DNA from: Dehalococcoidia bacterium
GTDB lineage: Bacteria > Chloroflexota > Dehalococcoidia > SM23-28-2 > RBG-16-64-32
Direction of reading: 5' to 3'
DNA: 64,000 nt
NCBI GenBank assembly: GCA_040877915.1
Contig: JBBDNA010000006.1
Span: 128,524-192,523, forward strand
Shown: positions 1 to 64,000 of the stretch, piece by piece
Position numbering within the stretch: position 1 is the first letter of the stretch
How the letters are laid out: every line of letters begins with the position of its first letter
The notes under the pieces: model-generated
What the model saw: only the letters and a program-made list of their open reading frames with translations
What the model was told of the DNA's origin: nothing
Database searches by the model: none
Translations under genes and position numbers: made by a program

Positions 1-157
1 CGGCGTCCAGAATGCGCCGGCCCTCCAGCGGGACGTGGCGGCGCATTATCTCCAGCCGCCGCTCCAGCCCCCGCGTCCACACCTGGCTCGGGTGGCCCAG
101 CGACGCCCGCTTGTCGGCCGTCTCTACGGGTCGCTTCTCGCTCACAGCGTTGCTCAT
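1..157 (-). CDS. 5' part of a probable class I SAM-dependent methyltransferase (runs off window edge)
   Basis: Manual translation from ATG at 157: MSNAVSEKRPVETADKRASLGHPSQVWTRGLERRLEIMRRHVPLEGRRILDA..., ending at the start of a typical SAM-binding motif I (RILDxG). Confidence 0.6.
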   Translation of the reverse strand, partial: MSNAVSEKRPVETADKRASLGHPSQVWTRGLERRLEIMRRHVPLEGRRILDA

Positions 158-213
158 GCTATCGTAGGCAGGCCGGCTCCCGGAAGAGCCGGCCTTTCTG
201 TACAACGTCCCGC

Positions 214-222
214 TGCTATAAT
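214..222 (+). promoter_or_regulatory. Extended -10 promoter (TGcTATAAT) for gatCA
   Basis: TG at 214-215 and perfect TATAAT at 217-222, about 40 nt upstream of gatC. Confidence 0.65.
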
Positions 223-260
223 GGTTGCTGCTTGTCCCGCCCACGTTCAGGAGCGTTCTC

Positions 261-548
261 TTGTCCCTTACCCCGGAGCAGGTCCGACACATCGCCAGGC
301 TGGCCCGCGTCGGCGTCACCGACGAGGAGGTCGCGCGCTTCCAGGTCCAGCTCTCCGACATCCTGGACTATTTCGATCGGCTCAAGGAGCTGGACACCGA
401 GGCCGTGCCGCCCACCGCCCACACTCTCGACATGCAGAACGTGATGCGCGAGGACGAGCCTCGCCCCTCGTTCGACAAGGAAGACGTGCTGGCCAACGCC
501 CCCAGGCGCGAGGACGACCGCTTCCGTGTGCGCGCCGTGCTGGAATGA
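261..548 (+). CDS. gatC: Asp-tRNA(Asn)/Glu-tRNA(Gln) amidotransferase subunit C
   Basis: LTPEQVRHIARLARV...ILDYFDRLKELDTEAVPPT...NAP...FRVRAVLE; TTG start at 261 chosen because AGGAG lies just upstream; precedes gatA. Confidence 0.93.
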   Translation: MSLTPEQVRHIARLARVGVTDEEVARFQVQLSDILDYFDRLKELDTEAVPPTAHTLDMQNVMREDEPRPSFDKEDVLANAPRREDDRFRVRAVLE

Positions 549-653
549 GCGACAAGAAGTCCCCCGACTGCGGACTGAAGTCCGCAGCTTTCAGCCCCGC
601 CACCCCGACGAGGCCCGGCGCTTCCAACCTCCAACCTCCAATCTCGACGCTCC

Positions 654-2132
654 ATGACCACTGACCTTCACTACCTGACCGCGCACGAAGCCGCCGGCCT
701 ACTCGCCAGGCGCGAGGTGTCATCGGTCGAGCTGACGAAGGCGGCGTTCGAGCGTATCGCCGCGCTGGACGACCGCATTCACGCCTTCCTCACACTCACC
801 GAAGACGGCGCGCTGGCCCAGGCGCAGGCCGCCGACGAGCGCATCGCCCGCGGCGAGGCGGGCCCCCTCACCGGCATCCCCGCCGCCATCAAGGACGTCG
901 TCAGCACGAAGGGCGTCCGCACCACCTGCGGCTCGCGCATCCTCGAGAACTTCGTCCCGCTGTACGACGCGACGGTGATCGAGCGGCTGAAGGACGCCGG
1001 CCTGGTGATGCTGGGCAAGACCAATATGGACGAGTTCGCGATGGGCTCCTCCGGCGAGAACTCCGCCTTCGGGCCCACGCGCAACGCCTGGGACCCCGAC
1101 CGCGTGCCCGGCGGCTCCTCGGCCGGCTCGGCGGCCGCAGTGGCCTCCGGCATGGCCTGCTACGCTCTCGGCTCCGACACCGGCGGCTCGATCCGGCAGC
1201 CGGCCTGCCTCTCCGGCATCGTCGGCTTCAAGCCGACCTACGGCCGCGTGTCGCGCTACGGTCTCGTCGCCTTCGGGTCGTCGCTGGACCAGATCGGCCC
1301 GATGACCCGCTCCGTCCGCGACGCCGCGCTGGTCTTCCAGGCGATCGCCGGCCACGACGCGAACGACTCCACCTCGGCGCCGCTGGAGGTCCCCGACGTG
1401 ACCGCCGCCCTCAGCGGCGACCTGAAGGGCCTGCGGGTCGGCGTGCCGATGGAGTACTTCGTCGAAGGCATGGACGCCGACGTCCGCGACGCCGTGCGCG
1501 CCGCCGTCGGCAAGATGGCCGACCTGGGCGCGATCGTCGACTGGGAGGTCTCGCTGCCGTCGACGCCCTACGCGCTGGCCGTGTACTACATCATCGCCCC
1601 CTCGGAGGCGTCGGCTAACCTAGCCCGCTACGACGGCGTGAAGTACGGCTACTCGTACGGCGAGGGGCCCGGGATGTGGGACGACATGGAGAAGACGCGC
1701 CAGTTCGGCTTCGGCGAGGAGGTGAAGCGCCGCATCATGCTGGGCACCTACGCCCTCTCCGCCGGCTACTACGACGCCTACTACGTGAAGGCGCAGAAGG
1801 TGCGCACGCTCATCCGCCGCGAGTTCGACGCCGCCTTCCAGGACCACGACGTGCTGGTGGCGCCGGTCTCGCCGACGCCGGCGTTCAAGATCGGCGAGAA
1901 GGTGGACGACCCGCTGCAGATGTACCTCAGCGACGTCTGCACGATCCCCGTGAACATCGCCGGGCTGCCGGGCATGTCCATCCCCTGCGGCTTCAGCGAC
2001 GTCGACGGCAAGCGTCTCCCGATCGGCCTGCAGGTGCTCGCCAAACCGTTCGACGAGCCCTCGCTGTTCCGCACCGCCTACGCCTACGAGCAGGCCACGG
2101 ACTGGCACACCCAGCACCCGGAGGTGACGTGA
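654..2132 (+). CDS. gatA: Asp-tRNA(Asn)/Glu-tRNA(Gln) amidotransferase subunit A
   Basis: Amidase signature (KD..., [19 protein letters not shown]), [33 protein letters not shown]. Confidence 0.97.
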
Positions 2133-3229
2133 CCCTCCCCCGCACGATCGCCGACATACCCACGCCCGCGCTGCTGGTGGACGTGGCCGCGATGCAGCGC
2201 AACATCCAGCGCATGGCGGAGTTCTTCGCGGAGGGGCCCTGCAAGCTGCGGCCCCACTTCAAGGCCCACAAGACGCCGGAGATCGCCCGCCGACAGCTCG
2301 AGGCCGGCTCCTGCGCCGGCCTCACCTGCGCCACCGTCGCCGAGGCGGAGGTCGCGGCGGAGTTCTGCGACGATATCCTCATCGCCAACCAGGTGATCGG
2401 CGCCGACAAAGCGGCCCGCGTCGCCGAGCTGGCGCGACAGGTCAGCATCACCGTCGCCGTCGACTCCGGCCGCGGGCTGGACGAGATCGCGGCCGCGGCC
2501 AGCGCGGCCGGCAGCGAGGTCGGCGTGCTGGTCGAAGTGAGCATCGGGTTTCGCTGCGGCGTCGCCCCCGGCGAGCCGGCGCTGGCCCTGGCCCGCCGCG
2601 CCGCCGACACGACCGGCGTCTCCCTGCGCGGCCTGATGGGCTACGAGGGCCACGCCGTCGGCCTCGAGGACCGGGCCAGCCGCGAGACCACAACCCGCGC
2701 CGCCGTCGTAGACCGGCTGCTGCCCAGCGTCCGGCTGGTGCGCGAGGCCGGCCTGCCCTGCGACATCGTCAGCGCCGGCGGCACCGGCACGTTCGACATC
2801 ACCGGTCGCATCGAGGGCGTCACGGAGATCCAGGCCGGCTCCTACGTCCTCATGGACACCGCCTACGCCAGGCTGGGCCTGCCGTTCGAGCAGGCGCTGT
2901 CGCTGCTGGGCACCGTCCTCAGCCGCCCCAGCGCGGCGATGTGCGTTGCCGACTGCGGGCACAAGTCCTGTACGTACGACCACGGCAACCCCGACGTTCG
3001 CGACGTCGAGGGCGCGAGCGTGGTCTTCCTCAGCGACGAGCACGCCTCGATCAGCCTGCCGGCCGGCGCGCCCCACCAGCCCGGCGACCGCATCCAGCTC
3101 TGGCCGTCGCACGTCGACCCGACGATCAACCTGCACGACGTCCTCTACGCCGTCGATGGCGACACCGTCGTCGACGTCTGGCCGGTGAGCGCCCGCGGCT
3201 ACGCGGAGCAGCGCCAGCACGGCGCTTGA
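2129..3229 (+). CDS. PLP-dependent fold-type III enzyme (D-threonine aldolase / D-serine dehydratase-like)
   Basis: [16 protein letters not shown] (PLP lysine), [31 protein letters not shown]; GTG start overlaps the gatA stop (GTGA). Confidence 0.85.
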
Positions 3230-3251
3230 CGCGCCCGCTACAATCGTCAGC

Positions 3252-4076
3252 ATGAGCGAGACGCTGCCGCAGCCCGCGCCCGTTACGGCAGACACATTCG
3301 AGCGCTATGCCCACTTCCTCAAGCGGACGCGGGAGATGGGTGTCGTCGGGCACCGCGGCGGCCTCCAGGCCACGCGTGACCTCATCGAGATGTGCGAGCT
3401 CCAGCCGGGCCAGCGCATCCTGGAAGTGGGCTGCGGCAGCGGCTACACCGCCTGCACGGTCGCGAAGGAGCACGGCGTATTCGTCGCGGCAGCGGACCTC
3501 GAGCCGCACCTCATCGCCCGTTCCCGGCAGCGCGCCCGATCGTCGAAGGTCGAGTCGAGCGTAGAGCTGGCGCTGGCCGACGCCCGCCGCCTACCCTTCG
3601 CCGACGCGGCGTTCGACGGCGTAATCTGCGAGTCGATCCTCGCCTTCCTGGAGGACAAGGCCACCCCGCTGGCCGAGTTCCACCGGGTGCTCAAGCCCGG
3701 CGGATTTGTCGCCCTCAACGAGATTACGTTCCTGGAGACGCCGCCGGCCGACCTGCTTTCCGCGTTGCGCGGCGCCGCGCAACGGGTGCCCGGCTTCCTG
3801 GCCGTCCCCGTCGACCCGGCGGAGCACCGGCGGCTCCTGGAGGACGGCGGCTTCACCTCGATCCGCGTCGAGACCGGGGACGTGCCGACGCGTCAGCAGA
3901 TAATGGAGCAGCTCCAGGTGGACGGATTCCGCGCCCTGAAGCCGTTCTTCGCCTCCATCTTCGACCGGGAGATGCGACAGGCGGTCTACCGCCGGGAGAT
4001 GGGCGAGGCCCAGCGCGTATTCGAGGCGCACACGGGCTACGGACTGTACTTCGGACGCAAACCGCCGGTGGCTTAG
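3252..4076 (+). CDS. Class I SAM-dependent methyltransferase
   Basis: ILEVGCGSG motif I, ADARRLPFADAAFD, RVLKPGG; TACAAT 7 nt before ATG suggests a leaderless start. Confidence 0.85.
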   Translation: MSETLPQPAPVTADTFERYAHFLKRTREMGVVGHRGGLQATRDLIEMCELQPGQRILEVGCGSGYTACTVAKEHGVFVAAADLEPHLIARSRQRARSSKVESSVELALADARRLPFADAAFDGVICESILAFLEDKATPLAEFHRVLKPGGFVALNEITFLETPPADLLSALRGAAQRVPGFLAVPVDPAEHRRLLEDGGFTSIRVETGDVPTRQQIMEQLQVDGFRALKPFFASIFDREMRQAVYRREMGEAQRVFEAHTGYGLYFGRKPPVA

Positions 4077-5326
4077 GCGGACCTTGCCGGCTTCTGGCTG
4101 GCCGCTTCCTCCGTCAGGCCGGCCCCCAGACACCAGCGGTTCCCGCCCTCCCGCTTGGCCCGGTACATGGCCTGATCGGCGGCGCGGATCAGATCGTCCA
4201 TGCTCGTCCCGGAGCTCGGGTACACGGCGATCCCGAAGCTCAGCGTCGGCACGGGAAGGTCCGCCCAGACCTCCTCCGTTCTGTCGCGGATGTAACGGGC
4301 GACCCGGCTGCACATGCGCACGGCGCCAGGGGCGTCGGTGTCAGGCAGGACGATAAGGAACTCGTCGCCGCCCATCCTGCCGATCTGGTCCGTGTCCCGG
4401 GACCTGTCGACCAGACCGCGCGAGAGGAACTGCAGGATACGATCGCCGTAGGGGTGCCCGCCACGATCGTTGCACTCCTTGAAGTTGTCGCCATCGGCGA
4501 TGATCACCGCCATCGAGCGGCGTCCGCGCTGGGCCAGGGCCAGAAGCTCTCGCATGCGGCGGCTGATGGCGCCTCGGTTGAGCAGGCCGGTGAGCTGGTC
4601 GGTCTCGGCCCGTCGCAAGAGGGCCTCCGTCCTCTCCTCCACCTTGCGCTCCAGCTCCTCGTTCAGCGCCCGCAGGCGCCCCTCGGCGGCCAGCAGCTCC
4701 TCGTTCGCCCGCAGCGCGTCGTCGCGTTCGCGGCGCACCTCGTTGCCGATGAACACCATCCAGAACGTCACCGTGGCCAGCACCCCCACGAAGGCCAGCG
4801 TCGTGGTGACGATGAACTCCATGTCGCGGAACCGCTCCGGGCCCTGGGGCAGGTACCACTGGTGCGGAATGGTGTTGGCGGCGTCCAGCGATACCAGCGT
4901 GACGAACGAGGCGCACACCGCCACCATGAACAGCGTGGCGCCGCGCCAGGAGAGAAACACCGTGGCGTACATCAGGCCGTAGATGTAGGCCACCGCGCCC
5001 AGCCAGCTCAGCCCGCCCAGGAAATAGACGATGGCCGTGTGGAACCCCAGCTCCATCGCCAGCAGGCCGTAGTGCAGGTGGTCCAGGGTTCGCTCCGCCC
5101 GCACGCGCTCCATCAGCCAGCGATAGGCGAACAGCGTGGACGCTTCCGCCATCAGCACCAGGGCGAAGGCGTAGGGCATGGGGTAGCCGGCGACGAATAG
5201 CGTCCCCCACAAGCCGATAAACAGCAGAACGAGGGCTATGCGCGCCAGCGCGAACGCGCGGTGCTGACGCTTCTTACGCGCGAACGTCTCCGTTCGCACC
5301 GGTGGAACCGCCTCCAGCTTGACCAT
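4073..5326 (-). CDS. Membrane-anchored diguanylate cyclase (GGDEF domain)
   Basis: About five N-terminal hydrophobic helices, coiled coil, then DQLTGLLNR, D(G)DNFKECND, GHPYGD, RMGGDEF, ADQAMYRAK. Start placed at MVKLEAV (GAGGAG upstream). Confidence 0.88.
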   Translation of the reverse strand: MVKLEAVPPVRTETFARKKRQHRAFALARIALVLLFIGLWGTLFVAGYPMPYAFALVLMAEASTLFAYRWLMERVRAERTLDHLHYGLLAMELGFHTAIVYFLGGLSWLGAVAYIYGLMYATVFLSWRGATLFMVAVCASFVTLVSLDAANTIPHQWYLPQGPERFRDMEFIVTTTLAFVGVLATVTFWMVFIGNEVRRERDDALRANEELLAAEGRLRALNEELERKVEERTEALLRRAETDQLTGLLNRGAISRRMRELLALAQRGRRSMAVIIADGDNFKECNDRGGHPYGDRILQFLSRGLVDRSRDTDQIGRMGGDEFLIVLPDTDAPGAVRMCSRVARYIRDRTEEVWADLPVPTLSFGIAVYPSSGTSMDDLIRAADQAMYRAKREGGNRWCLGAGLTEEAASQKPARSA

Positions 5327-5593
5327 CTCCTCGATACGTTGACCGCCCCGGCGGCCCGCCGGCGCCCCATCTGCCCGACCCCGAATACTGCGCCGGCTGT
5401 TATTTAAGAGCCGCGCGTAGCCGCCTGCGTTTCGCCTTGAACGCAACTTTAACCAAAGCCAAACGTTCGGCTGTCACAGATACACATCCCGGCCCGTGCG
5501 GGATGACACCGCGCCGCGCCTCTGCTACGATTATCGGAACGGCGCAGCGACTCCTTTTCCCCGCCCGACGCGTCCTTCGGAGGCCACCGCAGA

Positions 5594-6775
5594 GTGACTG
5601 AGAGTTCGTATACCATCAAGCCGGAGTACATATCCGATAGGGTCCGCACGCTCCCGTCCTCCGGAATTCGCCGCTTCTTCGAACTGATCACCAACATGGA
5701 CGGCGTTATCTCCCTCGGCGTCGGCGAGCCCGATTTCGTGACGCCCGAGCGCTTCAGCGAGGCCGCGTTCCAGGCGGTTCAGGCCGGCCACACCCACTAC
5801 ACGTCGAACTACGGCCTCATCGAGCTCCGCGAAGCGGTGTCCGATCACCTGGACCGGCTCTACGGCGTCCGCTACGACCCCCGCAACGAGATCCTGATAA
5901 CCATCGGCGTATCCGAAGGTCTCCTCCTCGCCCTCATGACCATCCTCAACCCCGGCGACGAACTGCTCTCCGCCGACCCCTACTACGTGGCCTATCTCCC
6001 CACCTGCCAGCTGGCCGGGGGCAATTTCGTTCCCGTGGCCACCGGCATGGAGACCGACTTCCGCGTTAGCGCCCACGACCTGGAGGCACACTGCACCGAT
6101 CGGACCAAGGGCATCCTACTGGGCTACCCCTCCAACCCCACCGGTGCCCAGATGACCCGCGAGGGGCTCACCGGCATCGCCGACCTGGCCGCCCGGCGGG
6201 ACCTCATCGTGGTGTCCGACGAGATATACGACCGGTTGTCCTACGGCCTGCCCCACAACTGCTTCGCCTCCCTCCCCGGCATGCGAGAGCGCACCATCCT
6301 CCTGGGCGGCTTCTCCAAGGCCTACGCTATGACCGGCTGGCGCGTCGGCTGGGTGTGCGCTCCGGCCGAGCTCCTGGAAGCGATGATGAAGATCCACCAG
6401 TACATCATCATGTCGGCGCCCACGCCGGCCCAGTACGCCGCCCTGGAGGCGATCCGAACCGGCGAGGAGGAGAGCCAGCGCATGATCGCCGACTTCGACT
6501 CCCGCCGCCGCCTCATCGTGTCCGCGCTCAACGACATGGGGCTCACCTGCTTCGACCCCCACGGCGCCTTCTACGCCTTCCCCTCCGTCCGCTCCACCGG
6601 CCTCGACGACGTGGAGTTTTCGGAGCGCCTCCTGATGGAGGAGAAGGTGGCGGTCATCCCCGGCTCCGCCTTCGGCGATTGCGGCCGCGGCCACGTACGC
6701 GCCTGCTACGCGGCGCCACGCCCGCTCCTGGAAGAGGGGCTGGAGCGCATCCGGCGCTTCGTCAAGGGGCTCTAA
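5594..6775 (+). CDS. Class I/II PLP-dependent aminotransferase (aspartate/aromatic aminotransferase-like)
   Basis: ISLGVGEPDF, YPSNPTG, SDEIY, GFSKAYAMTGWRVG, PGSAFG. Confidence 0.9.
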   Translation: MTESSYTIKPEYISDRVRTLPSSGIRRFFELITNMDGVISLGVGEPDFVTPERFSEAAFQAVQAGHTHYTSNYGLIELREAVSDHLDRLYGVRYDPRNEILITIGVSEGLLLALMTILNPGDELLSADPYYVAYLPTCQLAGGNFVPVATGMETDFRVSAHDLEAHCTDRTKGILLGYPSNPTGAQMTREGLTGIADLAARRDLIVVSDEIYDRLSYGLPHNCFASLPGMRERTILLGGFSKAYAMTGWRVGWVCAPAELLEAMMKIHQYIIMSAPTPAQYAALEAIRTGEEESQRMIADFDSRRRLIVSALNDMGLTCFDPHGAFYAFPSVRSTGLDDVEFSERLLMEEKVAVIPGSAFGDCGRGHVRACYAAPRPLLEEGLERIRRFVKGL

Positions 6776-6831
6776 TCTGTACTATTCTCGTGGATGTGCC
6801 GACATCTTTCGCGACACTGGTTAGCCCAACT

Positions 6832-7010
6832 CGTTCTCCCTGAGCCGCCCGGAGTCCGCCAGGGGCGGACGGAGGGCGAGTCGAAGGGCTTCGCCAGCGC
6901 GTCGTAATCGCACCTTTGTGCGCATAGCGGACAGCCTTCGTGTTCGTACGTATCGACGAAGCACTTCGACAAACCGGCCTGCCTGCCGGCAGGCAGGCTC
7001 AGTGCGAACG
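6832..7010. repeat. Inverted pair of CTGAGC..GTCGAAG / CTTCGAC..GCTCAG repeat arms, each carrying an inserted hairpin
   Basis: Left arm CTGAGC(6840-45)-34 nt hairpin-GTCGAAGGG(6880-88); right arm CTTCGAC(6964-70)-24 nt insert-AGGCTCAG(6995-7002); insert overlaps a perfect 22-bp palindrome GCCTGCCTGCCGGCAGGCAGGC (6977-6998). Confidence 0.8.
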
Positions 7011-7160
7011 GATCGCTGGCTGAAGCGGCTCGGACGACGGGAGTCGTTACCGTTGCATCAGCCGTCGCTACGGTTTATGGATAGCACCATCCAGTCGCCG
7101 AATCCACCTGTGAGCGCGGTCACACCGGCGCCTTACCCGTTGCGCTAAACTGGTGTCGCC

Positions 7161-7991
7161 ATGACGACGACACACGAACTGCCGGAAGGCTACATCCTGC
7201 ACGTCGCCTCCTCCTCCGGCGACGTTACCGTCATCGCCGAGGAGCGCGCCGACGTCGAGATCTCCGATACCGCCCGCGCCGAGCTGAGGACGGGCGAGAA
7301 CGACCCGGAGGATGAGCGTCCTCGCGAGCGGCGGCGCTCCCGGCGCCACAAGGGCCCGGTGAAGGCCATCCTGCAGGCCGTCCTTGGCGGTCCCGTCCAC
7401 AAGCACCACGGTCACGAGCGCGGCCCGGCGCTGGAAGTGCGTTCGCGTCGCGGCGGCTCCCAGAACATCGAGGTGCGCTGCCCGGCCGGGACCAGCGTGG
7501 CCGTCGGTACCATCTCCGGCAACGTCGACCTGCGCGGCCGCTTCGGCCCCGCCCGCCTCGCCACCGCCTCCGGCGACATCCGCGTGGAGGAGGCGGAGAG
7601 CGTGGACGCGCGCTCCATCTCCGGGGACCTGGAGGTCGGCTCTTGCGATGGCAGCTGCCGGCTGACCACGAAGTCCGGCCACATCGAAGCCGGCAAGACG
7701 GGCGCCGCCCAGGCCGACACCGTCTCCGGCCACGTCCACCTGGACCGGACGGCCGGCGCGGTGACCGTGCGTACCGTCTCCGGCAACATCGAAGTGGGCA
7801 CCGACGGGTCGGACGCCGTCAAGGTGCGGTCGGTCTCCGGCGGCGTCAACGTCAAGATCGCCGGCGACCGCCTGCCCGACCCCCACCTGCGCTCCCTCAG
7901 CGGCAAGGTGGAATGCGACTGCCCCACCGGCTCCGACTTCCCCCTGGAGGTGACCACCGTCTCCGGCAAGATCGACGTGGAACCCACGTGA
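7161..7991 (+). CDS. DUF4097-like beta-strand repeat protein
   Basis: Repeated (T/S)xSGD/N/H-hydrophobic units (TISGNV, TASGDI, SISGDL, TKSGHI, TVSGHV, TVSGNI, SVSGGV, SLSGKV, TVSGKI). Confidence 0.8.
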   Translation: MTTTHELPEGYILHVASSSGDVTVIAEERADVEISDTARAELRTGENDPEDERPRERRRSRRHKGPVKAILQAVLGGPVHKHHGHERGPALEVRSRRGGSQNIEVRCPAGTSVAVGTISGNVDLRGRFGPARLATASGDIRVEEAESVDARSISGDLEVGSCDGSCRLTTKSGHIEAGKTGAAQADTVSGHVHLDRTAGAVTVRTVSGNIEVGTDGSDAVKVRSVSGGVNVKIAGDRLPDPHLRSLSGKVECDCPTGSDFPLEVTTVSGKIDVEPT

Positions 7992-8533
7992 ACGCCGAAG
8001 CCCCGGCCACCGTCGCCGCGGCGGAGTGCACCATCATGTTCACCGATCTCGTCGGCTTCACCGAGTACACCGCCCTCCACGGCGACGCCGTGGCGCTCCA
8101 GCTGCTGGCCGCCCAGGAGCGCATAGTCCGCGAGGCCCTTCCGGCCGGCTCGCGCATCGTCAAGGAGCTGGGCGATGGGCTGATGCTCTCCTTCGACGGA
8201 CCCTGCGACGCCATCGAGACCGGCCTCGCCCTCCAGGAGCGGTTCGAGGCGGAGGCCGCCAGCGCCGATTTTCCCCTGTGGGTGCGCATCGGCGTGCACA
8301 GCGGCCGCCCCGTGCCCCGCGGCGACGACCTCGTGGGCAACGACGTGAACATCGCCGCCCGCATCGTCGACCTCGCCGCCCCCGGCGAGGTCATCACCTC
8401 CGAGGCGACGGTCAACCAGGCCGCCGACGACCTCGAGGGCATCGTTTTCGAACCGCTCGGCCCGGCCGTCATCCGCGGCATCCCCTCGCCCATCCCGCTG
8501 TTCCGCGCGATGCGTGAGGAGGACGAGGGCTAG
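7988..8533 (+). CDS. Stand-alone class III adenylate/guanylate cyclase domain protein
   Basis: MFTDLVGFT, VKELGDG, RIGVHSG, DLVGNDVNIAARI; GTG start overlaps the upstream stop. Confidence 0.88.
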   Translation: MNAEAPATVAAAECTIMFTDLVGFTEYTALHGDAVALQLLAAQERIVREALPAGSRIVKELGDGLMLSFDGPCDAIETGLALQERFEAEAASADFPLWVRIGVHSGRPVPRGDDLVGNDVNIAARIVDLAAPGEVITSEATVNQAADDLEGIVFEPLGPAVIRGIPSPIPLFRAMREEDEG

Positions 8534-8561
8534 CCTCCGCCAGCGAGACTCAGCGGGCAGG

Positions 8562-8809
8562 CCCTCACCCCGACCTGTCGGTCGCCCCTCTCCCGCAGGC
8601 GGGAGAGGGGCCAGGGAGAGGGCTCGGTCTAAGCTGCGCCTTTCAAGGCGCAGTACAGCATCCGGGCGGGTGGGCGGGCCGGACCACGCAGGCGCCGCGG
8701 CAAGCGAAGGACCTCCCGCGAAGGGCTCACCTTAACCACCCACGCCCGCTCACCCTGAGCCTGTCGAAGGGTGAGCCGCTCGTACTTCGACAGGCTCAGC
8801 ACGAGCGGG
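8562..8809. repeat. Intergenic mosaic of three repeat types between convergent genes
   Basis: CCCTCACCC..CCCCTCTCCCGC/GCGGGAGAGGGG hairpin (8585-8610); TTCA-loop hairpin (8634-8653); perfect 15-bp inverted repeat CTGAGCCTGTCGAAG (8755-69) / CTTCGACAGGCTCAG (8785-99). Confidence 0.85.
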
Positions 8810-8847
8810 ACGACTAGGGCGCCATCGTGCCCGCCGGCCGTGCGGCC

Positions 8848-9660
8848 CTACTCCCGCCAGGCCCGGTCGCGGACGAGGGAGAGCATGTCGGCCACGGCCT
8901 CCGGCGCGCCGGCGATGGCGCCGGCGCTGTCGATGCCGACCGGCTCGCCGTCGCGGTCGATGACGGCGCCGCCGCCCTCGCGCACCTGCACGATCCCCGC
9001 CGCGACGTCCCAGGGATACAGCGAGTGGTGGATGAACACGTCGAAGCGGCCGCTGGCGGCGTAGGCCAGGCCCAGGGCGGCGCTGCCCATGTCGCGGAGC
9101 CCCTCCATCGGCCAGAGGTCGGTCGCCAGCTCGAGTATCCGCTGCGCCTTCAGGTCGTCGTACCCCAGGCCGATGGCGACCATGCTGTCCTTTACCCGCT
9201 GCGCGTTCGAGACCCGCGCCGGCTTGCCGCGAACGGTCAGCCCGCGGCCCGCCTGCGCGAAGTACTCCTCGCCCGTGGCCGGAGGGAACGTCAGCCCCAG
9301 CAGCGGCTCGCGTTCGTAACAGAGCGCGATGTTGAAGGCGAAGTGCGGTATCCCCTGCGAGAAGTTGTGCGTCCCGTCCAGCGGGTCCACGACCCACATC
9401 CAGCCGTCGCCGCGCACGTCAGAGGCGGTCTCCTCGGACAGCACGTCGTGGTCCGGGTACTCCTCGCGCAGGATGTCCAGCGTCACCGCCTCCGCCGACA
9501 GGTCCGTCTCCGTCACGAAGTTGCCACGACCCTTCACCCCGCGTTCGCCGCCCGTCCCGTAGATGAACGCGGCCATGATCACGCGGCCGGCCTTCTGGGC
9601 GCAGGCCCGCGCGACCTCCTCGGCGGTCTTGCCGGTCGCGGACAGCGGGAGGTCCGGCAA
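8848..9660 (-). CDS. suhB: Inositol monophosphatase family protein
   Basis: FVTETD, LSEE, WVVDPLDGTHNF, GSAALGLAYAASGR, WDVAAG. Confidence 0.85.
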   Translation of the reverse strand: MPDLPLSATGKTAEEVARACAQKAGRVIMAAFIYGTGGERGVKGRGNFVTETDLSAEAVTLDILREEYPDHDVLSEETASDVRGDGWMWVVDPLDGTHNFSQGIPHFAFNIALCYEREPLLGLTFPPATGEEYFAQAGRGLTVRGKPARVSNAQRVKDSMVAIGLGYDDLKAQRILELATDLWPMEGLRDMGSAALGLAYAASGRFDVFIHHSLYPWDVAAGIVQVREGGGAVIDRDGEPVGIDSAGAIAGAPEAVADMLSLVRDRAWRE

Positions 9661-9667
9661 CGCCCGG

Positions 9668-11326
9668 CTACATCCGCTCCGGCGCGCTCACGCCCATCAG
9701 CCCCAGCGCCCGCGCCAGTACCAGCTTCGCCGCCGCGCACAGCTTGAGCCGCGCCCGCGACAGCGCCTCGTCCTCCGAAACTACGCGGCACTTCTCGTAG
9801 AAGTCGTGGAACGCGGTCGCCAGGTCCATCGCGTAGTACGGCAGCTGGTGCGGCTCCAGGCTCTCGGCGACGGTCTCCACCAGCTCCGGAAGCTGCAGCA
9901 TCTTGCGGATCAGGGCCAGCTCCGACTCGTGGGTGAGCAGCGACACGTCGCCGTCGTCGAAGGAGGCGATGCGCTCCCTGGCGTGCGACAGGATGCCGGC
10001 GATGCGGGCGTGGGCGTACTGCACGTAGTACACGGGGTTCTCGGCGCTCTGCCGCTTCGCCAGCTCGAGATCGAAGTCCATGTGCGAGTCCGCCGCCCGC
10101 GACACGAAGAAGAAGCGCACGGCGTCGGCGCCCACCTCCTCGACGACCTCGCGCAGGGTGATGATCTCGCCGGCGCGCTTGGACAGCCGCACCACCTCAT
10201 CGCCGCGCTTCAGCGTCACCAGCTGGTACACGATTATCGTCAGCCGCTCGGGGTCAACCCCGAGGGCCTTCACGGCCGCCTTCATCCGCGGCACGTGGCC
10301 CTGGTGGTCGGCGCCCCAGACGTTGATCACGCGCTGGAAGCCGCGCAGCAGGAACTTATCGTAGTGGTAGGCGATGTCCGAGGCGAAGTACGTCGGCTGG
10401 CCGGTGGAGCGAACGAGCACGCTGTCCTTCTCGTCTCCCAGCTCAAACGAGGCGAGCCAGACCGCCCCCTCGCGCTCCGTGACGTAGCCGCCCTCGCGCA
10501 GGTGCGCGATCGCCTTCTCGTACGTACCGTCGCTGTACAGGGAGCGCTCCGAGAACCAGTTGTCGTAGCGGACGCCGACCAGCGCCAGGTCCTCCTTGAT
10601 GGCGTCCATCATGTACCGGACACCGAGGTCGTGCACCTCTGGCGGGTAGGGCTCGCCCTCCGGCGCCAGCAGCGATTCGCCCTTCTCCGACTTCAGTCGC
10701 TCGGCCAGATCGGCCATGTACTCACCCGGGTAGCCGCCCTCCGGGATCTCCACCTCGCGCCCGAACAGCTGCTGATAGCGGGCGTACAGGGTGGCGGCGA
10801 ACGTCTGCGTCTGTGTCCCGGCGTCGTTCACCAGGTACTCGCGCTGCACCTCGAATCCGGCGGCGGCCAGGACGCCGGCCAGCGTGTCGCCCAGCGCCAG
10901 GCCGCGCCCGTTGCCGACGTGGATCGGCCCCACCGGGTTCGCGGAGACATACTCCACCTGCAGCGACTTGCCGCCGCCTATCGTCACGTTCCCGAACCGC
11001 TCGCCGGCCTTCAGCACCTCATCGACCTGCGACGAGAGCCACTGCGGGGTCAGACGGAAGTTCACGAACCCGGGCGGCGCCACGTCCACCTCCGCCAGCG
11101 AACCGTCGACCTCGACGTGCCTGGCGATGGCGGAGGCGATGTCCAGCGGTTTCATCCCGGCCGAGCGGGCCAGCCGCATGGCCAGGCTGGAGGCGTAGTC
11201 TCCGTGCCCCGGACGCTGGGGCCGCTCCAGGGGCATCTCGGGCAGCGCCAGGGCGGGTAGGTCGCCGGCGTCCTGCGCCCTGCGCACCGCCTCGGTTACC
11301 AGCCGCTCCAGCTCGTGCTTGATCAT
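9668..11326 (-). CDS. argS: Arginine--tRNA ligase
   Basis: HGDYAS, VEYVSANPVGPIHVGNGR (HIGH-like), YFASDIAYH, GADH, LSKRAG, PVYYVQYAHAR. Confidence 0.97.
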   Translation of the reverse strand: MIKHELERLVTEAVRRAQDAGDLPALALPEMPLERPQRPGHGDYASSLAMRLARSAGMKPLDIASAIARHVEVDGSLAEVDVAPPGFVNFRLTPQWLSSQVDEVLKAGERFGNVTIGGGKSLQVEYVSANPVGPIHVGNGRGLALGDTLAGVLAAAGFEVQREYLVNDAGTQTQTFAATLYARYQQLFGREVEIPEGGYPGEYMADLAERLKSEKGESLLAPEGEPYPPEVHDLGVRYMMDAIKEDLALVGVRYDNWFSERSLYSDGTYEKAIAHLREGGYVTEREGAVWLASFELGDEKDSVLVRSTGQPTYFASDIAYHYDKFLLRGFQRVINVWGADHQGHVPRMKAAVKALGVDPERLTIIVYQLVTLKRGDEVVRLSKRAGEIITLREVVEEVGADAVRFFFVSRAADSHMDFDLELAKRQSAENPVYYVQYAHARIAGILSHARERIASFDDGDVSLLTHESELALIRKMLQLPELVETVAESLEPHQLPYYAMDLATAFHDFYEKCRVVSEDEALSRARLKLCAAAKLVLARALGLMGVSAPERM

Positions 11327-11425
11327 CGGTCTCCTGAAAGCACCAACCGCCCCGAGGGGCGGCGTTTACGGGTCGATTCTACCAATCGTCGCGGCTGGGC
11401 GCGACCCTGCCACGCAGCTCTGCCG

Positions 11426-13888
11426 CTAGGACGCCTCCGCCGTGATCCGCGCCCACAGCTCGCTCACGCGCGCGCCCAGCGCCGCGTGCTCCGGCCGCGA
11501 CAGCTCCGGGTCCTCGTCGAGGAGCCGCGTGGCCTCCCCCCGCGCCTGCTCGATCAGGGCCACGTCGGTCAGCCGCGCGACCTTGAGGTCAGGCAACCCA
11601 GACTGGCGCGTCCCGAAGTACTCGCCCTCGCCGCGAATGCGCAGGTCCTCCTCAGCCAGCTTGAACCCATCGTGCGTCGTCTCCACGATGCGCAGTCGCT
11701 CCTGCGCCTCCTCCGATTCGTTGTCCGACGACAGCAGGCAGTAGGCCTGCGTGCTGCTGCGGCGTACGCGGCCGCGGAACTGGTGCAGCTGGGCCAGCCC
11801 GAACCGGTCCGCGCCCTCGACCAGCATGACGGTGGCGTTGGGCACGTCGACGCCGACCTCGACGACGGCAGTCGACACCAGCACGTCGAGGTCGCCATCG
11901 CGGAACGAGCGCATCACCGAGTCCTTGTCGCCCGGCGTCATGCGCCCGTGCAGCAGCCCCATCCGCAGCTCCGGGAACACCTCCGTCGAGAGACGCTCGT
12001 ACTCCTGGACGGCGGCCCGCGCTGCCACCGCCTCGGACTCCTCGACCAGCGGGCAGATGATGTACCCCTGACGCCCGGCCGCCACCTGCTTGCGCAGGAA
12101 GTCGTACGCCTGCTGGCGCTGGTTGGCTCGCAGGCGGTACGTCTTCACCGGTGGGCGGCCCGGCGGCATCTCGTCCAGCACCGTCAGGTCCAGGTCGCCG
12201 TACACCGTGAGCGCCAGCGTGCGCGGGATCGGCGTCGCGGTCATCACCAGCACGTGCGGGCTGGCCCCCTTCGCGCGCAGCGCGGCCCGCTGCTCGACCC
12301 CGAACCGGTGCTGCTCGTCGACGACGACGAGGCCGAGCCGGTCGAACTCCACGTCGCCCTGGATCAGCGCCTGCGTGCCGATGGCGATGTCCGTCTCGCC
12401 GCTGGCGATGCTCTCCTGCGCCGCCGCCTTCTCCGAGGCCTTCAGGCTGCCCCGCAGCAACGTCACCCGCAGCGGCCGCTCCAGGTACGGCGGCGTGAAC
12501 ACGTCCCGCCAGAGCCCGTCCTCGCCGCTGGCGAACAGCGAGCAGAACGTACGGTAGTGCTGCTCGGCCAGCACCTCGGTCGGGGCCATGATGGCGCCCT
12601 GGTGGCGGGCGGCGACGGCCGCGAGCAGCGCCATCGCCGCGACGACGGTCTTGCCGCTGCCCACGTCGCCCTCCAGCAGGCGGTTCATCGGCACCCGGCC
12701 GGCTACGTCGCCCAGCACGGCGTCCACGGCCCGCCGCTGCGCCTGCGTCATCTCGAACGGCAGGGACGACTCGAATCCGCGGCGTACGGCATCCGGCAGC
12801 GATAGCTCCGGCGCCGCGCCGGCCGCCTGCCACTCCTTGCGACGCTTGACCACGCCCAGCTCGATGTACAGCAGCTCCTCCAGCGCGAACCGCCGCCGCG
12901 CCGCCGCCGCCTCCTCCGCCGACTCCGGCGCGTGCATCCCCCGCATCGCGGTCACCACGGCCGGCGCCTTGAGCGCCCGCCGCACGTCCTCCGGCAGCGA
13001 CTCCACCAGCTTGCCGGCGAACGCGTCCACGGCCTCGCGGGCCAGCCGCCGCAGCAGACGCTGGGGCAGGTCTTTGGTGGCCGGGTACACCGGCACGATC
13101 CGCCGCGTGTGGACGGAGTCGCCCTCCAGCGGCTCCCACTCCGGGTTCTCCATCTGGCGCAGGCCCCGGTAGGCCGTCACTTTACCGCTGAGCGCCACCT
13201 TCATCCCTTCCCGCAGCTGCCGCGCGACGTACGTCTGCCCCCACCAGACGACGCGCAGCGTCCCCGTCTTGTCGCTGACGACGGCCTCCGTGGCCTTGCG
13301 ACGCCCGACCATGCCGGCGCCGGCCGAGAAGACGTCAGCCAGCAGCGTCTGCTCCTCGCCGACGACGAGCTTCGATATCGGCCGCACCTGCGAGTAGTCG
13401 TTGTAGCGGAACGGGAAGTGGTACAGGAGGTCGCGCACGCTTTCGACGCCCAGGCGCTTGAGCTTCGCGGCGTAGTTCCGGCTCACGCCGCTGAACACGT
13501 CGACGGGCGAGTCCAGCGTGCCGAGCACCGTCACCTTGCCTCGCGCGGCTGGTTTCGGCGCTCGCGTCGCGCCGTTAGTGGCACCAGGCGCCGGCCGTGG
13601 GGGTTTCGTCAGCGGCGGCGCCGGCTCCGGCGCATCGGGGATCGGATCGTCCAGCGACGCCTCCAGCTCGTCGAGCACGGTGCGGCGCTGGACGGGGTGC
13701 AGGGCGTGGTAGCCGCCGGGCGGCAGAGCGCGCAGCACCCGCTGGAAGCGATGGGTCTTGGGGACAGGCTGCTCCGACAGGAAGTGCTGGAGGTGCGAGT
13801 CCAGACCGCCGATTACCGCCGTGTCCCCGAACTCGCGCTTGCGCTCCAGCGACAGGACCTTGCGCAGCCTTTCGACCGCGTCCGTCAA
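11426..13888 (-). CDS. recG: ATP-dependent DNA helicase RecG (with N-terminal extension)
   Basis: LLYHFPFRY wedge region, RLLEGDVGSGKT, VVDEQHRFG, MTATPIPRTL, GLAQLHQFRGRV, DLRIRGEGE. Confidence 0.97.
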   Translation of the reverse strand: MTDAVERLRKVLSLERKREFGDTAVIGGLDSHLQHFLSEQPVPKTHRFQRVLRALPPGGYHALHPVQRRTVLDELEASLDDPIPDAPEPAPPLTKPPRPAPGATNGATRAPKPAARGKVTVLGTLDSPVDVFSGVSRNYAAKLKRLGVESVRDLLYHFPFRYNDYSQVRPISKLVVGEEQTLLADVFSAGAGMVGRRKATEAVVSDKTGTLRVVWWGQTYVARQLREGMKVALSGKVTAYRGLRQMENPEWEPLEGDSVHTRRIVPVYPATKDLPQRLLRRLAREAVDAFAGKLVESLPEDVRRALKAPAVVTAMRGMHAPESAEEAAAARRRFALEELLYIELGVVKRRKEWQAAGAAPELSLPDAVRRGFESSLPFEMTQAQRRAVDAVLGDVAGRVPMNRLLEGDVGSGKTVVAAMALLAAVAARHQGAIMAPTEVLAEQHYRTFCSLFASGEDGLWRDVFTPPYLERPLRVTLLRGSLKASEKAAAQESIASGETDIAIGTQALIQGDVEFDRLGLVVVDEQHRFGVEQRAALRAKGASPHVLVMTATPIPRTLALTVYGDLDLTVLDEMPPGRPPVKTYRLRANQRQQAYDFLRKQVAAGRQGYIICPLVEESEAVAARAAVQEYERLSTEVFPELRMGLLHGRMTPGDKDSVMRSFRDGDLDVLVSTAVVEVGVDVPNATVMLVEGADRFGLAQLHQFRGRVRRSSTQAYCLLSSDNESEEAQERLRIVETTHDGFKLAEEDLRIRGEGEYFGTRQSGLPDLKVARLTDVALIEQARGEATRLLDEDPELSRPEHAALGARVSELWARITAEAS

Positions 13889-13892
13889 GCGG

Positions 13893-14738
13893 CTACTCTT
13901 CCCCCTCCAGCAGGCCGATGGCCAGGACGCCCGGGCCGGCGTGCGTACCGATGACCGGGCCCACTCTCGTCACCAGGATGTTCACGCCGGGCACGGCCTC
14001 CTCCAGCCGCACCTGGAGATCGTGCGCGTCCCCCGGATTCGTCGAATAGCCGATGGCGATCTCGCGCACGTTGGGATAGGACGTCGCGATCTGGAACAGA
14101 CGCTCCATGGCGTGGGCCTTCGTACGCAGTCGCTCCTCGGGGTGCACCTCGCCATCGCGGATCGAGAGCAGCGGCTTTACCCTGAGCATCGCCCCCAGGA
14201 AGGCGCGCCCGCGGCCGATTCGGCCGCCGCGACGCAGGTACTCCAGCGTGTCCAGCATCACGTAGATGCGGATGCGCTTGATCGCGCTCTCGGCCACGGC
14301 CCGCACCTGCTCGATGTCGGCGCCCGAGCGGGCGGCCCGCGCTGCCGCCAGGGTCACGAACGTCAACCCCAGCGATACTACCTGCGAGTCCACCACCTCC
14401 ACTCTGGCGCCCCGGTCGGCCAGGATCTCCGCCGCTTGCAGCGCGTTGTTGTAGGTCGCCGAGAGCTTGGACGAAAGGTGAACGGAGACGATCTCGTTGG
14501 TCTCTTTGAGCAGAGGCTCGTAGACCTCCAGGAAGTCGCCGACGGAGGGCGCGGAGGTCGTCGGGTGGACCTTGCCGTGGGCCAGCTTGTCGTAGAACAA
14601 GTCGTGGTTTATGTCGACTCCCTCGCGGTAAACCTCCGCGCCGAAGATGACGCTGAGGGGGACGACGGCGATGCCCAGGTCATTGGCGAAGTTAAGGGGG
14701 AGGTCGGCGGTCGTGTCCGTGACTATGCGAACGGCCAA
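13893..14738 (-). CDS. DegV family fatty-acid-binding protein (FakB-like)
   Basis: IVTDTTADLP, PTTSAPS, LSSKLSATY, LEYLRRGGRIG, VIGTHAGPG; TTG start chosen from AAGGAG spacing. Confidence 0.92.
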   Translation of the reverse strand: MAVRIVTDTTADLPLNFANDLGIAVVPLSVIFGAEVYREGVDINHDLFYDKLAHGKVHPTTSAPSVGDFLEVYEPLLKETNEIVSVHLSSKLSATYNNALQAAEILADRGARVEVVDSQVVSLGLTFVTLAAARAARSGADIEQVRAVAESAIKRIRIYVMLDTLEYLRRGGRIGRGRAFLGAMLRVKPLLSIRDGEVHPEERLRTKAHAMERLFQIATSYPNVREIAIGYSTNPGDAHDLQVRLEEAVPGVNILVTRVGPVIGTHAGPGVLAIGLLEGEE

Positions 14739-14828
14739 GTGCACTCCTTATGGGCGCAGTATAGCAGCCACGACCGTGTGTTCAAACGAAACGGCGACGC
14801 GGGGCGGGTGGCCCTGTCCCACGCCGGT

Positions 14829-16481
14829 CTATTCCACCGAGACGATGTAGTCGTAGTGCGGCTGGCCACCGAACACCACCTCCACCTCGAACCGTGGCAG
14901 GCTCTCCCGCACGCGCTCGCCCAGCGCCTCGGCGTCGCCCTGGGCGGTGTCCGCGCCGTAGTACAGCGTGACCAGGCTGCCGCCGTCCTCGCCGAGCCCG
15001 GCCAGCGCCTGCAGGACGCCTTCCTCCGCCGTCTCGGCCGCCAGCTTCAGCTCGTCGTCGACGATGGCGATGATCTGCCCCTCCGCCACCTTCACCCCGC
15101 CCACGCTCGTCGAGCGCGCAGCCCGGCACACCTCGACGGTCACCACTCCCTGGCGCGCCTCCTCCATCGCCGCCGCGTTGGAGTCCGCATCGCCCTCCGG
15201 GTTCACGGCCAGCAGCGCCGCTATCCCCTGGGGGATCGAGCGCGTCTCCACCACTCGCAGCCGTTTCTGCGTCAGGTCCACGGCCTGCTGGGCGGCCAGG
15301 ATGATGTTCTTGTCGTTCGGCAGCACCACGACGTCGTCGGACGGGCAGGCCTCCACAGCGTCCAGGATGTCCCGCGTGCTGGGGTTCATGGTGGGGCCGC
15401 CGGAGACGATCTTCGTGCAACCCACACTGCGGAAGACGGAGGCCATCCCCTCGCCCGCCGCGACCGCGACGGTCGATATCGTCCCGGCCTCGGCCTCCGC
15501 GGCCGGCGGGCGTTCGTGCCGCTCCAGGAAGCGGTCCGCCTGCTCGCGGATGTTGTCGACCTTCACCTGCATCAGGGATCCGATGCCCGTCGCGTAGTTC
15601 AGCGCCGCCCCCGGGTCGTCGGTGTGGACGTGGACGCGCAGCAGCCGCTCGTCGCCGACGACGAGGACGGAGTCGCCCAGCTCCATCATGCGGTTGCGCG
15701 CGGAGTCCGCGGCCAGCGACTCACCGGCGACGAGCAGCTCCGTGCAGTAGCCGTACAGCGATTCCTCCTGCTCGTGGACGCGCACCGTCACCGTCAGCCA
15801 GTCGCGGCCGACCTGGCCCTCCGGGGCGCCGCTCGGCGCCTCCATGGGCTCGCCCTTCAGGTGCCGCGACATCCCGTCCAGCAGGACGACGAGCCCCTTG
15901 CCGCCGGCGTCGACGACGCCCGCCTCCTTGAGCACCGGCAGCAGCTCCGGCGTCCGCTCCAGGCTGGCCTCCGCCTCCGCCAGCGTCGCCTCGACGACGG
16001 CGATGACATCTCCGGCACCGGCCTCGAGCGACGCCTTCGCCGCCGCAGCCGCCTCGCGGACAACCGTCAGGATCGTTCCCTCGGCCGGTGTCGTCACGGC
16101 CTTGTAGGCGGCGGTCGCGCCTTCCTCCAGCGCCTGTACAAGAGTCGGCGCGTCCACGCTGTCAGACTCGCCGATGCCGGCGGTCATCCCGCGGATGATC
16201 TGCGACAGGATGACGCCGGAGTTGCCGCGGGCGCCCATCAGCGCCCCGCGTGACATCGCGGCCATGATAGCGGCGGCGCCCTCCTCCGGCGACTTCTGCG
16301 CCTCCTCCATCACGGAGCGCATCGTCAGGTACATGTTGGTGCCGGTATCGCCGTCAGGGACGGGGAAGACGTTGATCGCGTTGACCGAGTCCGCGTTTTT
16401 CTCCAGCCAGCCCGCGGCGGCGCCGAACATGTCGCGCAACTGGCCACCGGACAGCGCCTCGATGGTCGCGCGGGTCGTCAT
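14829..16481 (-). CDS. DAK2 domain protein (fatty acid kinase subunit FakA-like)
   Basis: INVFPVPDGDTGTNM, GARGNSGVILSQ, EGTILTV, VDAGGKG, YGYCTE, GGQPHY; next to DegV, recG and rpmB. Confidence 0.93.
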   Translation of the reverse strand: MTTRATIEALSGGQLRDMFGAAAGWLEKNADSVNAINVFPVPDGDTGTNMYLTMRSVMEEAQKSPEEGAAAIMAAMSRGALMGARGNSGVILSQIIRGMTAGIGESDSVDAPTLVQALEEGATAAYKAVTTPAEGTILTVVREAAAAAKASLEAGAGDVIAVVEATLAEAEASLERTPELLPVLKEAGVVDAGGKGLVVLLDGMSRHLKGEPMEAPSGAPEGQVGRDWLTVTVRVHEQEESLYGYCTELLVAGESLAADSARNRMMELGDSVLVVGDERLLRVHVHTDDPGAALNYATGIGSLMQVKVDNIREQADRFLERHERPPAAEAEAGTISTVAVAAGEGMASVFRSVGCTKIVSGGPTMNPSTRDILDAVEACPSDDVVVLPNDKNIILAAQQAVDLTQKRLRVVETRSIPQGIAALLAVNPEGDADSNAAAMEEARQGVVTVEVCRAARSTSVGGVKVAEGQIIAIVDDELKLAAETAEEGVLQALAGLGEDGGSLVTLYYGADTAQGDAEALGERVRESLPRFEVEVVFGGQPHYDYIVSVE

Positions 16482-16596
16482 CGCCTGCTGGGGATACGAG
16501 AGGGGGGAGGAATCGCCTTGCCGCTGCCGGATGCGGGTGTTATCATGCGTTCCGTCCCATTCTATCACGCGACTTCAGAGCGTAAAGGCGAGCGAT

Positions 16597-16806
16597 ATGG
16601 CCAGATGCGACGTCTGCGGCAAGGGCACGAGCTTCGGCCGCAACATACGGCACAAGCACTCGGGGCGATGGGAACGCAAGGCCCCGAGGACGAACCGCAC
16701 GTTCAAGGCGAACGTCCAGAAGCGGACGTTCCGCGTTGCCGGTCAGACGATGCGCTTGAAGGTCTGCACGCGCTGCCTGCGCACCCAGTTCAAGGCCGCC
16801 GTCTAA
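16597..16806 (+). CDS. rpmB: 50S ribosomal protein L28 (Zn-ribbon, two CxxC pairs)
   Basis: MARCDVCGKG..FGRN...TNRTFKANVQ...KVCTRCLR. Confidence 0.93.
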   Translation: MARCDVCGKGTSFGRNIRHKHSGRWERKAPRTNRTFKANVQKRTFRVAGQTMRLKVCTRCLRTQFKAAV

Positions 16807-16824
16807 CCCGCCTTGACCCCAGTT

Positions 16825-16850
16825 GTAGGTCGGGGTCTTCAGACCCCGAC
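16825..16850 (+). repeat. GTAG-tagged REP-like hairpin with TTCA loop
   Basis: GTAG-GTCGGGGTC-TTCA-GACCCCGAC, perfect 9-bp stem between convergent rpmB and rpe. Confidence 0.85.
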
Positions 16851-16851
16851 G

Positions 16852-17559
16852 CTAGCCTCTAACCCGCCCCTGCCTGCCGGCAGGGAGGTCCACACCCGCC
16901 AGCGCTTCACGCAGCCGCGAGATGTTCTCCGTTACCGATGCGCTCTCGTTGAAGACGGCCGAGGCGGCGACCAGCGACGTGGCGCCGGCGGCGGCGCAGA
17001 CCGGCGCGTTGCCGGCCGTCACCCCGCCGTCGATCTCGATCTCCGTGGCCAGCCCCGCCTCGTCGATGAGCTGTCGCAGGCGTCGCACCTTGGGCAGCGC
17101 CGACTCGATGAACTTCTGGCCGCTCCAGCCCGGGTTTACGCTCATCACGATGACCTGGTCGAGCTCCGGCAGCAGCGGCTGAAGGACGTCGACGCCGGTG
17201 CCGGGGTTGAGGCAGGCCCCGGCCAGCTTGCCGCGCCCCCGTACCTCTCGCGCGATCCGGTGCAGGTGCGCCGTCGCCTCCACGTGCACGTTGATGATGT
17301 CGCCGCCGGCGTCCATGAACGCGCCGGCGTGGCGCTCCGGCTCCACGATCATCAGGTGGACGTCCAGCGGCAGCCCCGTCACGCGTCGAACCGCCTCCAC
17401 GATGGGCAGGCCCAGCGTTATCGGCGGCACGAAGCGGCCGTCCATCACGTCGATGTGGATCGCATCGGCGCCGGCCGCCTCCGCCTCCCGCACCTGCTCC
17501 CCCAGCCGCGCGAAGTCGGCCGAGAGGATCGACGGGGCGAGCTTGACGCCGGCCGCCAC
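16852..17559 (-). CDS. rpe: Ribulose-phosphate 3-epimerase
   Basis: LAPSILSADF, IHIDVMDGRFVP, DVHLMI, MSVNPG, EIDGG; GTG overlaps the argH stop. Confidence 0.95.
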   Translation of the reverse strand: MAAGVKLAPSILSADFARLGEQVREAEAAGADAIHIDVMDGRFVPPITLGLPIVEAVRRVTGLPLDVHLMIVEPERHAGAFMDAGGDIINVHVEATAHLHRIAREVRGRGKLAGACLNPGTGVDVLQPLLPELDQVIVMSVNPGWSGQKFIESALPKVRRLRQLIDEAGLATEIEIDGGVTAGNAPVCAAAGATSLVAASAVFNESASVTENISRLREALAGVDLPAGRQGRVRG

Positions 17560-18935
17560 TAGCCCAGCCGCTCCCGCGCCCGCTTGAGCGCCTCTTCGAC
17601 GCGCCGCGGCGAGGTGCCGCCCGGCGCGTCCCGCGCCGCTAGCGCCGACCTCAGGTCGAGCGCGAGCACGTCCTCGTCGAACGAGGGCGAGAAACGACGG
17701 TACTCCTCCAGCGTCAGCTCCGGCAGCGACTTCCCCTCCATCTGGGCGTAGCGCACCAGCTCCGCGACCGCCTGGTGGGCGTCGCGGAAGGCCACGCCCC
17801 GGCGCACGAGGTAGTCGGCGACGTCCGTAGCCAGGATGTAGGAGCCGCTGGCCGCTGCCTCCGGCAGCAGCGGGTCGATACGGAGGGCCGGCAGCATCGC
17901 CGCCATCACCTCCAGCGTCGAGGTCAGCGTGTCGACTGTGTCGAACAGTGGCTGCTTGTCCTCCTGGAGGTCGCGGTTGTAGGCCAGGGGGAGCGCTTTC
18001 AGTGTCGTCAGAATGGCGATCAGGTTGCCGTACACGCGGCCCGTCTTCCCGCGGGCTAGCTCGGCGACGTCCGGGTTCCGCTTCTGGGGCATAATGCTCG
18101 ACCCCGTAGCGAACTCCTCCGGCAGCCCCACGAAGCCGAACTCGTCGCTCGACCACAGGACGATCTCCTCGGCCAGGCGCGACAGGTGCATCATCGTGAT
18201 CGCCGCCGCCGCCTGGAACTCGACGACGAAGTCGCGGTCGGAGACGGCGTCCACGCTGTTCTCGGCGATGCGGGAGAACCCCAGCTCGCGGGCCACGAAC
18301 CCGGGATCGATGTCGTAGGGGACGCCGGCCAGCGCGCCGGCGCCCAGGGGCAGGACATCGGCCCGCCGGCGACAGTCCGCGAACCGTTCCGCGTCGCGGT
18401 CCAGCATCTCGAAGTAGGCCAGCAGGTGGTGCGCGAACAGCAGCGGCTGCGCCCGCTGGAGGTGGGTGTAGCCGGGCATGATCACGTCACGGTTCGCCTC
18501 CGCCAGGCCGACCAGCGCCGACTGCGCCGCCCCGATGCCGGCGACCGTAGCGTCGCACGACTCCATGACGTACAGCCGCATATCAGTGGCGATCTGGTCA
18601 TTGCGGGAGCGCGCCGTGTGCAGGCGCCCGCCCGCCTCGCCGATCTTGTCCGTGAGCCGGGCCTCGATGTTGAGGTGGATGTCCTCCAGCTCCTGGCGGA
18701 AGGGGAATGTCCCGCCCTCGATCTCGCTGCGGATCTCCTCCAGCCCGCGCACGATCGCCTCAGCGTCGTCGCCGGGGACGATCCCCTGCTTCGCCAGCAT
18801 GCGAGCGTGCGCGATCGAGGCGGCGATGTCGTGCGCGTAGAGGCGGCGGTCGAACGAGATCGAGGCGCTGTAGTCCAGCGCGCGCCGGTCCAGGCCGCGG
18901 GCGGTGGGGCTCTCCGGCTTGCCCTCGGCCGTCAC
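17559..18935 (-). CDS. argH: Argininosuccinate lyase
   Basis: LHTARSRNDQ, MPGYTHLQRAQ, TGSSIMPQKRNPD, YNRDLQEDK. Confidence 0.97.
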   Translation of the reverse strand: MTAEGKPESPTARGLDRRALDYSASISFDRRLYAHDIAASIAHARMLAKQGIVPGDDAEAIVRGLEEIRSEIEGGTFPFRQELEDIHLNIEARLTDKIGEAGGRLHTARSRNDQIATDMRLYVMESCDATVAGIGAAQSALVGLAEANRDVIMPGYTHLQRAQPLLFAHHLLAYFEMLDRDAERFADCRRRADVLPLGAGALAGVPYDIDPGFVARELGFSRIAENSVDAVSDRDFVVEFQAAAAITMMHLSRLAEEIVLWSSDEFGFVGLPEEFATGSSIMPQKRNPDVAELARGKTGRVYGNLIAILTTLKALPLAYNRDLQEDKQPLFDTVDTLTSTLEVMAAMLPALRIDPLLPEAAASGSYILATDVADYLVRRGVAFRDAHQAVAELVRYAQMEGKSLPELTLEEYRRFSPSFDEDVLALDLRSALAARDAPGGTSPRRVEEALKRARERLG

Positions 18936-20599
18936 GGCGCCACCATCCGCAGCTCGATGTCGTCCACGTCCCAGACGTCGTTCGCCGGGCTCATCGCCGT
19001 GCGGAACTCCACGAAGACGTGCTCCGAGTCGCCCGCGAGCGGCACGACGATATCGAACAGGTACCAGGGTGCAGCACTGCCCTGCATCCCCTCCGGCGTG
19101 GCGCCGGCCGACCCTTCCGGAGTCGCCGAGGCTGAGGGGTCGGGCAGGACAAGCTTGTACGCCTTCCAGTCCAGGCCGTCGTCGCTGAGGCGCACCAGGG
19201 GCTCGTCCCCGGCCTCCAGCCCGTCGAAGCGGGCGCGGAAGCGGAGGTGCGTCTCATTGACCGGCTCGTCGGGGTCGAGGTCAATCCAGCGCATGGCGAT
19301 ACCGGTGGCGGCCATGTCCAGGAAGTAGGACTGCGAGTCCGGCGCGGTCTCCGTCAGCGCCAGCGACGAGGCCCACCAGGGCGTGGCCCAGCCTGCGCCG
19401 CCCTCGCCGTTGCCCGTTTCGAAATCTTCCTGCGCCAGGGTGACCATCGGCACCGGAGTCGGCGTCGGCCCCACTGTGGGAGTGGCGCTGGGCACCGGCG
19501 TCACCGGCAGCGGCGTCGGCGTGGGCGTGGGCACGTAGCCGGCGGGCGTCGGAGTCGGCTGAGGGGGCTGGCTCGTGCCGGCAGCACCGGCGCTCCCCGC
19601 CGGCGACACCGGCAGCGCGTCCTCGGCCAGCACGTCGGCGGACGGGGCATCCTCCTGCAGCGGCACGTAGTCGGGCATCGGCTCGTGACCCAGGAGCTGG
19701 GGCACCGTCACCATCATCAGGTTCTTTTCCTCCAGCCCCTGGATGATCTCCTCCAGCACCGAGGCCTCCGTCGGGTTGTCCGTGTGGTAGAGGTAGATTG
19801 CGCCGGGACGGGCGTTGGAGAACGTCACGGACTTCACGTACTTGGCGCCGCTACCATCCCAGCCCAGCCCGTCGACGGTCCAGAGCACGTTATAGTCGTA
19901 CCCTTGCGCCTTGGCGATTCGGTTCACCCTGCTGTCGTAGTCGCCGTAGGGGGGGCGGAAGTACGGCATCGTGCTTACGCCGGCGATCTCCTGGATCTTT
20001 TCCTCAGTCCTCGCCAGCTGATCGACGATGTCCTCCGCGCTGAGCGGCTCCGTCTCCGTATCCTCGCCCGTGAACGAGGGATGGCTCCAGGAGTGGTTGA
20101 TGACGGCATGGCCCTCGTCCACGATGCGCTTGAGCAGGCTCGGATTCGTGACCGCCCACTCGCCGGTGACGCCGAAGGTCGCGTAGCGGTTGTATTTCTT
20201 GAGCAGGTCCAGGACCTGGGGCACCTTGCCCGGCGCGACCCCGGTGTCGAACGTCACACCCACGGCCAGAGCCGTGCCGGGCCCCGCGTAGACCACCTGC
20301 GCCTCGTCCCGCGACGGCACGATCACGCCCAGCGACGTCGCCGGCGGGTACTTCATGGCGTCCGGCGTCTCATCGGCGCTCTCAATCCGCTCGGGCTCGG
20401 CCGAGGTTCCGGGCGACGGCGCGATGCCAGAACGCGCCGCGGCCAGCACGACGGCCAGCACGGCCACGCCCAGCCCGGACCAGACCAGCCAGCGCTTGCT
20501 GTTCGGACGCCTCAGCCGCTCTCGCAGAGGAACGTTCAGCTCGCTCTTGAGCCGCTCGGCCAGCCGCCGCAGCCACTCGGCGCCAGGACCGGCGTTCAC
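18932..20599 (-). CDS. Membrane-anchored polysaccharide deacetylase (NodB/CE4) with Pro/Thr linker and C-terminal beta-rich domain
   Basis: N-terminal TM helix; TFDTG, HSWSHP, FRPPYG, WTVD..GW, IYLYH motifs; (PT)n linker. Confidence 0.85.
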   Translation of the reverse strand: MNAGPGAEWLRRLAERLKSELNVPLRERLRRPNSKRWLVWSGLGVAVLAVVLAAARSGIAPSPGTSAEPERIESADETPDAMKYPPATSLGVIVPSRDEAQVVYAGPGTALAVGVTFDTGVAPGKVPQVLDLLKKYNRYATFGVTGEWAVTNPSLLKRIVDEGHAVINHSWSHPSFTGEDTETEPLSAEDIVDQLARTEEKIQEIAGVSTMPYFRPPYGDYDSRVNRIAKAQGYDYNVLWTVDGLGWDGSGAKYVKSVTFSNARPGAIYLYHTDNPTEASVLEEIIQGLEEKNLMMVTVPQLLGHEPMPDYVPLQEDAPSADVLAEDALPVSPAGSAGAAGTSQPPQPTPTPAGYVPTPTPTPLPVTPVPSATPTVGPTPTPVPMVTLAQEDFETGNGEGGAGWATPWWASSLALTETAPDSQSYFLDMAATGIAMRWIDLDPDEPVNETHLRFRARFDGLEAGDEPLVRLSDDGLDWKAYKLVLPDPSASATPEGSAGATPEGMQGSAAPWYLFDIVVPLAGDSEHVFVEFRTAMSPANDVWDVDDIELRMVAP

Positions 20600-21387
20600 T
20601 TCGCCGCCCCCTCCGCGAACAGCGGCAGGTCTCGCATGGCCGATATCGCCTCGATCGTGTAGTCCGGTTGCGGTCCGCCCTCGACCTCTGGCGGGTCGGC
20701 CGAAGCCTCCACCGGCTCGTCCAGGGGCGGCCGGCGCCAGATCGTCGTCATTCCCAGCGCCCTGGCGCCCTCGACGTCGGCGCGGACGTTATCGCCGACC
20801 ATCGCCGTCGCGGCCGGGTCCAGCGACATGTCGGCCAGCGCCCGCTCGTAGATCTTCGGGTGCGGCTTCATATATCCAACGTCGCAGGAAAGCACGACCG
20901 TCTCGAACAGCTCCGCGAGGCCCAGTTCCTCCATCTCTTCGTGGAAGCGGGGGCCGCCGTAGCCGCGGTTGGTCACCGAACCCAGCCGGAAACCGCGCGA
21001 CTTCAGCCAGCGCAGCGTGTCCAGCACGTCCGGGAACAGTGTCCGGCCCAGGAACTTGCCGCCCAGGTTCCACGCCTCCCACAGCTCCTCGCCCTGCTCC
21101 GGCGTCAGGTCCAGCCCATGCTGCGCCGCCACGCGACGGCACATCTGCGGGTAGCCGGGGTCCACACAGTCGCCGTGGAACGCCCTCGACGTCTCATCCT
21201 GCACGGCCAACCGTATGTCACGGCCCAAAAAGCGGCGCTCGTTCGTCACCTCTTCGCCCCAGCGCTCAAGCAGCCGCGAGAGGCGCGAGACGGTAGCGTT
21301 GCGGATGTCTGTGACCGGGGGCATACTGGGGAAATGCCACAGCGTGTCGCCCAGGTCAAACAAGACGGCCGTTATGTCTATGGTCAT
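20596..21387 (-). CDS. HAD-superfamily hydrolase
   Basis: LFDLGDTL motif I, SVTN, KPHP, MVGDN..ADV.GA. Confidence 0.9.
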   Translation of the reverse strand: MTIDITAVLFDLGDTLWHFPSMPPVTDIRNATVSRLSRLLERWGEEVTNERRFLGRDIRLAVQDETSRAFHGDCVDPGYPQMCRRVAAQHGLDLTPEQGEELWEAWNLGGKFLGRTLFPDVLDTLRWLKSRGFRLGSVTNRGYGGPRFHEEMEELGLAELFETVVLSCDVGYMKPHPKIYERALADMSLDPAATAMVGDNVRADVEGARALGMTTIWRRPPLDEPVEASADPPEVEGGPQPDYTIEAISAMRDLPLFAEGAAK

Positions 21388-21791
21388 AGCTCTGCCGGAT
21401 CGAACCTTTCGATCTCCGGGACAGCATCGAAGCCGCGGTCGGCGCTGACTATGCCCTCCAGCCCCGCTTCAATCACGACCGCCGCGTGGAGAGCGTCTCG
21501 AGTCTGCAGCCTTGGATGTTGACGAAGCGTTTCGGCGGCAGCGACAACCATTGGCACAGTTATCCCCAGGGGGTCTGGGAACAGCGCCAGGGTGTGGTTC
21601 AGCACCCCCACACCAAGCTCGACGCGACCGCGCCTCTGGTAGTAGTGGAGTATCTCTTGCAGGACTTCCACGTCTGTGTTCGCCTCGATGGCCCCTTCCC
21701 GAACCAGACGCAACAGGCGCAGGCTCGGTTCCTTATACGGATGCTCATCTCCAGCCGCGTAGATCAGAACGTTGGCGTCAACCAGCTTCAA
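21384..21791 (-). CDS. vapC: PIN-domain toxin (VapC family)
   Basis: LVDANVLIY, VLQEILH, RDALHAA, SADRGFD: conserved acidic PIN residues. Confidence 0.9.
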   Translation of the reverse strand: MKLVDANVLIYAAGDEHPYKEPSLRLLRLVREGAIEANTDVEVLQEILHYYQRRGRVELGVGVLNHTLALFPDPLGITVPMVVAAAETLRQHPRLQTRDALHAAVVIEAGLEGIVSADRGFDAVPEIERFDPAEL

Positions 21792-22044
21792 GGCTTTTCT
21801 CTATACCCTCGTCGATCGCGCGCAGAATATCCTCCTTGATCTCCTCCGGCGAGCCCACCGGGCCGCGTTGTGCGGCGAACCACTCCAGCGCTTCCCCGCG
21901 CTCTTGATCCGTCGGCTGCAAGACGTACTTTGCCACCGCCTCCCGGACCATTGAGCCCACCGACCGCTTCTTCGTCTGGGCCAGCTCTTCCAGCCGCCGG
22001 TACTCCGACGCATCGAACAGGATTTCCACTCGTTTCTTCAGCAT
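21778..22044 (-). CDS. Ribbon-helix-helix (CopG-like) antitoxin
   Basis: KRVEILFD..EYRRLEELA..KKRSVGSMVREAV; overlaps the downstream PIN toxin by 14 bp. Confidence 0.8.
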   Translation of the reverse strand: MLKKRVEILFDASEYRRLEELAQTKKRSVGSMVREAVAKYVLQPTDQERGEALEWFAAQRGPVGSPEEIKEDILRAIDEGIEKSLEAG

Positions 22045-22054
22045 GGCGCGAACC

Positions 22055-22070
22055 TCCGTATGCCTACGGA
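22055..22070. promoter_or_regulatory. Putative TA autoregulatory operator
   Basis: Inverted repeat TCCGTA-TGCC-TACGGA between a minus-strand TAGACT -10 (22077-72, overlapping the argG stop) and the antitoxin GGAGG RBS. Confidence 0.55.
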
Positions 22071-22074
22071 TAGT

Positions 22075-23292
22075 CTACCCACGCTCCGCTGCTCCGTCAA
22101 CCCCGCCCTGCGCCTGGGACTGCACCCGCACGGGCAAGCCCCAGATGTGGATGAACCCCTCGGCGGCCTTGCTGTCGAACTGGTCCTCCCTGTCGTACGT
22201 GGCCAGCGAGAAGTCATACAGGCTTCGCGGCGACTTCCGCCCCACGACCGTGGCCGTGCCCTTGTGCAGCTTCACGCGCACCGTTCCAGTCACGTGCCTC
22301 TGCGTCGACTGCACGTAGGCCGCCAGGTCCTGGTGGTGGGCCGAGAACCACAGCCCGTCGTACACCAGCTGGGCGAACTCCCGCGCCACGCCCGCCTTGT
22401 GCCGCCGCTGCTCCTTCGATAGCGTCAGCTGCTCCAGCGCCTCGTGCGCGGTCAGAAGCGTCACCGCCGCCGGCGCCTCGTATACCTCCCGCGACTTTAT
22501 ACCCACCAGCCGGTCCTCTACCATGTCGATCCGGCCGACCCCGTGCCCGCCCGCCAGCTCGTTCAGCCGCTCGACCAGCTGCACCGGCGCCAGCGAGCGG
22601 CCGTCCAGGCTCGTCGGCAGCCCCTGCTGGAAATCGATCTCCACGTATCCGGCCTCGTCCGGCGCGTCCGCCGGGGCGGCCGTCCACTCGTACACCTCGG
22701 ACGGCGGCTCCTGCCAGGGGTCCTCGAGAACCCCGCACTCGATGGCGCGGCCCCACAGGTTCTCGTCGATCGAATAGGGGCTGTCCCGGGTCACCGGCAC
22801 CGGTATCGAGTGCTCCTGGGCGTAGGCGATCTCCGCCTCGCGGTCCATGTCCCAGTCGCGCACCGGCGCCACGATGCGCAGGTCCGGCGCCAGCGCCTGC
22901 ACCGACACGTCGATGCGCACCTGGTCGTTCCCCTTGCCGGTGCAGCCGTGGCCGATCGCCGTCGCTCCTTCGGCCCGCGCGACTTCGACCAGCTCCCGCG
23001 CGATCAGCGGCCGCGATAGCGCGGTGGCCAACGGGTACTGCCCCTGGTAGCGGGCGCCCGCGGCCAGCGCCGGGAAGGCGAAGTGCCGCACGAACGTCTC
23101 CTGCGCCTCGCGCCACACAAACTTCGACGCGCCGGCAGCCAGCGCCCGCGATTGCGCCTCCTCGCGGTCGCGCTGCATGCCGACATCGACGGTCAGCGCC
23201 ACGACGTCGTAGCCGCGCTCCTCCTGGAGCCAGCGGACGGCGACGGACGTGTCCAGCCCGCCGGAGTAGGCCAGCACGACCTTCTCAGCCAT
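22075..23292 (-). CDS. argG: Argininosuccinate synthase
   Basis: VVLAYSGGLDTS, YPLATALSRPLI, HGCTGKGNDQVR, YSIDENLWGR, GIKSREVYEAP. Confidence 0.97.
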   Translation of the reverse strand: MAEKVVLAYSGGLDTSVAVRWLQEERGYDVVALTVDVGMQRDREEAQSRALAAGASKFVWREAQETFVRHFAFPALAAGARYQGQYPLATALSRPLIARELVEVARAEGATAIGHGCTGKGNDQVRIDVSVQALAPDLRIVAPVRDWDMDREAEIAYAQEHSIPVPVTRDSPYSIDENLWGRAIECGVLEDPWQEPPSEVYEWTAAPADAPDEAGYVEIDFQQGLPTSLDGRSLAPVQLVERLNELAGGHGVGRIDMVEDRLVGIKSREVYEAPAAVTLLTAHEALEQLTLSKEQRRHKAGVAREFAQLVYDGLWFSAHHQDLAAYVQSTQRHVTGTVRVKLHKGTATVVGRKSPRSLYDFSLATYDREDQFDSKAAEGFIHIWGLPVRVQSQAQGGVDGAAERG

Positions 23293-23301
23293 GGGCCGTC
23301 C

Positions 23302-24504
23302 TCACTTCGAGCCGCCGGCCTCGATGCGGCCCAGGACGTGGTCGACGATGTCTACCGCCCGGTCCAGGTCTTCCTCGCTGATCGTCAGCGGCGGCATCAG
23401 CCGCAGCGCGTTCGGCTTCACGTTATTCGCCAGCAGCCCCTCCGAGAGGCAGAGCTGCACCGCCTCCTCCGCCGCGTCCCGGTCCAGCTCGATGGCCCAC
23501 AGCAACCCCTTTCCGCGCGTCCCCTTGACCATCGGGTGCTTGTCGGCCAGCGACCGCAGCCGCCGCGCCAGGTGCTCGCCCTTGCGCGCGACCTGCGCCG
23601 GCAGGTCCGTATCGACCATGTGCTTGAGCACTGTGTAGCCGACGTGCGTGGCCAGCGGATTGCCGCCGAAGGTCGTTCCGTGCTCGCCGAGCGACAGCGC
23701 CGAGCAGTGGTCCTTGACCAGGAAGGCGCCGATGGGGAAGCCACCGCCCAGCCCCTTGGCCACCGCCATCACGTCCACCTCGATCCCCCACAGCTCGTGC
23801 GCGAACAGCGCCCCCGCCCGACCCATCCCCGACTGCACCTCGTCGGCGATGAGCAGGATCCCGGCCTCGTCGCACCAGGCGCGAACGGCGGGCAAGTAAT
23901 CGTCGTCGGGGACGTTTACGCCGCCCTCGCCCTGTATCGGCTCCAGCATCACGGCGACCGTCTTCGGCGTCGTCGCCTTCTTGATCGCCTCGATGTCGTT
24001 GAACGGGACGCGGACAAACCCCTCGAGCAGGGGCGTGAACGGCGCGCGGTAGCGCTCGGTCGCAGTCGCCGTCAGCGCACCCATCGTGCGGCCGTGGAAC
24101 GCGTCCTCGGCGACGATGATCTCGTAGGCGCCGTCGCGGTTCTCCTTGCCCCACTTGCGCGCGACCTTGATGCACCCCTCGATGGCCTCGGCGCCGCTGT
24201 TGCAGAAGTACGCCTTGTCCATCCCCGTGCTCTCGCACAGTAGCCGCGCCAGCTTCAGCTGAGCGGGGATGTAGAAGTAATTCGACACGTGCATCAGCGT
24301 CGCGGCCTGCTCCTGCACGGCCTTCACGACCTCCGGGTGGCAGTGGCCCAGGCTCACCGACGCTATCCCGGCCACGCAGTCGAGGTACTCGCGGCCGTCC
24401 TCGTCCCAGACGCGGCTGCCCTCGCCACGAACGAGCGTGACGGGAATCCGCTTCCCCACACCGAGGACGTACTTGCGGTCGATTTCCGCCCAGTTCTCGC
24501 TCAT
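23302..24504 (-). CDS. argD: Acetylornithine aminotransferase
   Basis: GIASVSLGH, FCNSGAEA, FHGRTMGAL, EPIQGEGG, DEVQSG, AKGLGGG; inside the arg cluster. Confidence 0.92.
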   Translation of the reverse strand: MSENWAEIDRKYVLGVGKRIPVTLVRGEGSRVWDEDGREYLDCVAGIASVSLGHCHPEVVKAVQEQAATLMHVSNYFYIPAQLKLARLLCESTGMDKAYFCNSGAEAIEGCIKVARKWGKENRDGAYEIIVAEDAFHGRTMGALTATATERYRAPFTPLLEGFVRVPFNDIEAIKKATTPKTVAVMLEPIQGEGGVNVPDDDYLPAVRAWCDEAGILLIADEVQSGMGRAGALFAHELWGIEVDVMAVAKGLGGGFPIGAFLVKDHCSALSLGEHGTTFGGNPLATHVGYTVLKHMVDTDLPAQVARKGEHLARRLRSLADKHPMVKGTRGKGLLWAIELDRDAAEEAVQLCLSEGLLANNVKPNALRLMPPLTISEEDLDRAVDIVDHVLGRIEAGGSK

Positions 24505-24514
24505 CTTGCTCCGT

Positions 24515-25288
24515 TCATCCTACCACTGTACCCTTGCCCCGTTCGATGGCCGCCAGCAGCGCCCCCTCGGCCCGGCCGTCGGTGATAACGCTGCCGCAAC
24601 CGGCCCCGGCCGCCCGCAGACAAGCCTCCACCTTCGGGAGCATGCCGCCCTGTATGACGCCCGACCCCGTCAGCTCTTCCGCCCTCTCAGCCGAGAGCGC
24701 CTGGAGCGTCTCGCCGTCCTCGCCGCGGATGCCCGGCACGTCCGTGAGGAACACCAGCGAGCTCGCCCGCAGCGCCGCCGCGATGGCCCCTGCCGCCGTG
24801 TCCGCGTTCACGTTCAGCAGCTGCCCCGTGGGCGACTCCTCCTCCCACTCCAGCGCAATCGGCGCCACCACCGGCACGATCCCGTCCTCCAGCAGGTCCA
24901 GCAGCGGCCGCGTGTCCACGTCCGCCACCTCGCCGACGTACCCGAGCGTTTCGTCCGCCCGCCAGGCCTTGAGCAGGCCGCCGTCGGCGCCGGAAACGCC
25001 CGCCGCCCGCCCGCCCACGGCCGCCAGCGCCGCCACTAGCTGCTTGTTGACCAGCCCCGCCAGCACGGCGACGACGACCTCCAGCGTCGCCGCGTCCGTC
25101 ACCCGCAGCCCCCGCTCGAACCGCGCCTCCACGCCGAGCCGCGCCAGCCAATCGCTGATCAGCGCCCCGCCGCCGTGCACGACGACGGGCCGCAGCCCCC
25201 GCCGCTGCAGCGCCACGACGTCCAGCAGCGTGGTGTCGTGCGCCCCCAGCGTGGAGCCCCCGATCTTCGCGACTACGATCTGGCTCAT
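24515..25288 (-). CDS. argB: Acetylglutamate kinase
   Basis: VAKIGGS, VVHGGG, GLRVTD, NVNADTAA, GGMLPK. Confidence 0.95.
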   Translation of the reverse strand: MSQIVVAKIGGSTLGAHDTTLLDVVALQRRGLRPVVVHGGGALISDWLARLGVEARFERGLRVTDAATLEVVVAVLAGLVNKQLVAALAAVGGRAAGVSGADGGLLKAWRADETLGYVGEVADVDTRPLLDLLEDGIVPVVAPIALEWEEESPTGQLLNVNADTAAGAIAAALRASSLVFLTDVPGIRGEDGETLQALSAERAEELTGSGVIQGGMLPKVEACLRAAGAGCGSVITDGRAEGALLAAIERGKGTVVG

Positions 25289-25293
25289 TCCCC

Positions 25294-25321
25294 TGTCCAC
25301 TGTCCACTATCCACTATCCAC
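25294..25321. repeat. Heptamer tandem repeat (TGTCCAC)2(TATCCAC)2
   Basis: Four 7-nt units fill most of the argJ-argB gap. Confidence 0.8.
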
Positions 25322-25329
25322 TCGCCCGA

Positions 25330-26547
25330 TCACGTCGTGTACAGGCTGTTGAGCCGTACGTACTCTTCCGTGATGTCCGAGCCCCAGGCGGTGGCGGTGT
25401 GCTCGCCGAGGCCCAGGTCCACCAGGAAGCGCACCTCCCGCGCCTCGAAGTAGGGCTTGGCCGCGCCCTTCGCCAGCTCCTGCGGAGCGCCGTGCTTCAT
25501 CAGGCACAGGGCGTGACCCTCCGCGTCGATGAGCGACAGGTCGGTCCTGGCCTGCTCCACCCGGCAGCTGGAGTTGCCGACCGCCGCCAGCACGCGGCCC
25601 CAGTTGGGGTCGTGGCCGTAAACCGCCGTCTTCACCGCCATCGACCGCACGATCTCGCGGGCGGCCGCGCGCGCCCCCTCGACGGAGGGCGCTCCGACGA
25701 CGTTCGCCACGATGACCTTGGTGGCGCCCTCGGCGTCGGCGACGATGGACTTGGCCAGCTCCGTGCAAACGTGCGTCAGCGCCGAGGCGAACGCCGGCGC
25801 CAGCGGATGCTTCTCGTCGATCTCGTCGCCACCGGCGACACCGTTGGCCAGCGCCACCACCGTATCGTTCGTGCTGGTGTCGCTGTCCACGTCGATCATG
25901 TTGAAGGACACGGCCACGGCCTCCTTCAACGCGCTCGAGAGGAACGGCTGCGATACCGGGGCGTCGGTGGTCAGGAAGGCCAGCATCGTCGCCATGTTGG
26001 GGTGGATCATCCCCGCCCCCTTGCAGGCCCCGCCCAGCGTGTAATCGCCAAACCGCACCGCGAGCTGCTTGGGCCGCGTGTCCGTGGTCATGATCCCCTG
26101 CGCGAACGACAGCCCGGCCCCGTCCGAAAGCTCGATCGCCTCCACGGCGTGGCGCATGCGCTCCATGTTCAGGTACGTCCCGATCACCCCCGTCGACGCG
26201 ACGACGACGTCGTGGGGATCGATGCCCAGCCTGGCCGCCGCCAGTCGCGCCATCTCCACGGCGTCGTCCATCCCCCGCTCGCCAGTCGCCGCGTTGGCGC
26301 AGCCGCTGTTGGCCAGGACGGCCTGCGCCCTCCCGTCCGACAGGTGCTTGCGGGTGATAACAATCGGCGCCGCCACGACGCTGCACTGGGTATACATCGC
26401 CGCCGCCGCGCAGGGCACGTCCGAGTACAGCATCGCCACGTCCAGCTTGTCCCAGTCGTCCCGCATCTTCGCGCGCACCGCCCCGGCGACGAACCCCTTA
26501 GCGCTGGTCACGCCGCCGCCTTCGATGGTCATTATCTTGTCGCTCAT
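25330..26547 (-). CDS. argJ: Ornithine acetyltransferase / amino-acid acetyltransferase ArgJ
   Basis: NSGCANAATG, ASTGVIG, IMTTDT, KGAGMIHPNMATML, DTSTND, DAEGATK, DPNWGR. Confidence 0.96.
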   Translation of the reverse strand: MSDKIMTIEGGGVTSAKGFVAGAVRAKMRDDWDKLDVAMLYSDVPCAAAAMYTQCSVVAAPIVITRKHLSDGRAQAVLANSGCANAATGERGMDDAVEMARLAAARLGIDPHDVVVASTGVIGTYLNMERMRHAVEAIELSDGAGLSFAQGIMTTDTRPKQLAVRFGDYTLGGACKGAGMIHPNMATMLAFLTTDAPVSQPFLSSALKEAVAVSFNMIDVDSDTSTNDTVVALANGVAGGDEIDEKHPLAPAFASALTHVCTELAKSIVADAEGATKVIVANVVGAPSVEGARAAAREIVRSMAVKTAVYGHDPNWGRVLAAVGNSSCRVEQARTDLSLIDAEGHALCLMKHGAPQELAKGAAKPYFEAREVRFLVDLGLGEHTATAWGSDITEEYVRLNSLYTT

Positions 26548-26578
26548 TGCCGCTTCCGAACCCACTTTCCGAACCCTC

Positions 26579-27619
26579 CTAGGGATAGACACCCGGGACA
26601 TCGAGGCCGGTCGTTTCCGGCAGCCCCAGCATCGCGTTCATGTTCTGCAGCGCCTGACCGGCCGCGCCTTTCACCAGGTTGTCGAGGACGCTGACAACAA
26701 CCAGGCGCTCCGTACGCTCGTCCACCGTCGGGTGCACCAGGCAGACGTTGCTGCCGGAGACATGCTTCGTGGCCGGCGACGAACCGGCGACCCGCACGAA
26801 CGGCTCGCCGCGGTAGAAGTCGCGGTACAGCTCGAGGGCGTCGTCGCCGCTTCGTACCGTTCCCGCCAGGAGCGGCGCGTAGCAGGTGGAGAGGATGCCC
26901 CGCGACATCGGCACCAGGTGCGGCGTGAACGTGACCTTCGGTCGCGGCGGCTCCGGCGCCTCCGCCTTCGCCCACATCGCCGACAGCTCTTGCACGATCT
27001 CCGGCAGGTGCCGGTGCCCCGACAGCGCGTACGCCGAGACGCTCTCGTTGGCCTCCGCGAAGTGGTAGGCCAGCCCCAGGCCGCGGCCCGCGCCCGACAG
27101 GCCGGACTTGGAGTCGATTATGACGTCCGTACCGATGATCCCGGCCTTGGCCGCCGGGGCCAGGGCCAGCAGCGCGCTCTCCGGGAAGCAACCCGGGTTG
27201 GCGATGAGCCGCGACGCCTTCACCGCCTCGCGATTGAGCTCGGTCAGGCCGTACGCCGCCGAGGGCAGCAGGTCCGGGGCCGGGTGCTCGCCGCCGTACC
27301 ACTCGGCGTACTCGGCGGCGTCCCGCAGACGGAAGTCCGCGCTTATGTCGACCACCGGCAGACCGGCGCGGGCCAGGGGCGCGACGGCCTCAGCGCTGGC
27401 GGCGTGGGGCAACGCTGAGAACGCGAAGTCGACGTCGCCCAGCTCCTCGCCGATGGTCAGCTCGTAGGCGGCGAGGTGGGGGAAGACGTCGGCCAGCGGT
27501 TGGCCAGCGGCGCTGCGGCCGGTGACGCTGGTCAGTCGCGCTTCAGGGTGGGCATAGAGCAGCCGCGCCAGCTCCGCGCCGGCGTAGCCCGTCACGTTGA
27601 TGATGCCTACCCTGACCAT
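26579..27619 (-). CDS. argC: N-acetyl-gamma-glutamyl-phosphate reductase
   Basis: GIINVTGYAG, DISADFRL, ANPGCF, SGLSGAGR, HRHLPEI, DNLVKGAAGQA. Confidence 0.96.
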   Translation of the reverse strand: MVRVGIINVTGYAGAELARLLYAHPEARLTSVTGRSAAGQPLADVFPHLAAYELTIGEELGDVDFAFSALPHAASAEAVAPLARAGLPVVDISADFRLRDAAEYAEWYGGEHPAPDLLPSAAYGLTELNREAVKASRLIANPGCFPESALLALAPAAKAGIIGTDVIIDSKSGLSGAGRGLGLAYHFAEANESVSAYALSGHRHLPEIVQELSAMWAKAEAPEPPRPKVTFTPHLVPMSRGILSTCYAPLLAGTVRSGDDALELYRDFYRGEPFVRVAGSSPATKHVSGSNVCLVHPTVDERTERLVVVSVLDNLVKGAAGQALQNMNAMLGLPETTGLDVPGVYP

Positions 27620-27637
27620 TTCGCTCCTCCGAGAACT

Positions 27638-27667
27638 AAAACGCCCCACCGCTGATAGCGGTGGGGC
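27638..27667 (-). terminator. Intrinsic terminator in the argC leader (attenuator)
   Basis: Minus strand GCCCCACCGCT-ATC-AGCGGTGGGGC-GTTTTAGTT: perfect 11-bp stem plus U-tract, about 20 nt before the argC start. Confidence 0.85.
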
Positions 27668-27697
27668 TTCCGGCTCTGTGCTGCTTGTTTTCGGTTG

Positions 27698-27781
27698 CTA
27701 ACGACTGTCCGCGGGCACAGGGAACCCACCGCCGAAGGGACGTCGCGGTCGCGGCTGGGCCTCGATGTGCAGCGCGGTCAT
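27698..27781 (-). CDS. Putative arg operon leader peptide MTALHIEAQPRPRRPFGGGFPVPADSR
   Basis: 84-nt ORF read by hand; Arg codons CGA,CGA,CGT at codons 11,13,14 and CGT at 27; ATG lies 8 nt after a TATCCT -10. Confidence 0.7.
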   Translation of the reverse strand: MTALHIEAQPRPRRPFGGGFPVPADSR

Positions 27782-27789
27782 GATGGCTC

Positions 27790-27819
27790 AGGATACGGGC
27801 TGGCGGGCGTTGGTGTCAA
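27790..27819 (-). promoter_or_regulatory. Sigma70-type promoter of the arg operon
   Basis: Minus strand TTGACA (27819-14), N18, TATCCT (27795-90). Confidence 0.7.
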
Positions 27820-28034
27820 GGCTTCCGCCGCTCGTCATCCGAGAGGCGGGTCCGGATATGCCCTCCGATCCTGCCGCCGTACAGTACGAGGACGGCCAGC
27901 GAGACCGGCGCCAGCCAGCCGAGGTTCAGCCAGACCGCGTTGCCGGTCGCTATCGACATCGCGACGCCGGTCAGCAGCGAAGCGGGCACCAGCAGCAGCA
28001 ACGCGAGCACGAGGAGCTCTCGCAGCAGCGTCAC
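27816..28034 (-). CDS. Small two-TM membrane protein, unknown function
   Basis: 72 aa, two hydrophobic stretches, basic C-terminus; GTG overlaps the patatin stop. Confidence 0.6.
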   Translation of the reverse strand: MTLLRELLVLALLLLVPASLLTGVAMSIATGNAVWLNLGWLAPVSLAVLVLYGGRIGGHIRTRLSDDERRKP

Positions 28035-29047
28035 CGCCTGGCCTCCCGTAGGGCGTCCGCCGTCAGCCCCTGGCCCAGGGAGTTGCGATACTCGGCCGGA
28101 TCGAACCTCGCGAAGAACGCCGTCGCCGCGTCCCGGCCCCGCTTCAGCAGCTCCCGTACTCGCTCCTCGCTCATGCCGAACTCGGTCGTCCGGTAGCCGG
28201 ACACGTTCATGGCAACCGTGCGACCGGCGCCCATGCGGTCCAGTAGCACGTCGTTGAGGCCGCCCATTGACGTGTCCACGATGCGTCGCGCCAGCTGGGC
28301 GACCCCCAGCCGGCGGTAAGCGAACTTCCTCTGCTCGTCCAGCAGGAAGCCTATCGTCGGCCAGCGCGCCTTTCGCGCGGAGTCGAACAGCCAGATCGGG
28401 AAGTTGCTCAGGAAGCCGCCGTCCACGATGACGGTCGGTGGGCTGGTCGTGGACAGGACCACGGGCTCGAAGTAGAAGGGGATGGCCATGCTCATCCGGA
28501 TGCCCAGGCCGATTCGCACCTCGTCCGGGTCCAGCCCCAGGTCTCTCAGCCCCTGCGGGATGATGGTCGCCTTCCTGTGGGTAACGTCGCTGGCCACGAA
28601 CTGAAGCCGGTACTCGGGGTGACCGTCCCGAACGTCCTCCGGGCGCGCTCTCACGTCGCCGAACCTCTGGATGGGGCGCGGGCCCCCGGCCAGCAGCGTC
28701 TCCATCACCTCGAGGAAGTAGTCGCCGCTGTACATCCCGAGGTGCGCGAACAGGTTCACCGCCGGCGATACGAAAGGGATGCCACCCAGCGACCGCCTTC
28801 GCGGCAGGTCCGAGAGCTTGACCGGCCCGATCACGCCGTCAATCCCCTTACCCGTCAGCAAGTCGCCGATCTGGGCCGGTTGATAGCCGGCGGCCAGCAG
28901 GGCAGCCGTGATAGCGCCCGCGGAAGTGCCGGCCAGGCTCTCCCACTGCGTCACGTACTCCTGGGCCACCGCCAGCGCTCCCACCAGGGCGATGCCCTTG
29001 GCGCCGCCCCCCTCGAACACGCCGTCGGCGGAACCGTAGTAGGACAC
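28031..29047 (-). CDS. Patatin-like phospholipase
   Basis: FEGGGAKG oxyanion motif, GTSAG nucleophile, VDGG catalytic Asp. Confidence 0.9.
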   Translation of the reverse strand: MSYYGSADGVFEGGGAKGIALVGALAVAQEYVTQWESLAGTSAGAITAALLAAGYQPAQIGDLLTGKGIDGVIGPVKLSDLPRRRSLGGIPFVSPAVNLFAHLGMYSGDYFLEVMETLLAGGPRPIQRFGDVRARPEDVRDGHPEYRLQFVASDVTHRKATIIPQGLRDLGLDPDEVRIGLGIRMSMAIPFYFEPVVLSTTSPPTVIVDGGFLSNFPIWLFDSARKARWPTIGFLLDEQRKFAYRRLGVAQLARRIVDTSMGGLNDVLLDRMGAGRTVAMNVSGYRTTEFGMSEERVRELLKRGRDAATAFFARFDPAEYRNSLGQGLTADALREARR

Positions 29048-29052
29048 GGACG

Positions 29053-29928
29053 CTACATCTCCGCCGCCTGCGGGATCACGTCCCGCCCCATCACCTCCAG
29101 CGGCGTCAGCTCGTCGGCGGCGGCGAGCGCCCCCAGCACCGTGTCCACTCCCAGCTTCGCGAACGTCTCCAGCTGCGCGACCAGCGCCCCTGCAGCCGCG
29201 CCGTCCTTCCCGATGTTCATCGGGAACAGCACCGTCTTCTCGATCTCGTCGTAGTTGCGCCCCTCCTCCTCGCAGCGCTGTCGCAGCACGGCGAACTTCT
29301 GCTTCACCAGCTGCTCCTGGCCGAAGATGTTGCAGGCGTCGGCGTAGCGGGCGACGAATCGCAGCGTCTTCCGCTCTCCGCCGCCGCCGATGAGGATGCG
29401 CGGTCGCGGCTGCGTCAGCGGCTGCGGGTAGCACAGCGTCTCCATCAGCCGGTAGTGCTTGCCCTCGTAGGGGCCGTCGTTGTCGCTCCACATCTGGAGA
29501 ATGATCTGCAGCGCCTCCTCCAGCCGCTCGAACCGCTCCTTCAGCGGCGGGAAGGGAATCCCCAGCCCCTGGTGCTCGCGGTCGAACCAGGCGGCGCCGA
29601 TTCCCAGCCAGGCCCGCCCGCCCGACAGCACGTCCAGCGTCGACACTTGCTTCGCCAGGTAGCCCGGGTGGCGGTAGGTCACGCCCGTGACCAGCGTCCC
29701 CAGCTTGACCTTCGAGGTGGCGGCGGCGATGTGGCCGAGGGTGGTGTAGGCCTCCAGCATCTCGTTCTCCACCGGGCCGACCATCGGAATCTGGAAATAG
29801 TGGTCCATCGTCCAGATCGAGTCGAAGCCGGCGCCCTCAGCGGTCGTGGCGATGTCCCGCAGCTTCGCGCCGAGCTGTGGTGGCCCGCCCTCCCAGGTGA
29901 AGTTGGGGATCTGCAGTCCGATTTTCAA
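29053..29928 (-). CDS. LLM-class (probably F420-dependent) oxidoreductase
   Basis: GFDSIWTMDH, LGTLVTGVTYRHP, DVLSGGR..LGIGAAW, ILIGGGGERKTL. Confidence 0.88.
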   Translation of the reverse strand: MKIGLQIPNFTWEGGPPQLGAKLRDIATTAEGAGFDSIWTMDHYFQIPMVGPVENEMLEAYTTLGHIAAATSKVKLGTLVTGVTYRHPGYLAKQVSTLDVLSGGRAWLGIGAAWFDREHQGLGIPFPPLKERFERLEEALQIILQMWSDNDGPYEGKHYRLMETLCYPQPLTQPRPRILIGGGGERKTLRFVARYADACNIFGQEQLVKQKFAVLRQRCEEEGRNYDEIEKTVLFPMNIGKDGAAAGALVAQLETFAKLGVDTVLGALAAADELTPLEVMGRDVIPQAAEM

Positions 29929-29988
29929 TGCGACCTCCTTGTGCGGGTAGTGCGTCCTCGGGCATTGTACGGAGGCATAACGTTTACG

Positions 29989-30696
29989 TCAACGAGAATC
30001 CAGCTTCTCCGTCGTCCCCAGGTAGAGCGGCGCCGAGGGACAGCGATCCATCAGCGGGCACTCTCCGCACAGCGGTCGCTGGGCCCGGCACAGCCGCCGC
30101 CCGTGCGTTATCAGCGAGACGTGGAACGGGTAGACCTCGTCCGGCGCCAGGATAGCCTCCAGGACGTCGTGCGATTGCGCCGCGCCGGTCTTCGCCGGCG
30201 CCAGCCCCAGCCGCTTGGCGACGCGCTCGACGTGCGTGTCCACGGGCAGCGCCGGCCGGCCCAGCGCGAACATCAGCACGCAGGCCGCCGTCTTCGGGCC
30301 CACCCCGGGCAGCGACCGGAGCCAGCCCTTCGCCTCCCCCAGCGGCATCTCCCGCAAGAACGACAGCTCGAACGACCCCTGCCGCCGCCACACCTCCTCC
30401 AGGATCGACTTGATGCGCGGGGCTTTGGTCGCGGCCAGCCCGCCCACCCTGATCTCGGCCTCGATCTCGCCCGGGTCCGCCGCCATCAGGACCTCCCACG
30501 TCGGGAAGCGGTCCACCAGCCGCATGAAGGCGCGACCGGAGTTGGTGTCGGACGTGTTCTGCGAGAGGATGGTCAGCACCAGCTCGGTCATCGGGTCGCC
30601 GTGCGGCCGCCACTCCGGCGTCCCGTACAGCGTGGACAGCGCGTCGACGATCTCCGCCGGCGTCAGGGGGTTGGCCCTCGTCCGTGTTCTTGCCAT
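29989..30696 (-). CDS. nth: Endonuclease III family DNA glycosylase (HhH-GPD, 4Fe-4S)
   Basis: ILSQNT, LPGVGPKTA, VDTHV, C-x6-C-x2-C-x5-C (LCRAQRPLCGECPLMDRC). Confidence 0.85.
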   Translation of the reverse strand: MARTRTRANPLTPAEIVDALSTLYGTPEWRPHGDPMTELVLTILSQNTSDTNSGRAFMRLVDRFPTWEVLMAADPGEIEAEIRVGGLAATKAPRIKSILEEVWRRQGSFELSFLREMPLGEAKGWLRSLPGVGPKTAACVLMFALGRPALPVDTHVERVAKRLGLAPAKTGAAQSHDVLEAILAPDEVYPFHVSLITHGRRLCRAQRPLCGECPLMDRCPSAPLYLGTTEKLDSR

Positions 30697-30698
30697 CG

Positions 30699-31712
30699 TT
30701 ACGGGTTCTTCGCGAAGTAGTCCCAGACGACGGTCGACAGGTTCGCGATGTCCGTGGTCTCGTAGAAGCGGTCGGTCAGCACGGCGATGACGTAGGGACC
30801 GCCCGGCCCCCACACCAGGGCAACGTCGTGGGTGACCTCGTTCAGGTTTCCGGTCTTGTGGGCCACCGCGGTCTCCGGCGGCACCCCGGCCGGGATGCGG
30901 TCGCGGACGCTCTCCTGGAGCAGCAGCGCCAGCATCTCCCGGCGCGACTCCTCGGTCACCCCGGCGCCGGAGGCCACAGCCTCCATCAGCAGCACCATGT
31001 CCCGCGCCGTCGTCGGCAGCTCGTACACCGTGACCGACATGTCGACCAGACCCAGCGAGCGCAGCGTCGCGTCGACTCGCGCCGGATTGACGACGTCCTG
31101 GATCATCACCGCCGTCGGCGTGTCGCTGACGATGATCATCGCCTTGAGGGCGTCAGCGACGGTCAGCGAATCGCCCTGCTCCAGCCCCAGCGGTCCCAGC
31201 GTGCCGAAGTCATAGGCCACGTACTCCTCGGTCAGCGTCAACAGCTCCGAGAAGTCGATCTCGCCGGCGTCGCGCTGTCGGTACGCCTCCAGCAGCAGCG
31301 CCATCTTGTACAGGCTGGCCGCGTCGTAGATCCGGCTCCCGTCCAGCGAGGCCGTGCGGCCGTCCTCCAGATTGCGCACGACGACGGAGTACGTGCCCTC
31401 GTAGCCGGCGATTGCCTTCTGGATGGCCGCCGCCAGCGCGGGGTCGTCCACCCGCGGCGCGAACGGAGGCAGCGGCGGAACTTCGACATCGTAGGTGAGG
31501 TAGTCGAGCGACTCCACCTCCGGCAGCTCCGGCAGAGCCACGCCGGGCACGGGTTCCGTTGGGGCCGGGGTGGGCGTAGGCGGCTGCGGCGTCGGCGTCG
31601 GCGTCGGGCTCGGTACGACCGTCGGCGTTGGGCCGGCGGTGCCGCCCTTGCAGGCGGCGAGGGCCAGCGCCATCAGCGCGACCAGCGTCAGTCCTGACGC
31701 GAGCGATCTCAT
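30699..31712 (-). CDS. Lipoprotein serine hydrolase, class A beta-lactamase-like fold
   Basis: Lipobox LALAAC, PT-rich linker, SLYK (SxxK), SDT (SDN-like), HKTG. Confidence 0.82.
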   Translation of the reverse strand: MRSLASGLTLVALMALALAACKGGTAGPTPTVVPSPTPTPTPQPPTPTPAPTEPVPGVALPELPEVESLDYLTYDVEVPPLPPFAPRVDDPALAAAIQKAIAGYEGTYSVVVRNLEDGRTASLDGSRIYDAASLYKMALLLEAYRQRDAGEIDFSELLTLTEEYVAYDFGTLGPLGLEQGDSLTVADALKAMIIVSDTPTAVMIQDVVNPARVDATLRSLGLVDMSVTVYELPTTARDMVLLMEAVASGAGVTEESRREMLALLLQESVRDRIPAGVPPETAVAHKTGNLNEVTHDVALVWGPGGPYVIAVLTDRFYETTDIANLSTVVWDYFAKNP

Positions 31713-31920
31713 GGGCACATTCTCGCCGCAAGCGAGAGCGAGCGCCAACCAGCGACCAGGGACGCGGGGGCCTCGAGAGACACAGCGGCGAGAGCTGGAC
31801 GGCTCTCGCCGCTGCCGGACTCCTGCGGTGGAGTCTCATCGCCGCAACCCCGGCCACCATAAGGCGCGGGGCCTTAACGGGCGGTTAAGGCGGATGAACG
31901 GCGCGTAAACGCTCTGTTAT

Positions 31921-32481
31921 CTACTCCACGGTGAACGGCGCGCTCATCCCCAGCTGGTAGTGGCTCTCCAGGTCGAACCCCTCCAGCTCCGCGATGTTGC
32001 AGATAAGCGCGTAGCTCCCCGGCGCCAGGTCCACAGCGATCGACGCCGAAGATGCCGGCGCGAACGGCTCGATCTCGTCGATCATATCCACATCGTCCTC
32101 GGGTACCCGCCCCTCTTCCACCGGCAGCTGGTCCGGGGCCTCATCCGTCTTGATGATCACGAACTCGTGCGGGTCCGTCGGGCCCGCATTTTCGACCAGG
32201 AAATAGACCAGCCCGGCCGCCACGCTGTCAGTGGCCGGGTTCACAGACCACTCCTGCAGGGTCACGTTCACCTGCTCCGCGCCCTCGGGCGCCGGCTCCA
32301 CGACGCCGGCCTCAGGGTCAGGGTCGGCCTCAGGGTCAGGGTCGGCCTCGGGGTCGGCCTCGGCTGTCGGGGTCGAGCCGCTGTCGTCGCCCGCCTCGTC
32401 GTCCTTGCAGGCGGCCGCGCCGGACGCTATGGCCAGAGCGGCCAGCGCCGCGAGAATCAGGAGCCATCCGGACCGTCTCAC
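31921..32481 (-). CDS. Lipoprotein with cupredoxin (blue copper, auracyanin/sulfocyanin-like) domain
   Basis: Lipobox AAAC, acidic EADP repeats, PHEF His ligand, C...H...GM C-terminal ligand set. Confidence 0.75.
   Translation of the reverse strand: MRRSGWLLILAALAALAIASGAAACKDDEAGDDSGSTPTAEADPEADPDPEADPDPEAGVVEPAPEGAEQVNVTLQEWSVNPATDSVAAGLVYFLVENAGPTDPHEFVIIKTDEAPDQLPVEEGRVPEDDVDMIDEIEPFAPASSASIAVDLAPGSYALICNIAELEGFDLESHYQLGMSAPFTVE
32311..32364. repeat. In-frame 18/12-bp tandem repeat encoding the (EADP/DP)n linker
   Basis: CTCAGGGTCAGGGTCGGC x2, then CTCGGGGTCGGC, CTCGGC. Confidence 0.8.
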
Positions 32482-32625
32482 TTCGCCTCTCCTTCTTTTG
32501 TCTTTATGGACACACTAAGACTATACATTAGGCTATACTAGTGCTCGCCATGCGTAGCGTCAACCCCTCGGTTCGTGGCGTGGAGTGGAGGCGCGCAGCA
32601 CCCAGGGAGTCGAGCGTCGACGCCG

Positions 32626-33081
32626 CTAGCCGGGCAGGTCCAGCGACATGCCCAGCAGCCGCTCTCGCAGCTCCGGCATCTGCGAGATGACCTCGTACTG
32701 GCGCGACGCCCGCACGGCGTCCTCGAACGCATCCATCTCGATTTCGCGGAACCCCATACGGCTGAAGAACGGCGCAGCGTTCATCGTGAACAGGTACACT
32801 CTGCTCACGCCCTGATCCCGCGCCGCCGCCAGCGACGCTTCGACCAGCCGCCGCCCATCGTCTTGCCCTCGTCGCTCCGGCGACACGACGACCGAGCGCA
32901 GCAGCGCCGCCTCGCCGAACAGCTCCAGCCCGGCGCAGCCCAGCACTCGTCCCCCGTCTTCGATCACGAGGAACGTGTCCAGGTATTCGTCCAGTCCGTA
33001 GGAGGGCAACCACTCCGCTTTGAGCAGCGCGTCGATCTGGGGGATGTCCTCGGCCCGCGCCGGCCGCAGCTCGCCGCTCAC
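32626..33081 (-). CDS. GNAT family N-acetyltransferase (ArsN2/ArgA-like)
   Basis: VLGCAGLE, LLRSVVVSPERRGQ acetyl-CoA motif, YLFT..A..FFSRMGF. Confidence 0.8.
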   Translation of the reverse strand: MSGELRPARAEDIPQIDALLKAEWLPSYGLDEYLDTFLVIEDGGRVLGCAGLELFGEAALLRSVVVSPERRGQDDGRRLVEASLAAARDQGVSRVYLFTMNAAPFFSRMGFREIEMDAFEDAVRASRQYEVISQMPELRERLLGMSLDLPG

Positions 33082-34043
33082 GCCATGGCCCGCAGCAGCC
33101 GCACCCGCTCTTCGATGGGCGGGTGCGTGGAGAACAGGTTGTTCAGGAAGCTCTGGTGGTCGCGCAGCGGGTTGTAGATGTACATGTGGGCGGTGCCCTT
33201 GTTCGCCGTCTCCAGCGGCTCCGGGTCGGCGGCGATCTTCTCCAGCGCGTCGGCCAGGGCCTCGGGGTTGCGGCAGAGCAGCGCCCCGGAAGCGTCGGCC
33301 AGGTACTCGCGCTGACGGGAGAGGGCCATTCGCAGGAGACCGGCCAGGACCGGCGCCAGGACGATGAACAGCAGGGCCACCACCAGGATTATCGCGCCGG
33401 CGGCGCCGCCGCCCTTGCCGCGGTTCCCGCTGCGGGCGCCGGCGCCGTACCAGGTGAACCGCAGCATAACGTCTGTGACCATGACGATCAGGCCCACCGC
33501 CACGGCCACCAGTGTCATCAGGCGCACGTCGTAGTTGCCGATGTGCGACAGCTCGTGGGCGATAACGCCCTCCAGCTCCCGCTTGTCCAGCTTGGTCAGC
33601 AGCCCGCGCGTGACCGCCACGTGGGCCGTCGCCGGGTCGCGGCCGGTGGCGAAGGCGTTCGGCGCCGAGTCCTCGACGACGTGGACGCGCGGCATTGGCA
33701 GGCCGGCGCCGATGCACAGGTTCTCGACGACGCGGTACAGCTCGGGCTCCTCCTCCTTCGTCACCTCGTGGGCGCCGCCGACCGATAGCACGGCGGCCGA
33801 TGCCGCGAAGTACATGATCGCTCCCAGCGCCGTGGCTACGAGGAGGGCGGCGATGGCTATTCGTATGGCAACGGGGAGGAGGTCGTCTTCCGCCACGCCG
33901 GCGTAGAGCGCGATGAAAACGCTCACGGCCGCGAAGAACCCGGCCACGAGAAGCGCGAACAGCACGAAAAACACGATCGTGCTGCGCCGGTTCTCATCGA
34001 CGCGGTCCCAGATCAGGACCCGCTCAGGCAGCGGCTGGGTCAT
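33078..34043 (-). CDS. htpX: HtpX family M48 zinc metalloprotease
   Basis: PNAFATG, HELSH, SRQREYLAD, FSTHPPIEER; follows lemA. Confidence 0.9.
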   Translation of the reverse strand: MTQPLPERVLIWDRVDENRRSTIVFFVLFALLVAGFFAAVSVFIALYAGVAEDDLLPVAIRIAIAALLVATALGAIMYFAASAAVLSVGGAHEVTKEEEPELYRVVENLCIGAGLPMPRVHVVEDSAPNAFATGRDPATAHVAVTRGLLTKLDKRELEGVIAHELSHIGNYDVRLMTLVAVAVGLIVMVTDVMLRFTWYGAGARSGNRGKGGGAAGAIILVVALLFIVLAPVLAGLLRMALSRQREYLADASGALLCRNPEALADALEKIAADPEPLETANKGTAHMYIYNPLRDHQSFLNNLFSTHPPIEERVRLLRAMA

Positions 34044-34057
34044 GAACGGAACCCCGG

Positions 34058-34630
34058 CTATTCCTGGCCGGTGAAGTCCACGCGGACCTCTTCCCGCGCC
34101 TCCTCTTCAGCCTCGAAGAACTCCGCCGCCGTGAAGCCGAAGTTCCGCGCGATGATCACGCTGGGGAGCGTCTGGATGCCGTTGTTGTAGCTCAGCACGT
34201 TCTGGTTGTAGAACTGCCGCGCGAAGGCGATCTTCTCTTCGATGTCCGAGAGCTCCGTCTGCAGCTGCCGGAAGTTGTCGGACGCCTTCAGCTCGGGATA
34301 GTTCTCGGCCACGGCGAACAGGTGCCGCAGCGCCTGCGTCAGCATGTTGTTCGCCCCCGCGGCCTCGCCGGCGCCGCCCGCCTGCTCCACCATAGACCGG
34401 GCCCGCGTCACCTCCTCGAACGTCTCGCGCTCGTGCTCGGCGTAGCCCTTCACGGTCTCCACGAGGTTGGGCACGAGGCTGGCCCGGCGTCGCAACTGGA
34501 CGTCGATGCCCGACCAGGCCTCCGACACCCGGTTCCGCGAGCGCACCAGCCCGTTGTACATCCCCACCAGCACGAAGCCGATGAGCGCGATTACCGCCAC
34601 CGCCACCACGATGATGATCACCGCTGTCAT
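34058..34630 (-). CDS. lemA: LemA family protein
   Basis: [47 protein letters not shown]. Confidence 0.93.
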
Positions 34631-34727
34631 TGACGCCTCCTTGCTCTCTGGCGCCGCGCCCCGTCGTCGCAAAGTGTAGCACCTGCGCCTGTGGCCGCCC
34701 AACCCCCGGTGCTATCATGTCCGCGGC

Positions 34728-35258
34728 ATGTCCGTCCGTCCCGCCGCCAGGCCCCTGCGCGTCCGCGACTTCATGCCACTAGTCCTGGAGCGTGCGACTG
34801 AGCTGGTCCCGCCGGAGCTGCGCGGCTTCCAGTCGCGCATCCGCTTCACCTGGCTGTGGCTGCACTACTGGACGCCGAAGGTCCATTACGAGGTCTGGCT
34901 GACCCGCAAGACCAGCCGCATCGAGATCGGCCTGCACTTCGAGGGCGAGCGCGAGTTCTCCTACCGCTGGGCGGAACTGATGGCCGCTCGCATGCCGGAG
35001 ATCATGGCCGGCCTGGGGCCCGACGTCGAGCTCGAGGAGTGGACGCCGTCCTGGACGCGCATCCACCAGACGATCCCCTACGACCCGCTTACGGAGCCCC
35101 TCGCCGACGAGATCGCCCACCGGCTGGCCGAGATGGTAGCCGTCCTCCAGCCTATCGTCGCGGAGGAACGCGCGAACGTCCCGGCGGAGCTGGAGGCGCT
35201 CGCCCCGCCCAAGCCGAAGGGCCGCCCGCGCTTCCGCCGCGGCCGCCGCCGCGCCTAA
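34728..35258 (+). CDS. Hypothetical protein with basic C-terminal tail
   Basis: Host-like codon usage, TATCAT upstream, HYEVW..IEIGLHFE core; no family recognised. Confidence 0.7.
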   Translation: MSVRPAARPLRVRDFMPLVLERATELVPPELRGFQSRIRFTWLWLHYWTPKVHYEVWLTRKTSRIEIGLHFEGEREFSYRWAELMAARMPEIMAGLGPDVELEEWTPSWTRIHQTIPYDPLTEPLADEIAHRLAEMVAVLQPIVAEERANVPAELEALAPPKPKGRPRFRRGRRRA

Positions 35259-36217
35259 CGGGCCTCCGACAGCCGCGCTACCATCCCCAGCGCGCCGCCG
35301 AAGTCGCCCAGCGCGCTGGCCACCAGCCGCACGCCCTTGAGCGGCTGCGACATCGCCATCGCCTCCATCGTCGCCCGGGCCTCGGCCATCAGCAGCTCGC
35401 CGGCTTTGGCCACGCCGCCGCCGATAACGATGACCTCGGGGTCGAAGATGTTCACGTAGCTGGCCAGCGCCACCCCGAAGTATCGACCGGCCTCCCGGTA
35501 CAGCCCCACGGACGCCGTGTCCCCCTCGGTGGCGGCGCGGTGCACCATCTCCGCCGTCACCGGCCCCTCCGCCTCCCGCAGCTTCGCCAGCGCCGGCGAC
35601 TTCCCGCTCGCCGCCAGCTCCTCGCCGCGTTTGGCGATAGCCGTACCCGAGGCCAGCGACTCCAGGCAGCCGCGAGAACCGCAGCCGCAGGGCGGGCCGT
35701 TCACATCGATGACGATGTGCCCCAGCTCGCCGGCGGCGCCGCTCTTGCCGCCGTACATCTGCCCGTCGATGATGATGCCGCCGCCCACGCCGGTGCTCAC
35801 CGTTATGTAGATCATATAGCGGCTGCCCTTGCCGGCCCCGAAGCGATGCTCCCCCAGCGCGGCCGCCGTGGCGTCGTTCTCCAGCCGCGCCGCCAGGCCG
35901 ATGCGGTCGCCCAGGATCCGCGCCAGCGGCACGTCCTGCCAGCCGGGCAGCTGCGGCGCCTCGGGGACGATCCCCCGCTGGGCGTCCACCGCCCCCGGCG
36001 AGGCGATCCCCAGCCCGGCGAGGCTCGACCGCTCGACGCCTGATTCGGCCAGCGCCGCCTCGAACGACGCGGCCATGCGGTCGAGGACGGGCTCCAGCCC
36101 GTCGGCCGTCAGCGAGGGCCGGATGTCGCTGCCCAGCACCTCGCCCGAGCCATCGGCGACGATTGAGCGGACCTTCGTGCCGCCCAGGTCTATCGCGCCG
36201 TACAGCGGGGATGTCAT
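35255..36217 (-). CDS. ROK family sugar kinase (glucokinase-like)
   Basis: IDLGGTK, ENDATAAALGE, STGVGGG, ELGH, CGCGSRGCLE. Confidence 0.92.
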   Translation of the reverse strand: MTSPLYGAIDLGGTKVRSIVADGSGEVLGSDIRPSLTADGLEPVLDRMAASFEAALAESGVERSSLAGLGIASPGAVDAQRGIVPEAPQLPGWQDVPLARILGDRIGLAARLENDATAAALGEHRFGAGKGSRYMIYITVSTGVGGGIIIDGQMYGGKSGAAGELGHIVIDVNGPPCGCGSRGCLESLASGTAIAKRGEELAASGKSPALAKLREAEGPVTAEMVHRAATEGDTASVGLYREAGRYFGVALASYVNIFDPEVIVIGGGVAKAGELLMAEARATMEAMAMSQPLKGVRLVASALGDFGGALGMVARLSEAR

Positions 36218-36290
36218 AGCGTTGTTACGCACTCTACCCCAGCCTGAAGACTGGGGCATCCCTTGCGTTGAGTCGAGCCGGATAAGAAGT

Positions 36291-36731
36291 CTAGTCGCGG
36301 GACCAGAGGGTGTGGAAGCCTTCGCCGGCCAGCGCGGCCCCTATGGTCCTGCGTTCCAGGCCGCGCAGCTCGCCCAGCGTGCCGTCCATCATCTTCGCCA
36401 CGGCCGCCCGCTCGTCGCCCGCCAGCCGGTCACGGATGCGCCGCCACAGGCCGGACGTCTCCAGGAACTGCATGGAGTGAGGCCAGATGAAGAAGGTGAA
36501 TCGCTCCGGCACGCCGAAGGCCGGACGCTGCCGGCCCAGCCAGTGGAACCGCTCCTCGACGGAGGTCACCGCCTCCACGACCTGCACCATCGGGCCCACG
36601 TCCGAGTTCTCCCGGGCATCGACGATTACCCGCTCCGGGAACAGGCCGAAGCCGATGGTGAACACGTCGCACTCGTTCACCACCTTCCCGATCTCGTCGA
36701 GGTCGACAAGGACGCCGTTTTCAGTGAACAC
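36291..36731 (-). CDS. Hypothetical protein
   Basis: 146-aa ORF with host-like codon usage between groEL and the ROK kinase. Confidence 0.7.
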   Translation of the reverse strand: MFTENGVLVDLDEIGKVVNECDVFTIGFGLFPERVIVDARENSDVGPMVQVVEAVTSVEERFHWLGRQRPAFGVPERFTFFIWPHSMQFLETSGLWRRIRDRLAGDERAAVAKMMDGTLGELRGLERRTIGAALAGEGFHTLWSRD

Positions 36732-36808
36732 GAGGCCTCCGCGGGTTACCGGCCCGCCGGTTGGTTGGATTATCGATTCGCTTGGTTGCGCGTCGCTCTG
36801 ACGACAGT

Positions 36809-38473
<1,665 letters not shown>

Positions 38474-38500
38474 TTAGCACTCGCGTGGGCGGAGTGCTAA
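38474..38500. promoter_or_regulatory. CIRCE element (HrcA operator)
   Basis: Perfect TTAGCACTC-N9-GAGTGCTAA upstream of groEL. Confidence 0.97.
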
Positions 38501-38563
38501 TCGTATTTTTAGCGGAAACGGGGCTTCAGCGCAAGGGGGTGGCTGCTGTCGTCCGGGCCAAAG

Positions 38564-38601
38564 CGAGAGGGGAGACGCCCGAACGGGTGTCCCCCCTCTC
38601 G
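38564..38601. terminator. Long GC-rich hairpin downstream of the 22-mer repeat gene
   Basis: About 17-bp imperfect stem CGAGAGGGGAGACGCCC/GGGTGTCCCCCCTCTCG; no clear U-tract. Confidence 0.45.
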
Positions 38602-38618
38602 TTACGGCAGGCCGGAAA

Positions 38619-39197
38619 TTAGCTCTTGTCGCCGTTGTCTTTGAACGGCTCCTTCAGGACCACCTTCACGCCGGAAATCGTGCCGGTGACGGCGTCGCGC
38701 ACACGGCCGCCTACCTCGCCGCCGAGGTCGCCGGCGGCCTTCACGGCCCCGGTGGCGGCCGCCGAGGCGGCCTCCTCGACGCTCAGGCCGACGTCCCTGG
38801 CGCCCTGAATGGCGCCTTCGACGGCGCCCTTGGCGGCGCTGCCAACGTCGCCGCCCACTTCTGCCGTACCCTTCACAACAGCGCCCGCGGTGGCCGAAAT
38901 CGCAGCCATCGTCTCCGTGCCGGTCTCGCTCGTCGCCTTCACGACGCCGACGACGATCCCCTTGGCGGCCTTGGTGAGGTCCTGCCCGGTGTCCGAGGCG
39001 CCGCGGATGACGCCGCGCACGGTGTCGAAGATCACGTTGGTCGCCTCCTGGGTGACCGCGCCGACTCCGCGCAGGGCCGTGACCAGCGTGCCGCTCACGG
39101 TCTCGATGGCGGCGCTGGTAACGTCGCCAACGCCCTTGACCGCCGTCACCAGGCCATCTCGCACGTCTTCCAGAAGCCCTCTTCGCTCTTCGGTCAT
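38619..39197 (-). CDS. Ala/Gly/Val/Thr-rich protein with seven 22-residue repeats
   Basis: Periodicity visible in the translation; AAGGTGG RBS before MTEERR. Confidence 0.75.
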   Translation of the reverse strand: MTEERRGLLEDVRDGLVTAVKGVGDVTSAAIETVSGTLVTALRGVGAVTQEATNVIFDTVRGVIRGASDTGQDLTKAAKGIVVGVVKATSETGTETMAAISATAGAVVKGTAEVGGDVGSAAKGAVEGAIQGARDVGLSVEEAASAAATGAVKAAGDLGGEVGGRVRDAVTGTISGVKVVLKEPFKDNGDKS

Positions 39198-39311
39198 GAT
39201 CGACCACCTTCCTTCGCGCCTGCACCCCCCAGGCGGAAGTAGCATACCGGAACGAGGGCGTTTCGTCAATATTAGTTATCGAATACGCCTATAACTTGTA
39301 TACCAGCCTCG

Positions 39312-39340
39312 TTGACACCTTGCGCTCCCTATGCTAGACT
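39312..39340 (+). promoter_or_regulatory. Sigma70-type promoter of gltB
   Basis: TTGACA-N17-TAGACT with extended TGn. Confidence 0.8.
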
Positions 39341-39462
39341 CTCGCCACAATCGATGGCGTCTATGCCGCACGGCAGCCCCCGCCGGTGCGGCGTCTTTAT
39401 AGACAGGCCATTGACTATCTCGATATACTGAAATTCCTTCAGCCCGAAGGGCCACTTTACAC

Positions 39463-42400
39463 ATGAGCTACTTACCTAAAGCCGCTCATACCCTATACGA
39501 CCCCCGCTTCGAGACCGACGCCTGCGGCGTCGGCTTCCTGGCGCGCCCCGGCGGCGAGCCGAGCCACGACATCGTGGAGATGGCGCTCACCGCCGTCGTC
39601 AACCTGGCCCATCGCGGCGCCGTGGACGCCGACGCCAAGACCGGCGACGGCGCCGGCATCCTCGTCCAGGTCCCCCGCCGCTTCCTCGCCCGCGAGGCGA
39701 AACGGCTGGGGTTTACGCTAGACGACCCCGAAAAGCTCGCCGTCGCCATGGCCTTCCTACCCGCCGGCGACGAGGCCGCCGCCCGCCCCGACGGGCGCCC
39801 ATCTGGGCGTTGCCGTGAGCTCATCGAAGAGAAGGTCCGCGGCCGCGGTCTCAACGTCCTGGGCTGGCGCGAGGTACCGATCGACCGCTCGGTCCTGGGC
39901 GAGAAGGCGCTAGCGACCTGCCCCAGCGTCTGGCAGCTCCTCGTCACCCCGCCCGACGGCCTCGACGGCGACGCCTACGAGCGCGTGCTGTTCCTGGCCC
40001 GCAAGGAGATCGAGGCCGCCGCCCGCGAGGAGGGGATCGAGCACTGCTACATCCCGTCGTTCTCCCATCGCACGCTGGTCTACAAGGGCCTGCTCGTCGC
40101 CAAACAGGTGCGCGAGTTCTACCCCGACCTGCAGGACCCGGAGTTCGAGTCGGCTCTGGCGCTGTTCCACCAGCGCTACAGCACGAACACGTTCCCCAGC
40201 TGGCATCTGGCGCAGCCGCTGCGCTACCTGGCTCACAACGGCGAGATCAACACCGTCTGGGGCAACGAGAACTGGATGCGGGCCCGTGAGCCCGAGCTGC
40301 ACTCGCAGGTCTGGGGCGAAGACATCGGCAAGCTGCGGCCCATCATCACCCCCGGCAACAGCGACTCGGCCAGCCTGGATAACTCCCTGGAGGCCCTCTA
40401 CCTCTCCGGCCGTGACCTCCTGCACGCCATGCTCATGCTGGTACCCCAGGCCTGGGAGCGCATGCCCGACCTGGACCCGGCCTGGCGCGACTTCTACGAG
40501 TACCACGCCTGCCTGATGGAGCCCTGGGACGGACCGGCCGGGCTCAGCTTCACCGACGGCAACCTCGTCGGCGCGGTGTTGGACCGCAACGGCCTGCGGC
40601 CCCTGCGCTACAAGATCGCCAAAGACGGCCTCGTCGTCGCCGCGTCTGAGGTCGGCGTCGTCGACATGCCCGACGCCGACGTCGTCGAGAAGGGGCGGCT
40701 CGGCCCCGGAGAGATGATCGTCGTCGACGTCGCCGGCGCCCGCATGCTCAAGAAGCCGGACATCATGGCGGAGGTGGTCAACCGGCAGCCGTATGGGCAG
40801 TGGGTCGGCGAGAACCTGATCCGTCTGCCACCGACGCCGCCGGGCCAGGACGGCGACAGCCACCGCGCCGGCCTCAACGGCATCGGCCTGCCCCAACTCC
40901 AGATGGCCTTCGCCTGTACGAACGAAGACGTCAAGATGATCATCAAGACTATGGTCACCGAAGGCCACGACCCGGTCTGGTCCATGGGCGACGACGTCCC
41001 CCTGGCCGTCCTCTCCGAGATGCGGCGCCCGCTGATGTTCTACTTCAAGCAGCGGTTCGCGCAGGTCTCCAACCCCGCCATCGACCCCCTGCGCGAAGAG
41101 CTGGTCATGTCGCTCGACTGCTACCTGGGGCCGCGCCACAGCGTCTTCGAGGAGACGCCGCACCACGCCAGGCTCATCCACCTGCCTTACCCGATACTGA
41201 CTGCCCAGCAGATACGGACCCTCCGCGAAAACCCCGACCCTTCCTTCAAGCCGGCGGATATCTCCTGCCTCTTCCCGGCAAGAGATGGCCCCGAGGCCCT
41301 GGCCAAGGCGCTGGACCGGCTGTGCGAGGAGGCCTCGGCCGCCGTGGACGCCGGCGCGGCGATCCTGATCCTGAGTGATGCCGGCGTCAACGCCGAGAGC
41401 GCGCCCATCCCGATGCTCCTGGCCGCCGCCTCCCTCCACCACCACCTCATCCGCGAGGGCAAGCGCATGCGCACGGACATCGTCGTGGAGACGGGCGCGG
41501 CCTGGGACATCCACCACTTCGCGCTGCTCCTGGGCTTCGGCGTCAACGGCATCCACCCCTACCTGGTGAACGCTACCGTCCGCTCCTTCCTCCAGGACCG
41601 CGACATGCAGGAGTCGACCCTCGAGGAGGCGGAGGGCAAGCTGCGCACGGCCATGGAGCGCGGCATCCTTAAGATCATGTCCAAGATGGGCATCTCCGCC
41701 CTCAGCTCCTACCGCGGCGCCCAGATCTTCGAGGCGATAGGCCTGTCCGAGGAGCTGGTGGAGCGCTGCTTCACCGGCACGCCGGCCCGGCTCGGCGGCA
41801 TCGGCCTGCGGGAGATCGGCGAGGACGTCCTGCACTGGCACAGCCTCGCCTTCCCCGACGGCCAGCCGAAGCGCCTTCCCGACATCGGCTACATCCGCTT
41901 CCGGAAAGAGGGCGAGTACCACGGCTTCAACCCTACCGTCGTCACCGCCTTCCAGGCAGCCGTCAGGGAGAACGACGCCCACAAGTACGACCTGTACTCC
42001 AACCTCGTTCACGGCGGCCCACCGCGCACGCTGCGCGACATCATGGAGTTCCAGAGCGACCAGCCATCCATCCCCATCGAAGAGGTGGAGCCGATCGAGA
42101 GCCTGTTCGCCCGCTTCGTGACCGCCGGCATGTCCATGGGCGCGCTCAGCCCCCGCGCGCACGCCACGATCGCCGCCGGGATGAACCGGATCGGCGCCCG
42201 CTCCAACACCGGCGAGGGCGGCGAGGACCCCGACTGGTACGAGCCGTTCCCCAACGGCGACTCGGCGAACAGCCGCATCAAGCAGGTTGCCTCGGGTCGT
42301 TTCGGCGTCACGGCCGCCTACCTCTCGCAGGCCGACGAGCTGGAGATCAAGATCGCGCAGGGCTCCAAGCCCGGCGAGGGCGGCCAGCTCCCCGGCCACA

Positions 42401-44040
42401 AGGTCACCGAGTTCATCGCCCGGATGCGCCACGCCGTGACCGGCATCCCCCTGATCTCCCCGCCTCCCCACCACGACATCTACAGCATCGAGGACATAGC
42501 CCAGCTGATATACGACCTGAAGCAGGCCAACCCGCGCGCCCGCGTCGGCGTGAAGCTCGTCGCGGAGAGCGGTGTGGGGACGATCGCCGCCGGCGTGGTC
42601 AAGGCCTACGCGGACTACATACAGATCAGCGGCATGGACGGCGGCACCGGCGCGTCGCCCCTGTCGTCTATCAAGAACGCCGGCTGTCCCTGGGAGCTGG
42701 GCCTGGCCGAGACGCAGCAGGTCCTCATGCTCAACGGCCTGCGGGGCCGAATCCGCCTGCGCACGGACGGCGGCATCAAGACCGGCCGCGACGTCATCGT
42801 CGCCGCCATGCTGGGCGCCGACGAGTTCGGTTTCGGGACGGCCACGCTGGTCGCCATCGGCTGCGACATGGCCCGCCAGTGCCACCTCAACACCTGCCCC
42901 ACCGGCATCGCCACCCAGCGCCAGGACCTGATCGACGAGAAGTTTAGCGGCGACCCCCAGCACGTCGTCAACTACTTCACCTTCGTCGCCAACGAGGTCC
43001 GGCAGTACCTCGCCTACCTGGGCTACCGCAGCCTCGGCGACCTCATCGGCCGCGTCGACCTGCTCTCGCCGAAGGGGCTGCCGAAGGGGCACCGCGGCCG
43101 CTCCCTGATCCTGGAAGCGATCCTGGCCGACGTCGACCCGGCCGGGCTGATGGACCGGCACTGCACCCAGTTCCGCAACGACCGCCCCCACCCCTGCGCC
43201 GACGACCGGCTACTCCCCGAAGTCGAGCCGGCCATCGAGAGCCGCACGCCCGTCCGCGTCTCCACCGACATCCGCAACAGCGACCTGACCGCCGGCGGGC
43301 GCATCGCCGGGATGATAGCGCACCGCTACCGCAAGGACCCGCTGCCCGAAGGAACCATCGAGATCAACTACCGCGGCAGCGCCGGCCAGAGCTTCGGGGC
43401 CTGGTGCACAACCGGCATGCGCCTGACCCTGGAGGGCGAGGCGAACGACTACGTGGGCAAGGGGATGTGCGGCGGCGAAATCGTCGTTCGCCCTCCGGAA
43501 GGCGCGCCCTTCGCCGCCCACGAGAACGTGATCATCGGCAACACCGTGCTCTACGGCGCCACCGGCGGCCGCATGTTCGTGGCCGGGCGGGCGGGCGAAC
43601 GCTTCGCCGTGCGCAACAGCGGCGCCGTGGCCGTTATCGAGGGCGCCGGCGACCACTGCTGCGAGTACATGACGCAGGGCGTCGTCGTCGTCCTGGGCGC
43701 CACCGGCCGCAACTTCGGCGCCGGCATGTCCCACGGCTTCGCCTACGTCCTGGACGAGGACGGCTCCTTCCCCCGCAAGTACAACCCGGAGCTGGTGACG
43801 ATCGACAAGGTATCGTCGAAGGACGACCTCCGCGAGCTGAAGGGCCTCATCGAAGAGCACGTCGAGAAGACGGGCAGCGCCCGCGGCCGCGAGATACTCG
43901 ATGGCTGGAGCCATTACCTGCCGCTATTCTGGAAGGTGTCGCCCCAGTCCCTGGCCTACAAGATCGACGGCCACGTGGACGAGGATGCCGAGAAGGATGA
44001 CGCGGCGAAGGCGGCGCAGCCCCAGCCGGCGTCTCGATAG
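39463..44040 (+). CDS. gltB: Glutamate synthase large subunit
   Basis: DACGVGF (N-terminal Cys after processing), HQRYSTNT, HNGEINT, EPWDGPA, QGSKPGEGGQLPG, C..ARQCHLNTCPTG, GERFAVRNSG. Confidence 0.98.
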   Translation: MSYLPKAAHTLYDPRFETDACGVGFLARPGGEPSHDIVEMALTAVVNLAHRGAVDADAKTGDGAGILVQVPRRFLAREAKRLGFTLDDPEKLAVAMAFLPAGDEAAARPDGRPSGRCRELIEEKVRGRGLNVLGWREVPIDRSVLGEKALATCPSVWQLLVTPPDGLDGDAYERVLFLARKEIEAAAREEGIEHCYIPSFSHRTLVYKGLLVAKQVREFYPDLQDPEFESALALFHQRYSTNTFPSWHLAQPLRYLAHNGEINTVWGNENWMRAREPELHSQVWGEDIGKLRPIITPGNSDSASLDNSLEALYLSGRDLLHAMLMLVPQAWERMPDLDPAWRDFYEYHACLMEPWDGPAGLSFTDGNLVGAVLDRNGLRPLRYKIAKDGLVVAASEVGVVDMPDADVVEKGRLGPGEMIVVDVAGARMLKKPDIMAEVVNRQPYGQWVGENLIRLPPTPPGQDGDSHRAGLNGIGLPQLQMAFACTNEDVKMIIKTMVTEGHDPVWSMGDDVPLAVLSEMRRPLMFYFKQRFAQVSNPAIDPLREELVMSLDCYLGPRHSVFEETPHHARLIHLPYPILTAQQIRTLRENPDPSFKPADISCLFPARDGPEALAKALDRLCEEASAAVDAGAAILILSDAGVNAESAPIPMLLAAASLHHHLIREGKRMRTDIVVETGAAWDIHHFALLLGFGVNGIHPYLVNATVRSFLQDRDMQESTLEEAEGKLRTAMERGILKIMSKMGISALSSYRGAQIFEAIGLSEELVERCFTGTPARLGGIGLREIGEDVLHWHSLAFPDGQPKRLPDIGYIRFRKEGEYHGFNPTVVTAFQAAVRENDAHKYDLYSNLVHGGPPRTLRDIMEFQSDQPSIPIEEVEPIESLFARFVTAGMSMGALSPRAHATIAAGMNRIGARSNTGEGGEDPDWYEPFPNGDSANSRIKQVASGRFGVTAAYLSQADELEIKIAQGSKPGEGGQLPGHKVTEFIARMRHAVTGIPLISPPPHHDIYSIEDIAQLIYDLKQANPRARVGVKLVAESGVGTIAAGVVKAYADYIQISGMDGGTGASPLSSIKNAGCPWELGLAETQQVLMLNGLRGRIRLRTDGGIKTGRDVIVAAMLGADEFGFGTATLVAIGCDMARQCHLNTCPTGIATQRQDLIDEKFSGDPQHVVNYFTFVANEVRQYLAYLGYRSLGDLIGRVDLLSPKGLPKGHRGRSLILEAILADVDPAGLMDRHCTQFRNDRPHPCADDRLLPEVEPAIESRTPVRVSTDIRNSDLTAGGRIAGMIAHRYRKDPLPEGTIEINYRGSAGQSFGAWCTTGMRLTLEGEANDYVGKGMCGGEIVVRPPEGAPFAAHENVIIGNTVLYGATGGRMFVAGRAGERFAVRNSGAVAVIEGAGDHCCEYMTQGVVVVLGATGRNFGAGMSHGFAYVLDEDGSFPRKYNPELVTIDKVSSKDDLRELKGLIEEHVEKTGSARGREILDGWSHYLPLFWKVSPQSLAYKIDGHVDEDAEKDDAAKAAQPQPASR

Positions 44041-44063
44041 ACCCGGCCCAACCCCCGTGCACT

Positions 44064-44286
44064 GTAGGGTCGACCTTCAGGTCGCCCGCGACCGCAGCCC
44101 GCGTCCAGATAGCCCCGCCCACCAACCTTCGTCCTCCGGGCCGGCCCATGTAGCGGAGGTCCCTTCGACTTCGCTCAGGACATGCTTCAGACCTCCAGCC
44201 TCCAGCCCTGCCCTGAGCCCGCCGTAGGGTCGCCGCCCACAGTCTCGCCAGCGCCCGTTCGCACTGAGCCTGTCGAAGTGCTTCGT
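44064..44286. repeat. REP-like repeat cluster after gltB
   Basis: GTAG/TTCA hairpin 44064-87; GTAG/TTCA hairpin 44150-96 interrupted by a 24-bp CCTTCGACTTCGCTCAGGACATGC insert; (CCTCCAG)2; CTGAGCCTGTCGAAG unit 44256-86. Confidence 0.85.
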
Positions 44287-44481
44287 GAACCTCAACGCGC
44301 ACCAGGCAGGCATTGGAGCCGGGACACCGCCAGCCCGCCTCCACCACGCGTTGACAGGCTCTCACCTGTCATGCTGAGCGCCGACCACGATTGCGCGTAG
44401 TTCGAGTCGCCGCCGCGAAGCATCTGGGGCTGGGCAGCGCTCGCGCGTGGTAGCGCAGCCACAGCCCGCCTCCACCACGCG

Positions 44482-44511
44482 TTGACACCCCCTCCGCCTA
44501 TCTGCTACCCT
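44482..44511 (+). promoter_or_regulatory. Putative promoter of the iscA/erpA-like gene
   Basis: TTGACA-N18-TACCCT with TGn extension. Confidence 0.55.
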
Positions 44512-44563
44512 CAATTCGCGAGTAAAGATACTAATCGCTTCCCAAAACACGCGAGGTGAGCGG

Positions 44564-44926
44564 ATGCTGACGATGACAGACAAGGCCAGCGAGAAGGCCA
44601 AGGAGCTGTTCAAGGAGAAGGGCCTGGACGCCCAGGCCGCCCTCCGCGTCTTCGTCGCCGGCGGCGGCTGCTCCGGCTACCAGTACGGCATGGCCCTGGC
44701 CCGCGAGCCCGACGCCGAGGACCTGCTCATCGAAGCGTCCGGCGTCCGCCTCGTCGTCGACCCCGACAGCGCCCCGCTGCTGGAAGGCGCGGAGATCGAC
44801 TACGTGGACGACCTGATGAAGGCCGGCTTCACCATCTTCAACCCCAACGCCGTGAAGTCCTGCGCCTGCGGCACCAGCTTCCAGACCGCCGAGGGCGGCG
44901 GCCAGGCCAAGGCCTGCTCGCACTAG
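44564..44926 (+). CDS. A-type Fe-S carrier (HesB/IscA/ErpA family)
   Basis: GGGCSG, IDYVDDL, FNPNAVKSCACGTSF. Confidence 0.92.
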   Translation: MLTMTDKASEKAKELFKEKGLDAQAALRVFVAGGGCSGYQYGMALAREPDAEDLLIEASGVRLVVDPDSAPLLEGAEIDYVDDLMKAGFTIFNPNAVKSCACGTSFQTAEGGGQAKACSH

Positions 44927-45044
44927 CCCCTCCGCCCCGCGCCACCCCCAACCAGCGACCTACAACCGGCAAGCCTCGGCCGTTCGCGCTATCATGGTTC
45001 GCGGCTTTTTCGGTTTGTAGGCTTGCCCGCAAGGAGGCCCGTCC

Positions 45045-45497
45045 ATGACCTACTGGATCGTCGTCGGCTCCGAGGACAACATGCGCATCGCCGAGGCCCG
45101 CGGCTTCGACATCTTCGGCTTCAAGTCGACCCGCCGCCGCGAGGCCGCCGGGATGCAGCCCGGCGACAAGCTCATCTTCTACCTCACCAAGATCATGAAG
45201 TTCGGCGGCCTGGCCGAGGTCACCTCCGAGTACTTCGAGGACCACGAGAGGGTCTTCCGCTCCGACAAAAAGCCCAGGGAGGATTACCCGTTCCGCGTCA
45301 ACGTCCGCCCGGAGATCGTCCTCACGCCCGACCAGTACCTGGACGTCAAGGAGATCGGCCCCACGCTGGAGTACACGAAGAAGTGGCCGGCGGAGCACTG
45401 GCGCCTCGCCTTCCAGGGCAACCTGCACCAGATCCCGCAGTCGGACTTCGAGCGAATCGCCGCCCTCATGCGCGAGGCGGCGGGGGTCAGGGCGTAG
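45045..45497 (+). CDS. EVE domain protein (PUA-like)
   Basis: YWIVV.S.DN, MQPGDKLIFY, YPFRV, AFQG.L.QIPQSDF pattern. Confidence 0.8.
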   Translation: MTYWIVVGSEDNMRIAEARGFDIFGFKSTRRREAAGMQPGDKLIFYLTKIMKFGGLAEVTSEYFEDHERVFRSDKKPREDYPFRVNVRPEIVLTPDQYLDVKEIGPTLEYTKKWPAEHWRLAFQGNLHQIPQSDFERIAALMREAAGVRA

Positions 45498-45515
45498 CCC
45501 TACGGCGGCGGTGGA

Positions 45516-46370
45516 ATGGCACTCATCCCGACGTTCTTCCCGGACTGTGTTGTGGCGATAGGCACGTACGCAAATTCCGAGATGCCCGTCTGGTTAGCTT
45601 CGGGGTTCTTCTACGGTTATCGCGTAAGTCCTGAGAACTCAGACGACGCCAAGTACCGCGTTTTTCTAGTCACGAACCGGCACGTATTTGATGGTCTCTC
45701 CGCGGCCTGCGTCCGGGTAAACCCCGAGGCAGACGAGCCGGCAAGAGTCTACAACTTGGACCTACAAGACAAGCAAGGCAAGACCCTGTGGCGCTCCCAT
45801 CCCCGCAGCGAGGTTGACCTCGCCGTAGTACCCGTAAACTTCTCCCTCCTGAAAGAGGAACTCATGCAGGCTGCCTTCTTTACGAGCGACAAGCACAGCG
45901 CGTCCATCGACAAGATGATTGAACTGGGAATTTGTGAAGGTGACTTCGCTTATGTGCTCGGCTTCCCTATGGCCCTTGTGGGCGACAAGCGGAACGCTGT
46001 CATCGTACGTGGTGGCTCGATCGCCCGAATCAGAGACACATTGGCAAAGGCAAATTCCGAGTTCCTTGTTGACGCCTTCATATTCCCGGGGAACAGCGGA
46101 GGGCCAGTCATTTCCAAGCCCGAAGTCGTGGCTATCAAAGGGACCAAATCGCAAAACTCCGCTTATCTGATAGGAGTCGTCAAGTCCTACGTCCCTTATC
46201 AGGATGTGGCCGTCAGTCGCCAGACAGGTCAGCCTCGTGTCATCTTCGAAGAAAACTCAGGGCTAACCGCAGCCCATCCAATCGATTACATAGACGAGGT
46301 GATCGAGGAACACCTAAAGACGAAGGCTGATTTACCAGAGCCAGAATCCACACCACCTCAGGAACCTTAG
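45516..46370 (+). CDS. Trypsin-like serine protease, atypical (lower GC) composition
   Basis: Catalytic triad TNRH, DLAV, GNSGGP; many A/T-ending codons compared with neighbours; no signal peptide or PDZ. Confidence 0.85.
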   Translation: MALIPTFFPDCVVAIGTYANSEMPVWLASGFFYGYRVSPENSDDAKYRVFLVTNRHVFDGLSAACVRVNPEADEPARVYNLDLQDKQGKTLWRSHPRSEVDLAVVPVNFSLLKEELMQAAFFTSDKHSASIDKMIELGICEGDFAYVLGFPMALVGDKRNAVIVRGGSIARIRDTLAKANSEFLVDAFIFPGNSGGPVISKPEVVAIKGTKSQNSAYLIGVVKSYVPYQDVAVSRQTGQPRVIFEENSGLTAAHPIDYIDEVIEEHLKTKADLPEPESTPPQEP

Positions 46371-46419
46371 CGGGCATCCGTCATTGTCTCCCCTTCGGCC
46401 TTCCGATAAGCTTCACGAC

Positions 46420-47346
46420 ATGAGCGATCCCGCAAACCCGGGCGACGTCGCCGTTGCCGAACCCACGACCCTGCGCGAGAAGCTGGCCGCCGGCCGTTTC
46501 GTCGTCAGCGCCGAGGTCGACCCGCCGCACGGCCTGCGCACCCGCAGAGCCCTGGAGGGCGCCGCCCTGCTCCGCGACGCCGGCATCGACGCCATCAACG
46601 TCGGCGACAGCCCCACCGCCAAGGTCCGCATGTCCCCCCTCGCCATGTCCGTCCTCCTCCAGCGCGAGCTCGGCGTCGAAATCGTCATGCACTACACCAC
46701 CCGCGACCGCAACGCCCTGGCCGTCCACTCGGACATGGTCGGCGCCCACGCCCTCGGCATCCGCAACATCCTCTGCCTGCGCGGCGACCCGCCCTCCGTC
46801 GGCGGCTACACGGACATCGTCGGCGTCTGGGACATCAGCGCGGTCGGCCTCGTGCGATCGCTCAAGCTGCTGAACGAAGGACTGGACTGGTCCGGCAAGC
46901 CGATCAGCGGCGAGGCCGATTTCTTCATCGGCGCCTCCTGCGACCCCAACGCAGACCCCCTGGAACCCCAGCTGCGGCTCATGCGACGCAAGGCCGAGGC
47001 CGGCGCCCACTTCTTCGTCTCCCAGAACGTGTTCGACGAGAATGTCCTCGATAACTTCCTCGACAAGACGAAGCGCATCGGCCTGCCCGTCATCGTCGGC
47101 GTGCTGCCGCTGCACAACTCCCGCCACGCCGAGTTCCTGCACACCGAGGTGCCGGGAATGCGCATCCCCGACGCCGTCCGCGAGCGCATGCGCAAGGCCG
47201 GCGACGACAAGGGCCCGCGCGAGGGCCAGGCCATGGCCCGCGACTTCCTGGCCGTCTGCCGCGAGAAGTGTGCCGGCGCCTACGTCGTGCCTTCGTTCGG
47301 TCGCTACGACCTCGTCGCCGAGCTGGTCGCGGAGATCAAGCGCTAG
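46420..47346 (+). CDS. Methylenetetrahydrofolate reductase-like protein (MetF fold, similar to the C-terminal domain of bifunctional YitJ-type enzymes)
   Basis: AEVDPP, INVGDSP..KVRMS, HYTTRDRN, RGDPP, AGAHFFVSQ; TAAGCT 7 nt before ATG. Confidence 0.82.
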   Translation: MSDPANPGDVAVAEPTTLREKLAAGRFVVSAEVDPPHGLRTRRALEGAALLRDAGIDAINVGDSPTAKVRMSPLAMSVLLQRELGVEIVMHYTTRDRNALAVHSDMVGAHALGIRNILCLRGDPPSVGGYTDIVGVWDISAVGLVRSLKLLNEGLDWSGKPISGEADFFIGASCDPNADPLEPQLRLMRRKAEAGAHFFVSQNVFDENVLDNFLDKTKRIGLPVIVGVLPLHNSRHAEFLHTEVPGMRIPDAVRERMRKAGDDKGPREGQAMARDFLAVCREKCAGAYVVPSFGRYDLVAELVAEIKR

Positions 47347-47410
47347 ACCGGCCCGACGGGCCCGTCCGGGCGCGCTGCCTGCCGGCGGGCCGGCGCGCTA
47401 TACTGGATAC

Positions 47411-47842
47411 GTGACCGGTAGAGCCATCGTCCTGTTCGACGGCGTCTGCAACCTCTGCAACGCCTCGCTGGACTTCATCCTGCGTCACGATAGTCGCGGC
47501 TACTTCCGCTTCGCCTCCCTGCAGTCGGACGCCGGCCGGCGGCTGGCACGAGAGCACGGCCTCGACCCAGAGCGGATCGACACCGTCGTGCTGGTAGAGG
47601 ACGGCAAGGCATACCTCCGGTCGAAGGCGGCGCTGCGGATCGCGCGACGGCTGAGCGGGCCGTATAACGCCGCGTACATGCTTATCGCCGTGCCGCGACC
47701 GGTGCGCGATTTCGTATACGACCGGGTCGCCCGCAGTCGCTACCGCTGGTTCGGCAAGCGCGACACCTGCCGCGCCCCCACACCCGAGGAGCGCGACCGC
47801 CTCCTGGACTACGAGCCCGCCGGCGAGGAGGTGGCGGCGTGA
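47411..47842 (+). CDS. DCC1-like thiol-disulfide oxidoreductase (YuxK/DUF393)
   Basis: VLFDGVCNLC, FASLQS, RDFVYDRVARSRYRWFG; TATACT 6 nt before GTG. Confidence 0.88.
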   Translation: MTGRAIVLFDGVCNLCNASLDFILRHDSRGYFRFASLQSDAGRRLAREHGLDPERIDTVVLVEDGKAYLRSKAALRIARRLSGPYNAAYMLIAVPRPVRDFVYDRVARSRYRWFGKRDTCRAPTPEERDRLLDYEPAGEEVAA

Positions 47843-49692
47843 GCGAATCGAAGTTCCACTTCTCCCCCCGGCCCAATCGCGCCCACGAGATCCAGTGGCG
47901 CGAGTGGGGCGGGGACGCGTTCGCGGAGGCGCAGGCGCAGGACAAGCCGATCCTGCTGGCGCTGTCCGCGGTCTGGTGCCACTGGTGCCACGTCATGGAC
48001 GAGACCTCGTACTCCGACCCCGGCGTGATCTCCTACGTCAACCAGCACTACGTCCCCGTCCGCGTCGACAACGACCAGCGCCCGGACATCAACTCCCGCT
48101 ACAACCTGGGCGGCTGGCCGACGACGGCGTTCCTGACCCCGGACGGCGAGCTGATGACCGGCGGCACCTACATCCCGCCCGAGGCGATGCTGGAGCACCT
48201 GCCCAAGATCGCAGTCGCGTATAGGAGCGACAAGGAGGAGATCCTGCGCAAGGTGGGCGAGATGCGGGAGCGCCGCGGCCAGACGGCCGCCCGTCCGGGC
48301 GCTGGCGCCACCCCCGCCCGCGGCGACCTCTCGCCGGAGATGTTCGACGCCGTCGTCAACGGGGTGGCCCAGAGCTACGACCCCGTGTTCGGCGGCTTCG
48401 GCGAGGCGCCCAAGTTCCCTCACACGGACTCGATCGACCTGCTGCTGTACGCGCACCGCCGCCGCAACGACCCCGACCTGCTGCACATGGCCCGCAAGAC
48501 GCTGGAGCTAATGGCTGCCGGCGACGTCTTCGACCAGGAGTGGGGCGGCTTCTTCCGCTACGCCACCCGCCGCGACTGGTCGGAGCCACACTACGAGAAG
48601 ATGCTGGAGGACAACGCGAACCTGCTGCGCTGCCTCCTGGCGCTGCACCGCGTCACCGGCGGCGAGGCCCACGCCGCCGCCGCCTCGCGCGTTATCGACT
48701 ACCTGGAGGCGAAGCTGCGCGACACCGATAAGGGCTACTTCTACGGCTCCCAGGACGCCGACGAGGAGTTCTACAAGCTCGCCGCCGCTGAGCGCGCGAA
48801 GCTCGAGGAGCCGTACATCGACCAGACGTGCTACACGTCCTGGAGCGCGATGGCCGCCTCCGCCTACCTCCAGGCTGCCTGGACGCTGGACCGGCCGGAG
48901 CTGCGCGACGCCGCCCTGCAGGCGCTCAACTTCGCCTGGGAGAACCTGCGCACGGAGGACGGCGGCCTACCGGTGATGCACCGCTACCACGATGGGCCCG
49001 AGGCGGACGCAGGTGGCTCCCCGCACGTCCCCGGCCTCCTGGGCGACCAGGCCTACACCGCCCGCGCCGAGCTCGACGCCTACGAGGTCACGGGCGACCC
49101 CTCGCACCTGGAACGGGCGCAGGCGCTCGCCCAAACCCTTCTCCAGCGCTTCGCCGCCGGGTCTCCGGAGCGTCCGGCCGGATTCCACGACGTCTGGGAC
49201 AGCGGCGGCGGGCTGGGCCGCCTGGCCGATCGCGAACGCTCGCCGCAGGAGAACGCCGTCTGCGCCGAGGTCTTCCTCCGCCTCCACCACCTGACCCGCG
49301 ACGAGGCGTATCACGCCGTCGCCCAATCCACGCTTGAGGCGTTCGCGCCGGCCTACCAGGCGCTGGGCAACTTCGCCGCCGCCTACGCCAAACAGGTCGA
49401 CCTGCTGCTCAACCCGCCGCCGGAGGTCAACGTCGTCGGCCCGCCCGACGATGCGGCCACCCGCGCCCTCCACCTCGCCGCCCTCCGGCTGGACGCGCCG
49501 TTCCGCGTCATCCAGCTGCTGGACCCGGCCCGGGACGCCGAGCGGCTGGCCGCGCTCTCCCTGCCCCCGGAGCCCTCGCCCGCCGCCTATGCCTGCGCCG
49601 GCACGATGTGCTCCGCCCCCGTCACCGACCCCGCCGCCCTCCAGGCCGCCGTCGACGCCATGCGCTCGGCCGGAGTCAGGACGCTCGAATAG
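47839..49692 (+). CDS. Thioredoxin-domain protein (YyaL/DUF255 family)
   Basis: WCHWCHVMDETSY, RPDI, GGWP, APKFP, HYEKMLEDNA, QDADEE. Confidence 0.9.
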   Translation: MSESKFHFSPRPNRAHEIQWREWGGDAFAEAQAQDKPILLALSAVWCHWCHVMDETSYSDPGVISYVNQHYVPVRVDNDQRPDINSRYNLGGWPTTAFLTPDGELMTGGTYIPPEAMLEHLPKIAVAYRSDKEEILRKVGEMRERRGQTAARPGAGATPARGDLSPEMFDAVVNGVAQSYDPVFGGFGEAPKFPHTDSIDLLLYAHRRRNDPDLLHMARKTLELMAAGDVFDQEWGGFFRYATRRDWSEPHYEKMLEDNANLLRCLLALHRVTGGEAHAAAASRVIDYLEAKLRDTDKGYFYGSQDADEEFYKLAAAERAKLEEPYIDQTCYTSWSAMAASAYLQAAWTLDRPELRDAALQALNFAWENLRTEDGGLPVMHRYHDGPEADAGGSPHVPGLLGDQAYTARAELDAYEVTGDPSHLERAQALAQTLLQRFAAGSPERPAGFHDVWDSGGGLGRLADRERSPQENAVCAEVFLRLHHLTRDEAYHAVAQSTLEAFAPAYQALGNFAAAYAKQVDLLLNPPPEVNVVGPPDDAATRALHLAALRLDAPFRVIQLLDPARDAERLAALSLPPEPSPAAYACAGTMCSAPVTDPAALQAAVDAMRSAGVRTLE

Positions 49693-49694
49693 CC

Positions 49695-50228
49695 ATGCCG
49701 AAGCGCGACCAGACCCCTGAGGACGAACTCCGCGACGTCATGGACGAGATGCCCTACGGCCTGTACATCATCGGCTCGAAAGCCGGCGGCGAGGTCAACG
49801 CCATGATGGCCGACTGGGTGATGCAGGTGTCGTTCGTGCCGCGCCTGGTCGCCGTCTCGTTCGAGAACGACGCCCGCACGCTGGCTAACGTCCACGAGTC
49901 CGGCGTGTTCACGGTGAACCTGCTGCCCCAGGAGGCGATGGAGTTCGCCGCGCGCTTCGCCCAGCCGGCCGAGGGCTCCAAGATTAAGGGCCGCTCACCA
50001 GAAGAGGCGGCGAAGGTCCATCACAAGCTTGAGGGCGTGGCGACGACGGATTCCGCGCGCGGCTGCCCGATCCTGGACGAGGCGATGGCCTGGCTGGAGT
50101 GCGAGGCCGAGCAGTACGTCCCCGCCGGCGACCACACGCTGGTCATCGCCCGCGTGCTCGACGGGCGCGTCACCCGCGACGCCGAGCCCCTGACCTCCAC
50201 CTACACCGGCTGGACGTACAGCGGCTAG
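49695..50228 (+). CDS. Flavin reductase-like FMN-binding protein
   Basis: PYGLYIIG, WVMQVSFVP, FTVNLL, AWLECE, GDHTL. Confidence 0.88.
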   Translation: MPKRDQTPEDELRDVMDEMPYGLYIIGSKAGGEVNAMMADWVMQVSFVPRLVAVSFENDARTLANVHESGVFTVNLLPQEAMEFAARFAQPAEGSKIKGRSPEEAAKVHHKLEGVATTDSARGCPILDEAMAWLECEAEQYVPAGDHTLVIARVLDGRVTRDAEPLTSTYTGWTYSG

Positions 50229-50258
50229 CGGCGGGCTCGGCGTGCGGGCCCAGGCAAT

Positions 50259-50654
50259 GTAGGTCGGGGTCTTCAGACCCCGACGGCATCGCCCTCCGGC
50301 GGGCTAATGTAGCGGAGGCCTTCAGGCCTCCATTTGGTGGGCCCAGCAACGGGCCCGCCCGTCATCGCGGGCGACCTGGTCGCCCCTACACCAGCCTGTT
50401 GGGGCGGAGCGGGGCCAAGCTGCGCGATTCATCGCGCAGTACAGCCGTCCGGGCGGGCGGGTCGGCCGAACCACGGCCAGCCCAACGTAGGTCGGGACCT
50501 TCAGACCCCGACGGCACCGCCGTATTCCACGACCAGCCTGTTGGGGCGGAGCGGGGCCAAGCTGTGCGATTCATCGCGCAGTCCAGCCGTCCGGGCGGGC
50601 GGGTGGGCCGAACCACGGCCAGCCCAACGTAGGTCGGGGTCTTCAGACCCCGAC
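50259..50654 (+). repeat. REP/BIME-like cluster with a 142-bp tandem duplication
   Basis: Hairpins at 50259-84, 50309-31, 50369-89 (minus), 50420-39, 50487-512, 50562-81, 50629-54; units starting 50391 and 50533 are near-identical. Confidence 0.9.
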
Positions 50655-50691
50655 GCGACCCTGAGCCCTCACTCCAACCCGCCGAAAGACT

Positions 50692-51207
50692 CTACGGCCA
50701 CTCCTCCTCCTCGACCGGGAACACCTCGCTGAGGCGCCCCTTGAGCTGACGCACCTGCCACAGGTGCTCCAGGTCGTGCTGGGCCAGCTCCCGCGCCACC
50801 TCGCCCAGCGTCACCGGGCCCCGGAACGGGTGCTCCGCCTCGCGCGCCCAGTCGGCCTCCGTCACCCCCCACAACAGCAGCGTCGTCTCCCGCCGCGCCG
50901 AGCGGAACGACTCCAGGAACGCCTCGATCTCTTCGCCCTGGTAGTCGCGCTCCTCCGGCAGCACGTCCACGTCCCAGGCCGGCAGCTTCGACCGTGGCCG
51001 GCCGGAGACGAACGCCTGCACCTGCGCCAGCGCCAGCTCCTCGGCGTCCCGCAGGTGGGCCGCGATCTCCTTCAACGACCACTCGCCCTCGGCCGGGCGC
51101 CAGCAGAGGCGCTCCTCGTCCAGGCCGTACAGCTCGCTCAGCAGCGAGCCTCCGGCCTCACGCAGCGCCTTCAGCGTCCATCCCTGAGGATCGCCATATT
51201 CCAGCAC
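50692..51207 (-). CDS. DinB family protein
   Basis: WSLKEIAAHL.DAE, HDLEHLWQ metal-binding His pattern; TAAAAT 6 nt before GTG. Confidence 0.85.
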   Translation of the reverse strand: MLEYGDPQGWTLKALREAGGSLLSELYGLDEERLCWRPAEGEWSLKEIAAHLRDAEELALAQVQAFVSGRPRSKLPAWDVDVLPEERDYQGEEIEAFLESFRSARRETTLLLWGVTEADWAREAEHPFRGPVTLGEVARELAQHDLEHLWQVRQLKGRLSEVFPVEEEEWP

Positions 51208-51296
51208 GCGACCATTTTAACGCCTGCCTGCCGGCGGGCGGGCCCCGCGACGCCTTTGACCGACCTCCGCGTTGACCCTATCATTATCGACGCGCC

Positions 51297-52121
51297 ATGA
51301 GTGCCGAGGCCCTCCCCCTGACACTGCTCATCCTGTTCGTCGAGTTCACCGTCGGCGGGCTGTGGCTGCTCTGGCTGGCCGACCTACGGGGCGCTGCCGC
51401 CGCCTCGTTCGTCAAGTTCGGCGCCGGCCTCGTCTTCGTCACCGCCGGGCTGACCTTCTGGATCGCCGCCACGGTCTCCGTCGGCGGCGAGGTCGACGGC
51501 TACCCCCTGGACCCCGGCTTCATGCCGCCGGCGCGCATCGCCCTGGCCTGCCTGTTCGGGCTGTGTCTGCCCTACGCCATCCTGAGCTACCGCGAGATGC
51601 GGACGCCGTCGCTGGTCGCCGGTGGGATCGCCACCGCCGCCGGGCTGGCGTCGGTCGCCCTGCTGGCCCAGGTGTTCGCCCTGCCGACGTGGGGGTACGC
51701 GGGCGCGCTGCTGAGCCTCGTGATCGGCGCGCTGGTCGTTGGGGCCGTCTCCATGGGCATGATCCTCGGCCACTGGTACCTGGTGACCCCCCGCCTGCCG
51801 GAGCAGCCACTGCGCGAGATGACGTTCTTCCTCCTGGTCGCCCTGGCCTTCCAGGCGCTGATCATCGTCCCCGCCCTGGTCCTGCCCCGCGACGCCATCA
51901 CGACATCGGTCGATACACCCATCGCCGAGAACCCGTTCTTCTGGCTGCGGGTGGCAGGTGGCGTCGCCTTCCCCTTCGCGCTGACCTATATGGCGTTCGA
52001 TTCCAGCGGCGTGCGGGCCATGCAGTCCGCCACCGGCCTGCTGTACATCGCGATGGCGCTGGTCCTGGCCGGCGAGGTGCTCGCCAAGGGACTGCTGTTC
52101 GCGTCGGCGGTGCCCACCTGA
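51297..52121 (+). CDS. Polytopic membrane protein with a GHWYL motif
   Basis: About eight hydrophobic helices, MILGHWYLV, ATGLLY. Confidence 0.7.
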   Translation: MSAEALPLTLLILFVEFTVGGLWLLWLADLRGAAAASFVKFGAGLVFVTAGLTFWIAATVSVGGEVDGYPLDPGFMPPARIALACLFGLCLPYAILSYREMRTPSLVAGGIATAAGLASVALLAQVFALPTWGYAGALLSLVIGALVVGAVSMGMILGHWYLVTPRLPEQPLREMTFFLLVALAFQALIIVPALVLPRDAITTSVDTPIAENPFFWLRVAGGVAFPFALTYMAFDSSGVRAMQSATGLLYIAMALVLAGEVLAKGLLFASAVPT

Positions 52122-52146
52122 TACGATTGGCCGTGGAGGGTTCGAT

Positions 52147-52566
52147 ATGCCCCGCACCCTGCTAGCCGCGCTGCTGCTCGCCGCTTTCGCCCTCGCCGCC
52201 CTGGCCTGCGAGGACTCCGGCGACTTCCTGCTGGAAGAAGAGCCCGAGGCCACCGGCACGCCCGCCTTCCTCGAGCGCTCCCCCGAACCCTCGCCCGAGC
52301 CAACGGGGGAGGCCAGCCCCACCGCTCCCGACGCCACGCCGGTCGCCGCGTTTAAGGTCACCACCGACGAGAACGTCAACCAGCGTGACGGCCCCTCGAC
52401 CAGCGAGGCCGTCGCCGGCACCCTCTCGGCCGGCGATGAGGCCACGGTCATCGCCACGATCCGCGGCGAGGCCGTTGAGGGCGCGAACGACGTCTGGTAC
52501 CAGCTGGAGGACGGCGGCTTCGTCTACTCCGGCGCGGTAGACGAAGTTGACGAGGCGGAGGAATGA
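52147..52566 (+). CDS. Lipoprotein with C-terminal SH3b-like domain
   Basis: Lipobox ALAC; VNQRDGPST...G...WYQL..GGFVYSG. Confidence 0.72.
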   Translation: MPRTLLAALLLAAFALAALACEDSGDFLLEEEPEATGTPAFLERSPEPSPEPTGEASPTAPDATPVAAFKVTTDENVNQRDGPSTSEAVAGTLSAGDEATVIATIRGEAVEGANDVWYQLEDGGFVYSGAVDEVDEAEE

Positions 52567-53138
52567 GCGAGAGCTACGACCGCCAGGCGGCCTGGGACCT
52601 GCTCTGCGAGTTCACCAAGACGGAGCCCCTGCGCAAGCACGGCCTCGCTGTCGAGGCGGCCATGCGCGCGTACTCTCGGCGCTACGACGGCGAGGAGGAG
52701 AAGTGGGGCATCGTCGGCCTGCTGCACGACTTCGACTACGAGATGTTCCCGAACGCCGAGGAGCACCCGGTCAAGGGCGCCGCTATCATGCGGGAACGGG
52801 GCTGGCCGGAGGACATCATCTACGCGATCCAGTGCCACGCCGATTACCTGGGGCTGGAGCGCAAGACGCCGATGGACCGCGCCATCTTCGCCGTGGACGA
52901 GCTGACCGGCCTGGTCATCGCCGTGGCCCTGGTTCGCCCCAACAAGAGCCTGGACGAAGTGGACGTCCGGGCCGTCCGCAAGAAGATGAAGGACAAGGGG
53001 TTCGCCCGCAACGTGATCCGCGAGGACATCACCAAGGGAGCGGAGCAGCTCGGGGTCGAACTCGACGAGCACATCGCCTTCGTAATAGAATCGCTGAAGC
53101 CCGTCGCCACCGAGCTCGGCATCGTCGGCGCCCGCTGA
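52563..53138 (+). CDS. HD-superfamily phosphohydrolase
   Basis: LRKHGLAV, GLLHDFDYE, AIQCHA, AVDELTG. Confidence 0.88.
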   Translation: MSESYDRQAAWDLLCEFTKTEPLRKHGLAVEAAMRAYSRRYDGEEEKWGIVGLLHDFDYEMFPNAEEHPVKGAAIMRERGWPEDIIYAIQCHADYLGLERKTPMDRAIFAVDELTGLVIAVALVRPNKSLDEVDVRAVRKKMKDKGFARNVIREDITKGAEQLGVELDEHIAFVIESLKPVATELGIVGAR

Positions 53139-53163
53139 TGCCGCTGGCATTCCGCGGACCATC

Positions 53164-53249
53164 GTAGGGGCCGACCTTCAGGTCGGCCCTGGGCGGGGCG
53201 GGGCCCGGCTGGGCCCTTAGCCCCCGTAGCCGCAGGTTTTCAGACCTGC
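53164..53249 (+). repeat. Two GTAG-tagged TTCA-loop hairpins
   Basis: GTAG-GGGCCGACC-TTCA-GGTCGGCCC (53164-89) and GTAG-CC-GCAGGTT-TTCA-GACCTGC (53226-49). Confidence 0.85.
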
Positions 53250-53267
53250 CTCAGAAGGAGCGCCCCA

Positions 53268-53729
53268 ATGAGCGACGAGACACGCACCCTCAAGCTGGGA
53301 GACCCGGCGCCGGACTTCACCCTGCGCGGCACCGGCAACAACACCTTCACCCTCAGCGAGCAGCGAGGGAAGAACGTGATGATCGCCTTCTTCCCCGCCG
53401 CCTTCTCCGGCGTCTGCTCGCAGCAGATGCCCAAGATCCAGGAGGCCAAGGCCGCGTTCGGTGACGACACTGTGCCAGTGGCCATCAGCGTGGACAACAA
53501 CTGGTCGCAGCAGGCCTGGGCCCAGCAGATGGGCATCGACTTCATGCTGCTTAGCGACTTCTGGCCCCATGGCGCCGTCGCCGAGAAGTTCGGCGTTCTC
53601 CACCAGGCCGGCGTCGCCGAGCGCGCCCTCATCGGCATCGACAAAGAGGGCATCGTCCGCCACATAGACGTCGGCCCGTTCACGGAGATCCCGGACACGG
53701 AGGCCTGCCTGGTCACGCTCAAGGGGTAG
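53268..53729 (+). CDS. Peroxiredoxin (AhpE-like redoxin)
   Basis: GDPAPDFTL, FFPAAFSGVC, LLSDFWPHG, AERA. Confidence 0.88.
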   Translation: MSDETRTLKLGDPAPDFTLRGTGNNTFTLSEQRGKNVMIAFFPAAFSGVCSQQMPKIQEAKAAFGDDTVPVAISVDNNWSQQAWAQQMGIDFMLLSDFWPHGAVAEKFGVLHQAGVAERALIGIDKEGIVRHIDVGPFTEIPDTEACLVTLKG

Positions 53730-53764
53730 CCGCGCCGTGACTCCTGTATCGCCGCGTTCTCTCT

Positions 53765-54016
53765 GAAGGCCAGACTCTCAGTCTGGCCGGCAATCGCCCC
53801 GGCCAGGCTCAGGCCTGCAACTGCCCCGGCCAGGCGCAGGCCTGCAACATCCCGCCTGAGGTCCCCACAGCCCCAACCGAAGGAGGCCGCCCTCACGGAC
53901 GGCCTCTCAAGCTTCTGGCAGGATACGGTGGAACCTGGCCGTTCATCCTTCGACAGGCTCAGGACGAACGGTTCTGGTCCTCAGCCTCTAACCACTGTCC
54001 ACTGTCCACTAACCCC
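53765..54016. repeat. Repeat cluster between convergent peroxiredoxin and htpX
   Basis: GGCCAGAC-TCTCA-GTCTGGCC (53768-88); 27-bp tandem pair (53796, 53823); CTTCGACAGGCTCAG unit (53939-71); heptamers TAACCAC/TGTCCAC (53989-54016). Confidence 0.8.
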
Positions 54017-54924
54017 TACGCGTACACGCCCATCTTGCGCGCGATCTCGTTCAGCCGCTCCACCCGCTTCTTGATCGGCGGGTGGGTGCTGAACGTGTCG
54101 GAGCCGAAGAACCCCATGATCATGTCACCGCCCTCGCCCTCACGTCGCGTCGACTTCAGCGGGTTGACGATGAACAGGTGCGATACAGCGGGGTTCACGT
54201 TCATCGGCCGCGCCTGGGAGTACGTCTCCAGCTTCTCGAGGGCGCTGGCCAGAGCCAGCGGCGAGTGCGTAATCTGGGCGCCCGTCTCGTCGGCGCCGTA
54301 CTCCCGCTGCCGCGAGACGGCGAACCGGATGAGAGTCGCCGCTATAGGGGCCAGGATGAGCATCGCCAGCAGGGCCACGATCTGGAGGATGCCGCCGGCG
54401 CCATCGCGCGAGCGTCCGAAGCCGAAGAACAGCGACCAGCGACCGATAAACGCGACGAACATGATCGCGCTGGCCACCGTGGCCACTACCGCGCTCACCA
54501 GGATGTCCTTGTTGCGGATGTGGCCCAGCTCGTGGCCCAGCACCGCCGTCAGCTCGCGGTCGTCCAGGATGCGCATGATGCCGGTGGTGGCGGCCACGGC
54601 GGAGTGCTTGGCGTTGCGGCCGGTGGCGAAGGCGTTGGGGGCGTCGTTCTGGATTATGTAGACCTTCGGCTTCGGCATCCCCGCCATCGCCGACACCTCG
54701 TCGACGATCCGGTGCAGGTGCGGCTCCTGGTCCTGCGTCACCTCGCTCGCGCCCGACATCTTCAACGCCAGCTTGTCCGAGAACCAGTACGAGAAGAAGT
54801 TCATGCCCAGCGCGAACACGAAGGCAGCGACGACTCCCCATGGCCACCCAACCACTAAGTACCCGATAAGCATGAAAATCCCCGACAGCAGGGTCAGCAG
54901 GAATACCGTCTTGAGTGCGTTCAT
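54016..54924 (-). CDS. htpX: Zinc metalloprotease HtpX (second paralog)
   Basis: PNAFATGR, HELGH, SRQREYGAD, FSTHPP. Confidence 0.92.
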   Translation of the reverse strand: MNALKTVFLLTLLSGIFMLIGYLVVGWPWGVVAAFVFALGMNFFSYWFSDKLALKMSGASEVTQDQEPHLHRIVDEVSAMAGMPKPKVYIIQNDAPNAFATGRNAKHSAVAATTGIMRILDDRELTAVLGHELGHIRNKDILVSAVVATVASAIMFVAFIGRWSLFFGFGRSRDGAGGILQIVALLAMLILAPIAATLIRFAVSRQREYGADETGAQITHSPLALASALEKLETYSQARPMNVNPAVSHLFIVNPLKSTRREGEGGDMIMGFFGSDTFSTHPPIKKRVERLNEIARKMGVYA

Positions 54925-54993
54925 CTACCCTTTCACCTCAGAGCGCAGGACTAAAGCGCTCCACTAATAGCTTACCGCGCCTGATTTCCCCCC

Positions 54994-55809
54994 TCAAGCG
55001 CCGTTTCCGCGGATAATCCCCGACACGTGTCGCAGGCTTCCCGCGATTCGGGGGCCGTACCAGCACAAATGCTTCCCTTCCACCAGATAGATACGTCCGT
55101 CCCGCACGGCGCGGACGTCCCGGAAGGCCGTGATCTCCGGCAGGTGCTTCTCGCTGAAGGGGTAGGGTTCGTCGGGCAGCAGCACCACCTCGGGATCACG
55201 TTCGGCCATCTCGGTCAGCTCGATGCGAGGGTAGCGGTCCTGGCGCCACTCGAACACGTTGGCGCCCCCGCACGCGGTGACGAAGTCGTGTACGTAGCTG
55301 CCGGGCCCGACGGTCATCCAGGGGCTTCGCCAGATCGGGCAGAAGGTGCGAACCGGCTCCGCCTCCTGGTTCGCCACGGCCATCTCGGCCAGCGCCGACC
55401 TCGCCTCCTTGACGATGCGGCCGGCCTCCCGACCGGCGCGGGTCATCTCGGCCAGCTGCTCCAGCATGTCGATAGCCTGGGCCACGGTCCTGGGCAGGGT
55501 CACGAACACGGACAGCCCTTCGTTTATCAGGGCCTGGATGTCTTCCTTGCGGTTCTCCTCGGCGCTGGCCACCACAAGATCGGGCTTCAGTTCCAGCACT
55601 CGAGGCACGTTCAGCGCCTTTGTGCCGCCCACCTTGGGCTTGGAGGCCACCGCCTCCTTGGGCTCCACGCAGAAGCTGGTCACGCCGGCCACCGCATCGT
55701 CCAGGCCGAATACGAACAGCGCTTCCGTGAGGCTGGGGACGAGCGATACGATCCGTTTGGGCTTCGACTTCACTTCCAGGGGCCGCTCCAGCGCATCCAC
55801 GTACCGCAT
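54994..55809 (-). CDS. Helical-backbone metal/cobalamin-binding protein (BtuF-like)
   Basis: PKRIVSLVPSLTE, VGGTK, PDLV..SAEEN, EPYPF, WYGPR; TATAGT 7 nt before ATG. Confidence 0.82.
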   Translation of the reverse strand: MRYVDALERPLEVKSKPKRIVSLVPSLTEALFVFGLDDAVAGVTSFCVEPKEAVASKPKVGGTKALNVPRVLELKPDLVVASAEENRKEDIQALINEGLSVFVTLPRTVAQAIDMLEQLAEMTRAGREAGRIVKEARSALAEMAVANQEAEPVRTFCPIWRSPWMTVGPGSYVHDFVTACGGANVFEWRQDRYPRIELTEMAERDPEVVLLPDEPYPFSEKHLPEITAFRDVRAVRDGRIYLVEGKHLCWYGPRIAGSLRHVSGIIRGNGA

Positions 55810-55828
55810 CCAACCCACTATAGCACGC

Positions 55829-56917
55829 CTAGCCCAGAGTCACCTCCGCGCTCATGCGGGCGTCCCCCCGGAAGAACTCCACGGTCACCGTGTCACCGGC
55901 CCGGTTCTCCGTGAGCGCCTGGAACAGCTCGCCGGAGTTGGTGATCTCCTCGCCCGCCATCGCCACGATGATGTCTCCTTCCTGGAGGCCAGCATCGTCG
56001 GCCGGGGCGCCCGGCTGCACGGCCTGCAGGCCCACCCCCTGCTCCACCGCCAGGCCGAACTGCGCCGCCAGCGAGGGCGTGATCTCCGTTATCGTGACCC
56101 CCAGCAGCCCGCGATCAACCTGTCCGTTTTCGATTAGCTCGTCGATGATCGGCTTGGCCGTGTCTATGGCGATGACCAGGCCGATCCCCTCGGCCTCGCC
56201 GCGGATCACCGCCGTCGTTATGCCCACAACCTCACCCTGAGCGTTCAACAGCGGCCCGCCCGAGTTCCCGGGGTTGATCGAGGCGTCGGTCTGGATGGCG
56301 TCCGGTATCGTTATCGATTCCGACTGGATGAGCCGGTCCTTGGCGCTGACCACGCCCCGCGTCACCGTCGGCCCGCCGGGGAGGTCCAGCGCGTTGCCGA
56401 TGGCCAGCACATCTTCGCCGACGACCAGCGCTTCGGAGCTGCCCAGCCGCGCCGGGGTCAGGTCGCTCGCTTCGATCTTGAGCACCGCCAGGTCAGTGGG
56501 AGGGTCGCGACCGGCGATCTCGGCGTCGAACTGGCGTCCGTCGTCCAGCGTCACCGTAATGTCCTGGGCCGGCTCGTCACCGTCGATCGTGACCACGTGG
56601 TTATTCGTGACGATGTGCCCTTCTTCGTCGATGATGAAGCCGGTGCCGACGCCGCGCTGCGGCGTTATCTGCCCGAACACGTCCAGCGTCGCCGCCTCTG
56701 ATACGATATGGACGACGGAGGGCTTGAGCGTCTCCACCAGGTCCGGCGCGTCTAGCTCGCCGCCGGCGGCGGAGTCCGGCGGCGGCGTCGCCTCGGACGT
56801 AGGGTCACCATCGGACGGCGTTGGGCTGGAGCCCGATCCACCGCTGTTGCAACCGAAAAACACCAGAGCGAGCGCCGCCGCGAGGGCCAGCGCCATGAGA
56901 GTAAGCGAGCGTACCAC
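55829..56917 (-). CDS. HtrA/DegP-family serine protease with PDZ domain, lipoprotein
   Basis: Lipobox FFGC, GTGF, TNNHV, DLAVLK, QTDASINPGNSGGPL, C-terminal PDZ; GTG start after GAAGGAGG. Confidence 0.92.
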   Translation of the reverse strand: MVRSLTLMALALAAALALVFFGCNSGGSGSSPTPSDGDPTSEATPPPDSAAGGELDAPDLVETLKPSVVHIVSEAATLDVFGQITPQRGVGTGFIIDEEGHIVTNNHVVTIDGDEPAQDITVTLDDGRQFDAEIAGRDPPTDLAVLKIEASDLTPARLGSSEALVVGEDVLAIGNALDLPGGPTVTRGVVSAKDRLIQSESITIPDAIQTDASINPGNSGGPLLNAQGEVVGITTAVIRGEAEGIGLVIAIDTAKPIIDELIENGQVDRGLLGVTITEITPSLAAQFGLAVEQGVGLQAVQPGAPADDAGLQEGDIIVAMAGEEITNSGELFQALTENRAGDTVTVEFFRGDARMSAEVTLG

Positions 56918-56953
56918 CTGTTCCTCCTTCCCCCCAAGTGTATGAACGCTGGA

Positions 56954-56981
56954 TTGACCGCGCAGGTTTGGGCGGTAGAAT
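56954..56981 (+). promoter_or_regulatory. Putative promoter for the ECF sigma operon
   Basis: TTGACC-N16-TAGAAT. Confidence 0.5.
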
Positions 56982-57026
56982 AGGTTTCGCACTTTATCAC
57001 CTGGTTGCGAATCTGGCTCCACTCCC

Positions 57027-57632
57027 GTGAACGTATCAGTCAATGACAGCGGCTACGAACGGCTAAGCGATGAAGAGCTTATGCAACGGCTCTTCTATCG
57101 TGACAGCGGTGCGTTCGAGGCGCTGTTCGATAGGTACGGTGATCTTGTGTATTCGACGGCCCTACGCGTGCTCCACGACCCCCAGCTAGCCGAGGACGTC
57201 TCCCAGGAGATCTTCGTGCGCATCTGGAAGGCGCCCCAGCGCTACGTCGCCGACCGTGGCCGCTTCCTCACCTGGCTGATCTCGGTTACCCGCAACCGCT
57301 CCGTGGACGAGCTGCGCTCCCGCGGCCGCCGCCGCCGCTACGAGACCGCCTCCCCCGAGGAGCAGGAGTTCGAGCCGCCCGCCGGCGATTCGGCCAACCC
57401 CGCGCTCTCCGCCCAGCTCGCGGAGCAGGCTGGCATCGTCCGCGCCGCCCTGGCCGAGCTGCCGCCGGAGCAGCGGGAGGTCATAGAGCTGGCCTACTTC
57501 GGCGGGCTCACCCAGCAGGAGATATCGGAGCGCCTGGCCCAGCCCCTGGGCACGGTAAAGACGCGCATACGGCTGGGCATGCAGAAGCTGCGGGCGGCCC
57601 TGGCGCCGCGCATGTGGTCGGAGCCGATCTGA
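57027..57632 (+). CDS. ECF sigma factor (SigK-like)
   Basis: AEDVSQEIF..IW, FLTWL..VTRNR.VD, LPPEQREVIELAYFGGLTQQEI, LGTVKTRIRLG. Confidence 0.92.
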   Translation: MNVSVNDSGYERLSDEELMQRLFYRDSGAFEALFDRYGDLVYSTALRVLHDPQLAEDVSQEIFVRIWKAPQRYVADRGRFLTWLISVTRNRSVDELRSRGRRRRYETASPEEQEFEPPAGDSANPALSAQLAEQAGIVRAALAELPPEQREVIELAYFGGLTQQEISERLAQPLGTVKTRIRLGMQKLRAALAPRMWSEPI

Positions 57633-58411
57633 TGGACTGCGACCAGATCGCGGAGCTGCTGGACGCCTACTCGCTCGGCGTCGCCGAGCCAGACGAGGCG
57701 GCGGCGATCGAGGAGCACGTGGCCGACTGCGTTCGCTGCTGGTCCTCCCTCAGCGAGGCGCAGCAGGCGGCCGCCTCCCTGGCGCTCTCCTCCGCCCTCC
57801 AGCGCGCCCCCGAGCTTCTGCGCCGCCGCATCCTGTCCGAAATCGACCGCGCGGACGAACCTGTCCGCGATCGCGTTGGCGCAGGCCGGGTCCTCGCCCG
57901 GCTCTGGCCGGTCGGCGCCGGCGCCCTGGCCGCAACGGCTGCGGCCTCGCTCGTCTTCGCCGTCGTCCTCCAGTCCGAGGTGAACGACCTCCAGGACGAG
58001 AACGACTCTCTGGCCTCCGAGGTCCAGCAAGCCGACAGCCTCATCTCCGACCAGCGCCAGATCATGACCGTTTTCGGCGCACCCGACATGCAACAGGTGA
58101 CCATGCAGACCGGCGAGGCCGGCGCCCCAATCACGGCCTCCTACCACTGGAGCGCCGACTACAAAGTGGGCGCCATCCTCTGCGATCAGCTCCCCGACCT
58201 CCAGAAGGGTGAAGTGTACAAGGTCTGGCTCCTCTCCGGCGACGAGCCTCAGGAGATCGATAGCTTCTACAGCTGGGACGGCATTGGGCCGTTCAGCCTG
58301 GAGCACGTCGAGCGCCCCGCCGCGGGCCCCGTCTCCGTCGGCCTCAGCATCGACGACGCCGACGCCCCCCGCCCCGGCCGGATGCTCCTCTGGGCCGACC
58401 TCTCGGACTAG
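57632..58411 (+). CDS. Anti-sigma factor (zf-HC2 / RskA-like)
   Basis: HVADCVRC zinc-binding anti-sigma motif, one TM helix, C-terminal domain; ATG overlaps the sigma stop. Confidence 0.85.
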   Translation: MDCDQIAELLDAYSLGVAEPDEAAAIEEHVADCVRCWSSLSEAQQAAASLALSSALQRAPELLRRRILSEIDRADEPVRDRVGAGRVLARLWPVGAGALAATAAASLVFAVVLQSEVNDLQDENDSLASEVQQADSLISDQRQIMTVFGAPDMQQVTMQTGEAGAPITASYHWSADYKVGAILCDQLPDLQKGEVYKVWLLSGDEPQEIDSFYSWDGIGPFSLEHVERPAAGPVSVGLSIDDADAPRPGRMLLWADLSD

Positions 58412-58437
58412 ACCCAACGTAATCCACTGGTGCCCGC

Positions 58438-58491
58438 TTGACAGACGATCGGCGCCTATGTGATACTCCGTCTCACTGATACCGAGTATCA
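58438..58491 (+). promoter_or_regulatory. Promoter with two tandem Fur-family (Zur-like) boxes
   Basis: TTGACA (58438-43), N18, GATACT; TGATACTCCGTCTCA (58461-75) and TGATACCGAGTATCA (58477-91) 15-mers overlap the -10 and leader. Confidence 0.7.
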
Positions 58492-58495
58492 CATC

Positions 58496-58927
58496 ATGAC
58501 CGAACTCGAATCCGTCATCCGCAGCATGGAGGCGCTGGGCCACAGGGTTACCCCATCGCGGGTCGCCGTCATCGCCGCCGTGCTGGGCCAGACCGGCCAC
58601 TTCTCCGTAGACGACCTGGGCCGCCAGGCCCGCGGCGTGGGCCGCGCCACCGTCTTCCGCACCGTGCGGCTCCTCACGGAGCTGGACATCGTCTGCCGCG
58701 TCCTCCTGGAGGACGGCAGCCTGCGCTACCGCGTGAGCCGCCACGGCCATCACCACCACCTGGTGTGCGTGGCCTGTGGCCGCGTCCAGGACCTGGACGA
58801 GTGCGCCGTGGGCGACCTGGTGCGCGAGCTGGCCGCGAACACCGAGTACACGATCGAAGGGCACTGGCTGGAGTTCTACGGCCGCTGCGCCGAGTGTCGC
58901 AGCGGGACGCTGGCCGGCGTTCGTTGA
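58496..58927 (+). CDS. zur: Fur family regulator, probably Zur
   Basis: RVTPSR, HFS, RATVFRT, HHHHLVCVACG, C-terminal CAEC; heads a znuACB-type operon. Confidence 0.8.
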   Translation: MTELESVIRSMEALGHRVTPSRVAVIAAVLGQTGHFSVDDLGRQARGVGRATVFRTVRLLTELDIVCRVLLEDGSLRYRVSRHGHHHHLVCVACGRVQDLDECAVGDLVRELAANTEYTIEGHWLEFYGRCAECRSGTLAGVR

Positions 58928-58944
58928 GCCGGAGGGAGCGCACC

Positions 58945-59865
58945 GTGACCCCGATACTCCGCCCCACCCTGGCCGTTGCGGCCGTTCTCGCCATCGCCTT
59001 CGCCGGTTGCACGACTGACGACGGCGCCGGAGGGGACCGCCTCACCGTGGTCACCACCCTGCCGGTGTTTCAGGACATCGTCGGCCGGATCGGCGGCGAG
59101 CGCGCCGATGTCTCCGCGCTGTTTCCCGCCGGCTCCGACCCTCACACCTACGAGCCGGCGCCTCGCGACGTGGCCGGCCTGGCCCGCGCCGACATCGTCA
59201 TCTCCAACGGCCTGCATCTGGAGGGAGGGTCGACCACCGATCTCATCGACGCCAACCTCAAGGATGAGGCGGATCACGTCCGCCTGGGCGAGAAGGCGGT
59301 AGAGGCCGGCGTCACCGTCCTGGAGTTGAACGAGGGCGGGCGCATCGAGGACGACCCCCACCTCTGGCTCTCCGTCGACAACGCCCGGCTCTACCTCCAG
59401 GCTATCCGCGACGCCCTCATCGACGCCGACCCCGGCGGAACCGAAAATTACCAAACAAACTACGACGCCTACATGGCCGAGCTTGATGGGCTCGACGGCT
59501 ACGTGAGCGACGCTCTGGCCGCCGTCCCCGCCGACCGCCGCAGCCTGGTCACGACGCACGACGCCTTCGGCTACATGGCCGAGTACATGGGTTTCGAGGT
59601 CCTGGCGTTCGTCGCCGAGAGCCCGGGCCAGGAGCCCAGCGTCCAGGACGTGGCCCACCTGGGCGAGGAGATAGAGGGTTCGGGCGTGCCGGCAGTGTTC
59701 GAGGAGCCCCAGCTGGGCGCCGAGACCAGCGTTCTGCGGCAGGCCGCCTCCGACGTGGGGGCGGAGGTCTGCACCCTGTACAGCGACTCCCTGGACGACG
59801 ATGTCGCCACGTATATCGACCTCATACGCTTCAACGCCGACGAGCTGGCCCGCTGCCTGGGATAG
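58945..59865 (+). CDS. znuA: Zn/Mn ABC transporter substrate-binding lipoprotein
   Basis: Lipobox FAGC, DPHTYEP, DPHLWL, HDAFGY. Confidence 0.8.
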   Translation: MTPILRPTLAVAAVLAIAFAGCTTDDGAGGDRLTVVTTLPVFQDIVGRIGGERADVSALFPAGSDPHTYEPAPRDVAGLARADIVISNGLHLEGGSTTDLIDANLKDEADHVRLGEKAVEAGVTVLELNEGGRIEDDPHLWLSVDNARLYLQAIRDALIDADPGGTENYQTNYDAYMAELDGLDGYVSDALAAVPADRRSLVTTHDAFGYMAEYMGFEVLAFVAESPGQEPSVQDVAHLGEEIEGSGVPAVFEEPQLGAETSVLRQAASDVGAEVCTLYSDSLDDDVATYIDLIRFNADELARCLG

Positions 59866-59870
59866 AAGCC

Positions 59871-60644
59871 GTGGAGGAATTGCGCCGGCCGGCCCCACCC
59901 GCCGTCGAAGTCGAGGGTCTGCACGCCGGTTACGGGCGGCACGTGGCCCTGGAGGACGTCACGTTCAGCGTGGAACTGGGCTGTCTGGCCGGACTCGTCG
60001 GACCCAACGGGTCCGGCAAGTCCACCCTGCTGCGCGTGATGCTGGGCCTTCACAAGCCCTGGCGCGGCGAGGTTCGCATCTTCGGCCGCGCCGGTAGTGC
60101 CGGCCGTCGCCGCATCGGCTACGCCCCCCAGGCCGAGCTGGTGGACTGGGCCTTTCCCGTCACCGTCCAGGACGTGGTGCTGATGGGCCGCTACGGCCGC
60201 CTTGGCCTCGTGCGACGGCCCGGCAAGCGCGACCGCGACATCGCGATGGACTCGCTGCAGCGCGTACACATGGCAGACCTGGCCGCGAGGCGTATCGGCG
60301 AGCTGTCCGGCGGCGAGCAGCGGCGCATGTTGATCGCCCGCGCGCTGGCCCAGGAGGCCGACCTGGTCCTCCTGGACGAGCCGCTGGCCGGCCTCGACGC
60401 CACCGCCCAGCACGACCTGCTCAACCTCCTGGAAGAGCTGCGCCGCGAGGACAAGACGCTGTTCGTAGCCACCCACGACCTCTCCTGCGTGGCCGCCAAC
60501 TTCGACCACGCCGTCCTCCTCAACCGCCGCGTGGTCGCCTTCGGGCGCCCGGCCGACGTGTTCACCGAAGACCTGCTCTCGGAGGCGTTTCGCCGCCACC
60601 TCCTCGTCCTGCCTGGCGGCGAGAGGACCCTGGTGGGCCCGTGA
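59871..60644 (+). CDS. znuC: Zn/Mn ABC transporter ATP-binding protein
   Basis: GPNGSGKST, YAPQ..VDWAFP, LSGGE, LLDEP, ATHDL. Confidence 0.8.
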   Translation: MEELRRPAPPAVEVEGLHAGYGRHVALEDVTFSVELGCLAGLVGPNGSGKSTLLRVMLGLHKPWRGEVRIFGRAGSAGRRRIGYAPQAELVDWAFPVTVQDVVLMGRYGRLGLVRRPGKRDRDIAMDSLQRVHMADLAARRIGELSGGEQRRMLIARALAQEADLVLLDEPLAGLDATAQHDLLNLLEELRREDKTLFVATHDLSCVAANFDHAVLLNRRVVAFGRPADVFTEDLLSEAFRRHLLVLPGGERTLVGP

Positions 60645-61495
60645 GCGAGCTGGTAGACATCCTCCGCGAGCCCTGGACGTTCGAGTTCATGCAGCGCGCG
60701 CTCACAGCAGCCGTCATCGTAGGCCTGGTCGCCCCGGTCGTGGGCAGCTTCGTCATCCTCAAGGGGATGTCCTTCATCGGCGAGGCGCTGCCCCACGCCA
60801 GCTTCGGCGGCGTCGCGGTGGCCTTCGTGGCCGGCTTCAGCCTGCACCTGGGCGGCGCTATCGCCGCCCTCCTCGCGGCGCTGGCCATCGGCTTCATCGC
60901 CCGCCGCGGCACCGTCCGTTACGACACCGCCATCGGCATCGTCCTCATCGCCGCCTTCGCCACCGGCGTGCTCATCGTCAGCCGCGAGAGCGGCTACGTC
61001 GTCGACCTGTTCAGCTTCGTTTTCGGCAACGTCCTCGGCGTCACCTGGACCGACGTCTACGTCACCGCTGGCCTCGGGGCGTTCATCCTGATCGCCGTGG
61101 CCCTGTTCTACAAGGAGCTGCTGTTCACCGCCTACGATCCGTCGATGGCGGCGGCCAGCGGCCTCCCCGTGGCCGCGCTGCAATACGGGCTGCTGGCCCT
61201 CATCGGGCTGACGGTTGTGCTGGCCCTGCAGGTCATGGGCATCGTCCTCGTCCTGGCGATGCTCACGGCCCCGGCCGCCACGGCCCAGCTCGTCAGCCGG
61301 CGCCTGCCCACGATGATGGCCATCGGCGCCTGTGTCGGCGCGCTGTCCGCCGTCGCCGGGCTGTATATCGCCTGGTACGCCGACGTCTCGGCCTCGGCCG
61401 CCATCGTCCTGACAGCCACGGGCTTCTTCTTCGCCGCCTTCCTGTTCGCCCCGGACAACGGCCTCCTCTGGCAGGCCCGCTACCAGCCCGAATAG
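60641..61495 (+). CDS. znuB: Zn/Mn ABC transporter permease
   Basis: FMQRAL, EALPHASFGG, DTAIG, LFSFVFGNVL, ELLFTAYDP. Confidence 0.8.
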   Translation: MSELVDILREPWTFEFMQRALTAAVIVGLVAPVVGSFVILKGMSFIGEALPHASFGGVAVAFVAGFSLHLGGAIAALLAALAIGFIARRGTVRYDTAIGIVLIAAFATGVLIVSRESGYVVDLFSFVFGNVLGVTWTDVYVTAGLGAFILIAVALFYKELLFTAYDPSMAAASGLPVAALQYGLLALIGLTVVLALQVMGIVLVLAMLTAPAATAQLVSRRLPTMMAIGACVGALSAVAGLYIAWYADVSASAAIVLTATGFFFAAFLFAPDNGLLWQARYQPE

Positions 61496-61577
61496 CCGTC
61501 CACGTATCACATTCGGCGCTTTCGCGCGTCTATGGGTATAGGTGTAAGCTTTACACGGAGGGCTTTCGGTAGTCGAA

Positions 61578-63011
61578 ATGACACAGGCGCCAGAGAAACA
61601 CATCGACCGCAAGGCGCGGCTGAAGATACCGCCGCAGCCTGTGCCCAAGCAGGACCCGTCGGAGCGGATCAAGAACTGGGACGAGGTCTTCCTGGGCTAC
61701 GCGCTCCCGTCCGCCAAAATCGAGGCCGAGCGCTGTATCCAGTGTCCGGCCGCCCCCTGCCAGAAGGCCTGCCCCCTGCACAACGATATCCCCGGCGCCC
61801 TGCTCAAGCTGGAGGACGGTGACATCGCCGGCGCGGCGGAGGTCTTCCGCGCCACGAACCCGGCCCCCGACATGTGCGGCCGCCTCTGTCCCCAGGAGGC
61901 GCTGTGCGAGGGCGACTGCGTCGTCGGCAAGAAGGCGATACCGGTGGCCATCGGCAAGCTGGAGGCGTTCATCGCCGACCAGGACCAGCTCGGCGGGCGG
62001 CCGGTCCCGGAGCTGCCGCCGTCCACGGGCAAGCTCGTCGCCGTCGTCGGCGCCGGCCCCGCCGGCCTCGCCGTCGCCGAACAGCTCGCCCTGCGCGGCC
62101 ACGGCGTCAAGGTGTTCGAGGCCTGGCCCAGCCCCGGCGGCATCCTCCGCTACGGCATCCCCAGCTTCAAGATGGACAAGCGCCACGTCGACCAGCAGGT
62201 CGATTACCTACACCGGCTGGGCGTCCAGTTCACGTACAACGTCCGCGTCGGCTACGACGTGACGATCGACGCGCTGTTTGCGCGCGGCTTCCACGCCGTG
62301 TTCCTGGGCCACGGCGCCGGCCAGCCCAACCGCCTCAACGTTCCGGGCGAGGAGCTGGAGGGGATCCACGCCGCCACAGACTTCCTCGTGCGCGCCAACC
62401 TGCCGCCGGAAGACCTCCCCGTCCACATGCGCGAGCCGCTCGAAGTCGGCAAGCGGGTCGTCGTCATCGGCGGTGGCGACACGGCGATGGACTGCGTGCG
62501 CTCCGCGGTGCGCACGGGCGCCGGCGAGACCCTCTGCGTCTACCGTCGCGGCGAGGCCGAGATGGGCGGCCGCGCCGAGGAGCGCGTACACGCGCACGAG
62601 GAGGGCGTCCGCTTCCTGTTCGAGACGATCCCTGTGCGCTTCGTCGGCGAGGAGGGCCACATACGCGCGGTGCGTTTCCAGCGCGTGGAGCTGGGCGAGC
62701 CCGACGAGTCGGGCCGGCGGCGACCCGTCCCCATCATCGGCTCCGAGTTCGACCAGGAAGCGGACACCGTCGTCGTCGCCATCGGCTACAAGGTCGAGAA
62801 GCTGATGTTCCAGACCACGCCCGGCCTGGAGGGGAGCGAAAGCGGGGCGATAGCGGCGACCGAGGACGGACGAACCAGCCGGCCCGGCGTGTTCGCCGCC
62901 GGCGATGCCGTCCGCGGCGCCGACCTCGTGGTCACGGCGCTGGCCGACGCCAAACGCGCGGCCGAGGGCATCGACCGCTACCTGCGGGAAGCGGAAGTGG
63001 CGGCGGTCTGA
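61578..63011 (+). CDS. gltD: Glutamate synthase small-subunit-like NADPH-dependent oxidoreductase
   Basis: EAERCIQC...CQKACP, CGRLCPQ..LCEGDC, VGAGPAGL, GGILRYGIP, IGGGDTAMD, YRR, GVFAAGD. Confidence 0.8.
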   Translation: MTQAPEKHIDRKARLKIPPQPVPKQDPSERIKNWDEVFLGYALPSAKIEAERCIQCPAAPCQKACPLHNDIPGALLKLEDGDIAGAAEVFRATNPAPDMCGRLCPQEALCEGDCVVGKKAIPVAIGKLEAFIADQDQLGGRPVPELPPSTGKLVAVVGAGPAGLAVAEQLALRGHGVKVFEAWPSPGGILRYGIPSFKMDKRHVDQQVDYLHRLGVQFTYNVRVGYDVTIDALFARGFHAVFLGHGAGQPNRLNVPGEELEGIHAATDFLVRANLPPEDLPVHMREPLEVGKRVVVIGGGDTAMDCVRSAVRTGAGETLCVYRRGEAEMGGRAEERVHAHEEGVRFLFETIPVRFVGEEGHIRAVRFQRVELGEPDESGRRRPVPIIGSEFDQEADTVVVAIGYKVEKLMFQTTPGLEGSESGAIAATEDGRTSRPGVFAAGDAVRGADLVVTALADAKRAAEGIDRYLREAEVAAV

Positions 63012-63015
63012 CGCC

Positions 63016-63370
63016 ATGGGCGCCTTTCGTGTGGTAATCGAGATAGGCGACGCCGAGGGTGAACGCTCACAGAGGGTTGAGGCCCTGGTGAACACAGGCT
63101 CCAGCGACACCGCCCTCCCCGCGTCGCTGCTGGCGGGACTCGGCGTGACGCCGCACACCAAGACAGTGTTCGAGCTAGCCGATGCCGTGAGATCGAGCTT
63201 GGCGTCGGGCGCCCTGGGTTCGGATAGACGGCCAGCAGGAGTTCACACAGGTTGTGTTCAGCATCGAGGGCACAGAGCCCATTCTCGGTGCGATCACGCT
63301 CGAAGAGATGGGGCTCGCGGTCGACCCGGTGAACCGACGCCTCATGCCCGTCCCGAAGCGCCTGATGTAG
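63016..63370 (+). pseudogene. Frameshifted clan AA (retroviral-like) aspartyl protease
   Basis: MGAFRV..EALVNTGSS (DTG changed to NTG); two 1-nt deletions near 63184 and 63213 restore DGREIELGVGRAWVRIDG...ILGAITLEEMGLAVDPVNRRL. Confidence 0.75.
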
Positions 63371-63435
63371 GCAGGCCCTTGGACCGACAGCGGTCCCGGC
63401 GGAGCTATTCGGCGGGTTCGGCGCGATTCGCGCCT

Positions 63436-63747
63436 CTATGCCTTGAGCTGCCTGCCCTTGACGCGGTCGCGAACGACACTTCCAACGGCCGCGCCGAGCG
63501 CGTATCCCCAGAGCACCTCACCGGCAGCCCAAAACAGTACGCCAACAGTGAAAATAGTCGGCACCGCCACAACGAAAGATGCCATGCCCGCCAGCAGGCA
63601 CCAGGGAGCCACCCTTTCACTCGGGGCCACGATCCCAGGGAGAAAACCGGCGCCAGCCAGAATCAACGTGGCAAGCGCCAGCTGGACGATAACGGGCCAG
63701 TCAGGGAATATCCAGGCAGCTTCGAGAACGTCCCACAGCACTACCAT
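63436..63747 (-). CDS. Small hydrophobic membrane protein, lower GC
   Basis: 103-aa ORF with three hydrophobic segments and a basic tail. Confidence 0.5.
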   Translation of the reverse strand: MVVLWDVLEAAWIFPDWPVIVQLALATLILAGAGFLPGIVAPSERVAPWCLLAGMASFVVAVPTIFTVGVLFWAAGEVLWGYALGAAVGSVVRDRVKGRQLKA

Positions 63748-63782
63748 CTATGCCGGTCTCCGGCTTCAGGATAGCACGGCGT

Positions 63783-63840
63783 CCTAGGCTCTAGGTTCTA
63801 GGTTCTCGGGGCGGTGAGGCGGGGCAGGGCCCGCCCCTAC
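63783..63840. repeat. Heptamer repeat (TCTAGGT-like x4) plus GTAG hairpin on minus strand
   Basis: CCTAGGC TCTAGGT TCTAGGT TCTCGGG at 63783-810; minus GTAG-GGGCGGG..CCCGCC overlapping the stop codon at 63837. Confidence 0.6.
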
Positions 63841-64000
63841 AGCGTCTCCATGTACTCGCCGATGGCGTCCAGACGCACCTTCTCCACCGCCACCTCCGGC
63901 GCGTAGACGATCTCGTCGGCGGCCCAGACCAGCGTGGGCTTCCCCCGCTTGGCCACGCCGATCACGCCGTTCAGCACCGTGCGGATGTTCTCGTTGATGC
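63837..64000 (-). CDS. 3' end of an unidentified protein (runs off window edge)
   Basis: INENIRTVLNGVIGVAKRGKPTLVWAADEIVYAPEVAVEKVRLDAIGEYMETL*, host-like codon usage. Confidence 0.6.
   Translation of the reverse strand, partial: INENIRTVLNGVIGVAKRGKPTLVWAADEIVYAPEVAVEKVRLDAIGEYMETL

What the first reader, a model, noticed from the sequence alone, without database searches (positions are those of the whole stretch)
568..53249. Dispersed hairpin family with covarying stems and an invariant TTCA loop
Seen: at least 13 intergenic hairpins share the loop TTCA, but their stems differ and remain paired. AAG-led group: CTGCGGAC/GTCCGCAG (568-587, minus), CTGCGCCT/AGGCGCAG (8634), CTGCGCGA/TCGCGCAG (50420), CTGTGCGA/TCGCGCAG (50562). 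GTAG-led group: GTCGGGGTC/GACCCCGAC (16829, 50263, 50633; variant 50491), GGTCGACC/GGTCGCCC (44068), GGAGGTC/GACCTCC (44155), GGAGGCC/GGCCTCC (50314), GGGCCGACC/GGTCGGCCC (53168), GCAGGTT/GACCTGC (53232). Most are on the plus strand just 3' of plus-strand genes. Established: GTAG-tagged REPs are recognised as ssDNA hairpins by RAYT (HUH Y1) proteins. Inference: selection acts on structure plus loop rather than stem sequence, implying a protein that reads the TTCA loop in ssDNA or RNA. No RAYT is present in this window.
Basis: partly seen in the sequence, partly recalled or inferred. Interest (0 to 1): 0.7.

Follow-up and report, generated by a model that had tools for sequence, protein, structure and literature searches.

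The report
REP hairpin repeats with TTNA loop
The hairpins are real REP elements: short DNA palindromes kept or spread by a RAYT tyrosine transposase that reads a 5' tag, a perfect stem and a TT-N-A loop, which is a known kind of bacterial repeat seen here in an uncultured Dehalococcoidia genome.

Summary
All 13 hairpins lie at the stated coordinates. Genome-wide (2.14 Mb, 71.5% complete), TTCA/TGAA caps 123 of 613 perfect 4-nt-loop hairpins, about 45 times the expected number.

With one mismatch allowed there are 187 TTNA hairpins in at least 25 stem families. Of these, 92% are intergenic, they favour gene 3' ends, and none has a T-tract.

The loop is not invariant. T1, T2 and A4 are fixed and position 3 varies (C 142, T 23, G 13, A 9).

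The genome holds one RAYT (NF047646, 132 bits), flanked by two inverted GTAG-GGACAGA[G/C]C-TT[T/C]A hairpins. Among 80 RAYT relatives from more than 10 phyla, 57 carry tagged TTNA hairpins in their flanks, with 53 different stems. A separate RAYT lineage carries CCCA loops instead.

This matches published work. Gammaproteobacterial REPs have the same architecture (Nunvar 2010). SELEX on the Marinomonas REPtron shows that T1, T2 and A4 of a TTTA loop are essential and N3 is free (Corneloup 2021).

The verdict is a new member of a known kind. Two side features are less ordinary. The AAG-led hairpins belong to a lineage-specific hairpin-plus-G-quadruplex-motif repeat, and a 24-nt module sits in some REP loops.

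The parts
568..587 (-). AAG-headed hairpin CTGCGGAC-TTCA-GTCCGCAG. It lacks the G-tract flank.
8620..8687 (+). Composite repeat: (T)AAG, hairpin CTGCGCCT-TTCA-AGGCGCAG (8634-8653), TACAGCATCC, G-quadruplex motif GGGCGGGTGGGCGGG (8664-8678), then CCGGACCAC.
16825..16850 (+). GTAG-headed REP: GTAG-GTCGGGGTC-TTCA-GACCCCGAC.
   Evidence: DNA fold -10.5 kcal/mol, z -4.6
36237..36256 (-). ATG-headed hairpin CCCCAGTC-TTCA-GGCTGGGG with one mismatch.
44064..44087 (+). GTAG-headed REP GTAG-GGTCGACC-TTCA-GGTCGCCC, a one-mismatch copy of the GGGCGACC family.
44150..44196 (+). GTAGC-GGAGGTC REP with a 24-nt module (44162-44185, CCTTCGACTTCGCTCAGGACATGC) between the 5' arm and TTCA (44186-44189), followed by the 3' arm GACCTCC.
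50259..50284 (+). GTAG-headed REP: GTAG-GTCGGGGTC-TTCA-GACCCCGAC.
50309..50331 (+). GTAGC-GGAGGCC-TTCA-GGCCTCC REP.
50390..50655 (+). A 142-bp unit present 1.9 times in tandem. Each unit holds one AAG-headed composite (hairpins 50420-50439 and 50562-50581; G-tracts 50451-50465 (decayed) and 50593-50607) plus one GTAG-GTCGGG(AC/GT)C REP (50487-50512 decayed, 50629-50654 intact).
53164..53189 (+). GTAG-headed REP: GTAG-GGGCCGACC-TTCA-GGTCGGCCC.
53226..53249 (+). GTAGCC-GCAGGTT-TTCA-GACCTGC REP of the GTAGCT-GCAGG[C/G]C family, with a T.G closing pair.

Best explanation
The hairpins are REP (repetitive extragenic palindromic) elements of the short, perfect-stem type. They are substrates, past or present, of REP-associated tyrosine transposases (RAYT/TnpA-REP, HUH-Y1 enzymes related to IS200/IS605 TnpA).

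**What is shown**
- The genome encodes one RAYT, outside the window at contig C12:112160-112633. It is bracketed by two inverted copies of the hairpin.
- The copies are overwhelmingly intergenic.
- The loop has a fixed orientation relative to the 5' tag.
- RAYT relatives across many phyla carry the same 'tag + any stem + TT-N-A' hairpins at their flanks.
- Another RAYT lineage carries a different loop.

**What is inferred**
This step rests on analogy with the Marinomonas and S. maltophilia enzymes (PMC8266576).
- When the strand bearing 5'-xxRG-stem-TTNA-stem is single-stranded, for example at a replication fork, it folds.
- The RAYT dimer recognises the perfect stem as a shape and reads T1, T2 and A4 of the loop base-specifically.
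- It uses the 4-nt head as a guide to choose nearby cleavage sites.
- It then cuts and rejoins ssDNA, so hairpins are copied, excised or kept uniform.
- Because the stem sequence is not read, stems drift or are re-templated. This yields many stem families, at least 25 here, under one loop rule.
- Loop position 3 is free and follows genome G+C.

**Origin of the families in this genome**
The stem and head families here probably descend from several RAYT lineages. Related genomes keep separate RAYTs flanked by the GAAG-, GGGGG- and GTAGC-headed families. Only one such RAYT is present in this 71.5%-complete assembly.
For: **Enrichment and architecture**
- TTCA/TGAA caps 123 of 613 perfect hairpins, against about 2.7 expected.
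- Among GTAG-tagged hairpins the loops are TTCA 54, TTTA 18, TTGA 4 and TGAA only 3.
- The same stems occur with TTTA, TTGA and TTAA loops.

**Genomic context**
- 172 of 187 copies are intergenic.
- Density is 1.29 per kb in convergent regions, 0.72 in tandem regions and 0.15 in divergent regions.
- The nearest gene end is a 3' end for 115 copies and a 5' end for 54.

**The RAYT**
- NF047646 REP_Tyr_transpos scores 132.4 bits (cut-off 80). PF01797 scores 53.5 bits. The best PDB match is E. coli TnpA-REP 4er8, E 3.5e-10.
- The HUH motif (DHLH) and the YIWNNP tyrosine motif are present.
- The gene is flanked by GTAG-GGACAGAGC-TTTA (+) and an inverted GTAG-GGACAGACC-TTCA.

**RAYT relatives**
- 57 of 80 homologous loci, from Chloroflexota, Acidobacteriota, Zixibacteria, Planctomycetota, Thermodesulfobacteriota and others, have tagged TTNA hairpins in the flanks.
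- Of 139 tagged 4-nt-loop flank hairpins, 127 are TTNA (TTTA 63, TTCA 58, TTGA 4, TTAA 2), with 53 distinct stems.
- Loop position 3 follows genome G+C. The TTCA:TTTA ratio is 8:30 in genomes below 50% GC and 49:31 at 60% GC or above (p = 6e-5).
- Supported RAYT clades share a stem family while the loop stays the same.
- In the same bacterial family, RAYTs 31-36% identical to this one are flanked by GAAG-GCCAGGC and GGGGG-GTCAGGC TTYA hairpins. These head and stem classes are also seen in this genome.
- A separate RAYT lineage is flanked by GTAG-GGTCACGGC-CCCA hairpins.

**Link between REP counts and RAYT presence**
- A covariance model of the GTAG-TTNA hairpin finds copies in 32 of 41 related genomes.
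- The median is 24 hits in the 19 genomes with a RAYT above the cut-off and 1 hit in the 22 without (Mann-Whitney p = 5e-5).

**Literature**
- Marinomonas REP loop T12 T13 T14 A15: T12, T13 and A15 are essential by SELEX and N14 is free. The stem can be swapped, but a mismatch kills cleavage (PMC8266576).
- REPs with this architecture are listed for Thioalkalivibrio, H. influenzae, P. putida and P. entomophila (PMC2817692).
Against: - No biochemistry exists for this enzyme, so loop reading is inferred by analogy and from comparative conservation.
- Only one RAYT is present for at least 25 stem families, and its own family (GGACAGA[G/C]C) has only about 10 copies. The abundant families have no cognate RAYT in the assembly.
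- About 108 of 187 hairpins lack a GTAG head and carry GTGG, GAAG, AAG or ATG heads instead. RAYTs flanked by AAG- or ATG-headed hairpins were not found. One relative locus has ATG-headed hairpins about 850 bp from a RAYT.
- Four relatives have 16-61 model hits but no RAYT above the cut-off.
- The hairpins were collected by requiring pairing, so the 91% paired figure and the covariation score are partly circular.
- The Y-motif YIWNNP differs from the published subclass 2.5 signature YI[VI]ANP.
Confidence: 0.85

Rival explanations
1. RNA-level element. The hairpins would act in transcripts, as 3'-UTR stabilisers, terminators or binding sites for an RNA-binding protein that reads a UUCA tetraloop.
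For: The copies favour gene 3' ends (115 against 54) and convergent intergenic regions. REPs in E. coli are known to stabilise upstream mRNA (established knowledge, summarised in PMC3733652). Some families carry a G.T pair on the TTCA strand, for example GCGGGTAGC/GCTGCCCGC.
Against: In tandem intergenic regions 60 copies are sense and 49 antisense (p = 0.34). Half would therefore read UGAA in the mRNA, yet the loop is strictly oriented to the DNA tag (54:3). Only 3 of 187 have a T-run, and none scores as terminator-like in the window. There is no Rfam match. Other families carry the wobble on the opposite strand, for example GCGGAGGCC/GGCCTCCAC. The strand bias follows GC skew rather than gene direction.
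Confidence: 0.05
2. Two systems. The GT[AG]G-headed hairpins are RAYT REPs, but the AAG-headed composite (hairpin plus G-quadruplex motif) and the ATG-headed CCCCAGCC/CCGCGC hairpins are a separate kind of repeat. They would share only the stable C-TTCA-G cap and would be spread by another mechanism.
For: The AAG-headed copies have about 15 nt of conserved 5' flank and about 35 nt of conserved 3' flank, which the GTAG REPs lack. The composite is absent from 40 close relatives and from 300 genomes of the class, although GTAG-TTNA REPs are common there. No RAYT flanked by AAG-headed hairpins was found.
Against: They show the same loop rule, the same stem length (8 bp) and the same intergenic habit. 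They sit interleaved with GTAG REPs in one 142-bp unit. In the Marinomonas SELEX with a CT-carrying substrate, only the last two head positions (A3, G4) were strongly selected, and AAG ends in AG. Heads other than GTAG (GAAG, GGGGG) do flank RAYTs in relatives.
Confidence: 0.25
3. The compensated stems are a mutational by-product rather than evidence of selection. In quasi-palindromes, template switching during replication copies one arm from the other, so a change in one arm is automatically 'compensated'.
For: Young copies with nearly identical flanks differ by 2-3 fully compensated loop-proximal pairs. Examples are CTGCGCCT, CTGCGCGA, CTGCGCCC and CCGACGGC in the composite repeat. This is hard to obtain through independent double mutations. 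Quasi-palindrome correction is an established mutational mechanism (own knowledge).
Against: This does not explain why T1, T2 and A4 of the unpaired, asymmetric loop stay fixed across phyla while position 3 drifts. It also does not explain the fixed tag-to-loop orientation. Published enzymology shows that stem mismatches abolish RAYT cleavage, so selection and templated repair may act together.
Confidence: 0.3
4. Chance or compositional artefact. GC-rich genomes have many hairpins, and the TTCA loops would be a coincidence.
For: The genome is 68% G+C and has 3438 strand-wise hairpins with at least 7 bp.
Against: The loop is enriched about 45-fold. 92% of copies are intergenic although only 12% of the genome is non-coding. 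Identical stems recur up to 19 times.
Confidence: 0.01

Closest known systems
Marinomonas sp. MWYL1 REPtron Mb (group 3 TnpA-REP with its REPs; Corneloup et al. 2021, PMC8266576)
   Same: It has a GTAG head, a short perfect stem and a 4-nt loop TT-N-A. T1, T2 and A4 are required and position 3 is free. The stem sequence is exchangeable but pairing is required. The head acts as a guide, with its last two bases weighing most. The comparative counts here show the same loop pattern.
   Different: The Mb stems are 5 bp with a 2-nt spacer, whereas here they are 7-9 bp with a 0-2 nt spacer. The Mb REPs cluster near the gene, whereas here they are dispersed. The host is a gammaproteobacterium. The protein relationship to TnpA-Mb was not tested because no reference sequence was on hand.
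Short GT[AG]G REPs of Gammaproteobacteria with their RAYTs (Nunvar et al. 2010, PMC2817692, Table 1)
   Same: The architecture is the same and the sequence is nearly the same. Examples are Thioalkalivibrio GTAGGTCGGCCTTCAGGCCGAC, H. influenzae GTAGGGTGGGCTT[c/t]AGCCCACC, P. putida GB-1 TGTGGGAGCGGGTT[t/c]ACCCGCGAA and P. entomophila TGTAGGAGCGGATTCATCCGCGAT. The element here is GTAGGTCGGGGTCTTCAGACCCCGAC. In both cases the rayt gene is flanked by inverted REPs.
   Different: The host here is an uncultured Dehalococcoidia (Chloroflexota). At least 25 stem families and several head types (GTAG, GTGG, GAAG, AAG, ATG) coexist in about 2 Mb, with a single RAYT in the assembly.
GTAG-tagged REP super-family (Di Nocera, De Gregorio & Rocco 2013, PMC3733652)
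   Same: [quoted passage not shown] The TT[C/T]A and CC[C/T]A loops here may correspond to these, which is my reading. Elements occur as single units, dimers and clusters, and the family is reported in Chloroflexi.
   Different: That paper counts T and A as stem bases and does not link loop type to RAYT lineage. The families found here are not in its catalogue as far as the text shows (its figures are not held).
E. coli REP/BIME with TnpA-REP (RayT; PDB 4ER8; group 2 / subclass 2.2)
   Same: It is a homologous HUH-Y1 enzyme (E 3.5e-10), it uses a GTAG head, it recognises an ssDNA hairpin, and its gene is single-copy and flanked by REPs.
   Different: The E. coli REPs are long, imperfect and bulged. 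The bulge is read, not the loop. The motif signature is DHLH/WE/YIHYNP, against DHLH/WQ/YIWNNP here.
IS200/IS605 elements (IS608, ISDra2)
   Same: They use a Y1 HUH transposase that binds subterminal ssDNA hairpins, contacts loop or unpaired T bases, and uses a 4-nt guide 5' of the hairpin. Their activity is tied to the lagging-strand template.
   Different: In those elements the hairpins are the two directly oriented ends of a mobile gene cassette. Here the hairpins are hundreds of gene-less copies and the gene is single-copy with inverted flanks.

Membership tests
REP elements (GT[AG]G-tagged) | A GT[AG]G tetranucleotide lies 0-2 nt 5' of the hairpin. | tested here: met
   79 of 187 TTNA hairpins have GTAG 7-9 nt before the loop. 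About 25 more have GTGG/GGTGG heads. The feature is not met by the GAAG-, AAG- and ATG-headed families, about 80 copies.
REP elements (GT[AG]G-tagged) | A GC-rich palindrome with a fully paired basal stem of at least 7 bp and a loop of 2-5 nt (rules in PMC6006769). | tested here: met
   Stems are 7-9 bp and the loop is 4 nt. The DNA fold is -10.5 kcal/mol with z = -4.6.
REP elements (GT[AG]G-tagged) | High copy number and extragenic location. | tested here: met
   There are 187 copies, or 87 per Mb, and 172 are intergenic. Gene calls come from my own crude codon-usage caller.
REP elements (GT[AG]G-tagged) | A cognate rayt gene is flanked by REPs in inverted orientation (a REPtron). | tested here: met
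   At C12:112160-112633 the gene has GTAG-GGACAGAGC-TTTA upstream and an inverted GTAG-GGACAGACC-TTCA downstream. The same arrangement is seen in relatives.
REP elements (GT[AG]G-tagged) | Frequent inverted doublets (REPIN/BIME). | tested here: inconclusive
   Among neighbours within 150 nt there are 23 tail-to-tail, 11 head-to-head and 26 direct pairs. 89 copies are singletons. The window's cluster is entirely in direct orientation.
RAYT / TnpA-REP (NCBIfam NF047646; Pfam PF01797) | The profile score is above the curated cut-off. | tested here: met
   NF047646 scores 132.4 bits (cut-off 80). The IS200 model NF033573 scores 38.2 bits, below its cut-off of 55. PF01797 scores 53.5 bits.
RAYT / TnpA-REP (NCBIfam NF047646; Pfam PF01797) | An HUH motif and a catalytic Tyr in a YIxxNP motif. 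| tested here: met
   MPDHLHLL and EYIWNNPV are present. They align with E. coli TnpA-REP HMH / YIYINPV.
RAYT / TnpA-REP (NCBIfam NF047646; Pfam PF01797) | The gene is single-copy, with no IS-like duplicates. | tested here: met
   There is one match in the 71.5%-complete assembly.
RAYT / TnpA-REP (NCBIfam NF047646; Pfam PF01797) | Sequence- and structure-specific cleavage and rejoining of ssDNA REPs. | not testable with these tools
   This needs purified protein and oligonucleotide assays.
RAYT group 3 (Bertels 2017) = subclass 2.5 (Quentin 2018) | Signature DH[LF]H, WQ, YI[VI]ANP, with a length of about 151 aa. | tested here: inconclusive
   DHLH, WQ and the 157-aa length fit. The Y-motif is YIWNNP, which fits the subclass 2.4 pattern YIxNNP instead. 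The HUH-to-Y spacing of about 58 aa (my count on the sequence) fits the 58-67 typical of most subclasses and not the 88 of subclass 2.4.
RAYT group 3 (Bertels 2017) = subclass 2.5 (Quentin 2018) | Short REPs, with foot plus stem length of 10-13 nt. | tested here: met
   GTAG plus 8 or 9 nt gives 12-13 nt to the loop in 78 of 79 copies.
RAYT group 3 (Bertels 2017) = subclass 2.5 (Quentin 2018) | Phylogenetic placement inside the subclass. | not tested
   No reference sequences of subclass 2.5 were on hand. The published range is 'mostly Xanthomonad and Pseudomonad'.
Intrinsic (Rho-independent) terminators | A GC-rich hairpin followed by a T/U tract. | tested here: not met
   A TTTT run lies within 12 nt in only 3 of 187 copies. 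None of the window's hairpins appears in the terminator scan.
Any Rfam RNA family | A covariance-model match at gathering score. | tested here: not met
   There are no matches in the 64-kb window.

The most novel reading that the evidence does not exclude
The RAYT clade found here spans more than 10 phyla. It may use a minimal, stem-blind code: an xxRG head, any perfect 7-9 bp stem, and a TT-N-A loop. One enzyme could then service many stem families in trans. That would explain at least 25 stem families with a single RAYT in this genome.

On the same reading, the lineage-specific 70-nt composite (AAG-headed TTCA hairpin followed 10-11 nt later by GGGCGGGYGGGYGGG on the same strand) would be a REP derivative. 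Its G-quadruplex would hold the processed strand single-stranded and so promote hairpin extrusion and RAYT access.
Probability: 0.15. Interest if true: 0.55.

Novelty: new member of a known kind. Interest (0 to 1): 0.3.

Why it matters
REP/RAYT systems have been characterised almost only in Proteobacteria. This case shows that the loop rule measured biochemically in Marinomonas (T1, T2, A4 fixed; N3 free; stem read only as a shape) also holds comparatively. It holds for a RAYT clade spread over Chloroflexota, Acidobacteriota, anammox Planctomycetota, Zixibacteria and other phyla, while a sister lineage uses a CCCA loop.

This has two practical uses. It gives a simple, portable rule for annotating REPs in metagenome-assembled genomes, where they generate spurious ORFs. 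It also provides natural substrate-specificity variants for enzymology.

It does not reveal a new kind of system.

Tried and rejected
- **Rfam.** A search of the window at gathering threshold found nothing.
- **Terminator reading.** It is rejected: there are no T-tracts and no scan hits at the hairpins.
- **RNA sense-strand reading.** It is rejected: sense to antisense is 60:49.
- **Replication direction.** I tried to fix it from dnaA (C12:78106-79410) and GC skew. The skew around dnaA shows no clear switch. The 87:44 bias of the TTNA strand towards the C-rich strand therefore cannot be assigned to the leading or lagging strand.
- **Contig ends.** I tested whether REPs pile up at contig ends, which would explain missing RAYTs. 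They do not: 5 of 42 ends have one, against about 5.9 expected.
- **Hairpin-plus-G4 composite outside this genome.** It is absent from 40 relatives and from 300 genomes of the class. The other hits are poly-G or unrelated.
- **Left/right REP asymmetry.** I looked for a fixed G-C versus C-G penultimate pair. It is only a tendency (10 against 4 of 39 loci), not a rule. 28 of 39 loci do have non-identical stems on the two sides.
- **Circularity caveat.** The pair-count statistics on alignment A1 are partly circular. The sequences were selected for pairing, so I do not use them as independent evidence.

Full report
**1. Observation check**

The window is C6:128524-192523 of a 2.14-Mb, 21-contig, 68% G+C assembly that is 71.5% complete.
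- Eight have perfect stems.
- Three have one mismatch or wobble: 44068, 50562 and 53232.
- 50491 is a decayed copy with two mismatches.
- At 44155 the arms GGAGGTC/GACCTCC are 28 nt apart, because a 24-nt insert lies between the 5' arm and TTCA.
- One further copy, 36237-36256 on the minus strand, was missed.

**2. Is it more than chance?**

Genome-wide there are 613 perfect hairpins with a stem of at least 7 bp and a 4-nt loop.
- 70 have loop TTCA and 53 have its complement TGAA. The next most common loop has 17.
- TTCA plus TGAA account for 0.44% of all 4-mers, so about 2.7 were expected.
- Allowing one mismatch gives 187 hairpins with a TT-N-A loop: TTCA 142, TTTA 23, TTGA 13, TTAA 9.
- They fall into at least 25 stem families with two or more copies. 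The largest are GGGCGACC (19), GACAGGC (16), GTCGGGGTC (15), GCCAGGC (13) and GGAGGCC (11).
- The same stems occur with TTCA, TTTA, TTGA and TTAA. Positions 1, 2 and 4 of the loop are therefore fixed and position 3 is not.
- The loop has a polarity relative to the 5' tag. Among GTAG-tagged hairpins the counts are TTCA 54, TTTA 18, TTGA 4 and TGAA only 3.

**3. Genomic context**

I built a simple codon-usage gene caller (2054 genes, 88% coverage).
- 172 of 187 hairpins are intergenic.
- Density is 1.29 per kb in convergent regions, 0.72 in tandem regions and 0.15 in divergent regions.
- The nearest gene end is a 3' end for 115 copies and a 5' end for 54.
- In tandem regions 60 copies are sense and 49 antisense to the flanking genes (p = 0.34). 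The plus-strand, downstream-of-plus-gene pattern in the window is therefore local.
- Only 3 of 187 are followed by a T-run. None is picked up by the terminator scan. Rfam finds nothing.
- The TTNA strand lies on the locally C-rich strand 87 times and on the G-rich strand 44 times, after cancelling coding-strand effects (p = 2e-4). For GTAG-headed copies the ratio is 40:13.
- I could not tell which strand is leading, because the skew around dnaA shows no clean switch.

**4. What it is**

The genome has one Y1 transposase-like gene, at C12:112160-112633.
- It matches NCBIfam NF047646 'REP-associated tyrosine transposase' at 132 bits (cut-off 80). It falls below the cut-off of the IS200 model.
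- It matches Pfam Y1_Tnp. Its best solved relative is E. coli TnpA-REP, 4er8.
- It has the HUH motif (DHLH), WQ and the tyrosine motif YIWNNP.
- Just upstream lies GTAG-GGACAGAGC-TTTA-GCTCTGTCC. Just downstream, inverted, lies GTAG-GGACAGACC-TTCA-GGTCTGTCC. The gene's TGA stop codon lies in the loop of the downstream copy.
- This is the canonical REPtron layout.

**5. Comparative evidence**

I collected eighty RAYT relatives (42-58% identical). The closest are in Dehalococcoidia and other Chloroflexota MAGs. Others are in Acidobacteriota, Zixibacteria, anammox Planctomycetota, Thermodesulfobacteriota, WOR-3, Ignavibacteria and further groups.

I scanned their flanks for any perfect hairpin with a G[TA][AG]G tag and any loop.
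- 57 of 80 loci have tagged TTNA hairpins.
- Of 139 tagged 4-nt-loop hairpins, 127 are TTNA (TTTA 63, TTCA 58, TTGA 4, TTAA 2), spread over 53 different stems.
- Position 3 follows genome G+C. The TTCA:TTTA ratio is 8:30 below 50% GC and 49:31 at 60% GC or above (p = 6e-5).
- In a RAYT tree, supported clades share a stem family (ACAGACC, GCAGGGC, GTCCGCC, GCAAGGC, GGAGGCC and others). Several clades cross phyla.
- This genome's RAYT pairs with one from another Dehalococcoidia MAG that has the same two flanking stems at 57% protein identity.

Within the same bacterial family the picture extends further.
- More distant RAYTs (31-36% identical) are flanked by GAAG-GCCAGGC and GGGGG-GTCAGGC hairpins with TT[C/T]A loops. 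These are the non-GTAG head classes also seen in this genome.
- A further RAYT lineage is flanked by GTAG-GGTCACGGC-CCCA hairpins.
- This genome has about a dozen GT[AG]G-GGTCGAGGC-CC[C/T]A copies but no such RAYT.
- The loop therefore goes with the enzyme lineage and the stem goes with the sub-lineage.

A covariance model of the GTAG-TTNA hairpin finds copies in 32 of 41 genomes of the family and order.
- The median is 24 hits where a RAYT passes the cut-off and 1 hit where none does (p = 5e-5).

**6. Mechanism**

*Shown:* the association with RAYT, the structure, the tag-to-loop polarity, the lineage-specific loops and the intergenic spread.

*Inferred, from published enzymology of homologues:*
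- RAYT binds the folded single strand.
- It needs a perfect stem but not a particular stem sequence.
- It reads T1, T2 and A4 of the loop.
- It uses the head as a guide for nearby CT/CA cleavage sites.

For the Marinomonas REPtron Mb these points were measured by SELEX and mutagenesis. The TTTA loop needs T12, T13 and A15, and N14 is free. A stem swap is tolerated and a stem mismatch is not. With a CT-carrying substrate only the last two head positions (A3, G4) were strongly selected (PMC8266576). The pattern of natural variation here is the same.

**7. Caveat on 'covariation'**

- My hairpin sets were selected for pairing, so the pair statistics are partly circular.
- In DNA palindromes, arm-to-arm template switching can create compensated changes without selection.
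- The conservation of the unpaired, asymmetric loop and its polarity are the stronger evidence that a reader exists.

**8. The AAG-led group is a composite repeat**

- Thirteen copies share this layout: GGGGCGGGGCC, then (C/T)AAG, then an 8-bp stem with a TTCA loop, then TACAGCNNTCC, then GGGCGGGYGGGYGGG, then CCGAACCAC.
- The loop-proximal pairs of the stem vary with full compensation.
- Excluding poly-G and G-rich runs, most at contig ends, about 15 strict G3-N1 G-quadruplex motifs remain in the genome. Twelve of them lie in this element.
- The element is absent from 40 relatives and from 300 genomes of the class.
- In the window, a unit holding this element plus a GTAG REP is tandemly duplicated as a 142-bp repeat at 50390-50655.
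- Whether a RAYT moves this element is open.

**9. The 24-nt loop module**

- The insert at 44162-44185 recurs in eight REPs of four stem families, always between the 5' arm and TT[C/T]A.
- It resembles a free-standing dispersed repeat, CCCTTCGACTTCGCTCAGGACAGGC.
- Another first-stage finding covers it.

**10. Comparison with what is known, and verdict**

- REPs with a GT[AG]G head, a short stem and a TT[c/t]A loop are tabulated for Thioalkalivibrio (GTAGGTCGGCCTTCAGGCCGAC), H. influenzae, P. putida and P. entomophila (PMC2817692).
- GTAG REPs, with loops that 'fit TY or CMA', are reported in Chloroflexi (PMC3733652).
- The foot-plus-stem length of 12-13 nt matches the short REPs of RAYT subclass 2.5 / group 3. 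So does the DHLH/WQ signature at 157 aa. The Y-motif differs, and I could not test placement in that subclass.
- This is a new member of a known kind.

Noticed in passing
window 44162-44185; also C1:81212, C1:157209(-), C1:63621(-), C3:93258, C4:20286(-), C6:275666, C8:38007 of the genome: A 24-nt module, CCTTCGRCTTCGCTCAGGRCATGC, sits exactly between the 5' arm and the TT[C/T]A loop in eight REPs of four stem families (GGGCGACC, CGGAGGCC, GTCGGGGTC, CGGAAGCC). This suggests insertion targeted to the loop edge, or a conserved long-loop REP variant. It does not fold on its own.
   Followed up: partly
genome-wide, e.g. C9:35664-35736 (three tandem copies), C2:107873(-), C4:54592(-): A free-standing dispersed repeat, CCCTTCGACTTCGCTCAGGACAGGC, occurs roughly 20 times. 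It is related to the loop module and is often followed by AGGCTCAGGGCGAGCGG.
   Followed up: no
window 8620-8687, 50405-50480, 50547-50622; 13 copies genome-wide: This is a composite repeat in which an AAG-headed TTCA hairpin is followed 10-11 nt later by a G3-N1 G-quadruplex motif on the same strand. Twelve of the genome's roughly 15 such motifs lie in this element. It is absent from 340 other genomes of the class.
   Followed up: yes
genome: e.g. C19:4661(-), C8:49681, C2:111484, C4:12258(-): A second, smaller REP class, GT[AG]G-GGTCGAGGC-CC[C/T]A-GCCTCGACC, has about 12 copies. In related genomes a distinct RAYT lineage is flanked by GTAG-GGTCACGGC-CCCA hairpins, but no such RAYT is in this assembly.
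   Followed up: partly
genome: e.g. C1:106960, C1:139962, C3:66688, C4:53132: A perfect palindrome, (A)GCCTGCCTG-CCGG-CAGGCAGGC(T), occurs about 16 times. It has no GTAG head and appears to be a different repeat family.
   Followed up: no
genome C12:112625-112646 (L001:1888-1909): The RAYT reading frame ends with a TGA that lies in the loop (TGAA on the coding strand) of its downstream flanking REP. The REP therefore overlaps the last codons of the gene.
   Followed up: no
window 50390-50655: A 142-bp unit holding one composite repeat plus one GTAG REP is tandemly duplicated (1.9 copies, 95% identical). All six hairpins of the 50259-50654 cluster point the same way, unlike the alternating orientation of classical BIMEs.
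   Followed up: partly
genome-wide: The tag/TTNA strand of intergenic hairpins lies on the locally C-rich strand 87 times and on the G-rich strand 44 times (GTAG class 40:13). Genes also slightly favour the C-rich strand (820:701). The replication direction could not be fixed.
   Followed up: partly
RAYT loci L002-L081: In 28 of 39 RAYT loci with hairpins on both sides, the upstream and downstream REPs have different stems. They mostly differ at the two or three loop-proximal pairs and are fully compensated, for example GCAGGGC upstream against GCAGGCC downstream in five Dehalococcoidia loci.
   Followed up: partly
contig ends C19:62653-62703 and C15:76386-76436: There are long poly-G and GGGGT-type runs at contig ends. 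They are probably sequencing or assembly artefacts.
   Followed up: no

Follow-up and report, generated by a model that had tools for sequence, protein, structure and literature searches.

Is the short palindrome embedded in the spacer at 6956-7010 a mobile piece of DNA in its own right, and if so, what is its actual length, where does it insert and what could move it? The window, i.e. the whole stretch of 64,000 nucleotides considered here (C6:128524-192523), comes from a metagenome-assembled genome of a Dehalococcoidia bacterium, designated G000, of 2.14 Mb and 68% GC in 21 contigs, which is 71.5% complete, the assemblies of its relatives being likewise incomplete. An aminotransferase encoded beside the locus groups it with Dehalococcoidia MAGs (Chloroflexota). 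At this locus, ACGAAGCACTTCGAC (6956-6970), AAACCGGCCTGCCTGCCGGCAGGC (6971-6994) and AGGCTCAGTGCGAACG (6995-7010) follow one another. Direct sequence comparison bears out the preliminary description, according to which the 24 nucleotides at 6971-6994 come in addition to a 31-mer present without interruption on the reverse strand at 44256-44286. The 22-bp palindrome reported at the same place is found as well; it spans 6977-6998 and consists of a 20-bp perfect palindrome, CCTGCCTGCCGGCAGGCAGG, hereafter PAL, with a flanking G and C.

Regarding the length of the inserted unit, the 24 nt initially put forward did not hold. At C3:66672 this host repeat is filled once more (TTCGACAAG[PAL]CTCAG), here by an insert of exactly 20 nt, and the four supernumerary bases of the window copy, ACCG at about 6973-6976, are absent from every other PAL copy in genome pattern searches, so that the unit is not 24 nt long; this length occurs a single time, as 20 + 4, in non-coding DNA. 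The genome-wide search proposed together with the original claim returned 13 exact PAL copies in G000 and none of the reversed control, these 13 being comprised in the 18 genome occurrences of the core CCTGCCGGCAGG. With up to three mismatches, 39 matches to PAL were retrieved against 4 for the reversed pattern, and from these two contrasts it follows that the copy number is above chance. Near-exact copies number about 33, about 3 of which are truly intragenic. As single-stranded DNA, PAL alone is predicted to fold into an 8-bp stem closed by a 4-nt loop (-8 kcal/mol). A role as transcription terminator was rejected because no T-run follows PAL, and a search of the whole window against Rfam at the gathering threshold gave no family. 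The features of the window, together with the gene cassettes discussed below, are collected in Table 1.

Table 1. Features of the window related to PAL, and cassettes associating PAL with a GIY-YIG gene in other sequences
Feature	Location	Strand	Basis or remark
Composite repeat, about 220 bp, about 10 genome copies, filling the spacer between the aminotransferase gene and the next gene	6830..7057	+	Paralogue alignment
Left arm, inverted unit of the right-arm kind, with a 34-nt hairpin insert at the TTCGAC^GCTCAG point	6830..6894	-	Alignment
Right arm, CGAAGCAC-TTCGAC-AA^GCTCAG-TGCGAACGG, broken by PAL	6956..7011	+	Paralogue alignment
Four extra bases ACCG (position uncertain by 1-2 nt)	6973..6976	.	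Alignment with 10 paralogous host copies
PAL, inserted module	6978..6997	.	13 exact genome copies, reversed control 0; folds
Second PAL copy of the window, 1 mismatch (CCTGCCTGCCGGCAGGGAGG), intergenic	16869..16888	.	Pattern search; C6:145392
Empty paralogous unit, the 31-mer without PAL	44256..44286	-	31-mer found 3 times in the genome
PAL-like copy, 2 mismatches (CCTGCCTGCCGGCGGGCGGG), divergent intergenic spacer	51223..51242	.	Pattern search; C6:179746
PAL/GIY-YIG cassette, tRNA-Asn	L259
PAL/GIY-YIG cassette, tRNA-Ser, two decoy copies	L265		PAL on both sides
PAL/GIY-YIG cassette, tRNA-Lys	L288
PAL/GIY-YIG cassette, phage contig	L212
PAL/GIY-YIG cassette, tRNA-Leu, Dehalococcoidia	G022:C21

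The host of the window copy is itself a dispersed repeat. Its basic unit, TTCGAC-N2/3-GCTCAG, has 114 matches genome-wide, where a control pattern has 1, its empty junction reads TTCGACAA|GCTCAG, and the left arms of nine copies of the composite element have a 34-nt interior, with stems that differ among copies. The 31-mer at 44256-44286 lies outside the composite element and identity falls to 49% beyond it; by alignment, C2:61290, which is empty and at 86% the closest paralogue of the window copy (the other filled copy reaching 81%), is a better empty-site reference. In the closest named relative, L017, whose aminotransferase shares 83% amino acid identity, the syntenic spacer of 165 bp has neither the composite element nor any other repeat element; this locus is uninformative for PAL because the whole host element is missing there.

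PAL prefers structured or repeated DNA, as shown by its sites in G000 and elsewhere, and the idea that a tiny palindromic module sits inside other repeats is thus supported beyond the locus from which it arose. Within repeat units the entry point is fixed in several genomes, directly 5' of CTCAG or CTCGC. PAL stands just 5' of CTCAG in TTCGAC..GCTCAG units twice in G000 and also in L100, L101, L106 and L131; in G000 again, four copies stand just 5' of CTCGCAATGAC or CTCAGAATGAC in GTCATTGCGAG..GCAATCTC units, and units of this second type are occupied by PAL in L097, L098, L102, L110, L123, L157, L234 and L293. Other copies lie in the TGAA loops of GTAG REPs (L114, L126, L148) or in the D, variable and T loops of tRNA genes, as in the phage sequence L205, where PAL makes up a long variable arm in a tRNA-Met gene of 92 nt that returns to the canonical 72 nt when PAL is removed in silico. 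At phage and metagenome sites, repeats that measure 6-7 nt or more, direct or inverted, flank PAL 4-10 fold more often than expected from shuffled flank pairs, and the base immediately outside PAL is seldom A. The term "hairpin loop" does not fit every target, because the empty TTCGAC..GCTCAG arm, taken as single-stranded DNA, folds no better than its shuffles. Two side observations concern the surroundings of individual copies: some copies in low-GC sequences and phages are flanked by direct repeats of 7-14 nt, which may be target duplications or pre-existing tandem repeats, and several copies in G000 adjoin -10-like boxes or sit just 5' of start codons.

The evidence for mobility comes from nine loci compared in filled and empty states among congeneric species, six of them non-coding and three coding, the direction of the events resting on parsimony and protein outgroups. 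As anticipated in the preliminary description for close relatives, orthologous loci differ by the presence or absence of the module, and at all six non-coding sites the difference is exactly 20 nt with clean ends. Two are intergenic gaps in genus g17, between G022 and G016 (L115/L138 and L116/L139), and four belong to genus g3, with G002, G017 and G023 (L126/L162, L130/L165, L147/L166-167 and L154/L174), one of these four being a comparison with a paralogue of the same genome and not with an orthologue. No target-site duplication was seen at the compared Dehalococcoidia sites, whether non-coding or coding. Most copies shared by species at orthologous positions have diverged no more slowly than their own flanks: L141, L161, L163, L168-170 and L173 display 1-3 mismatches or small deletions in PAL between flanks that are 89-96% identical, and one shared copy of genus g17 has lost 3 of its 20 bases. 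Since old shared copies decay, exact copies are young insertions. Taken together, these alignments show a discrete unit of 20 nt that has inserted recently, many times and independently, and PAL appears to rank among the smallest mobile DNA units seen so far.

Insertions into protein genes follow an additional rule. In gcvPA of G000, a 7-aa insert (DVSD[GAVPAGR]QVENG, net +21 nt) is found that 12 of 12 relatives do without; genus g3 provides EVPVL[LPAGRQG]... (net +21) and, in an ArgS-like protein, LY[LPAGRQG]... (net +21). The hemD-like gene of G022 reads GLD-LPAGRQAPRVRRWRT-AAIGP where G016 has GLD-ARAFAGAKA-AAIGP, the event consisting of PAL, nine frameshifted codons and then the loss of 2 nt, for a net +18. 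Every coding copy that could be compared with homologues is read as (L/V)PAGRQ, and the net change amounts to +21 three times and +18 once. As a net multiple of three is reached through an extra or missing base beside the 20-mer, it reflects selection of survivors and not the design of the unit; these cases thus show that only net-3n events survive within genes, by purifying selection. The suggestion that a length divisible by three lets the module enter genes without frameshift consequently fails for the unit, which measures 20 and not 24 nt, and is retained solely as a selection filter within genes.

The distribution of PAL is broad and uneven. It occurs patchily, in 13 of 41 relatives, where genomes from other families of the order reach 16 copies and the reversed control is nowhere found, and the exact 20-mer was found in 12 of 401 sampled genomes of the class, the reversed control being absent from all 401. 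Besides, 31 IMG/VR phage contigs (38-68% GC) contain it, and so do at least 120 metagenome stretches, which stem from numerous projects and assemblers; in the groundwater assemblies of Hainich PAL is frequent. Among the 80 fetched out of these at least 120 stretches, 63 have a GC content below 50%. The identical 20-mer is carried by hosts and phages ranging from about 30 to 70% GC.

A candidate partner emerged from the genes surrounding these copies. In the 31 phage contigs, the recurrent genes near PAL were phage structural genes only. When the open reading frames located within 2 kb of PAL were clustered across 115 loci, the sole recurrent non-structural family was that of small GIY-YIG proteins of 80-90 aa (PF01541, E-values of 1e-14 to 1e-18), which have no NCBIfam name and whose profile matches the UPF0213 structures 1zg2 and 1ywl as well as Slx1. 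Five loci have the same layout, namely a partial 5' tRNA copy whose D-arm carries PAL, the GIY-YIG gene and an intact tRNA gene without PAL (Table 1); the GIY-YIG protein of the G022 cassette measures 79 aa. PAL lies upstream of the GIY-YIG start codon at a distance of 17-50 nt; it is found on one side of the gene in four cassettes and on both sides in the fifth, and the five cassettes span 32-66% GC with different tRNAs. A search of phage contigs with the GIY-YIG profile gave three loci, one adjoining PAL, one with a different hairpin and one free of hairpin. The second of these, in a phage contig of 33% GC, keeps the layout of the cassette, but the hairpin occupying the D-loop spot is another 20-nt sequence, matching PAL at 14 of 20 positions.

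The situation in G000 itself is less direct. Its genome has three small GIY-YIG genes, none of which (0/3) adjoins PAL, and other repeats flank all three: GTCATTCCGAG..GGAATCT repeats on both sides of the gene located 1.8 kb past the end of the window, TTCGAC..GCTCAG units for the second gene and, for the third, a tRNA-Ser decoy cassette bearing a different 24-nt hairpin in the T-loop of the decoy. Because GIY-YIG genes of G000 are flanked by GTCATTCCGAG..GGAATCT and TTCGAC..GCTCAG repeats, the repeats that "host" PAL are nuclease-associated hairpin repeats in their own right. Only 1 of about 90 PAL copies in Dehalococcoidia adjoins a small GIY-YIG gene, and such genes are also common among PAL-free relatives. 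Moreover, the PAL-adjacent GIY-YIG proteins are mutually 34-46% identical while PAL is invariant, a disparity that would be odd for a co-evolving pair.

From these elements, the reading that we favour, with a probability slightly above one half (about 0.55), is that PAL would be a non-coding and non-autonomous insertion module of 20 bp, mobilised in trans as a single-stranded DNA hairpin by a GIY-YIG enzyme, the window copy representing one such insertion with four additional junction bases. The manner in which PAL moves is something we infer rather than show, and the route would be as follows. PAL would fold into a hairpin in single-stranded DNA; a structure-specific nuclease acting in trans would cut it out or copy it; the hairpin would then be inserted where other folded single strands expose a loop, and the variable junctions (+1, +4 or -2 nt) would be created at joining. 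The best candidate nuclease would be the small GIY-YIG protein (UPF0213/Slx1-like) of the tRNA-decoy cassettes, with the Ssn nucleases as an analogue. A more far-reaching version, which we advance tentatively and consider somewhat doubtful, makes PAL a complete transposable unit of 20 nt, a single hairpin aimed at DNA structure, namely exposed loops in folded strands, and not at sequence, moved in trans by miniature tRNA-gene-homing nucleases of the UPF0213/Slx1-like GIY-YIG type, with a range covering several bacterial phyla and phages; the PAL of the D-arm would then mark the site where the nuclease cuts and inserts, and solo copies, including that at 6978-6997, would be off-target products.

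The main rival dispenses with any dedicated enzyme and has PAL spread by template switching during replication or by short-patch gene conversion: a stalled nascent strand would copy PAL elsewhere, snap back by self-complementarity and return to its template. The nature of the targets, i.e. hairpins, small repeats and tandem repeats, speaks for it, as do the heterogeneous junctions (+1, +4, -2 and +9 net) and the absence of target duplication in Dehalococcoidia. Likewise, G028 and G035, which have the most copies among the relatives (16 PALs each), possess, as far as their genomes are assembled, UvrC but no small GIY-YIG gene, and an abundant sub-family of the host repeat natively contains the right half of PAL with CTCAG behind it (GGCAGGCAGGCTCAG), which would supply the microhomology. 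Ragged ends would, however, be expected from microhomology, whereas the six non-coding events are clean and exactly 20 nt long; sites such as ggg^tgtg, ctgga^cgccc and the tRNA loops have no homology to PAL; and this route leaves unexplained both the identity of the sequence across hosts of 30 to 70% GC and the presence of PAL beside GIY-YIG genes in five unrelated loci. On balance, we regard an enzyme-free spread as rather unlikely.

Could PAL instead be mainly a functional motif, an operator or binding hairpin or an RNA hairpin, kept by selection and passively carried in repeats and GIY-YIG cassettes? A perfect palindrome of 20 bp is typical of dimer binding sites, the vicinity of some G000 copies to -10-like boxes or start codons would suit such a function, and the position of PAL 17-50 nt 5' of GIY-YIG start codons could serve autoregulation; in addition, the g17 copy shared by L111 and L122 has kept 20 of 20 bases between flanks that are 86% identical. 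Against this weigh the decay of most shared copies and the occurrence of PAL in coding sequences, tRNA loops and phage spacers with no common neighbour gene, and a clean presence or absence of 20 nt at unrelated unique sites requires insertion regardless. Maintenance by function is accordingly unlikely as the main explanation.

It is very improbable that PAL represents the joined ends, or solo footprint, of a larger element carrying cargo. The phage contig L201, with a 290-bp unit that has PAL at both ends, would fit such an origin, but pairs of CCTGCCTGCC ... GGCAGGCAGG at 25-3000 nt from each other are no more numerous in G000 than pairs in the reverse order (2 vs 2), the 115 phage and metagenome loci contain no excess of split halves (PAL-PAL pairs and one tandem array excluded), no family of open reading frames lies between split halves, and GIY-YIG genes adjoin whole PALs and never stand between halves. 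Finally, an assembly, library or contamination artefact, suspected on account of a GC-rich 20-mer being identical in contigs of 30-70% GC and of a mild enrichment of copies close to contig ends, is hardly credible, and very unlikely at 6971-6994 in particular, because separately assembled species share the 20-mer at orthologous sites with diverged flanks and decay, coding copies have compensating frame changes, flanks run continuously through PAL in tRNA genes, and the copies come from many projects and many assemblers.

Mobilisation of a hairpin in trans remaining the preferred reading, PAL can be set against the small repeats already known. No published description of the PAL 20-mer, or of its entry into tRNA decoys or genes, was found in a literature whose coverage was incomplete, and searches with the repeat sequences returned unrelated primer matches only. 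Rickettsia palindromic elements measure 100-150 bp, are confined to one lineage and form translated in-frame insertions in protein genes; PAL differs by its 20 bp, by the need of an extra or missing base to keep the frame and by the 6-7 residues that it adds. The GC clusters and other ultra-short palindromic mobile elements of fungal and algal organelles are GC-rich hairpins, usually of 30-50 nt, that have spread in AT-rich genomes, including into genes, but their sequences are other than PAL, they belong to organelles and no link with GIY-YIG genes or tRNA cassettes is known for them. A MITE was rejected, PAL having only 20 bp as compared with a non-coding body of 70-300 bp with terminal inverted repeats and a target duplication of fixed length, and duplication being found at 0 of 6 non-coding sites. 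With respect to tRNA introns, the PAL of the cassettes sits in the partial decoy, the intact tRNA gene being without it, and that of L205 lies inside an otherwise canonical tRNA-Met.

The closest parallel in size is offered by SDR4-6 of Nostocaceae, reportedly described by Elhai and colleagues in 2008 as repeats of 21-27 nt that have no gene and are mobile by filled and empty comparison; SDRs are said to be nested in other repeats, in hairpins and in short tandem repeats, and not to be palindromes. We know of no mobilising enzyme identified for SDR4-6. PAL resembles them in being gene-less, in being mobile according to the nine filled and empty comparisons and the phage tRNA, and in its 20 nt, just under the size of an SDR. 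It differs in being a perfect palindrome of unrelated sequence, in its occurrence in Chloroflexota, many uncultured low-GC lineages and phages, and in its additional presence in protein and tRNA genes and beside GIY-YIG genes. SDRs have been reported solely in Nostocaceae (PMC5861425).

The Ssn proteins are small single-domain GIY-YIG nucleases that cut single-stranded DNA site-specifically beside dispersed hairpin repeats that flank their genes and are recognised by them in single-stranded form (Chenal et al., 2025, PMC11893778). Binding, cleavage and an effect on transformation were described in that work, in which insertion of the repeats into loops, tRNA decoys or genes is not reported (PMC11893778). 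The GTCATTCCGAG..GGAATCT repeats on both sides of a GIY-YIG gene in G000 show precisely this arrangement and are similar to the Ssn-related motif already published, PAL being found inside such repeats, and the host GTCATTGCGAG repeats resemble the SRM motif; PAL in contrast lacks the GTCWY head of this motif (HGTCWY..RNCYNB), and whereas the Ssn clade corresponds to cd10448, the PAL-adjacent proteins are placed by PF01541 and the UPF0213/Slx1 structure matches only. REP and REPIN sequences with their RAYT transposases, and GTAG-tagged REPs, constitute another known group (Bertels and Rainey, 2011, PMC3116915; Di Nocera et al., 2013, PMC3733652). Like them, PAL is a dispersed, short and GC-rich palindrome (20-40 bp for the group), presumed to move as a single-stranded DNA hairpin and sometimes found in genes or nested in other palindromes; unlike them, it is a perfect palindrome whose flanks have no GTAG or CGTC consensus, and it enters the loops of REPs without being itself a REP. 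Membership of this system was rejected, since both the GTAG/CGTC head and a Y1 gene (HUH, PF01797) flanked by PAL are absent; a RAYT/Y1 partner was rejected likewise, as G000 has a single Y1 gene (C12:112238-112567), and the hairpins on its flanks are GTAG-GGACAGAGC and not PAL. Across 41 genomes, the presence of Y1 does not track that of PAL.

For the organisms concerned, the consequences are first visible in proteins, PAL giving the housekeeping proteins examined (GcvPA, a HemD-like and an ArgS-like protein) 6-7 extra residues including (L/V)PAGRQ. If the favoured reading is true, a unit of 20 bases, which has no room for any signal beyond its own hairpin and yet would be mobile in very different hosts, would lower the minimum size of mobile DNA, and the GIY-YIG cutters of single-stranded DNA described in 2025 would become candidate engines for the "orphan" hairpin repeats of bacteria. 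PAL would also remodel the tRNA genes of phages and of bacteria with small genomes, and would account for small indels, contig breaks and spurious open reading frames in metagenome-assembled genomes. Beyond that, a pair made of a nuclease and a hairpin that sets a defined 20-mer into loops of single-stranded DNA would be a useful tool.

The TTCGAC..GCTCAG unit, the 114-copy host repeat of the proposed mobile palindrome PAL (20 bp), is suggested to be the cognate motif of a small GIY-YIG nuclease encoded on contig C19 of the source genome G000, because such units flank its gene on both sides in inverted orientation (see table). Another small GIY-YIG gene, just beyond the window, carries GTCATTCCGAGGAGCGCAGCGACGAGGAATCT on its 5' flank and TTCCTCGCTTCGCTCGGAATGAC on its 3' flank, an arrangement that matches the published one of ssnA with its SRM hairpin repeats (Chenal et al., 2025, PMC11893778). 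A GIY-YIG gene is also part of the tRNA-Ser decoy cassette, where the T-loop of the decoy tRNA copy holds a 24-nt hairpin (GGCAGACGCCCGCCCGTCTGGGCG); one further copy lies beyond the assembly gap that follows the cassette.

Within the window, the units around PAL belong to a composite repeat (6830-7057, about 220 bp) that has about 10 copies, every one of them intergenic. It combines a pair of TTCGAC..GCTCAG arms in inverted orientation with a spacer of about 60 nt and a tail that is conserved (GACGACCGGGAGTCGTTGCCGTTGCA). The 34-nt hairpin in its left arm occupies the identical TTCGAC^GCTCAG position (^, insertion point) in 9-10 units, and its stem varies among copies through changes that look partly compensatory; this hairpin may be an older nested insert.

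Coordinates of repeats and small GIY-YIG genes in the window and in G000
Feature	Location	Strand	Remarks
34-nt hairpin	window 6846-6879		inside left arm 6830-6894; TCGCCCTCCGYCCGCC..GGCGGACTCCGGGCG on the unit's strand
Composite repeat, paralogues (examples of ~9 besides the window copy)	C2:61186-61400, C3:37411-37600, C4:79113, C8:45645, C12:153324, C19:19734, C20:23189
PAL variant (examples)	C1:114994, C3:44892, C3:78039, C3:86225, C6:317676, C19:7479
Small GIY-YIG gene	C6:194290-195150	(-)	~1.8 kb past window end
Small GIY-YIG gene	C19:9955-10269	(-)
tRNA-Ser decoy cassette	C6:250200-251100		near-complete tRNA-Ser copy, then GIY-YIG gene, then intact tRNA-Ser

As for PAL itself, an additional paralogous pair of filled and empty sites was found in G000, with ccaagctgcgT[CTGCCTGCCGGCAGGCAG]Gcgattcatcgcgcag at C12:51939 vs. 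ccaagctgcgcgattcatcgcgcag in the region upstream of C6:250536. The one-base variant CCTGCCTGCCGGTAGGCAGG, which reads CCTGCCTACCGGCAGGCAGG on the opposite strand, is present at 7 sites in G000 as well as at L161 and L265:4377 (a relative and a 33% GC contig), and appears to be a sub-family that propagates separately. At locus L214 (3880-4142), a related 21-nt unit is repeated in tandem at least 10 times. In the relative G017, PAL lies within a coding region (L160), where two other species, G002 and G023, hold 44 nt (L177 and L178) whose two ends both resemble PAL halves; with a net difference of 24 nt, these may carry a further small insert at the centre of PAL. On phage and low-GC contigs (L189, L183, L199, L242, L255, L258 and L261), PAL has a copy of a direct repeat of 7-14 nt on either side, e.g. 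tctcgtctctcgct at L189; these repeats could be either variable target duplications or the outcome of insertion into short tandem repeats.

G000 also contains a separate repeat system (C12:112100-112660), in which a RAYT-like Y1 transposase gene lies between GTAG-tagged REPs (GTAGGGACAGAGCTTTAGCTCTGTCC and GGACAGACCTGAAGGTCTGTCCCTAC). At window 44150-44196, a GTAG/TGAA REP hairpin contains, inside its loop junction, a CCTTCGAC..GCTCAGG unit about 24 nt long, the whole reading ggaggtctgaag[catgtcctgagcgaagtcgaagg]gacctccgctac. Small units that lie inside other small units are a general feature of G000.

Follow-up and report, generated by a model that had tools for sequence, protein, structure and literature searches.

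A probable arginine-codon attenuator in the leader of the argCJBDG operon in an order of Dehalococcoidia without detectable ArgR

Results

Organization of the argCJBDG leader

The window analyzed here, a stretch of 64,000 nucleotides from the genome of a Dehalococcoidia bacterium (contig JBBDNA010000006.1, positions 128,524 to 192,523), carries the arginine biosynthesis genes argC, argJ, argB, argD and argG in one operon on the minus strand. Ahead of argC lies a leader with a predicted promoter, a short open reading frame (ORF) and an intrinsic terminator. The features of the locus, in window coordinates, are as follows.

27814..27819, minus strand: −35 hexamer TTGACA, from a consensus scan; TTGAC[AT] stands at the same distance in 45/45 related leaders.
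27790..27795, minus strand: −10 hexamer TATCCT, separated from the −35 by an 18-nt spacer; TAnnnT is present in every relative.
27698..27781, minus strand: leader ORF MTALHIEAQPRPRRPFGGGFPVPADSR, 27 codons plus TAG (ATG 27781-27779, TAG 27700-27698).
27740..27751, minus strand: putative regulatory Arg-codon cluster CGA-CCG-CGA-CGT (R11, R13, R14), kept as R-R-x-R with synonymous changes.
27751..27763, minus strand: segment 1, GAGGCCCAGCCGC, predicted anti-antiterminator partner of segment 2 in the minimum free energy (MFE) structure.
27714..27733, minus strand: segment 2, the G-rich arm GCGGTGGGTTCC (27732-27721) plus CTGTGC, predicted to supply the antiterminator with its 5′ strand; 45/45 leaders have a G-run.
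27658..27681, minus strand: segment 3, GCACAG...GGAAGCCCCACCGC (27671-27658), predicted from duplex calculation and folding as the 3′ strand of the antiterminator and, at the same time, the 5′ arm of the terminator.
27631..27667, minus strand: intrinsic terminator with an interrupted U-tract, GTTTTAGTTCTC, stem 27667-27657 with 27653-27643, from consensus scan and folding.
26579..27630, minus strand: Shine–Dalgarno sequence (SD) and argC, the latter matching TIGR01850 with E = 1e-115.
22075..26601, minus strand: argJ, argB, argD and argG, the remainder of the operon, with NCBIfam matches above the curated cut-offs.

Sequence reading and a consensus scan agreed base for base with the first-pass annotation, which had already placed the promoter, the ATG, the 27-aa ORF, the Arg codons, the terminator and the antiterminator complementarity at these minus-strand coordinates. 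One detail is corrected here, namely the start of argC, which is the ATG at 27619-27617, with the SD GGAGGAG (27630-27624) ahead of it. The hexamer pair at 27819-27790 is the only promoter-like site in 27000-28600, a region in which shuffled sequences lead one to expect 0.1. The leader ATG follows the −10 hexamer by 8 nt, in the context CATCATG and without an SD, so the ORF is predicted to be leaderless or to have a 5′ UTR of at most 3 nt. It lies 78 nt upstream of argC, and its Arg codons are CGA (27751-49), CGA (27745-43), CGT (27742-40) and CGT (27703-01).

The terminator, GCCCCACCGCT-ATC-AGCGGTGGGGC (27667-27643), is a hairpin of 11 bp, nine of them G-C pairs, with the loop ATC and a predicted energy of −24.3 kcal/mol, and it is followed by GTTTTAGTTC. 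Its U-tract is interrupted (GUUUUAGUU), which counts against reading the leader as an attenuator. The G-rich stretch at 27732-27721 within the ORF is complementary to 27671-27658, and the duplex, extended by CTGTGC/GCACAG, reaches −28.5 kcal/mol. A strict scan of the entire genome (2.14 Mb, both strands) for a promoter followed 5-10 nt later by a start codon, an ORF of 8-45 aa and a perfect GC-rich hairpin with a T-rich tail returned the argCJBDG leader as its sole match.

The flanks of the locus also contain small ORFs. Upstream of the leader, a previously unlisted 72-aa hydrophobic ORF (VTLLRELLVLALLLLVPASLLTG..., 27816-28034, minus strand) begins with a GTG that overlaps the stop codon of a 486-aa gene (GTGA), for which only weak patatin-like matches were obtained. 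The TGA of this 72-aa ORF (27818-27816) sits within the −35 hexamer of the leader, so that transcripts reading through from upstream would meet the terminator of the putative attenuator. At the other end, directly downstream of argG (21384-22044, minus strand), an 88-aa ORF and a 135-aa ORF, the latter with a weak VapC/PIN match below the cut-off, may represent a VapBC toxin–antitoxin pair.

Conservation and distribution of the leader

Regions upstream of argC were taken from 57 related genomes for comparison, and 46 of them are organized in the same way. They have TTGAC[AT] as −35 and TAnnnT as −10, and the ORF opens 35-40 nt downstream of the −35, its start codon mostly lying within CATCATG. 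The leader ORFs of 45 relatives have 21-44 codons and contain an R-R-x-R cluster and a G-run (GGTGGGG or GGGGGG), followed by a stop codon and a terminator of the form GCCCCACC...GGTGGGGC plus T's. The terminator is conserved in 40/40 aligned leaders, and here as in all the comparisons below the counts overstate independence, since the leaders are phylogenetically related.

A covariance model, R1, was built from 40 leaders and gave one strong match per genome in 51/65 species genomes of this Dehalococcoidia order. The layout that had been described ahead of argCJBDG at this single locus, with an Arg-codon upstream ORF (uORF), a G-rich arm and a terminator, is therefore a property of most of the order. 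The leader stands directly upstream of argC wherever this could be checked, although the upstream neighbors differ, and each of five strong R1 matches outside the extraction set is directly upstream of an ArgC N-terminus. No genome searched with R1 has a second copy of the leader. Among the 401 genomes sampled across the class, the 336 that belong to other orders yielded nothing credible; the weak R1 matches outside the order are terminator-like hairpins. Within the order, one further weak match, in G063 (37.9 bits), covers the 3′ end of an unrelated gene and a terminator and is a false positive. Arg-rich small ORFs (‘RRMR’) upstream of argC in more distant Dehalococcoidia were likewise rejected as leaders: they are the 3′ end of the upstream gene read in another frame, a gene judged from its Cys motifs to encode endonuclease III.

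Within the order, genus g22 and G038, nine genomes in all, possess argC without the leader and without ArgR, indicating that the clade can manage without the leader. In G038 (locus L031), a TATACT box is followed directly by CATCATG, at which argC itself opens, so that argC looks leaderless. In genus g22 (loci L033, L035, L037, L038, L040, L043 and L046), a conserved TGTGTATACTCTAGCCATCC stands ahead of a short, SD-bearing 5′ UTR. In another genome (G013, C1:35276-36529), a 64%-complete assembly of three contigs, the leader ORF and argC are both frameshifted; given that argC is also split, the frameshift in the leader is most likely an indel error of the assembly and not biology.

Alternative folds of the leader RNA

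The MFE structure of the full-length leader consists of a 1:2 hairpin and the terminator. The 1:2 hairpin is long and imperfect; in it, the G-run (27732-27722) is paired with the C-rich stretch 27763-27751, and the Arg codons are placed at and just beyond the 3′ edge of that stretch. Folding predicts that the relatives share this ground state of 1:2 plus 3:4. In some relatives the Arg codons themselves make up segment 1, as with CGACGACCGCGACCC in genus g8, and in several lineages the Arg cluster lies partly in the loop rather than in the stem.

The predicted switch was analyzed in 45 leaders by folding transcripts that ended before the 3′ arm of the terminator, with the ribosome footprint masked, as the first-pass annotation had recommended. 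When the mask was set at the first Arg codon, 42/45 leaders paired the G-run with the 5′ arm of the terminator. With the ribosome at the last Arg codon, where the G-run is partly covered, antiterminator pairing was obtained in 32/45, and in the free RNA the G-run was paired upstream in 35/45.

As originally formulated, the switch had two parts: stalling at the Arg codons would free the antiterminator arm, and translation up to the TAG would cover it. The folding of the masked transcripts (42/45) agrees with the first part; the second needs to be revised. The TAG in this genome is 29 nt past the start of the G-run, and a ribosome on it would cover approximately 27715-27686, not the arm at 27732-27721, which is instead predicted to be sequestered by 27763-27751. 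The first two Arg codons are located 15-22 nt upstream of the G-run, a spacing at which a stalled ribosome could melt 1:2 while segment 2 stays free. Family f2 alone has its stop codon adjacent to the G-run (for example, GGG GGG CTT TAG in G042), so that the ribosome itself may cover the G-run there.

The complementarity between the ORF and segment 3 is greater than that of dinucleotide-shuffled ORFs (mean z −2.46), and in 18/25 lineages at most 5% of the shuffles reach the observed value. The comparison of related leaders, from which a conserved uORF and covarying helices had been anticipated, gave a divided answer: the Arg-codon uORF is conserved, in strict frame and with synonymous Arg changes, but covariation is weak. 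The stem core of the terminator (GCCCCACC/GGTGGGGC) is nearly invariant in 40 leaders, and consequently there is no covariation at this site. This invariance is understandable, since the 5′ arm must be complementary to two G-runs, and one of these specifies Gly-Gly as well. When cognate and non-cognate duplexes were compared, the 2:3 helix as a whole gave p = 0.011, its extension p = 0.075 and the 1:2 helix p = 0.052; as GC-rich sequences pair promiscuously, these values are suggestive of covariation, not decisive. The helices thus display conserved complementarity with almost no compensatory covariation, and the structural part of the proposed model is founded on that complementarity and on geometry, not on compensatory change.

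The leader ORF as a coding sequence

From the manner in which its sequence varies, we infer that the leader ORF is translated. In 40/40 aligned leaders a conserved CGA anchor shares the reading frame of the promoter-proximal start, and its offsets from that start, 33, 36, 39, 42, 48, 54 and 57 nt, are all multiples of 3, so that indels have come in threes only. At the Arg positions CGA, CGT, CGC, CGG and AGG interchange, all of these changes being synonymous. In contrast, across the 45 leaders the residues between the Arg positions swap freely (P, A, L, W, V) and the N-termini are unrelated; the peptide shows no conservation in the leader comparison beyond Arg and the Gly residues that the G-run specifies. 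Arg makes up 22% of leader residues versus 7.7% in the long ORFs of the genome, and the leader described here has three Arg codons within four codons.

The choice among the Arg codons is equally distinctive. The use of CGA and CGT in this leader had been contrasted with CGC and CGG in the neighboring genes, and the genomic counts bear this out: CGC and CGG together account for 77% of Arg codons, CGA for 7.4% and CGT for 7.8%. Within the cluster, CGA represents 111 of the 171 Arg codons over all leaders and 62 of the 102 in 25 lineage representatives (61-65%), as compared with 7.4% genome-wide and 14-19% in the remainder of the same leaders; this bias recurs in every family, the counts not being phylogenetically independent. 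A terminal Arg codon just before the stop is found in about 30 of the 45 leaders (most of family f1, together with G040 and G058), in the form CGT TAG here (27701-27703) and CGA TAG, CGC TAG or CGC TGA elsewhere.

These patterns bear on two other explanations of the leader. The first is a terminator coupled to translation but without specificity for arginine, which would tune or insulate the arg operon, for instance by halting transcripts that run on from the upstream gene, or report general translation capacity, the Arg codons being a by-product of a C/G-rich pairing segment. Insulation is made plausible by the overlap of the −35 with the stop codon of an upstream ORF on the same strand; Arg, Pro, Ala and Gly are the residues to be expected from pairing segments rich in C and G, and the weakness of the covariation also fits. 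However, the Arg positions are kept through synonymous changes that include AGG, the third-position A of CGA is of no help in pairing with the G-run, and the Arg cluster lies partly in a loop, not a stem, in several lineages. Moreover, the element is found ahead of the arginine operon only, in a clade without ArgR. We therefore regard this explanation as unlikely.

The second is that the nascent peptide arrests the ribosome upon sensing free arginine, in the manner of the fungal arginine attenuator peptide or TnaC/SpeFL, and that the position of the stall decides termination. Amino-acid-sensing arrest peptides exist, and the leaders encode a conserved basic, Pro-rich core (RRPRP, RRARP) followed by GG; the first-pass annotation had raised this alternative for the PRPRRP of the present leader. 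Nevertheless, within that core the Arg positions alone are conserved, with Pro, Ala, Leu, Trp and Val interchanging and the flanks diverging completely, while the GG is accounted for by the G-run at the RNA level. The strong synonymous choice of CGA fits the sensing of a tRNA and not a peptide signal. In addition, a stall in the cluster would free the antiterminator, so that expression would rise when arginine is abundant, opposite to what feedback requires. Peptide arrest is thus not favored, and we consider it very improbable.

The tRNA-Arg set

Aragorn identified tRNA-Arg genes with the anticodons UCG, GCG, CCG, UCU and CCU in this genome, the assembly of which is 71.5% complete. The genes for tRNA-Arg(GCG) and tRNA-Arg(UCG) are located outside the window, at C7:9592-9667 and C6:350697-350773 (loci L151-L210 in relatives), and each of these two tRNAs is conserved in 30/30 relatives inspected. 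A call of tRNA-Arg(ACG) in the same genome corresponds to an 84-nt non-canonical structure and is a false positive; aragorn found no genuine tRNA-Arg(ACG) in this 71.5%-complete assembly. Most bacteria employ an inosine-modified tRNA-Arg(ACG), and the decoding set of this order, with tRNA-Arg(GCG) and tRNA-Arg(UCG), looks unusual. With tRNA-Arg(UCG) conserved and no genuine ACG tRNA found, CGA probably has a single dedicated, low-demand reader, tRNA-Arg(UCG).

ArgR and known RNA regulators

The window had been noted to lack argR, and this observation extends to the order: the ArgR C-terminal domain (PF02863) was found in 0/59 of its genomes searched, while the same search was positive in eight control genomes and in G059. 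On the genome sequences searched, ArgR control of the leader-bearing order is excluded. G059 belongs to another order (loci L056 and L138) and has argR (Arg_repressor_C, E = 3.9e-20) about 2 kb downstream of the end of argC, without the leader; conventional ArgR control looks to be in place in this neighboring order. The region upstream of argC in G059 contains TGCATnnnnATGCA-like palindromes that resemble ARG boxes.

The earlier statement that no clear T-box is present also held. Neither a T-box nor any other Rfam family matched 27300-28200, even at E values up to 10, and no family reached its gathering score anywhere in the window. This result weighs on a third explanation, in which the terminator is governed by an RNA switch that binds a protein or a ligand, be it a riboswitch, a T-box-like tRNA sensor or the target of an RNA-binding attenuation protein, and the ORF has no part in the control. 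A terminator with a competing helix is indeed also the expression platform of riboswitches and T-boxes. Yet in the leader alignment the conserved features are limited to the Arg codons, the G-run and the terminator, with no conserved structured aptamer visible, and the strict conservation of frame across indels would be unexpected for a non-coding element, so that an RNA switch of this kind is highly improbable. Finally, that this unit of about 150 nt, complete with promoter, ORF and terminator, is an independent small-protein or sRNA gene lying upstream of argC by chance is scarcely credible, in view of its position always immediately upstream of argC despite differing upstream neighbors, the poor conservation of its peptide outside Arg, and the lack of an evident second argC promoter, by sequence reading, in the 23-nt gap between the terminator and the SD.

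Discussion

Our analyses suggest that the leader is, in all likelihood, a ribosome-mediated (leader-peptide) transcription attenuator that couples transcription of argCJBDG to the supply of charged tRNA-Arg. In the mechanism we propose, transcription would start at the leader ATG or 3 nt before it, so that a ribosome could load directly behind RNA polymerase. With Arg-tRNA in good supply, the ribosome would pass the Arg cluster and depart. Segment 1 (27763-27751) could then pair with the G-rich segment 2 (27732-27721), leaving segments 3 and 4 to form the terminator (27667-27643), and transcription would end before argC; leader RNA that is not translated would likewise terminate. The sequestration of the G-run by segment 1 would thus explain termination under arginine sufficiency. 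When charged tRNA-Arg is scarce, the ribosome would stall at the CGA/CGA/CGT cluster (27751-27740), the CGA codons presumably being decoded by tRNA-Arg(UCG), a minor isoacceptor that is conserved. In this position the ribosome is expected to cover segment 1 and to leave segment 2 exposed; segment 2 may then pair with segment 3, which would prevent formation of the terminator and allow the operon to be transcribed.

A more far-reaching version of this model can be put forward only tentatively. According to it, the leader would be the sole arginine-responsive control of arginine biosynthesis in this ArgR-less order, and would sense the charging of tRNA-Arg(UCG) through CGA, which would have a single dedicated reader, CGU and CGC being read in this clade by tRNA-Arg(GCG) in place of the usual inosine-bearing tRNA-Arg(ACG). 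The leaderless start would, in addition, take over from the RNA polymerase pause site of enterobacterial attenuators in synchronizing ribosome and polymerase.

Arginine is the textbook pathway under a protein repressor, ArgR, rather than under attenuation. Within the literature covered, which leaves most subscription-journal papers out of scope, no report came to light of bacterial arginine biosynthesis under a leader-peptide attenuator of the terminator/antiterminator type, and a large survey of attenuators does not mention arginine (PMC2965389). In an order of environmentally widespread, uncultured Dehalococcoidia that lacks ArgR, a well-formed Arg-codon attenuator appears to be present instead. 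If confirmed, this would extend classical attenuation to arginine and to the Chloroflexota and provide a natural case of a leaderless attenuator. It would also be an example of synonymous-codon choice tuned to one tRNA isoacceptor, with CGA at 7% in the genome and about 63% in the sensor. The covariance model would then serve annotators in recognizing a regulatory element and a small ORF that are overlooked by gene callers.

The closest parallels in design are the classical leader-peptide attenuators of the enterobacterial amino-acid operons, trpL, hisL, leuL, thrL, pheL and ilvL/ivbL. Like these, the leader has a short ORF rich in codons for the end product, four segments predicted to form 1:2, 2:3 and 3:4 alternatives, and an intrinsic terminator ahead of the first structural gene, and termination would be the default whether the leader is translated or untranslated. 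The preference for a rare synonymous codon in the sensor recalls the CUA codons of leuL. Unlike the enterobacterial attenuators, the present one would respond to arginine, its ORF has no SD and opens no more than 3 nt from the predicted transcription start, its Arg codons are interspersed (R-R-x-R) instead of forming a long run, and it occurs in an uncultured order of Dehalococcoidia, with no sequence or Rfam relationship to them.

Leaderless sensory ORFs have been described in mycobacteria, where they are short and poly-cysteine (Canestrari et al., bioRxiv 10.1101/834739). As in those systems, the probably leaderless ORF here is the first cistron of a biosynthetic operon, and stalling at cognate codons would remodel the downstream RNA; the differences are that the codons are for Arg and not Cys, and that the output is a strong intrinsic terminator. 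Arg codons are sensed by the uORFs orf34 of Salmonella speF (PMC6386406) and rbfL of S. aureus (PMC13009471), in which, as we propose here, pausing at (rare) Arg codons of a short uORF reports arginine limitation. However, the target of orf34 is a polyamine gene, on which it works by way of Rho, RNase G and unfolding of the RBS, and that of rbfL is a biofilm regulator whose RBS becomes occluded; neither of them governs arginine biosynthesis or employs a terminator/antiterminator device.

With ArgR/AhrC and their ARG boxes, the leader shares the target, an arg biosynthetic operon, and the expected repression at high arginine, but ArgR/AhrC is a protein that acts on DNA and takes free arginine as its signal. 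In fungi, the arginine attenuator peptide (arg-2/CPA1 uORF) is also encoded by a uORF ahead of an arginine-pathway gene and responds to arginine. It is, however, a eukaryotic system in which the nascent peptide senses free arginine and blocks scanning and translation, and its sequence is conserved, unlike that of the leader peptide described here. The argCJBDG leader thus most probably represents an arginine-specific, leaderless and CGA-biased form of classical attenuation, in a clade without ArgR.

Follow-up and report, generated by a model that had tools for sequence, protein, structure and literature searches.

A 24-nt repeat module nested at the arm/loop junction of a GTAG-tagged REP hairpin in a Dehalococcoidia genome

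The 64,000-nt stretch of DNA that was analysed (referred to as the window; C6:128524-192523) belongs to a Dehalococcoidia assembly of 2.14 Mb in 21 contigs, with 68% G+C and a completeness of 71.5%. Within it, the gltB gene is separated from a downstream gene for Fe-S biosynthesis by a block of small repeats (Table 1). Direct reading of the letters at 44150-44196 gave GTAG-C-GGAGGTC-[24 nt]-TTCA-GACCTCC, which agreed letter for letter with what an earlier reading made without database searches (referred to as the sequence-only reading) had described, and the plain relative at 50309 was likewise confirmed. The arms of the two elements, GGAGGTC/GACCTCC and GGAGGCC/GGCCTCC, differ by a compensatory change on both arms. 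A scan of positions 43000-52000 against Rfam (E <= 1) returned one chance match only and no known RNA family applies, and an exact-protein look-up of the downstream Fe-S gene returned no record.

Table 1. Features at and around the composite hairpin (positions within the window).
Feature	Position	Strand	Basis
gltB, glutamate synthase large subunit, upstream neighbour	39463..44040	+	Pfam domains, source names
Plain REP nearby, GTAG-GGTCGACC-TTCA-GGTCGCCC, 1 arm mismatch	44064..44087	+	C6:172598, hairpin scan
GTAG head of the host REP hairpin	44150..44153	+	Direct reading; GTAG precedes 82 stem-TTYA-stem hairpins genome-wide
Single C between GTAG head and 5' arm	44154	+	Direct reading
REP 5' arm GGAGGTC	44155..44161	+	Perfect complement of 44190-44196
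Nested insert, 24-nt module CCTTCGACTTCGCTCAGGACATGC, T22 subtype	44162..44185	+	1 mismatch to the genome consensus
REP loop TTCA, pushed 3' of the insert	44186..44189	+	Direct reading
REP 3' arm GACCTCC	44190..44196	+	Pairs with the 5' arm
Second-family hairpin CGAAGCAC-TTCGACAGGCTCA-GTGCGAACGG, conserved 13-nt loop	44255..44285	-	C6:172800
120-aa Fe-S biosynthesis gene (HesB/IscA-type), downstream neighbour	44564..44926	+	Synteny with L136 and L137; PF01521 there
Uninterrupted relative GTAGCGGAGGCCTTCAGGCCTCC = GTAG-C-GGAGGCC-TTCA-GGCCTCC	50309..50331	+	Direct reading and hairpin scan

The two nearest relatives, with GltB proteins 85% and 83% identical, have spacers of 86 and 85 nt between gltB and the Fe-S gene, where the present genome has 523 nt. 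Because these short spacers hold no repeats, the whole repeat block is specific to the present lineage, and for the same reason the polarity of module insertion is not obtainable from the gltB locus. The promoter-like sequence of the Fe-S gene (TTGACA-N17-TACCCT) still adjoins this gene, and a partial duplicate of the sequence lies upstream.

The insert sits in an ordinary REP hairpin with a GTAG tag, a type of element that depends on a REP-associated tyrosine transposase (RAYT). A genome scan for GTAG-stem-TTYA-stem hairpins yielded 82 plain and 11 interrupted copies (~93 in total), and hairpins with an exact stem and a TTCA or TTTA loop numbered 63. The plain copies fall into ~10 arm families (including GGGCGACC, GTCGGGGTC, GGAGGCC, GGACAGAGC, GCTGCAGGCC and GCGGGTAGC), throughout which the GTAG head and the loop are constant. 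REPs lie mostly just 3' of genes, and all 11 interrupted ones are located between genes with a coding GC3 pattern. The single Y1_Tnp gene of the genome (C12:112160-112636) is itself placed between inverted REPs, with GTAGGGACAGAGC-TTTA-GCTCTGTCC at one end and the inverted GGACAGACC-TGAA-GGTCTGTCCCTAC at the other, and is a RAYT by its score of 132 bits on the NCBIfam model NF047646 (REP-associated tyrosine transposase; cut-off 80). A RAYT was one of three small nuclease types that the sequence-only reading had suggested looking for.

GTAG REPs and their RAYT (TnpA_REP) have been described in detail (Nunvar 2010, PMC2817692; Bertels & Rainey 2011, PMC3116915; Di Nocera 2013, PMC3733652), and the system found here shares with them the GTAG head, the GC-rich arms of 7-9 bp, the short loop and the classical layout of a RAYT gene between two inverted REPs. 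It differs in that ~12% of the copies have a 24-nt block of foreign origin lodged between arm and loop, and in that this block is part of another repeat system. A Chloroflexi REP family and REPs inside genes were already listed by Di Nocera et al. (PMC3733652), who discarded repeats with unusual loops, which may be why REP composites are absent from catalogues. As to the fold, the plain relative at 50309-50331 reached -7.3 kcal/mol (z = -3.9), and the composite at 44150-44196 reached -4.5 kcal/mol (z = 0.08) with a loop of 28 nt, so that it is counted as an interrupted member of the REP family by its intact arms and not as a stable stem-loop with a short loop. Since the insert weakens the REP fold, it is doubtful that such composites remain good RAYT substrates.

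The insert had been assigned to a family of CTTCGAC..GCTCAG units, and this proved correct: the 24-mer consensus CCTTCGACTTCGCTCAGGACAGGC, with up to 5 mismatches allowed, occurs in 41 copies in the 2.14-Mb genome and in none in a first-order Markov shuffle. The unit (referred to as the module) has the form CCTTCGRC-N2-3-GCTCAGGRCAKGC, in which two near-invariant blocks enclose a hypervariable spacer of 2-3 nt. Specifically, positions 9-11 have an entropy of 1.2-1.7 bits, and the flanking blocks are almost invariant except for the dimorphic positions 7, 19 and 22; a 23-nt form with a 2-nt spacer is also present. No fold is predicted for the module, which has a minimum free energy of 0 kcal/mol, with all 200 shuffles folding as well or better. 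Its orientation showed no bias with respect to local GC skew. The exact pattern was found in 73 of 401 Chloroflexota genomes (reversed-pattern control: 0 matches), and the module also occurs in other phyla and in 105 stretches of viral contigs. A 17-mer scan of genome contigs gave mostly chance matches, with 37 of ~120 stretches standing in a module context.

Although it lacks a stem, the module is related to a second hairpin family, which comprises ~108 copies in the genome and has variable stems around the conserved 13-nt loop TTCGACAGGCTCA. The module was found inserted in ~10 of these loops, at TTCGAC^AGGCTCA, and in ~8 hairpins of the type GAGATYC^TTCGCTYCGCTCAGGATGACA (GAGATYC^TTCGCT..). 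Together with its presence in 11 of the ~93 GTAG REPs, this upholds the earlier claim of a nested hierarchy of repeats, in which nesting is recurrent and position-specific. Modules also lie beside partial copies of themselves, and a tandem array at C9:35656 consists of three 24-nt units. Other copies are placed, in either orientation, within reading frames whose GC3 pattern is a coding one.

Inside REPs, the landing position of the module was strictly defined. Among the 11 GTAG/TTYA REPs that hold the module or a close variant, the insert lies between the 5' arm and TTYA in 10 (8 from the consensus scan plus diverged variants of 26 nt and 23 nt). In the remaining REP (C1:139847), the insert is reversed and separates the loop from the 3' arm, a position that, read on the opposite strand, is the same junction. 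Were all positions of a ~22-nt hairpin equally likely, the 11 would share this junction with a probability of ~4e-11. Moreover, the genome contains 4,658 C^TTYA sites, ~92 of which are REP loops, and occupied sites numbered 10 of the ~92 in REPs and 0 of the ~4,560 others. Four arm families (GGGCGACC, GGAGGCC/GGAGGTC, GGAAGC and GTCGGGGTC) contain the interrupted REPs, and each of them has many plain copies too. Beyond the present genus, REP composites were found in three more genera of its taxonomic family, and JGI metagenomes yielded 32 further ones from at least 10 arm families, always with the same junction. A filled/empty pair for the REP loci was sought among the nearest relatives and metagenomes and none was found; in the JGI metagenomes, a pattern specific to this site, made to match the REP with or without its insert, gave 0 matches.

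Filled and empty sites could be compared in protein-coding genes. In aspS, purL and hemW, the module amounts to exactly 8 extra codons (24 nt), in frame. The AspS protein reads PGGAD-PSTSLRTG-LSRKQIDE across the insert, where all 29 relatives, drawn from the same family and order, have a gap of 7-8 codons and AspRS chains from the PDB one of 8 residues. For purL, the 8 codons were missing from all 22 relatives with the stretch aligned, and for hemW from 18 of 19, the nearest relatives being 86-88% identical. The 19th hemW gene (in genome G015) is interrupted at this very codon junction by a different element (TTCGAC-..-GCTCA), which is related but longer and points the opposite way, so that the junction has been struck twice. 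Among the gene copies, which include those in folK and UDG, the comparison with relatives covered aspS, purL and hemW; ThyX aligned with the M. tuberculosis structure without a gap at the module. In the gene insertions, the length difference was always exactly 24 nt and the junction ambiguity 1-3 nt, with no longer target duplication. Module addition is demonstrably precise (24 nt, with an ambiguity of at most 1-3 nt), both in hairpin loops and in genes. A model in which CTTC is duplicated as target site was rejected, given the exact length difference of 24 nt and a junction ambiguity of just 1-3 nt.

Rickettsia palindromic elements (RPEs) are palindromes of ~100-150 bp, unlike the module, which is 24 nt long and unstructured. 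They have in common with it the in-frame read-through in housekeeping genes (Ogata et al. 2000, cited in PMC3733652).

The REP-embedded modules form one lineage. The T22 subtype (ending in ..CATGC) was carried by all 8 forward REP-embedded copies from the consensus scan and by none of the 33 others (p = 1e-8), the composites at C4:20294 and C8:37999 are identical, and genome G015 contains 4 composites with near-identical arms. These observations indicate that REP composites spread also as whole units, presumably as REPs do, and because T22 is shared, nested copies need not each be a fresh insertion. The module at 44162-44185 is one base off that of the composite at C6:275658, and the three GGAGG(C/T)C composites of the genome have modules 1-3 bases apart. 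With the REP-embedded modules being of one T22 lineage, the copy at 44162-44185 most likely arrived already composite, copied along with its GGAGG(C/T)C relatives, and was not freshly inserted at 44161/44162. T22 modules followed by TT were also found outside REPs in other phyla, so T22 is not purely a REP marker.

The same observations might be taken further, to the view that only a composite REP subfamily exists here. The module plus TTYA would then be an old long-loop variant of the GTAG REP, moved by the RAYT solely as a portion of REPs and changing its arms by compensation or exchange, and no module would have entered a loop in this lineage. The exclusive presence of T22 in the forward REP copies, the identical composite pair, the near-identical arms in G015 and the close similarity of the three GGAGG(C/T)C modules are all in keeping with this, as is the occurrence of the same composite in Dehalococcoidia, Chloroflexia and many metagenome lineages. 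However, four arm families hold plain as well as composite copies, so that exactly 24 nt must have been precisely gained or lost four times or more, and the REP at C1:139847 has a reversed module of the G22 type at its mirror junction. Moreover, the module demonstrably inserts elsewhere, in aspS, purL and hemW, and T22 modules occur outside REPs in other phyla. We therefore consider this view possible but doubtful.

The sequence-only reading had further proposed that one hairpin-targeting mechanism acts on several repeat families and that insertions cluster at hairpin loops. The strict arm/loop junction in REPs, occupied at 10 of the ~92 REP sites, bears this out in part, but the sites in aspS, purL and hemW are not hairpins, and the reconstructed empty sites outside repeats fell in predicted hairpin loops in 7 of 15 cases, no more often than random sites, for which the fraction was 0.37 (p = 0.31). 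Given the exact gene insertions and this lack of loop enrichment, a hairpin is not required for insertion. The T22 mark suggests that composites were also copied as units, and that a single mechanism serves several repeat families we can only infer.

The insertion sites instead share a likeness to parts of the module, in the forms C^TTCR, CGAC^CTCAG and GGCCT^GCCC. REP loops and GAGATYC hairpins offer C^TTCR, and the module begins with CCTTCG. In the nearest relatives, the empty aspS site reads GCCGCC^TTCAGCC; the protein of G037 has D-L at that point, which points to a GAC^CTCAG target, and the module core is CGAC-NNNG-CTCAG. The hemW target reads GGCCT^GCCCGAGC, and the reversed module begins with GCCTGYCCTGAGC.

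Of the two other nuclease types named beforehand, DUF559 gave one weak match within a reading frame of 1,411 aa, with no link to the repeats. The search for a GIY-YIG nuclease, on the other hand, led to a small single-domain gene of 98 aa at C19:9955-10248 (PF01541, 66.8 bits). On each side of this gene lie two hairpins of the TTCGAC..GCTCA type (C19:9930/9970 and 10260/10297), and the two sides are mutually inverted. The 98-aa protein had no match in an NCBIfam search; it aligned over residues 2-79 with the UPF0213 chain 1zg2, and the nearest solved chains are UPF0213 proteins, with no named Ssn among them.

Homologues of this protein were present at E <= 1e-8 in 100 of 401 Chloroflexota genomes, and their distribution followed that of the module: 52 of 73 module-positive and 48 of 328 module-negative genomes carry one (odds ratio 14, p = 5e-21; hand counts from tables without phylogenetic correction, inflated by shared ancestry). 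For close homologues (E <= 1e-20), the counts, made in the same way and similarly inflated by shared ancestry, were 20/23 vs 53/378 (odds ratio 41). Among the module-positive genomes, 21 of 73 lacked a homologue at E <= 1e-8. Of the 13 closest Chloroflexota homologues, 9-10 have a hairpin in antisense on the upstream side of the gene and one in sense on the downstream side, and these flanked genes come from six families and have differing flanking DNA. In other phyla, 12 of 14 module-bearing genomes have a homologue. Close homologues in a deltaproteobacterial and an alphaproteobacterial MAG are flanked in the same inverted way, the flanking hairpins of the latter having the module-type 3-nt spacer (CCCTTCGACTTCGCTCAGGAC), and related elements adjoin homologues in Anaerolineae and Bacteroidia MAGs. 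The TTCGAC..GCTCA family is in these ways tied to the 98-aa GIY-YIG gene, whose product is a candidate enzyme for its spread.

A comparable pairing is known from the Ssn enzymes (Chenal et al. 2025, PMC11893778), which are single-domain GIY-YIG nucleases for single-stranded DNA with SRM/NTS hairpin repeats. They bind the NTS/SRM hairpin repeat in its single-stranded form, with cleavage a few bases upstream (PMC11893778). The two systems share a GIY-YIG protein of ~94-100 aa without any other domain, the placement of the gene between inverted dispersed hairpins (NTS-ssnA-NTS), the tendency of repeat-rich genomes to carry the gene, and a spread across phyla (PMC11893778). Conservation in the NTS falls on the stem, with a free loop, whereas the present hairpins have a conserved loop and variable stems. 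Moreover, the published degenerate SRM string (PMC11893778) is not matched by the module or the hairpin families; it gave 19 matches in the genome against 26-27 in shuffles, and none within the repeat families. The sections of PMC11893778 that were consulted describe neither exact 24-nt gene insertions nor insertion into REP loops.

The likeness between targets and module segments might also point to an enzyme-free origin, with copies arising by template switching or slippage between repeats during replication via microhomology. The 1-3 nt that junctions share with the module ends and the existence of tandem arrays such as the one at C9:35656 would agree with this. However, what the genes gained at unrelated sites was in each case exactly one complete unit of 24 nt, and from phylum to phylum the two blocks hardly change but the spacer does, which points to recognition by a protein. 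Given moreover the strong association with one nuclease clade, we regard an enzyme-free origin as improbable.

More improbable again is that the RAYT, a Y1 HUH transposase, moves the module as a single strand and places it 3' of a short target without duplication, in the manner of IS200/IS605 elements. The precise insertion without target duplication, the preference for a RAYT-bound hairpin, the presence of a RAYT in the genome and a weak phylum-wide association (Y1_Tnp in 40/73 module-positive vs 113/328 module-negative genomes; odds ratio 2.3, p = 0.002) would fit. However, Y1_Tnp is absent from 33 of the 73 module-positive genomes, including the near-complete G200, G222, G210 and G354 with 15-38 module copies; furthermore, the module has neither a GTAG nor a hairpin, and it shows no orientation bias with respect to GC skew.

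REPs, very small dispersed repeats and pairs of Ssn-type nuclease and repeat are known kinds of element. Literature searches with the module sequence and its pseudo-peptides returned nothing relevant, and no description of the module family, its exact gene insertions or its habit of entering REP loops was found. The closest analogue of module behaviour is provided by the small dispersed repeats SDR1-8 of Nostoc punctiforme, which Elhai and colleagues are said to have described in 2008 as units of 21-27 nt. These repeats are reportedly nested in their own copies, in other repeats and within heptamer tandem arrays, and are said to have been inferred to be mobile, with SDR4-6 reportedly sharing a fold with compensatory changes. 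The module (23/24 nt here) resembles them in size, dispersal and nesting in its own copies and in other repeats, and, in other Chloroflexota, in its embedding in heptamer tandems. It differs from SDR4-6, which have a common fold, in having no predicted one; from the Nostoc repeats as a whole, which belong to one cyanobacterial group, in spanning many phyla and viral contigs; and in now having a candidate nuclease. RNA-mediated copying via reverse transcription, reportedly suggested for the Nostoc repeats, which the module parallels in size, self-nesting and heptamer-tandem embedding, is nevertheless the least probable route here, as no RVT_1 was found in the present genome or in seven further module-rich ones (12 tested, the present one included), four of these RVT_1-free genomes being single-contig assemblies with 20-28 copies, and as gene copies lie in both orientations (5 sense, 4 antisense).

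The reading that we prefer, with a probability of roughly 55%, is that 44150-44196 is a repeat within a repeat: a module of a GIY-YIG-associated family, spread by nicking and copying, lies in a REP of the RAYT type, and the copy seen here arrived as a ready composite. The module family would belong to an Ssn-type single-domain GIY-YIG nuclease whose gene lies between inverted hairpin copies. This nuclease may nick motif-like sequence once it is single-stranded, and an extruded REP hairpin would offer C^TTCA at its arm/loop junction. Repair of the nick would then copy the module from another copy via short homology at the junction, and the resulting composites would travel with their REPs. To our knowledge, GIY-YIG nucleases only cut, and we know of no joining activity among them; the copy step would therefore have to rest on host repair, as we infer, and it is the weakest link of the mechanism.

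A broader and much more tentative proposal is that an Ssn-like single-domain GIY-YIG nuclease for single-stranded DNA runs a mobile system that extends across phyla, with the module as its minimal cargo. This nuclease would nick motif-like sequence wherever it turns single-stranded, and the nick would be mended by copying a module from another copy, as a form of homing for which a few bases of homology suffice; the extruded REP hairpins of the rival RAYT system would serve as preferred landing pads. If this were true, one selfish repeat system would be parasitic on another, and the SLSKG, FDKLRANG and PVLSEVEG pseudo-peptides in spurious reading frames across phyla would be explained.

Dispersed repeats of 20-30 nt occur in many bacterial genomes, also in essential genes, and we know of no enzyme tied to any of them. 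For the module family, there are now filled and empty sites in three housekeeping genes, a strict position in REPs and a candidate nuclease with an Ssn-like layout, so that the way in which 24 bases move can be put to the test with a single small protein and a handful of oligonucleotides. A RAYT/REP system and a GIY-YIG/hairpin repeat system interact here within one genome. For genome annotation, 8-codon insertions and spurious reading frames are to be expected from the module family. Indeed, five of the six module reading frames are open, yielding the pseudo-peptides PSTSLRTG, FDFAQDR, LRLRSGQ, PVLSEVE and ACPERSRR.

Comparison of hemW between genomes revealed that the codon junction at which the 24-nt module lies in the source genome (G000) is an insertion hot spot. 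In the homologue from a different genus (L195, a stretch of contig C32 of genome G015), the identical codon junction is occupied by a related element of greater length, CCCTTCGACTCGCCC..GGCGGCTCAGGGTGAGCGG, which adds 14 net codons and lies in the opposite orientation.

The module was also observed in tandem settings. Within the source genome, a 414-aa reading frame has three 24-nt modules in perfect tandem at its start. In four stretches from other Chloroflexota (L212, L215, L219 and L225), the module is enclosed by short tandem heptamer arrays (CTGATAA, TGGTAAT, GTGGAAA and GACTGAT). The small dispersed repeats of Nostoc reportedly lie within tandem heptamer arrays as well, and share this setting with the module in those four stretches. 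The exact module pattern was furthermore present in 105 stretches of IMG/VR predicted viral contigs (L246-L350), with at most three copies per contig. These stretches may belong to phages or to host DNA flanking prophages, and such contigs are a possible route for the module between phyla.

The two nearest relatives have only 86 and 85 nt between gltB and the Fe-S gene. In the window this spacer measures 523 nt and is taken up by two REPs (GTAG-tagged hairpins), a REP half and a TTCGACAGGCTCA hairpin. Moreover, the direct repeat CAGCCCGCCTCCACCACGCGTTGACA within the window's spacer is a duplication of the downstream promoter's –35 region.

A composite element of ca. 150-200 nt was noticed in the window and at no fewer than nine further loci. 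Its first hairpin reads CGAAGCCC-TTCGAC-[34-nt inner hairpin]-GCTCA-GGGCGAACGG, while its second part, CGAAGCAC-TTCGACARGCTCA-GTGCGAACGG, is inverted and located ca. 80 nt from the first hairpin. The inner stems co-vary among copies, and the element may represent a MITE-like unit or else a structured RNA.

Positions of repeat features and GIY-YIG loci (feature, position, setting)
Composite element	window 6800-7040	
Composite element, example locus	C2:61207/61290	
Composite element, example locus	C3:37411/37494	
Composite element, example locus	C4:79113/79197	
gltB to Fe-S gene spacer	window 44041-44563	
REP half	window 44225-44235	within gltB to Fe-S gene spacer
Direct repeat CAGCCCGCCTCCACCACGCGTTGACA	window ~44333 and ~44463	within gltB to Fe-S gene spacer
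Tandem of three modules	G000 C9:35656-35727	outside window
GIY-YIG gene, 98 aa, with flanking hairpins	G000 C19:9900-10320	outside window
Second small GIY-YIG gene, with tRNA-like copies	G000 C6:250450-251050	outside window

On contig C19 of the source genome, a single-domain GIY-YIG gene (98 aa) is flanked on each side by a pair of TTCGAC..GCTCA hairpins, the two pairs being mutually inverted, and the reading frame runs into the last flanking hairpin, which supplies the protein's C-terminal residues and its stop codon. Another small GIY-YIG gene lies on contig C6, at a locus with a run of N just beyond it. Two near-identical tRNA-like copies (..GGAGGGATCGCATAGAGGCCTAGTGCGCCCGCCTGCTAAGCGGG..) flank this gene, and the locus looks like a nuclease cassette inserted within or next to a tRNA gene.
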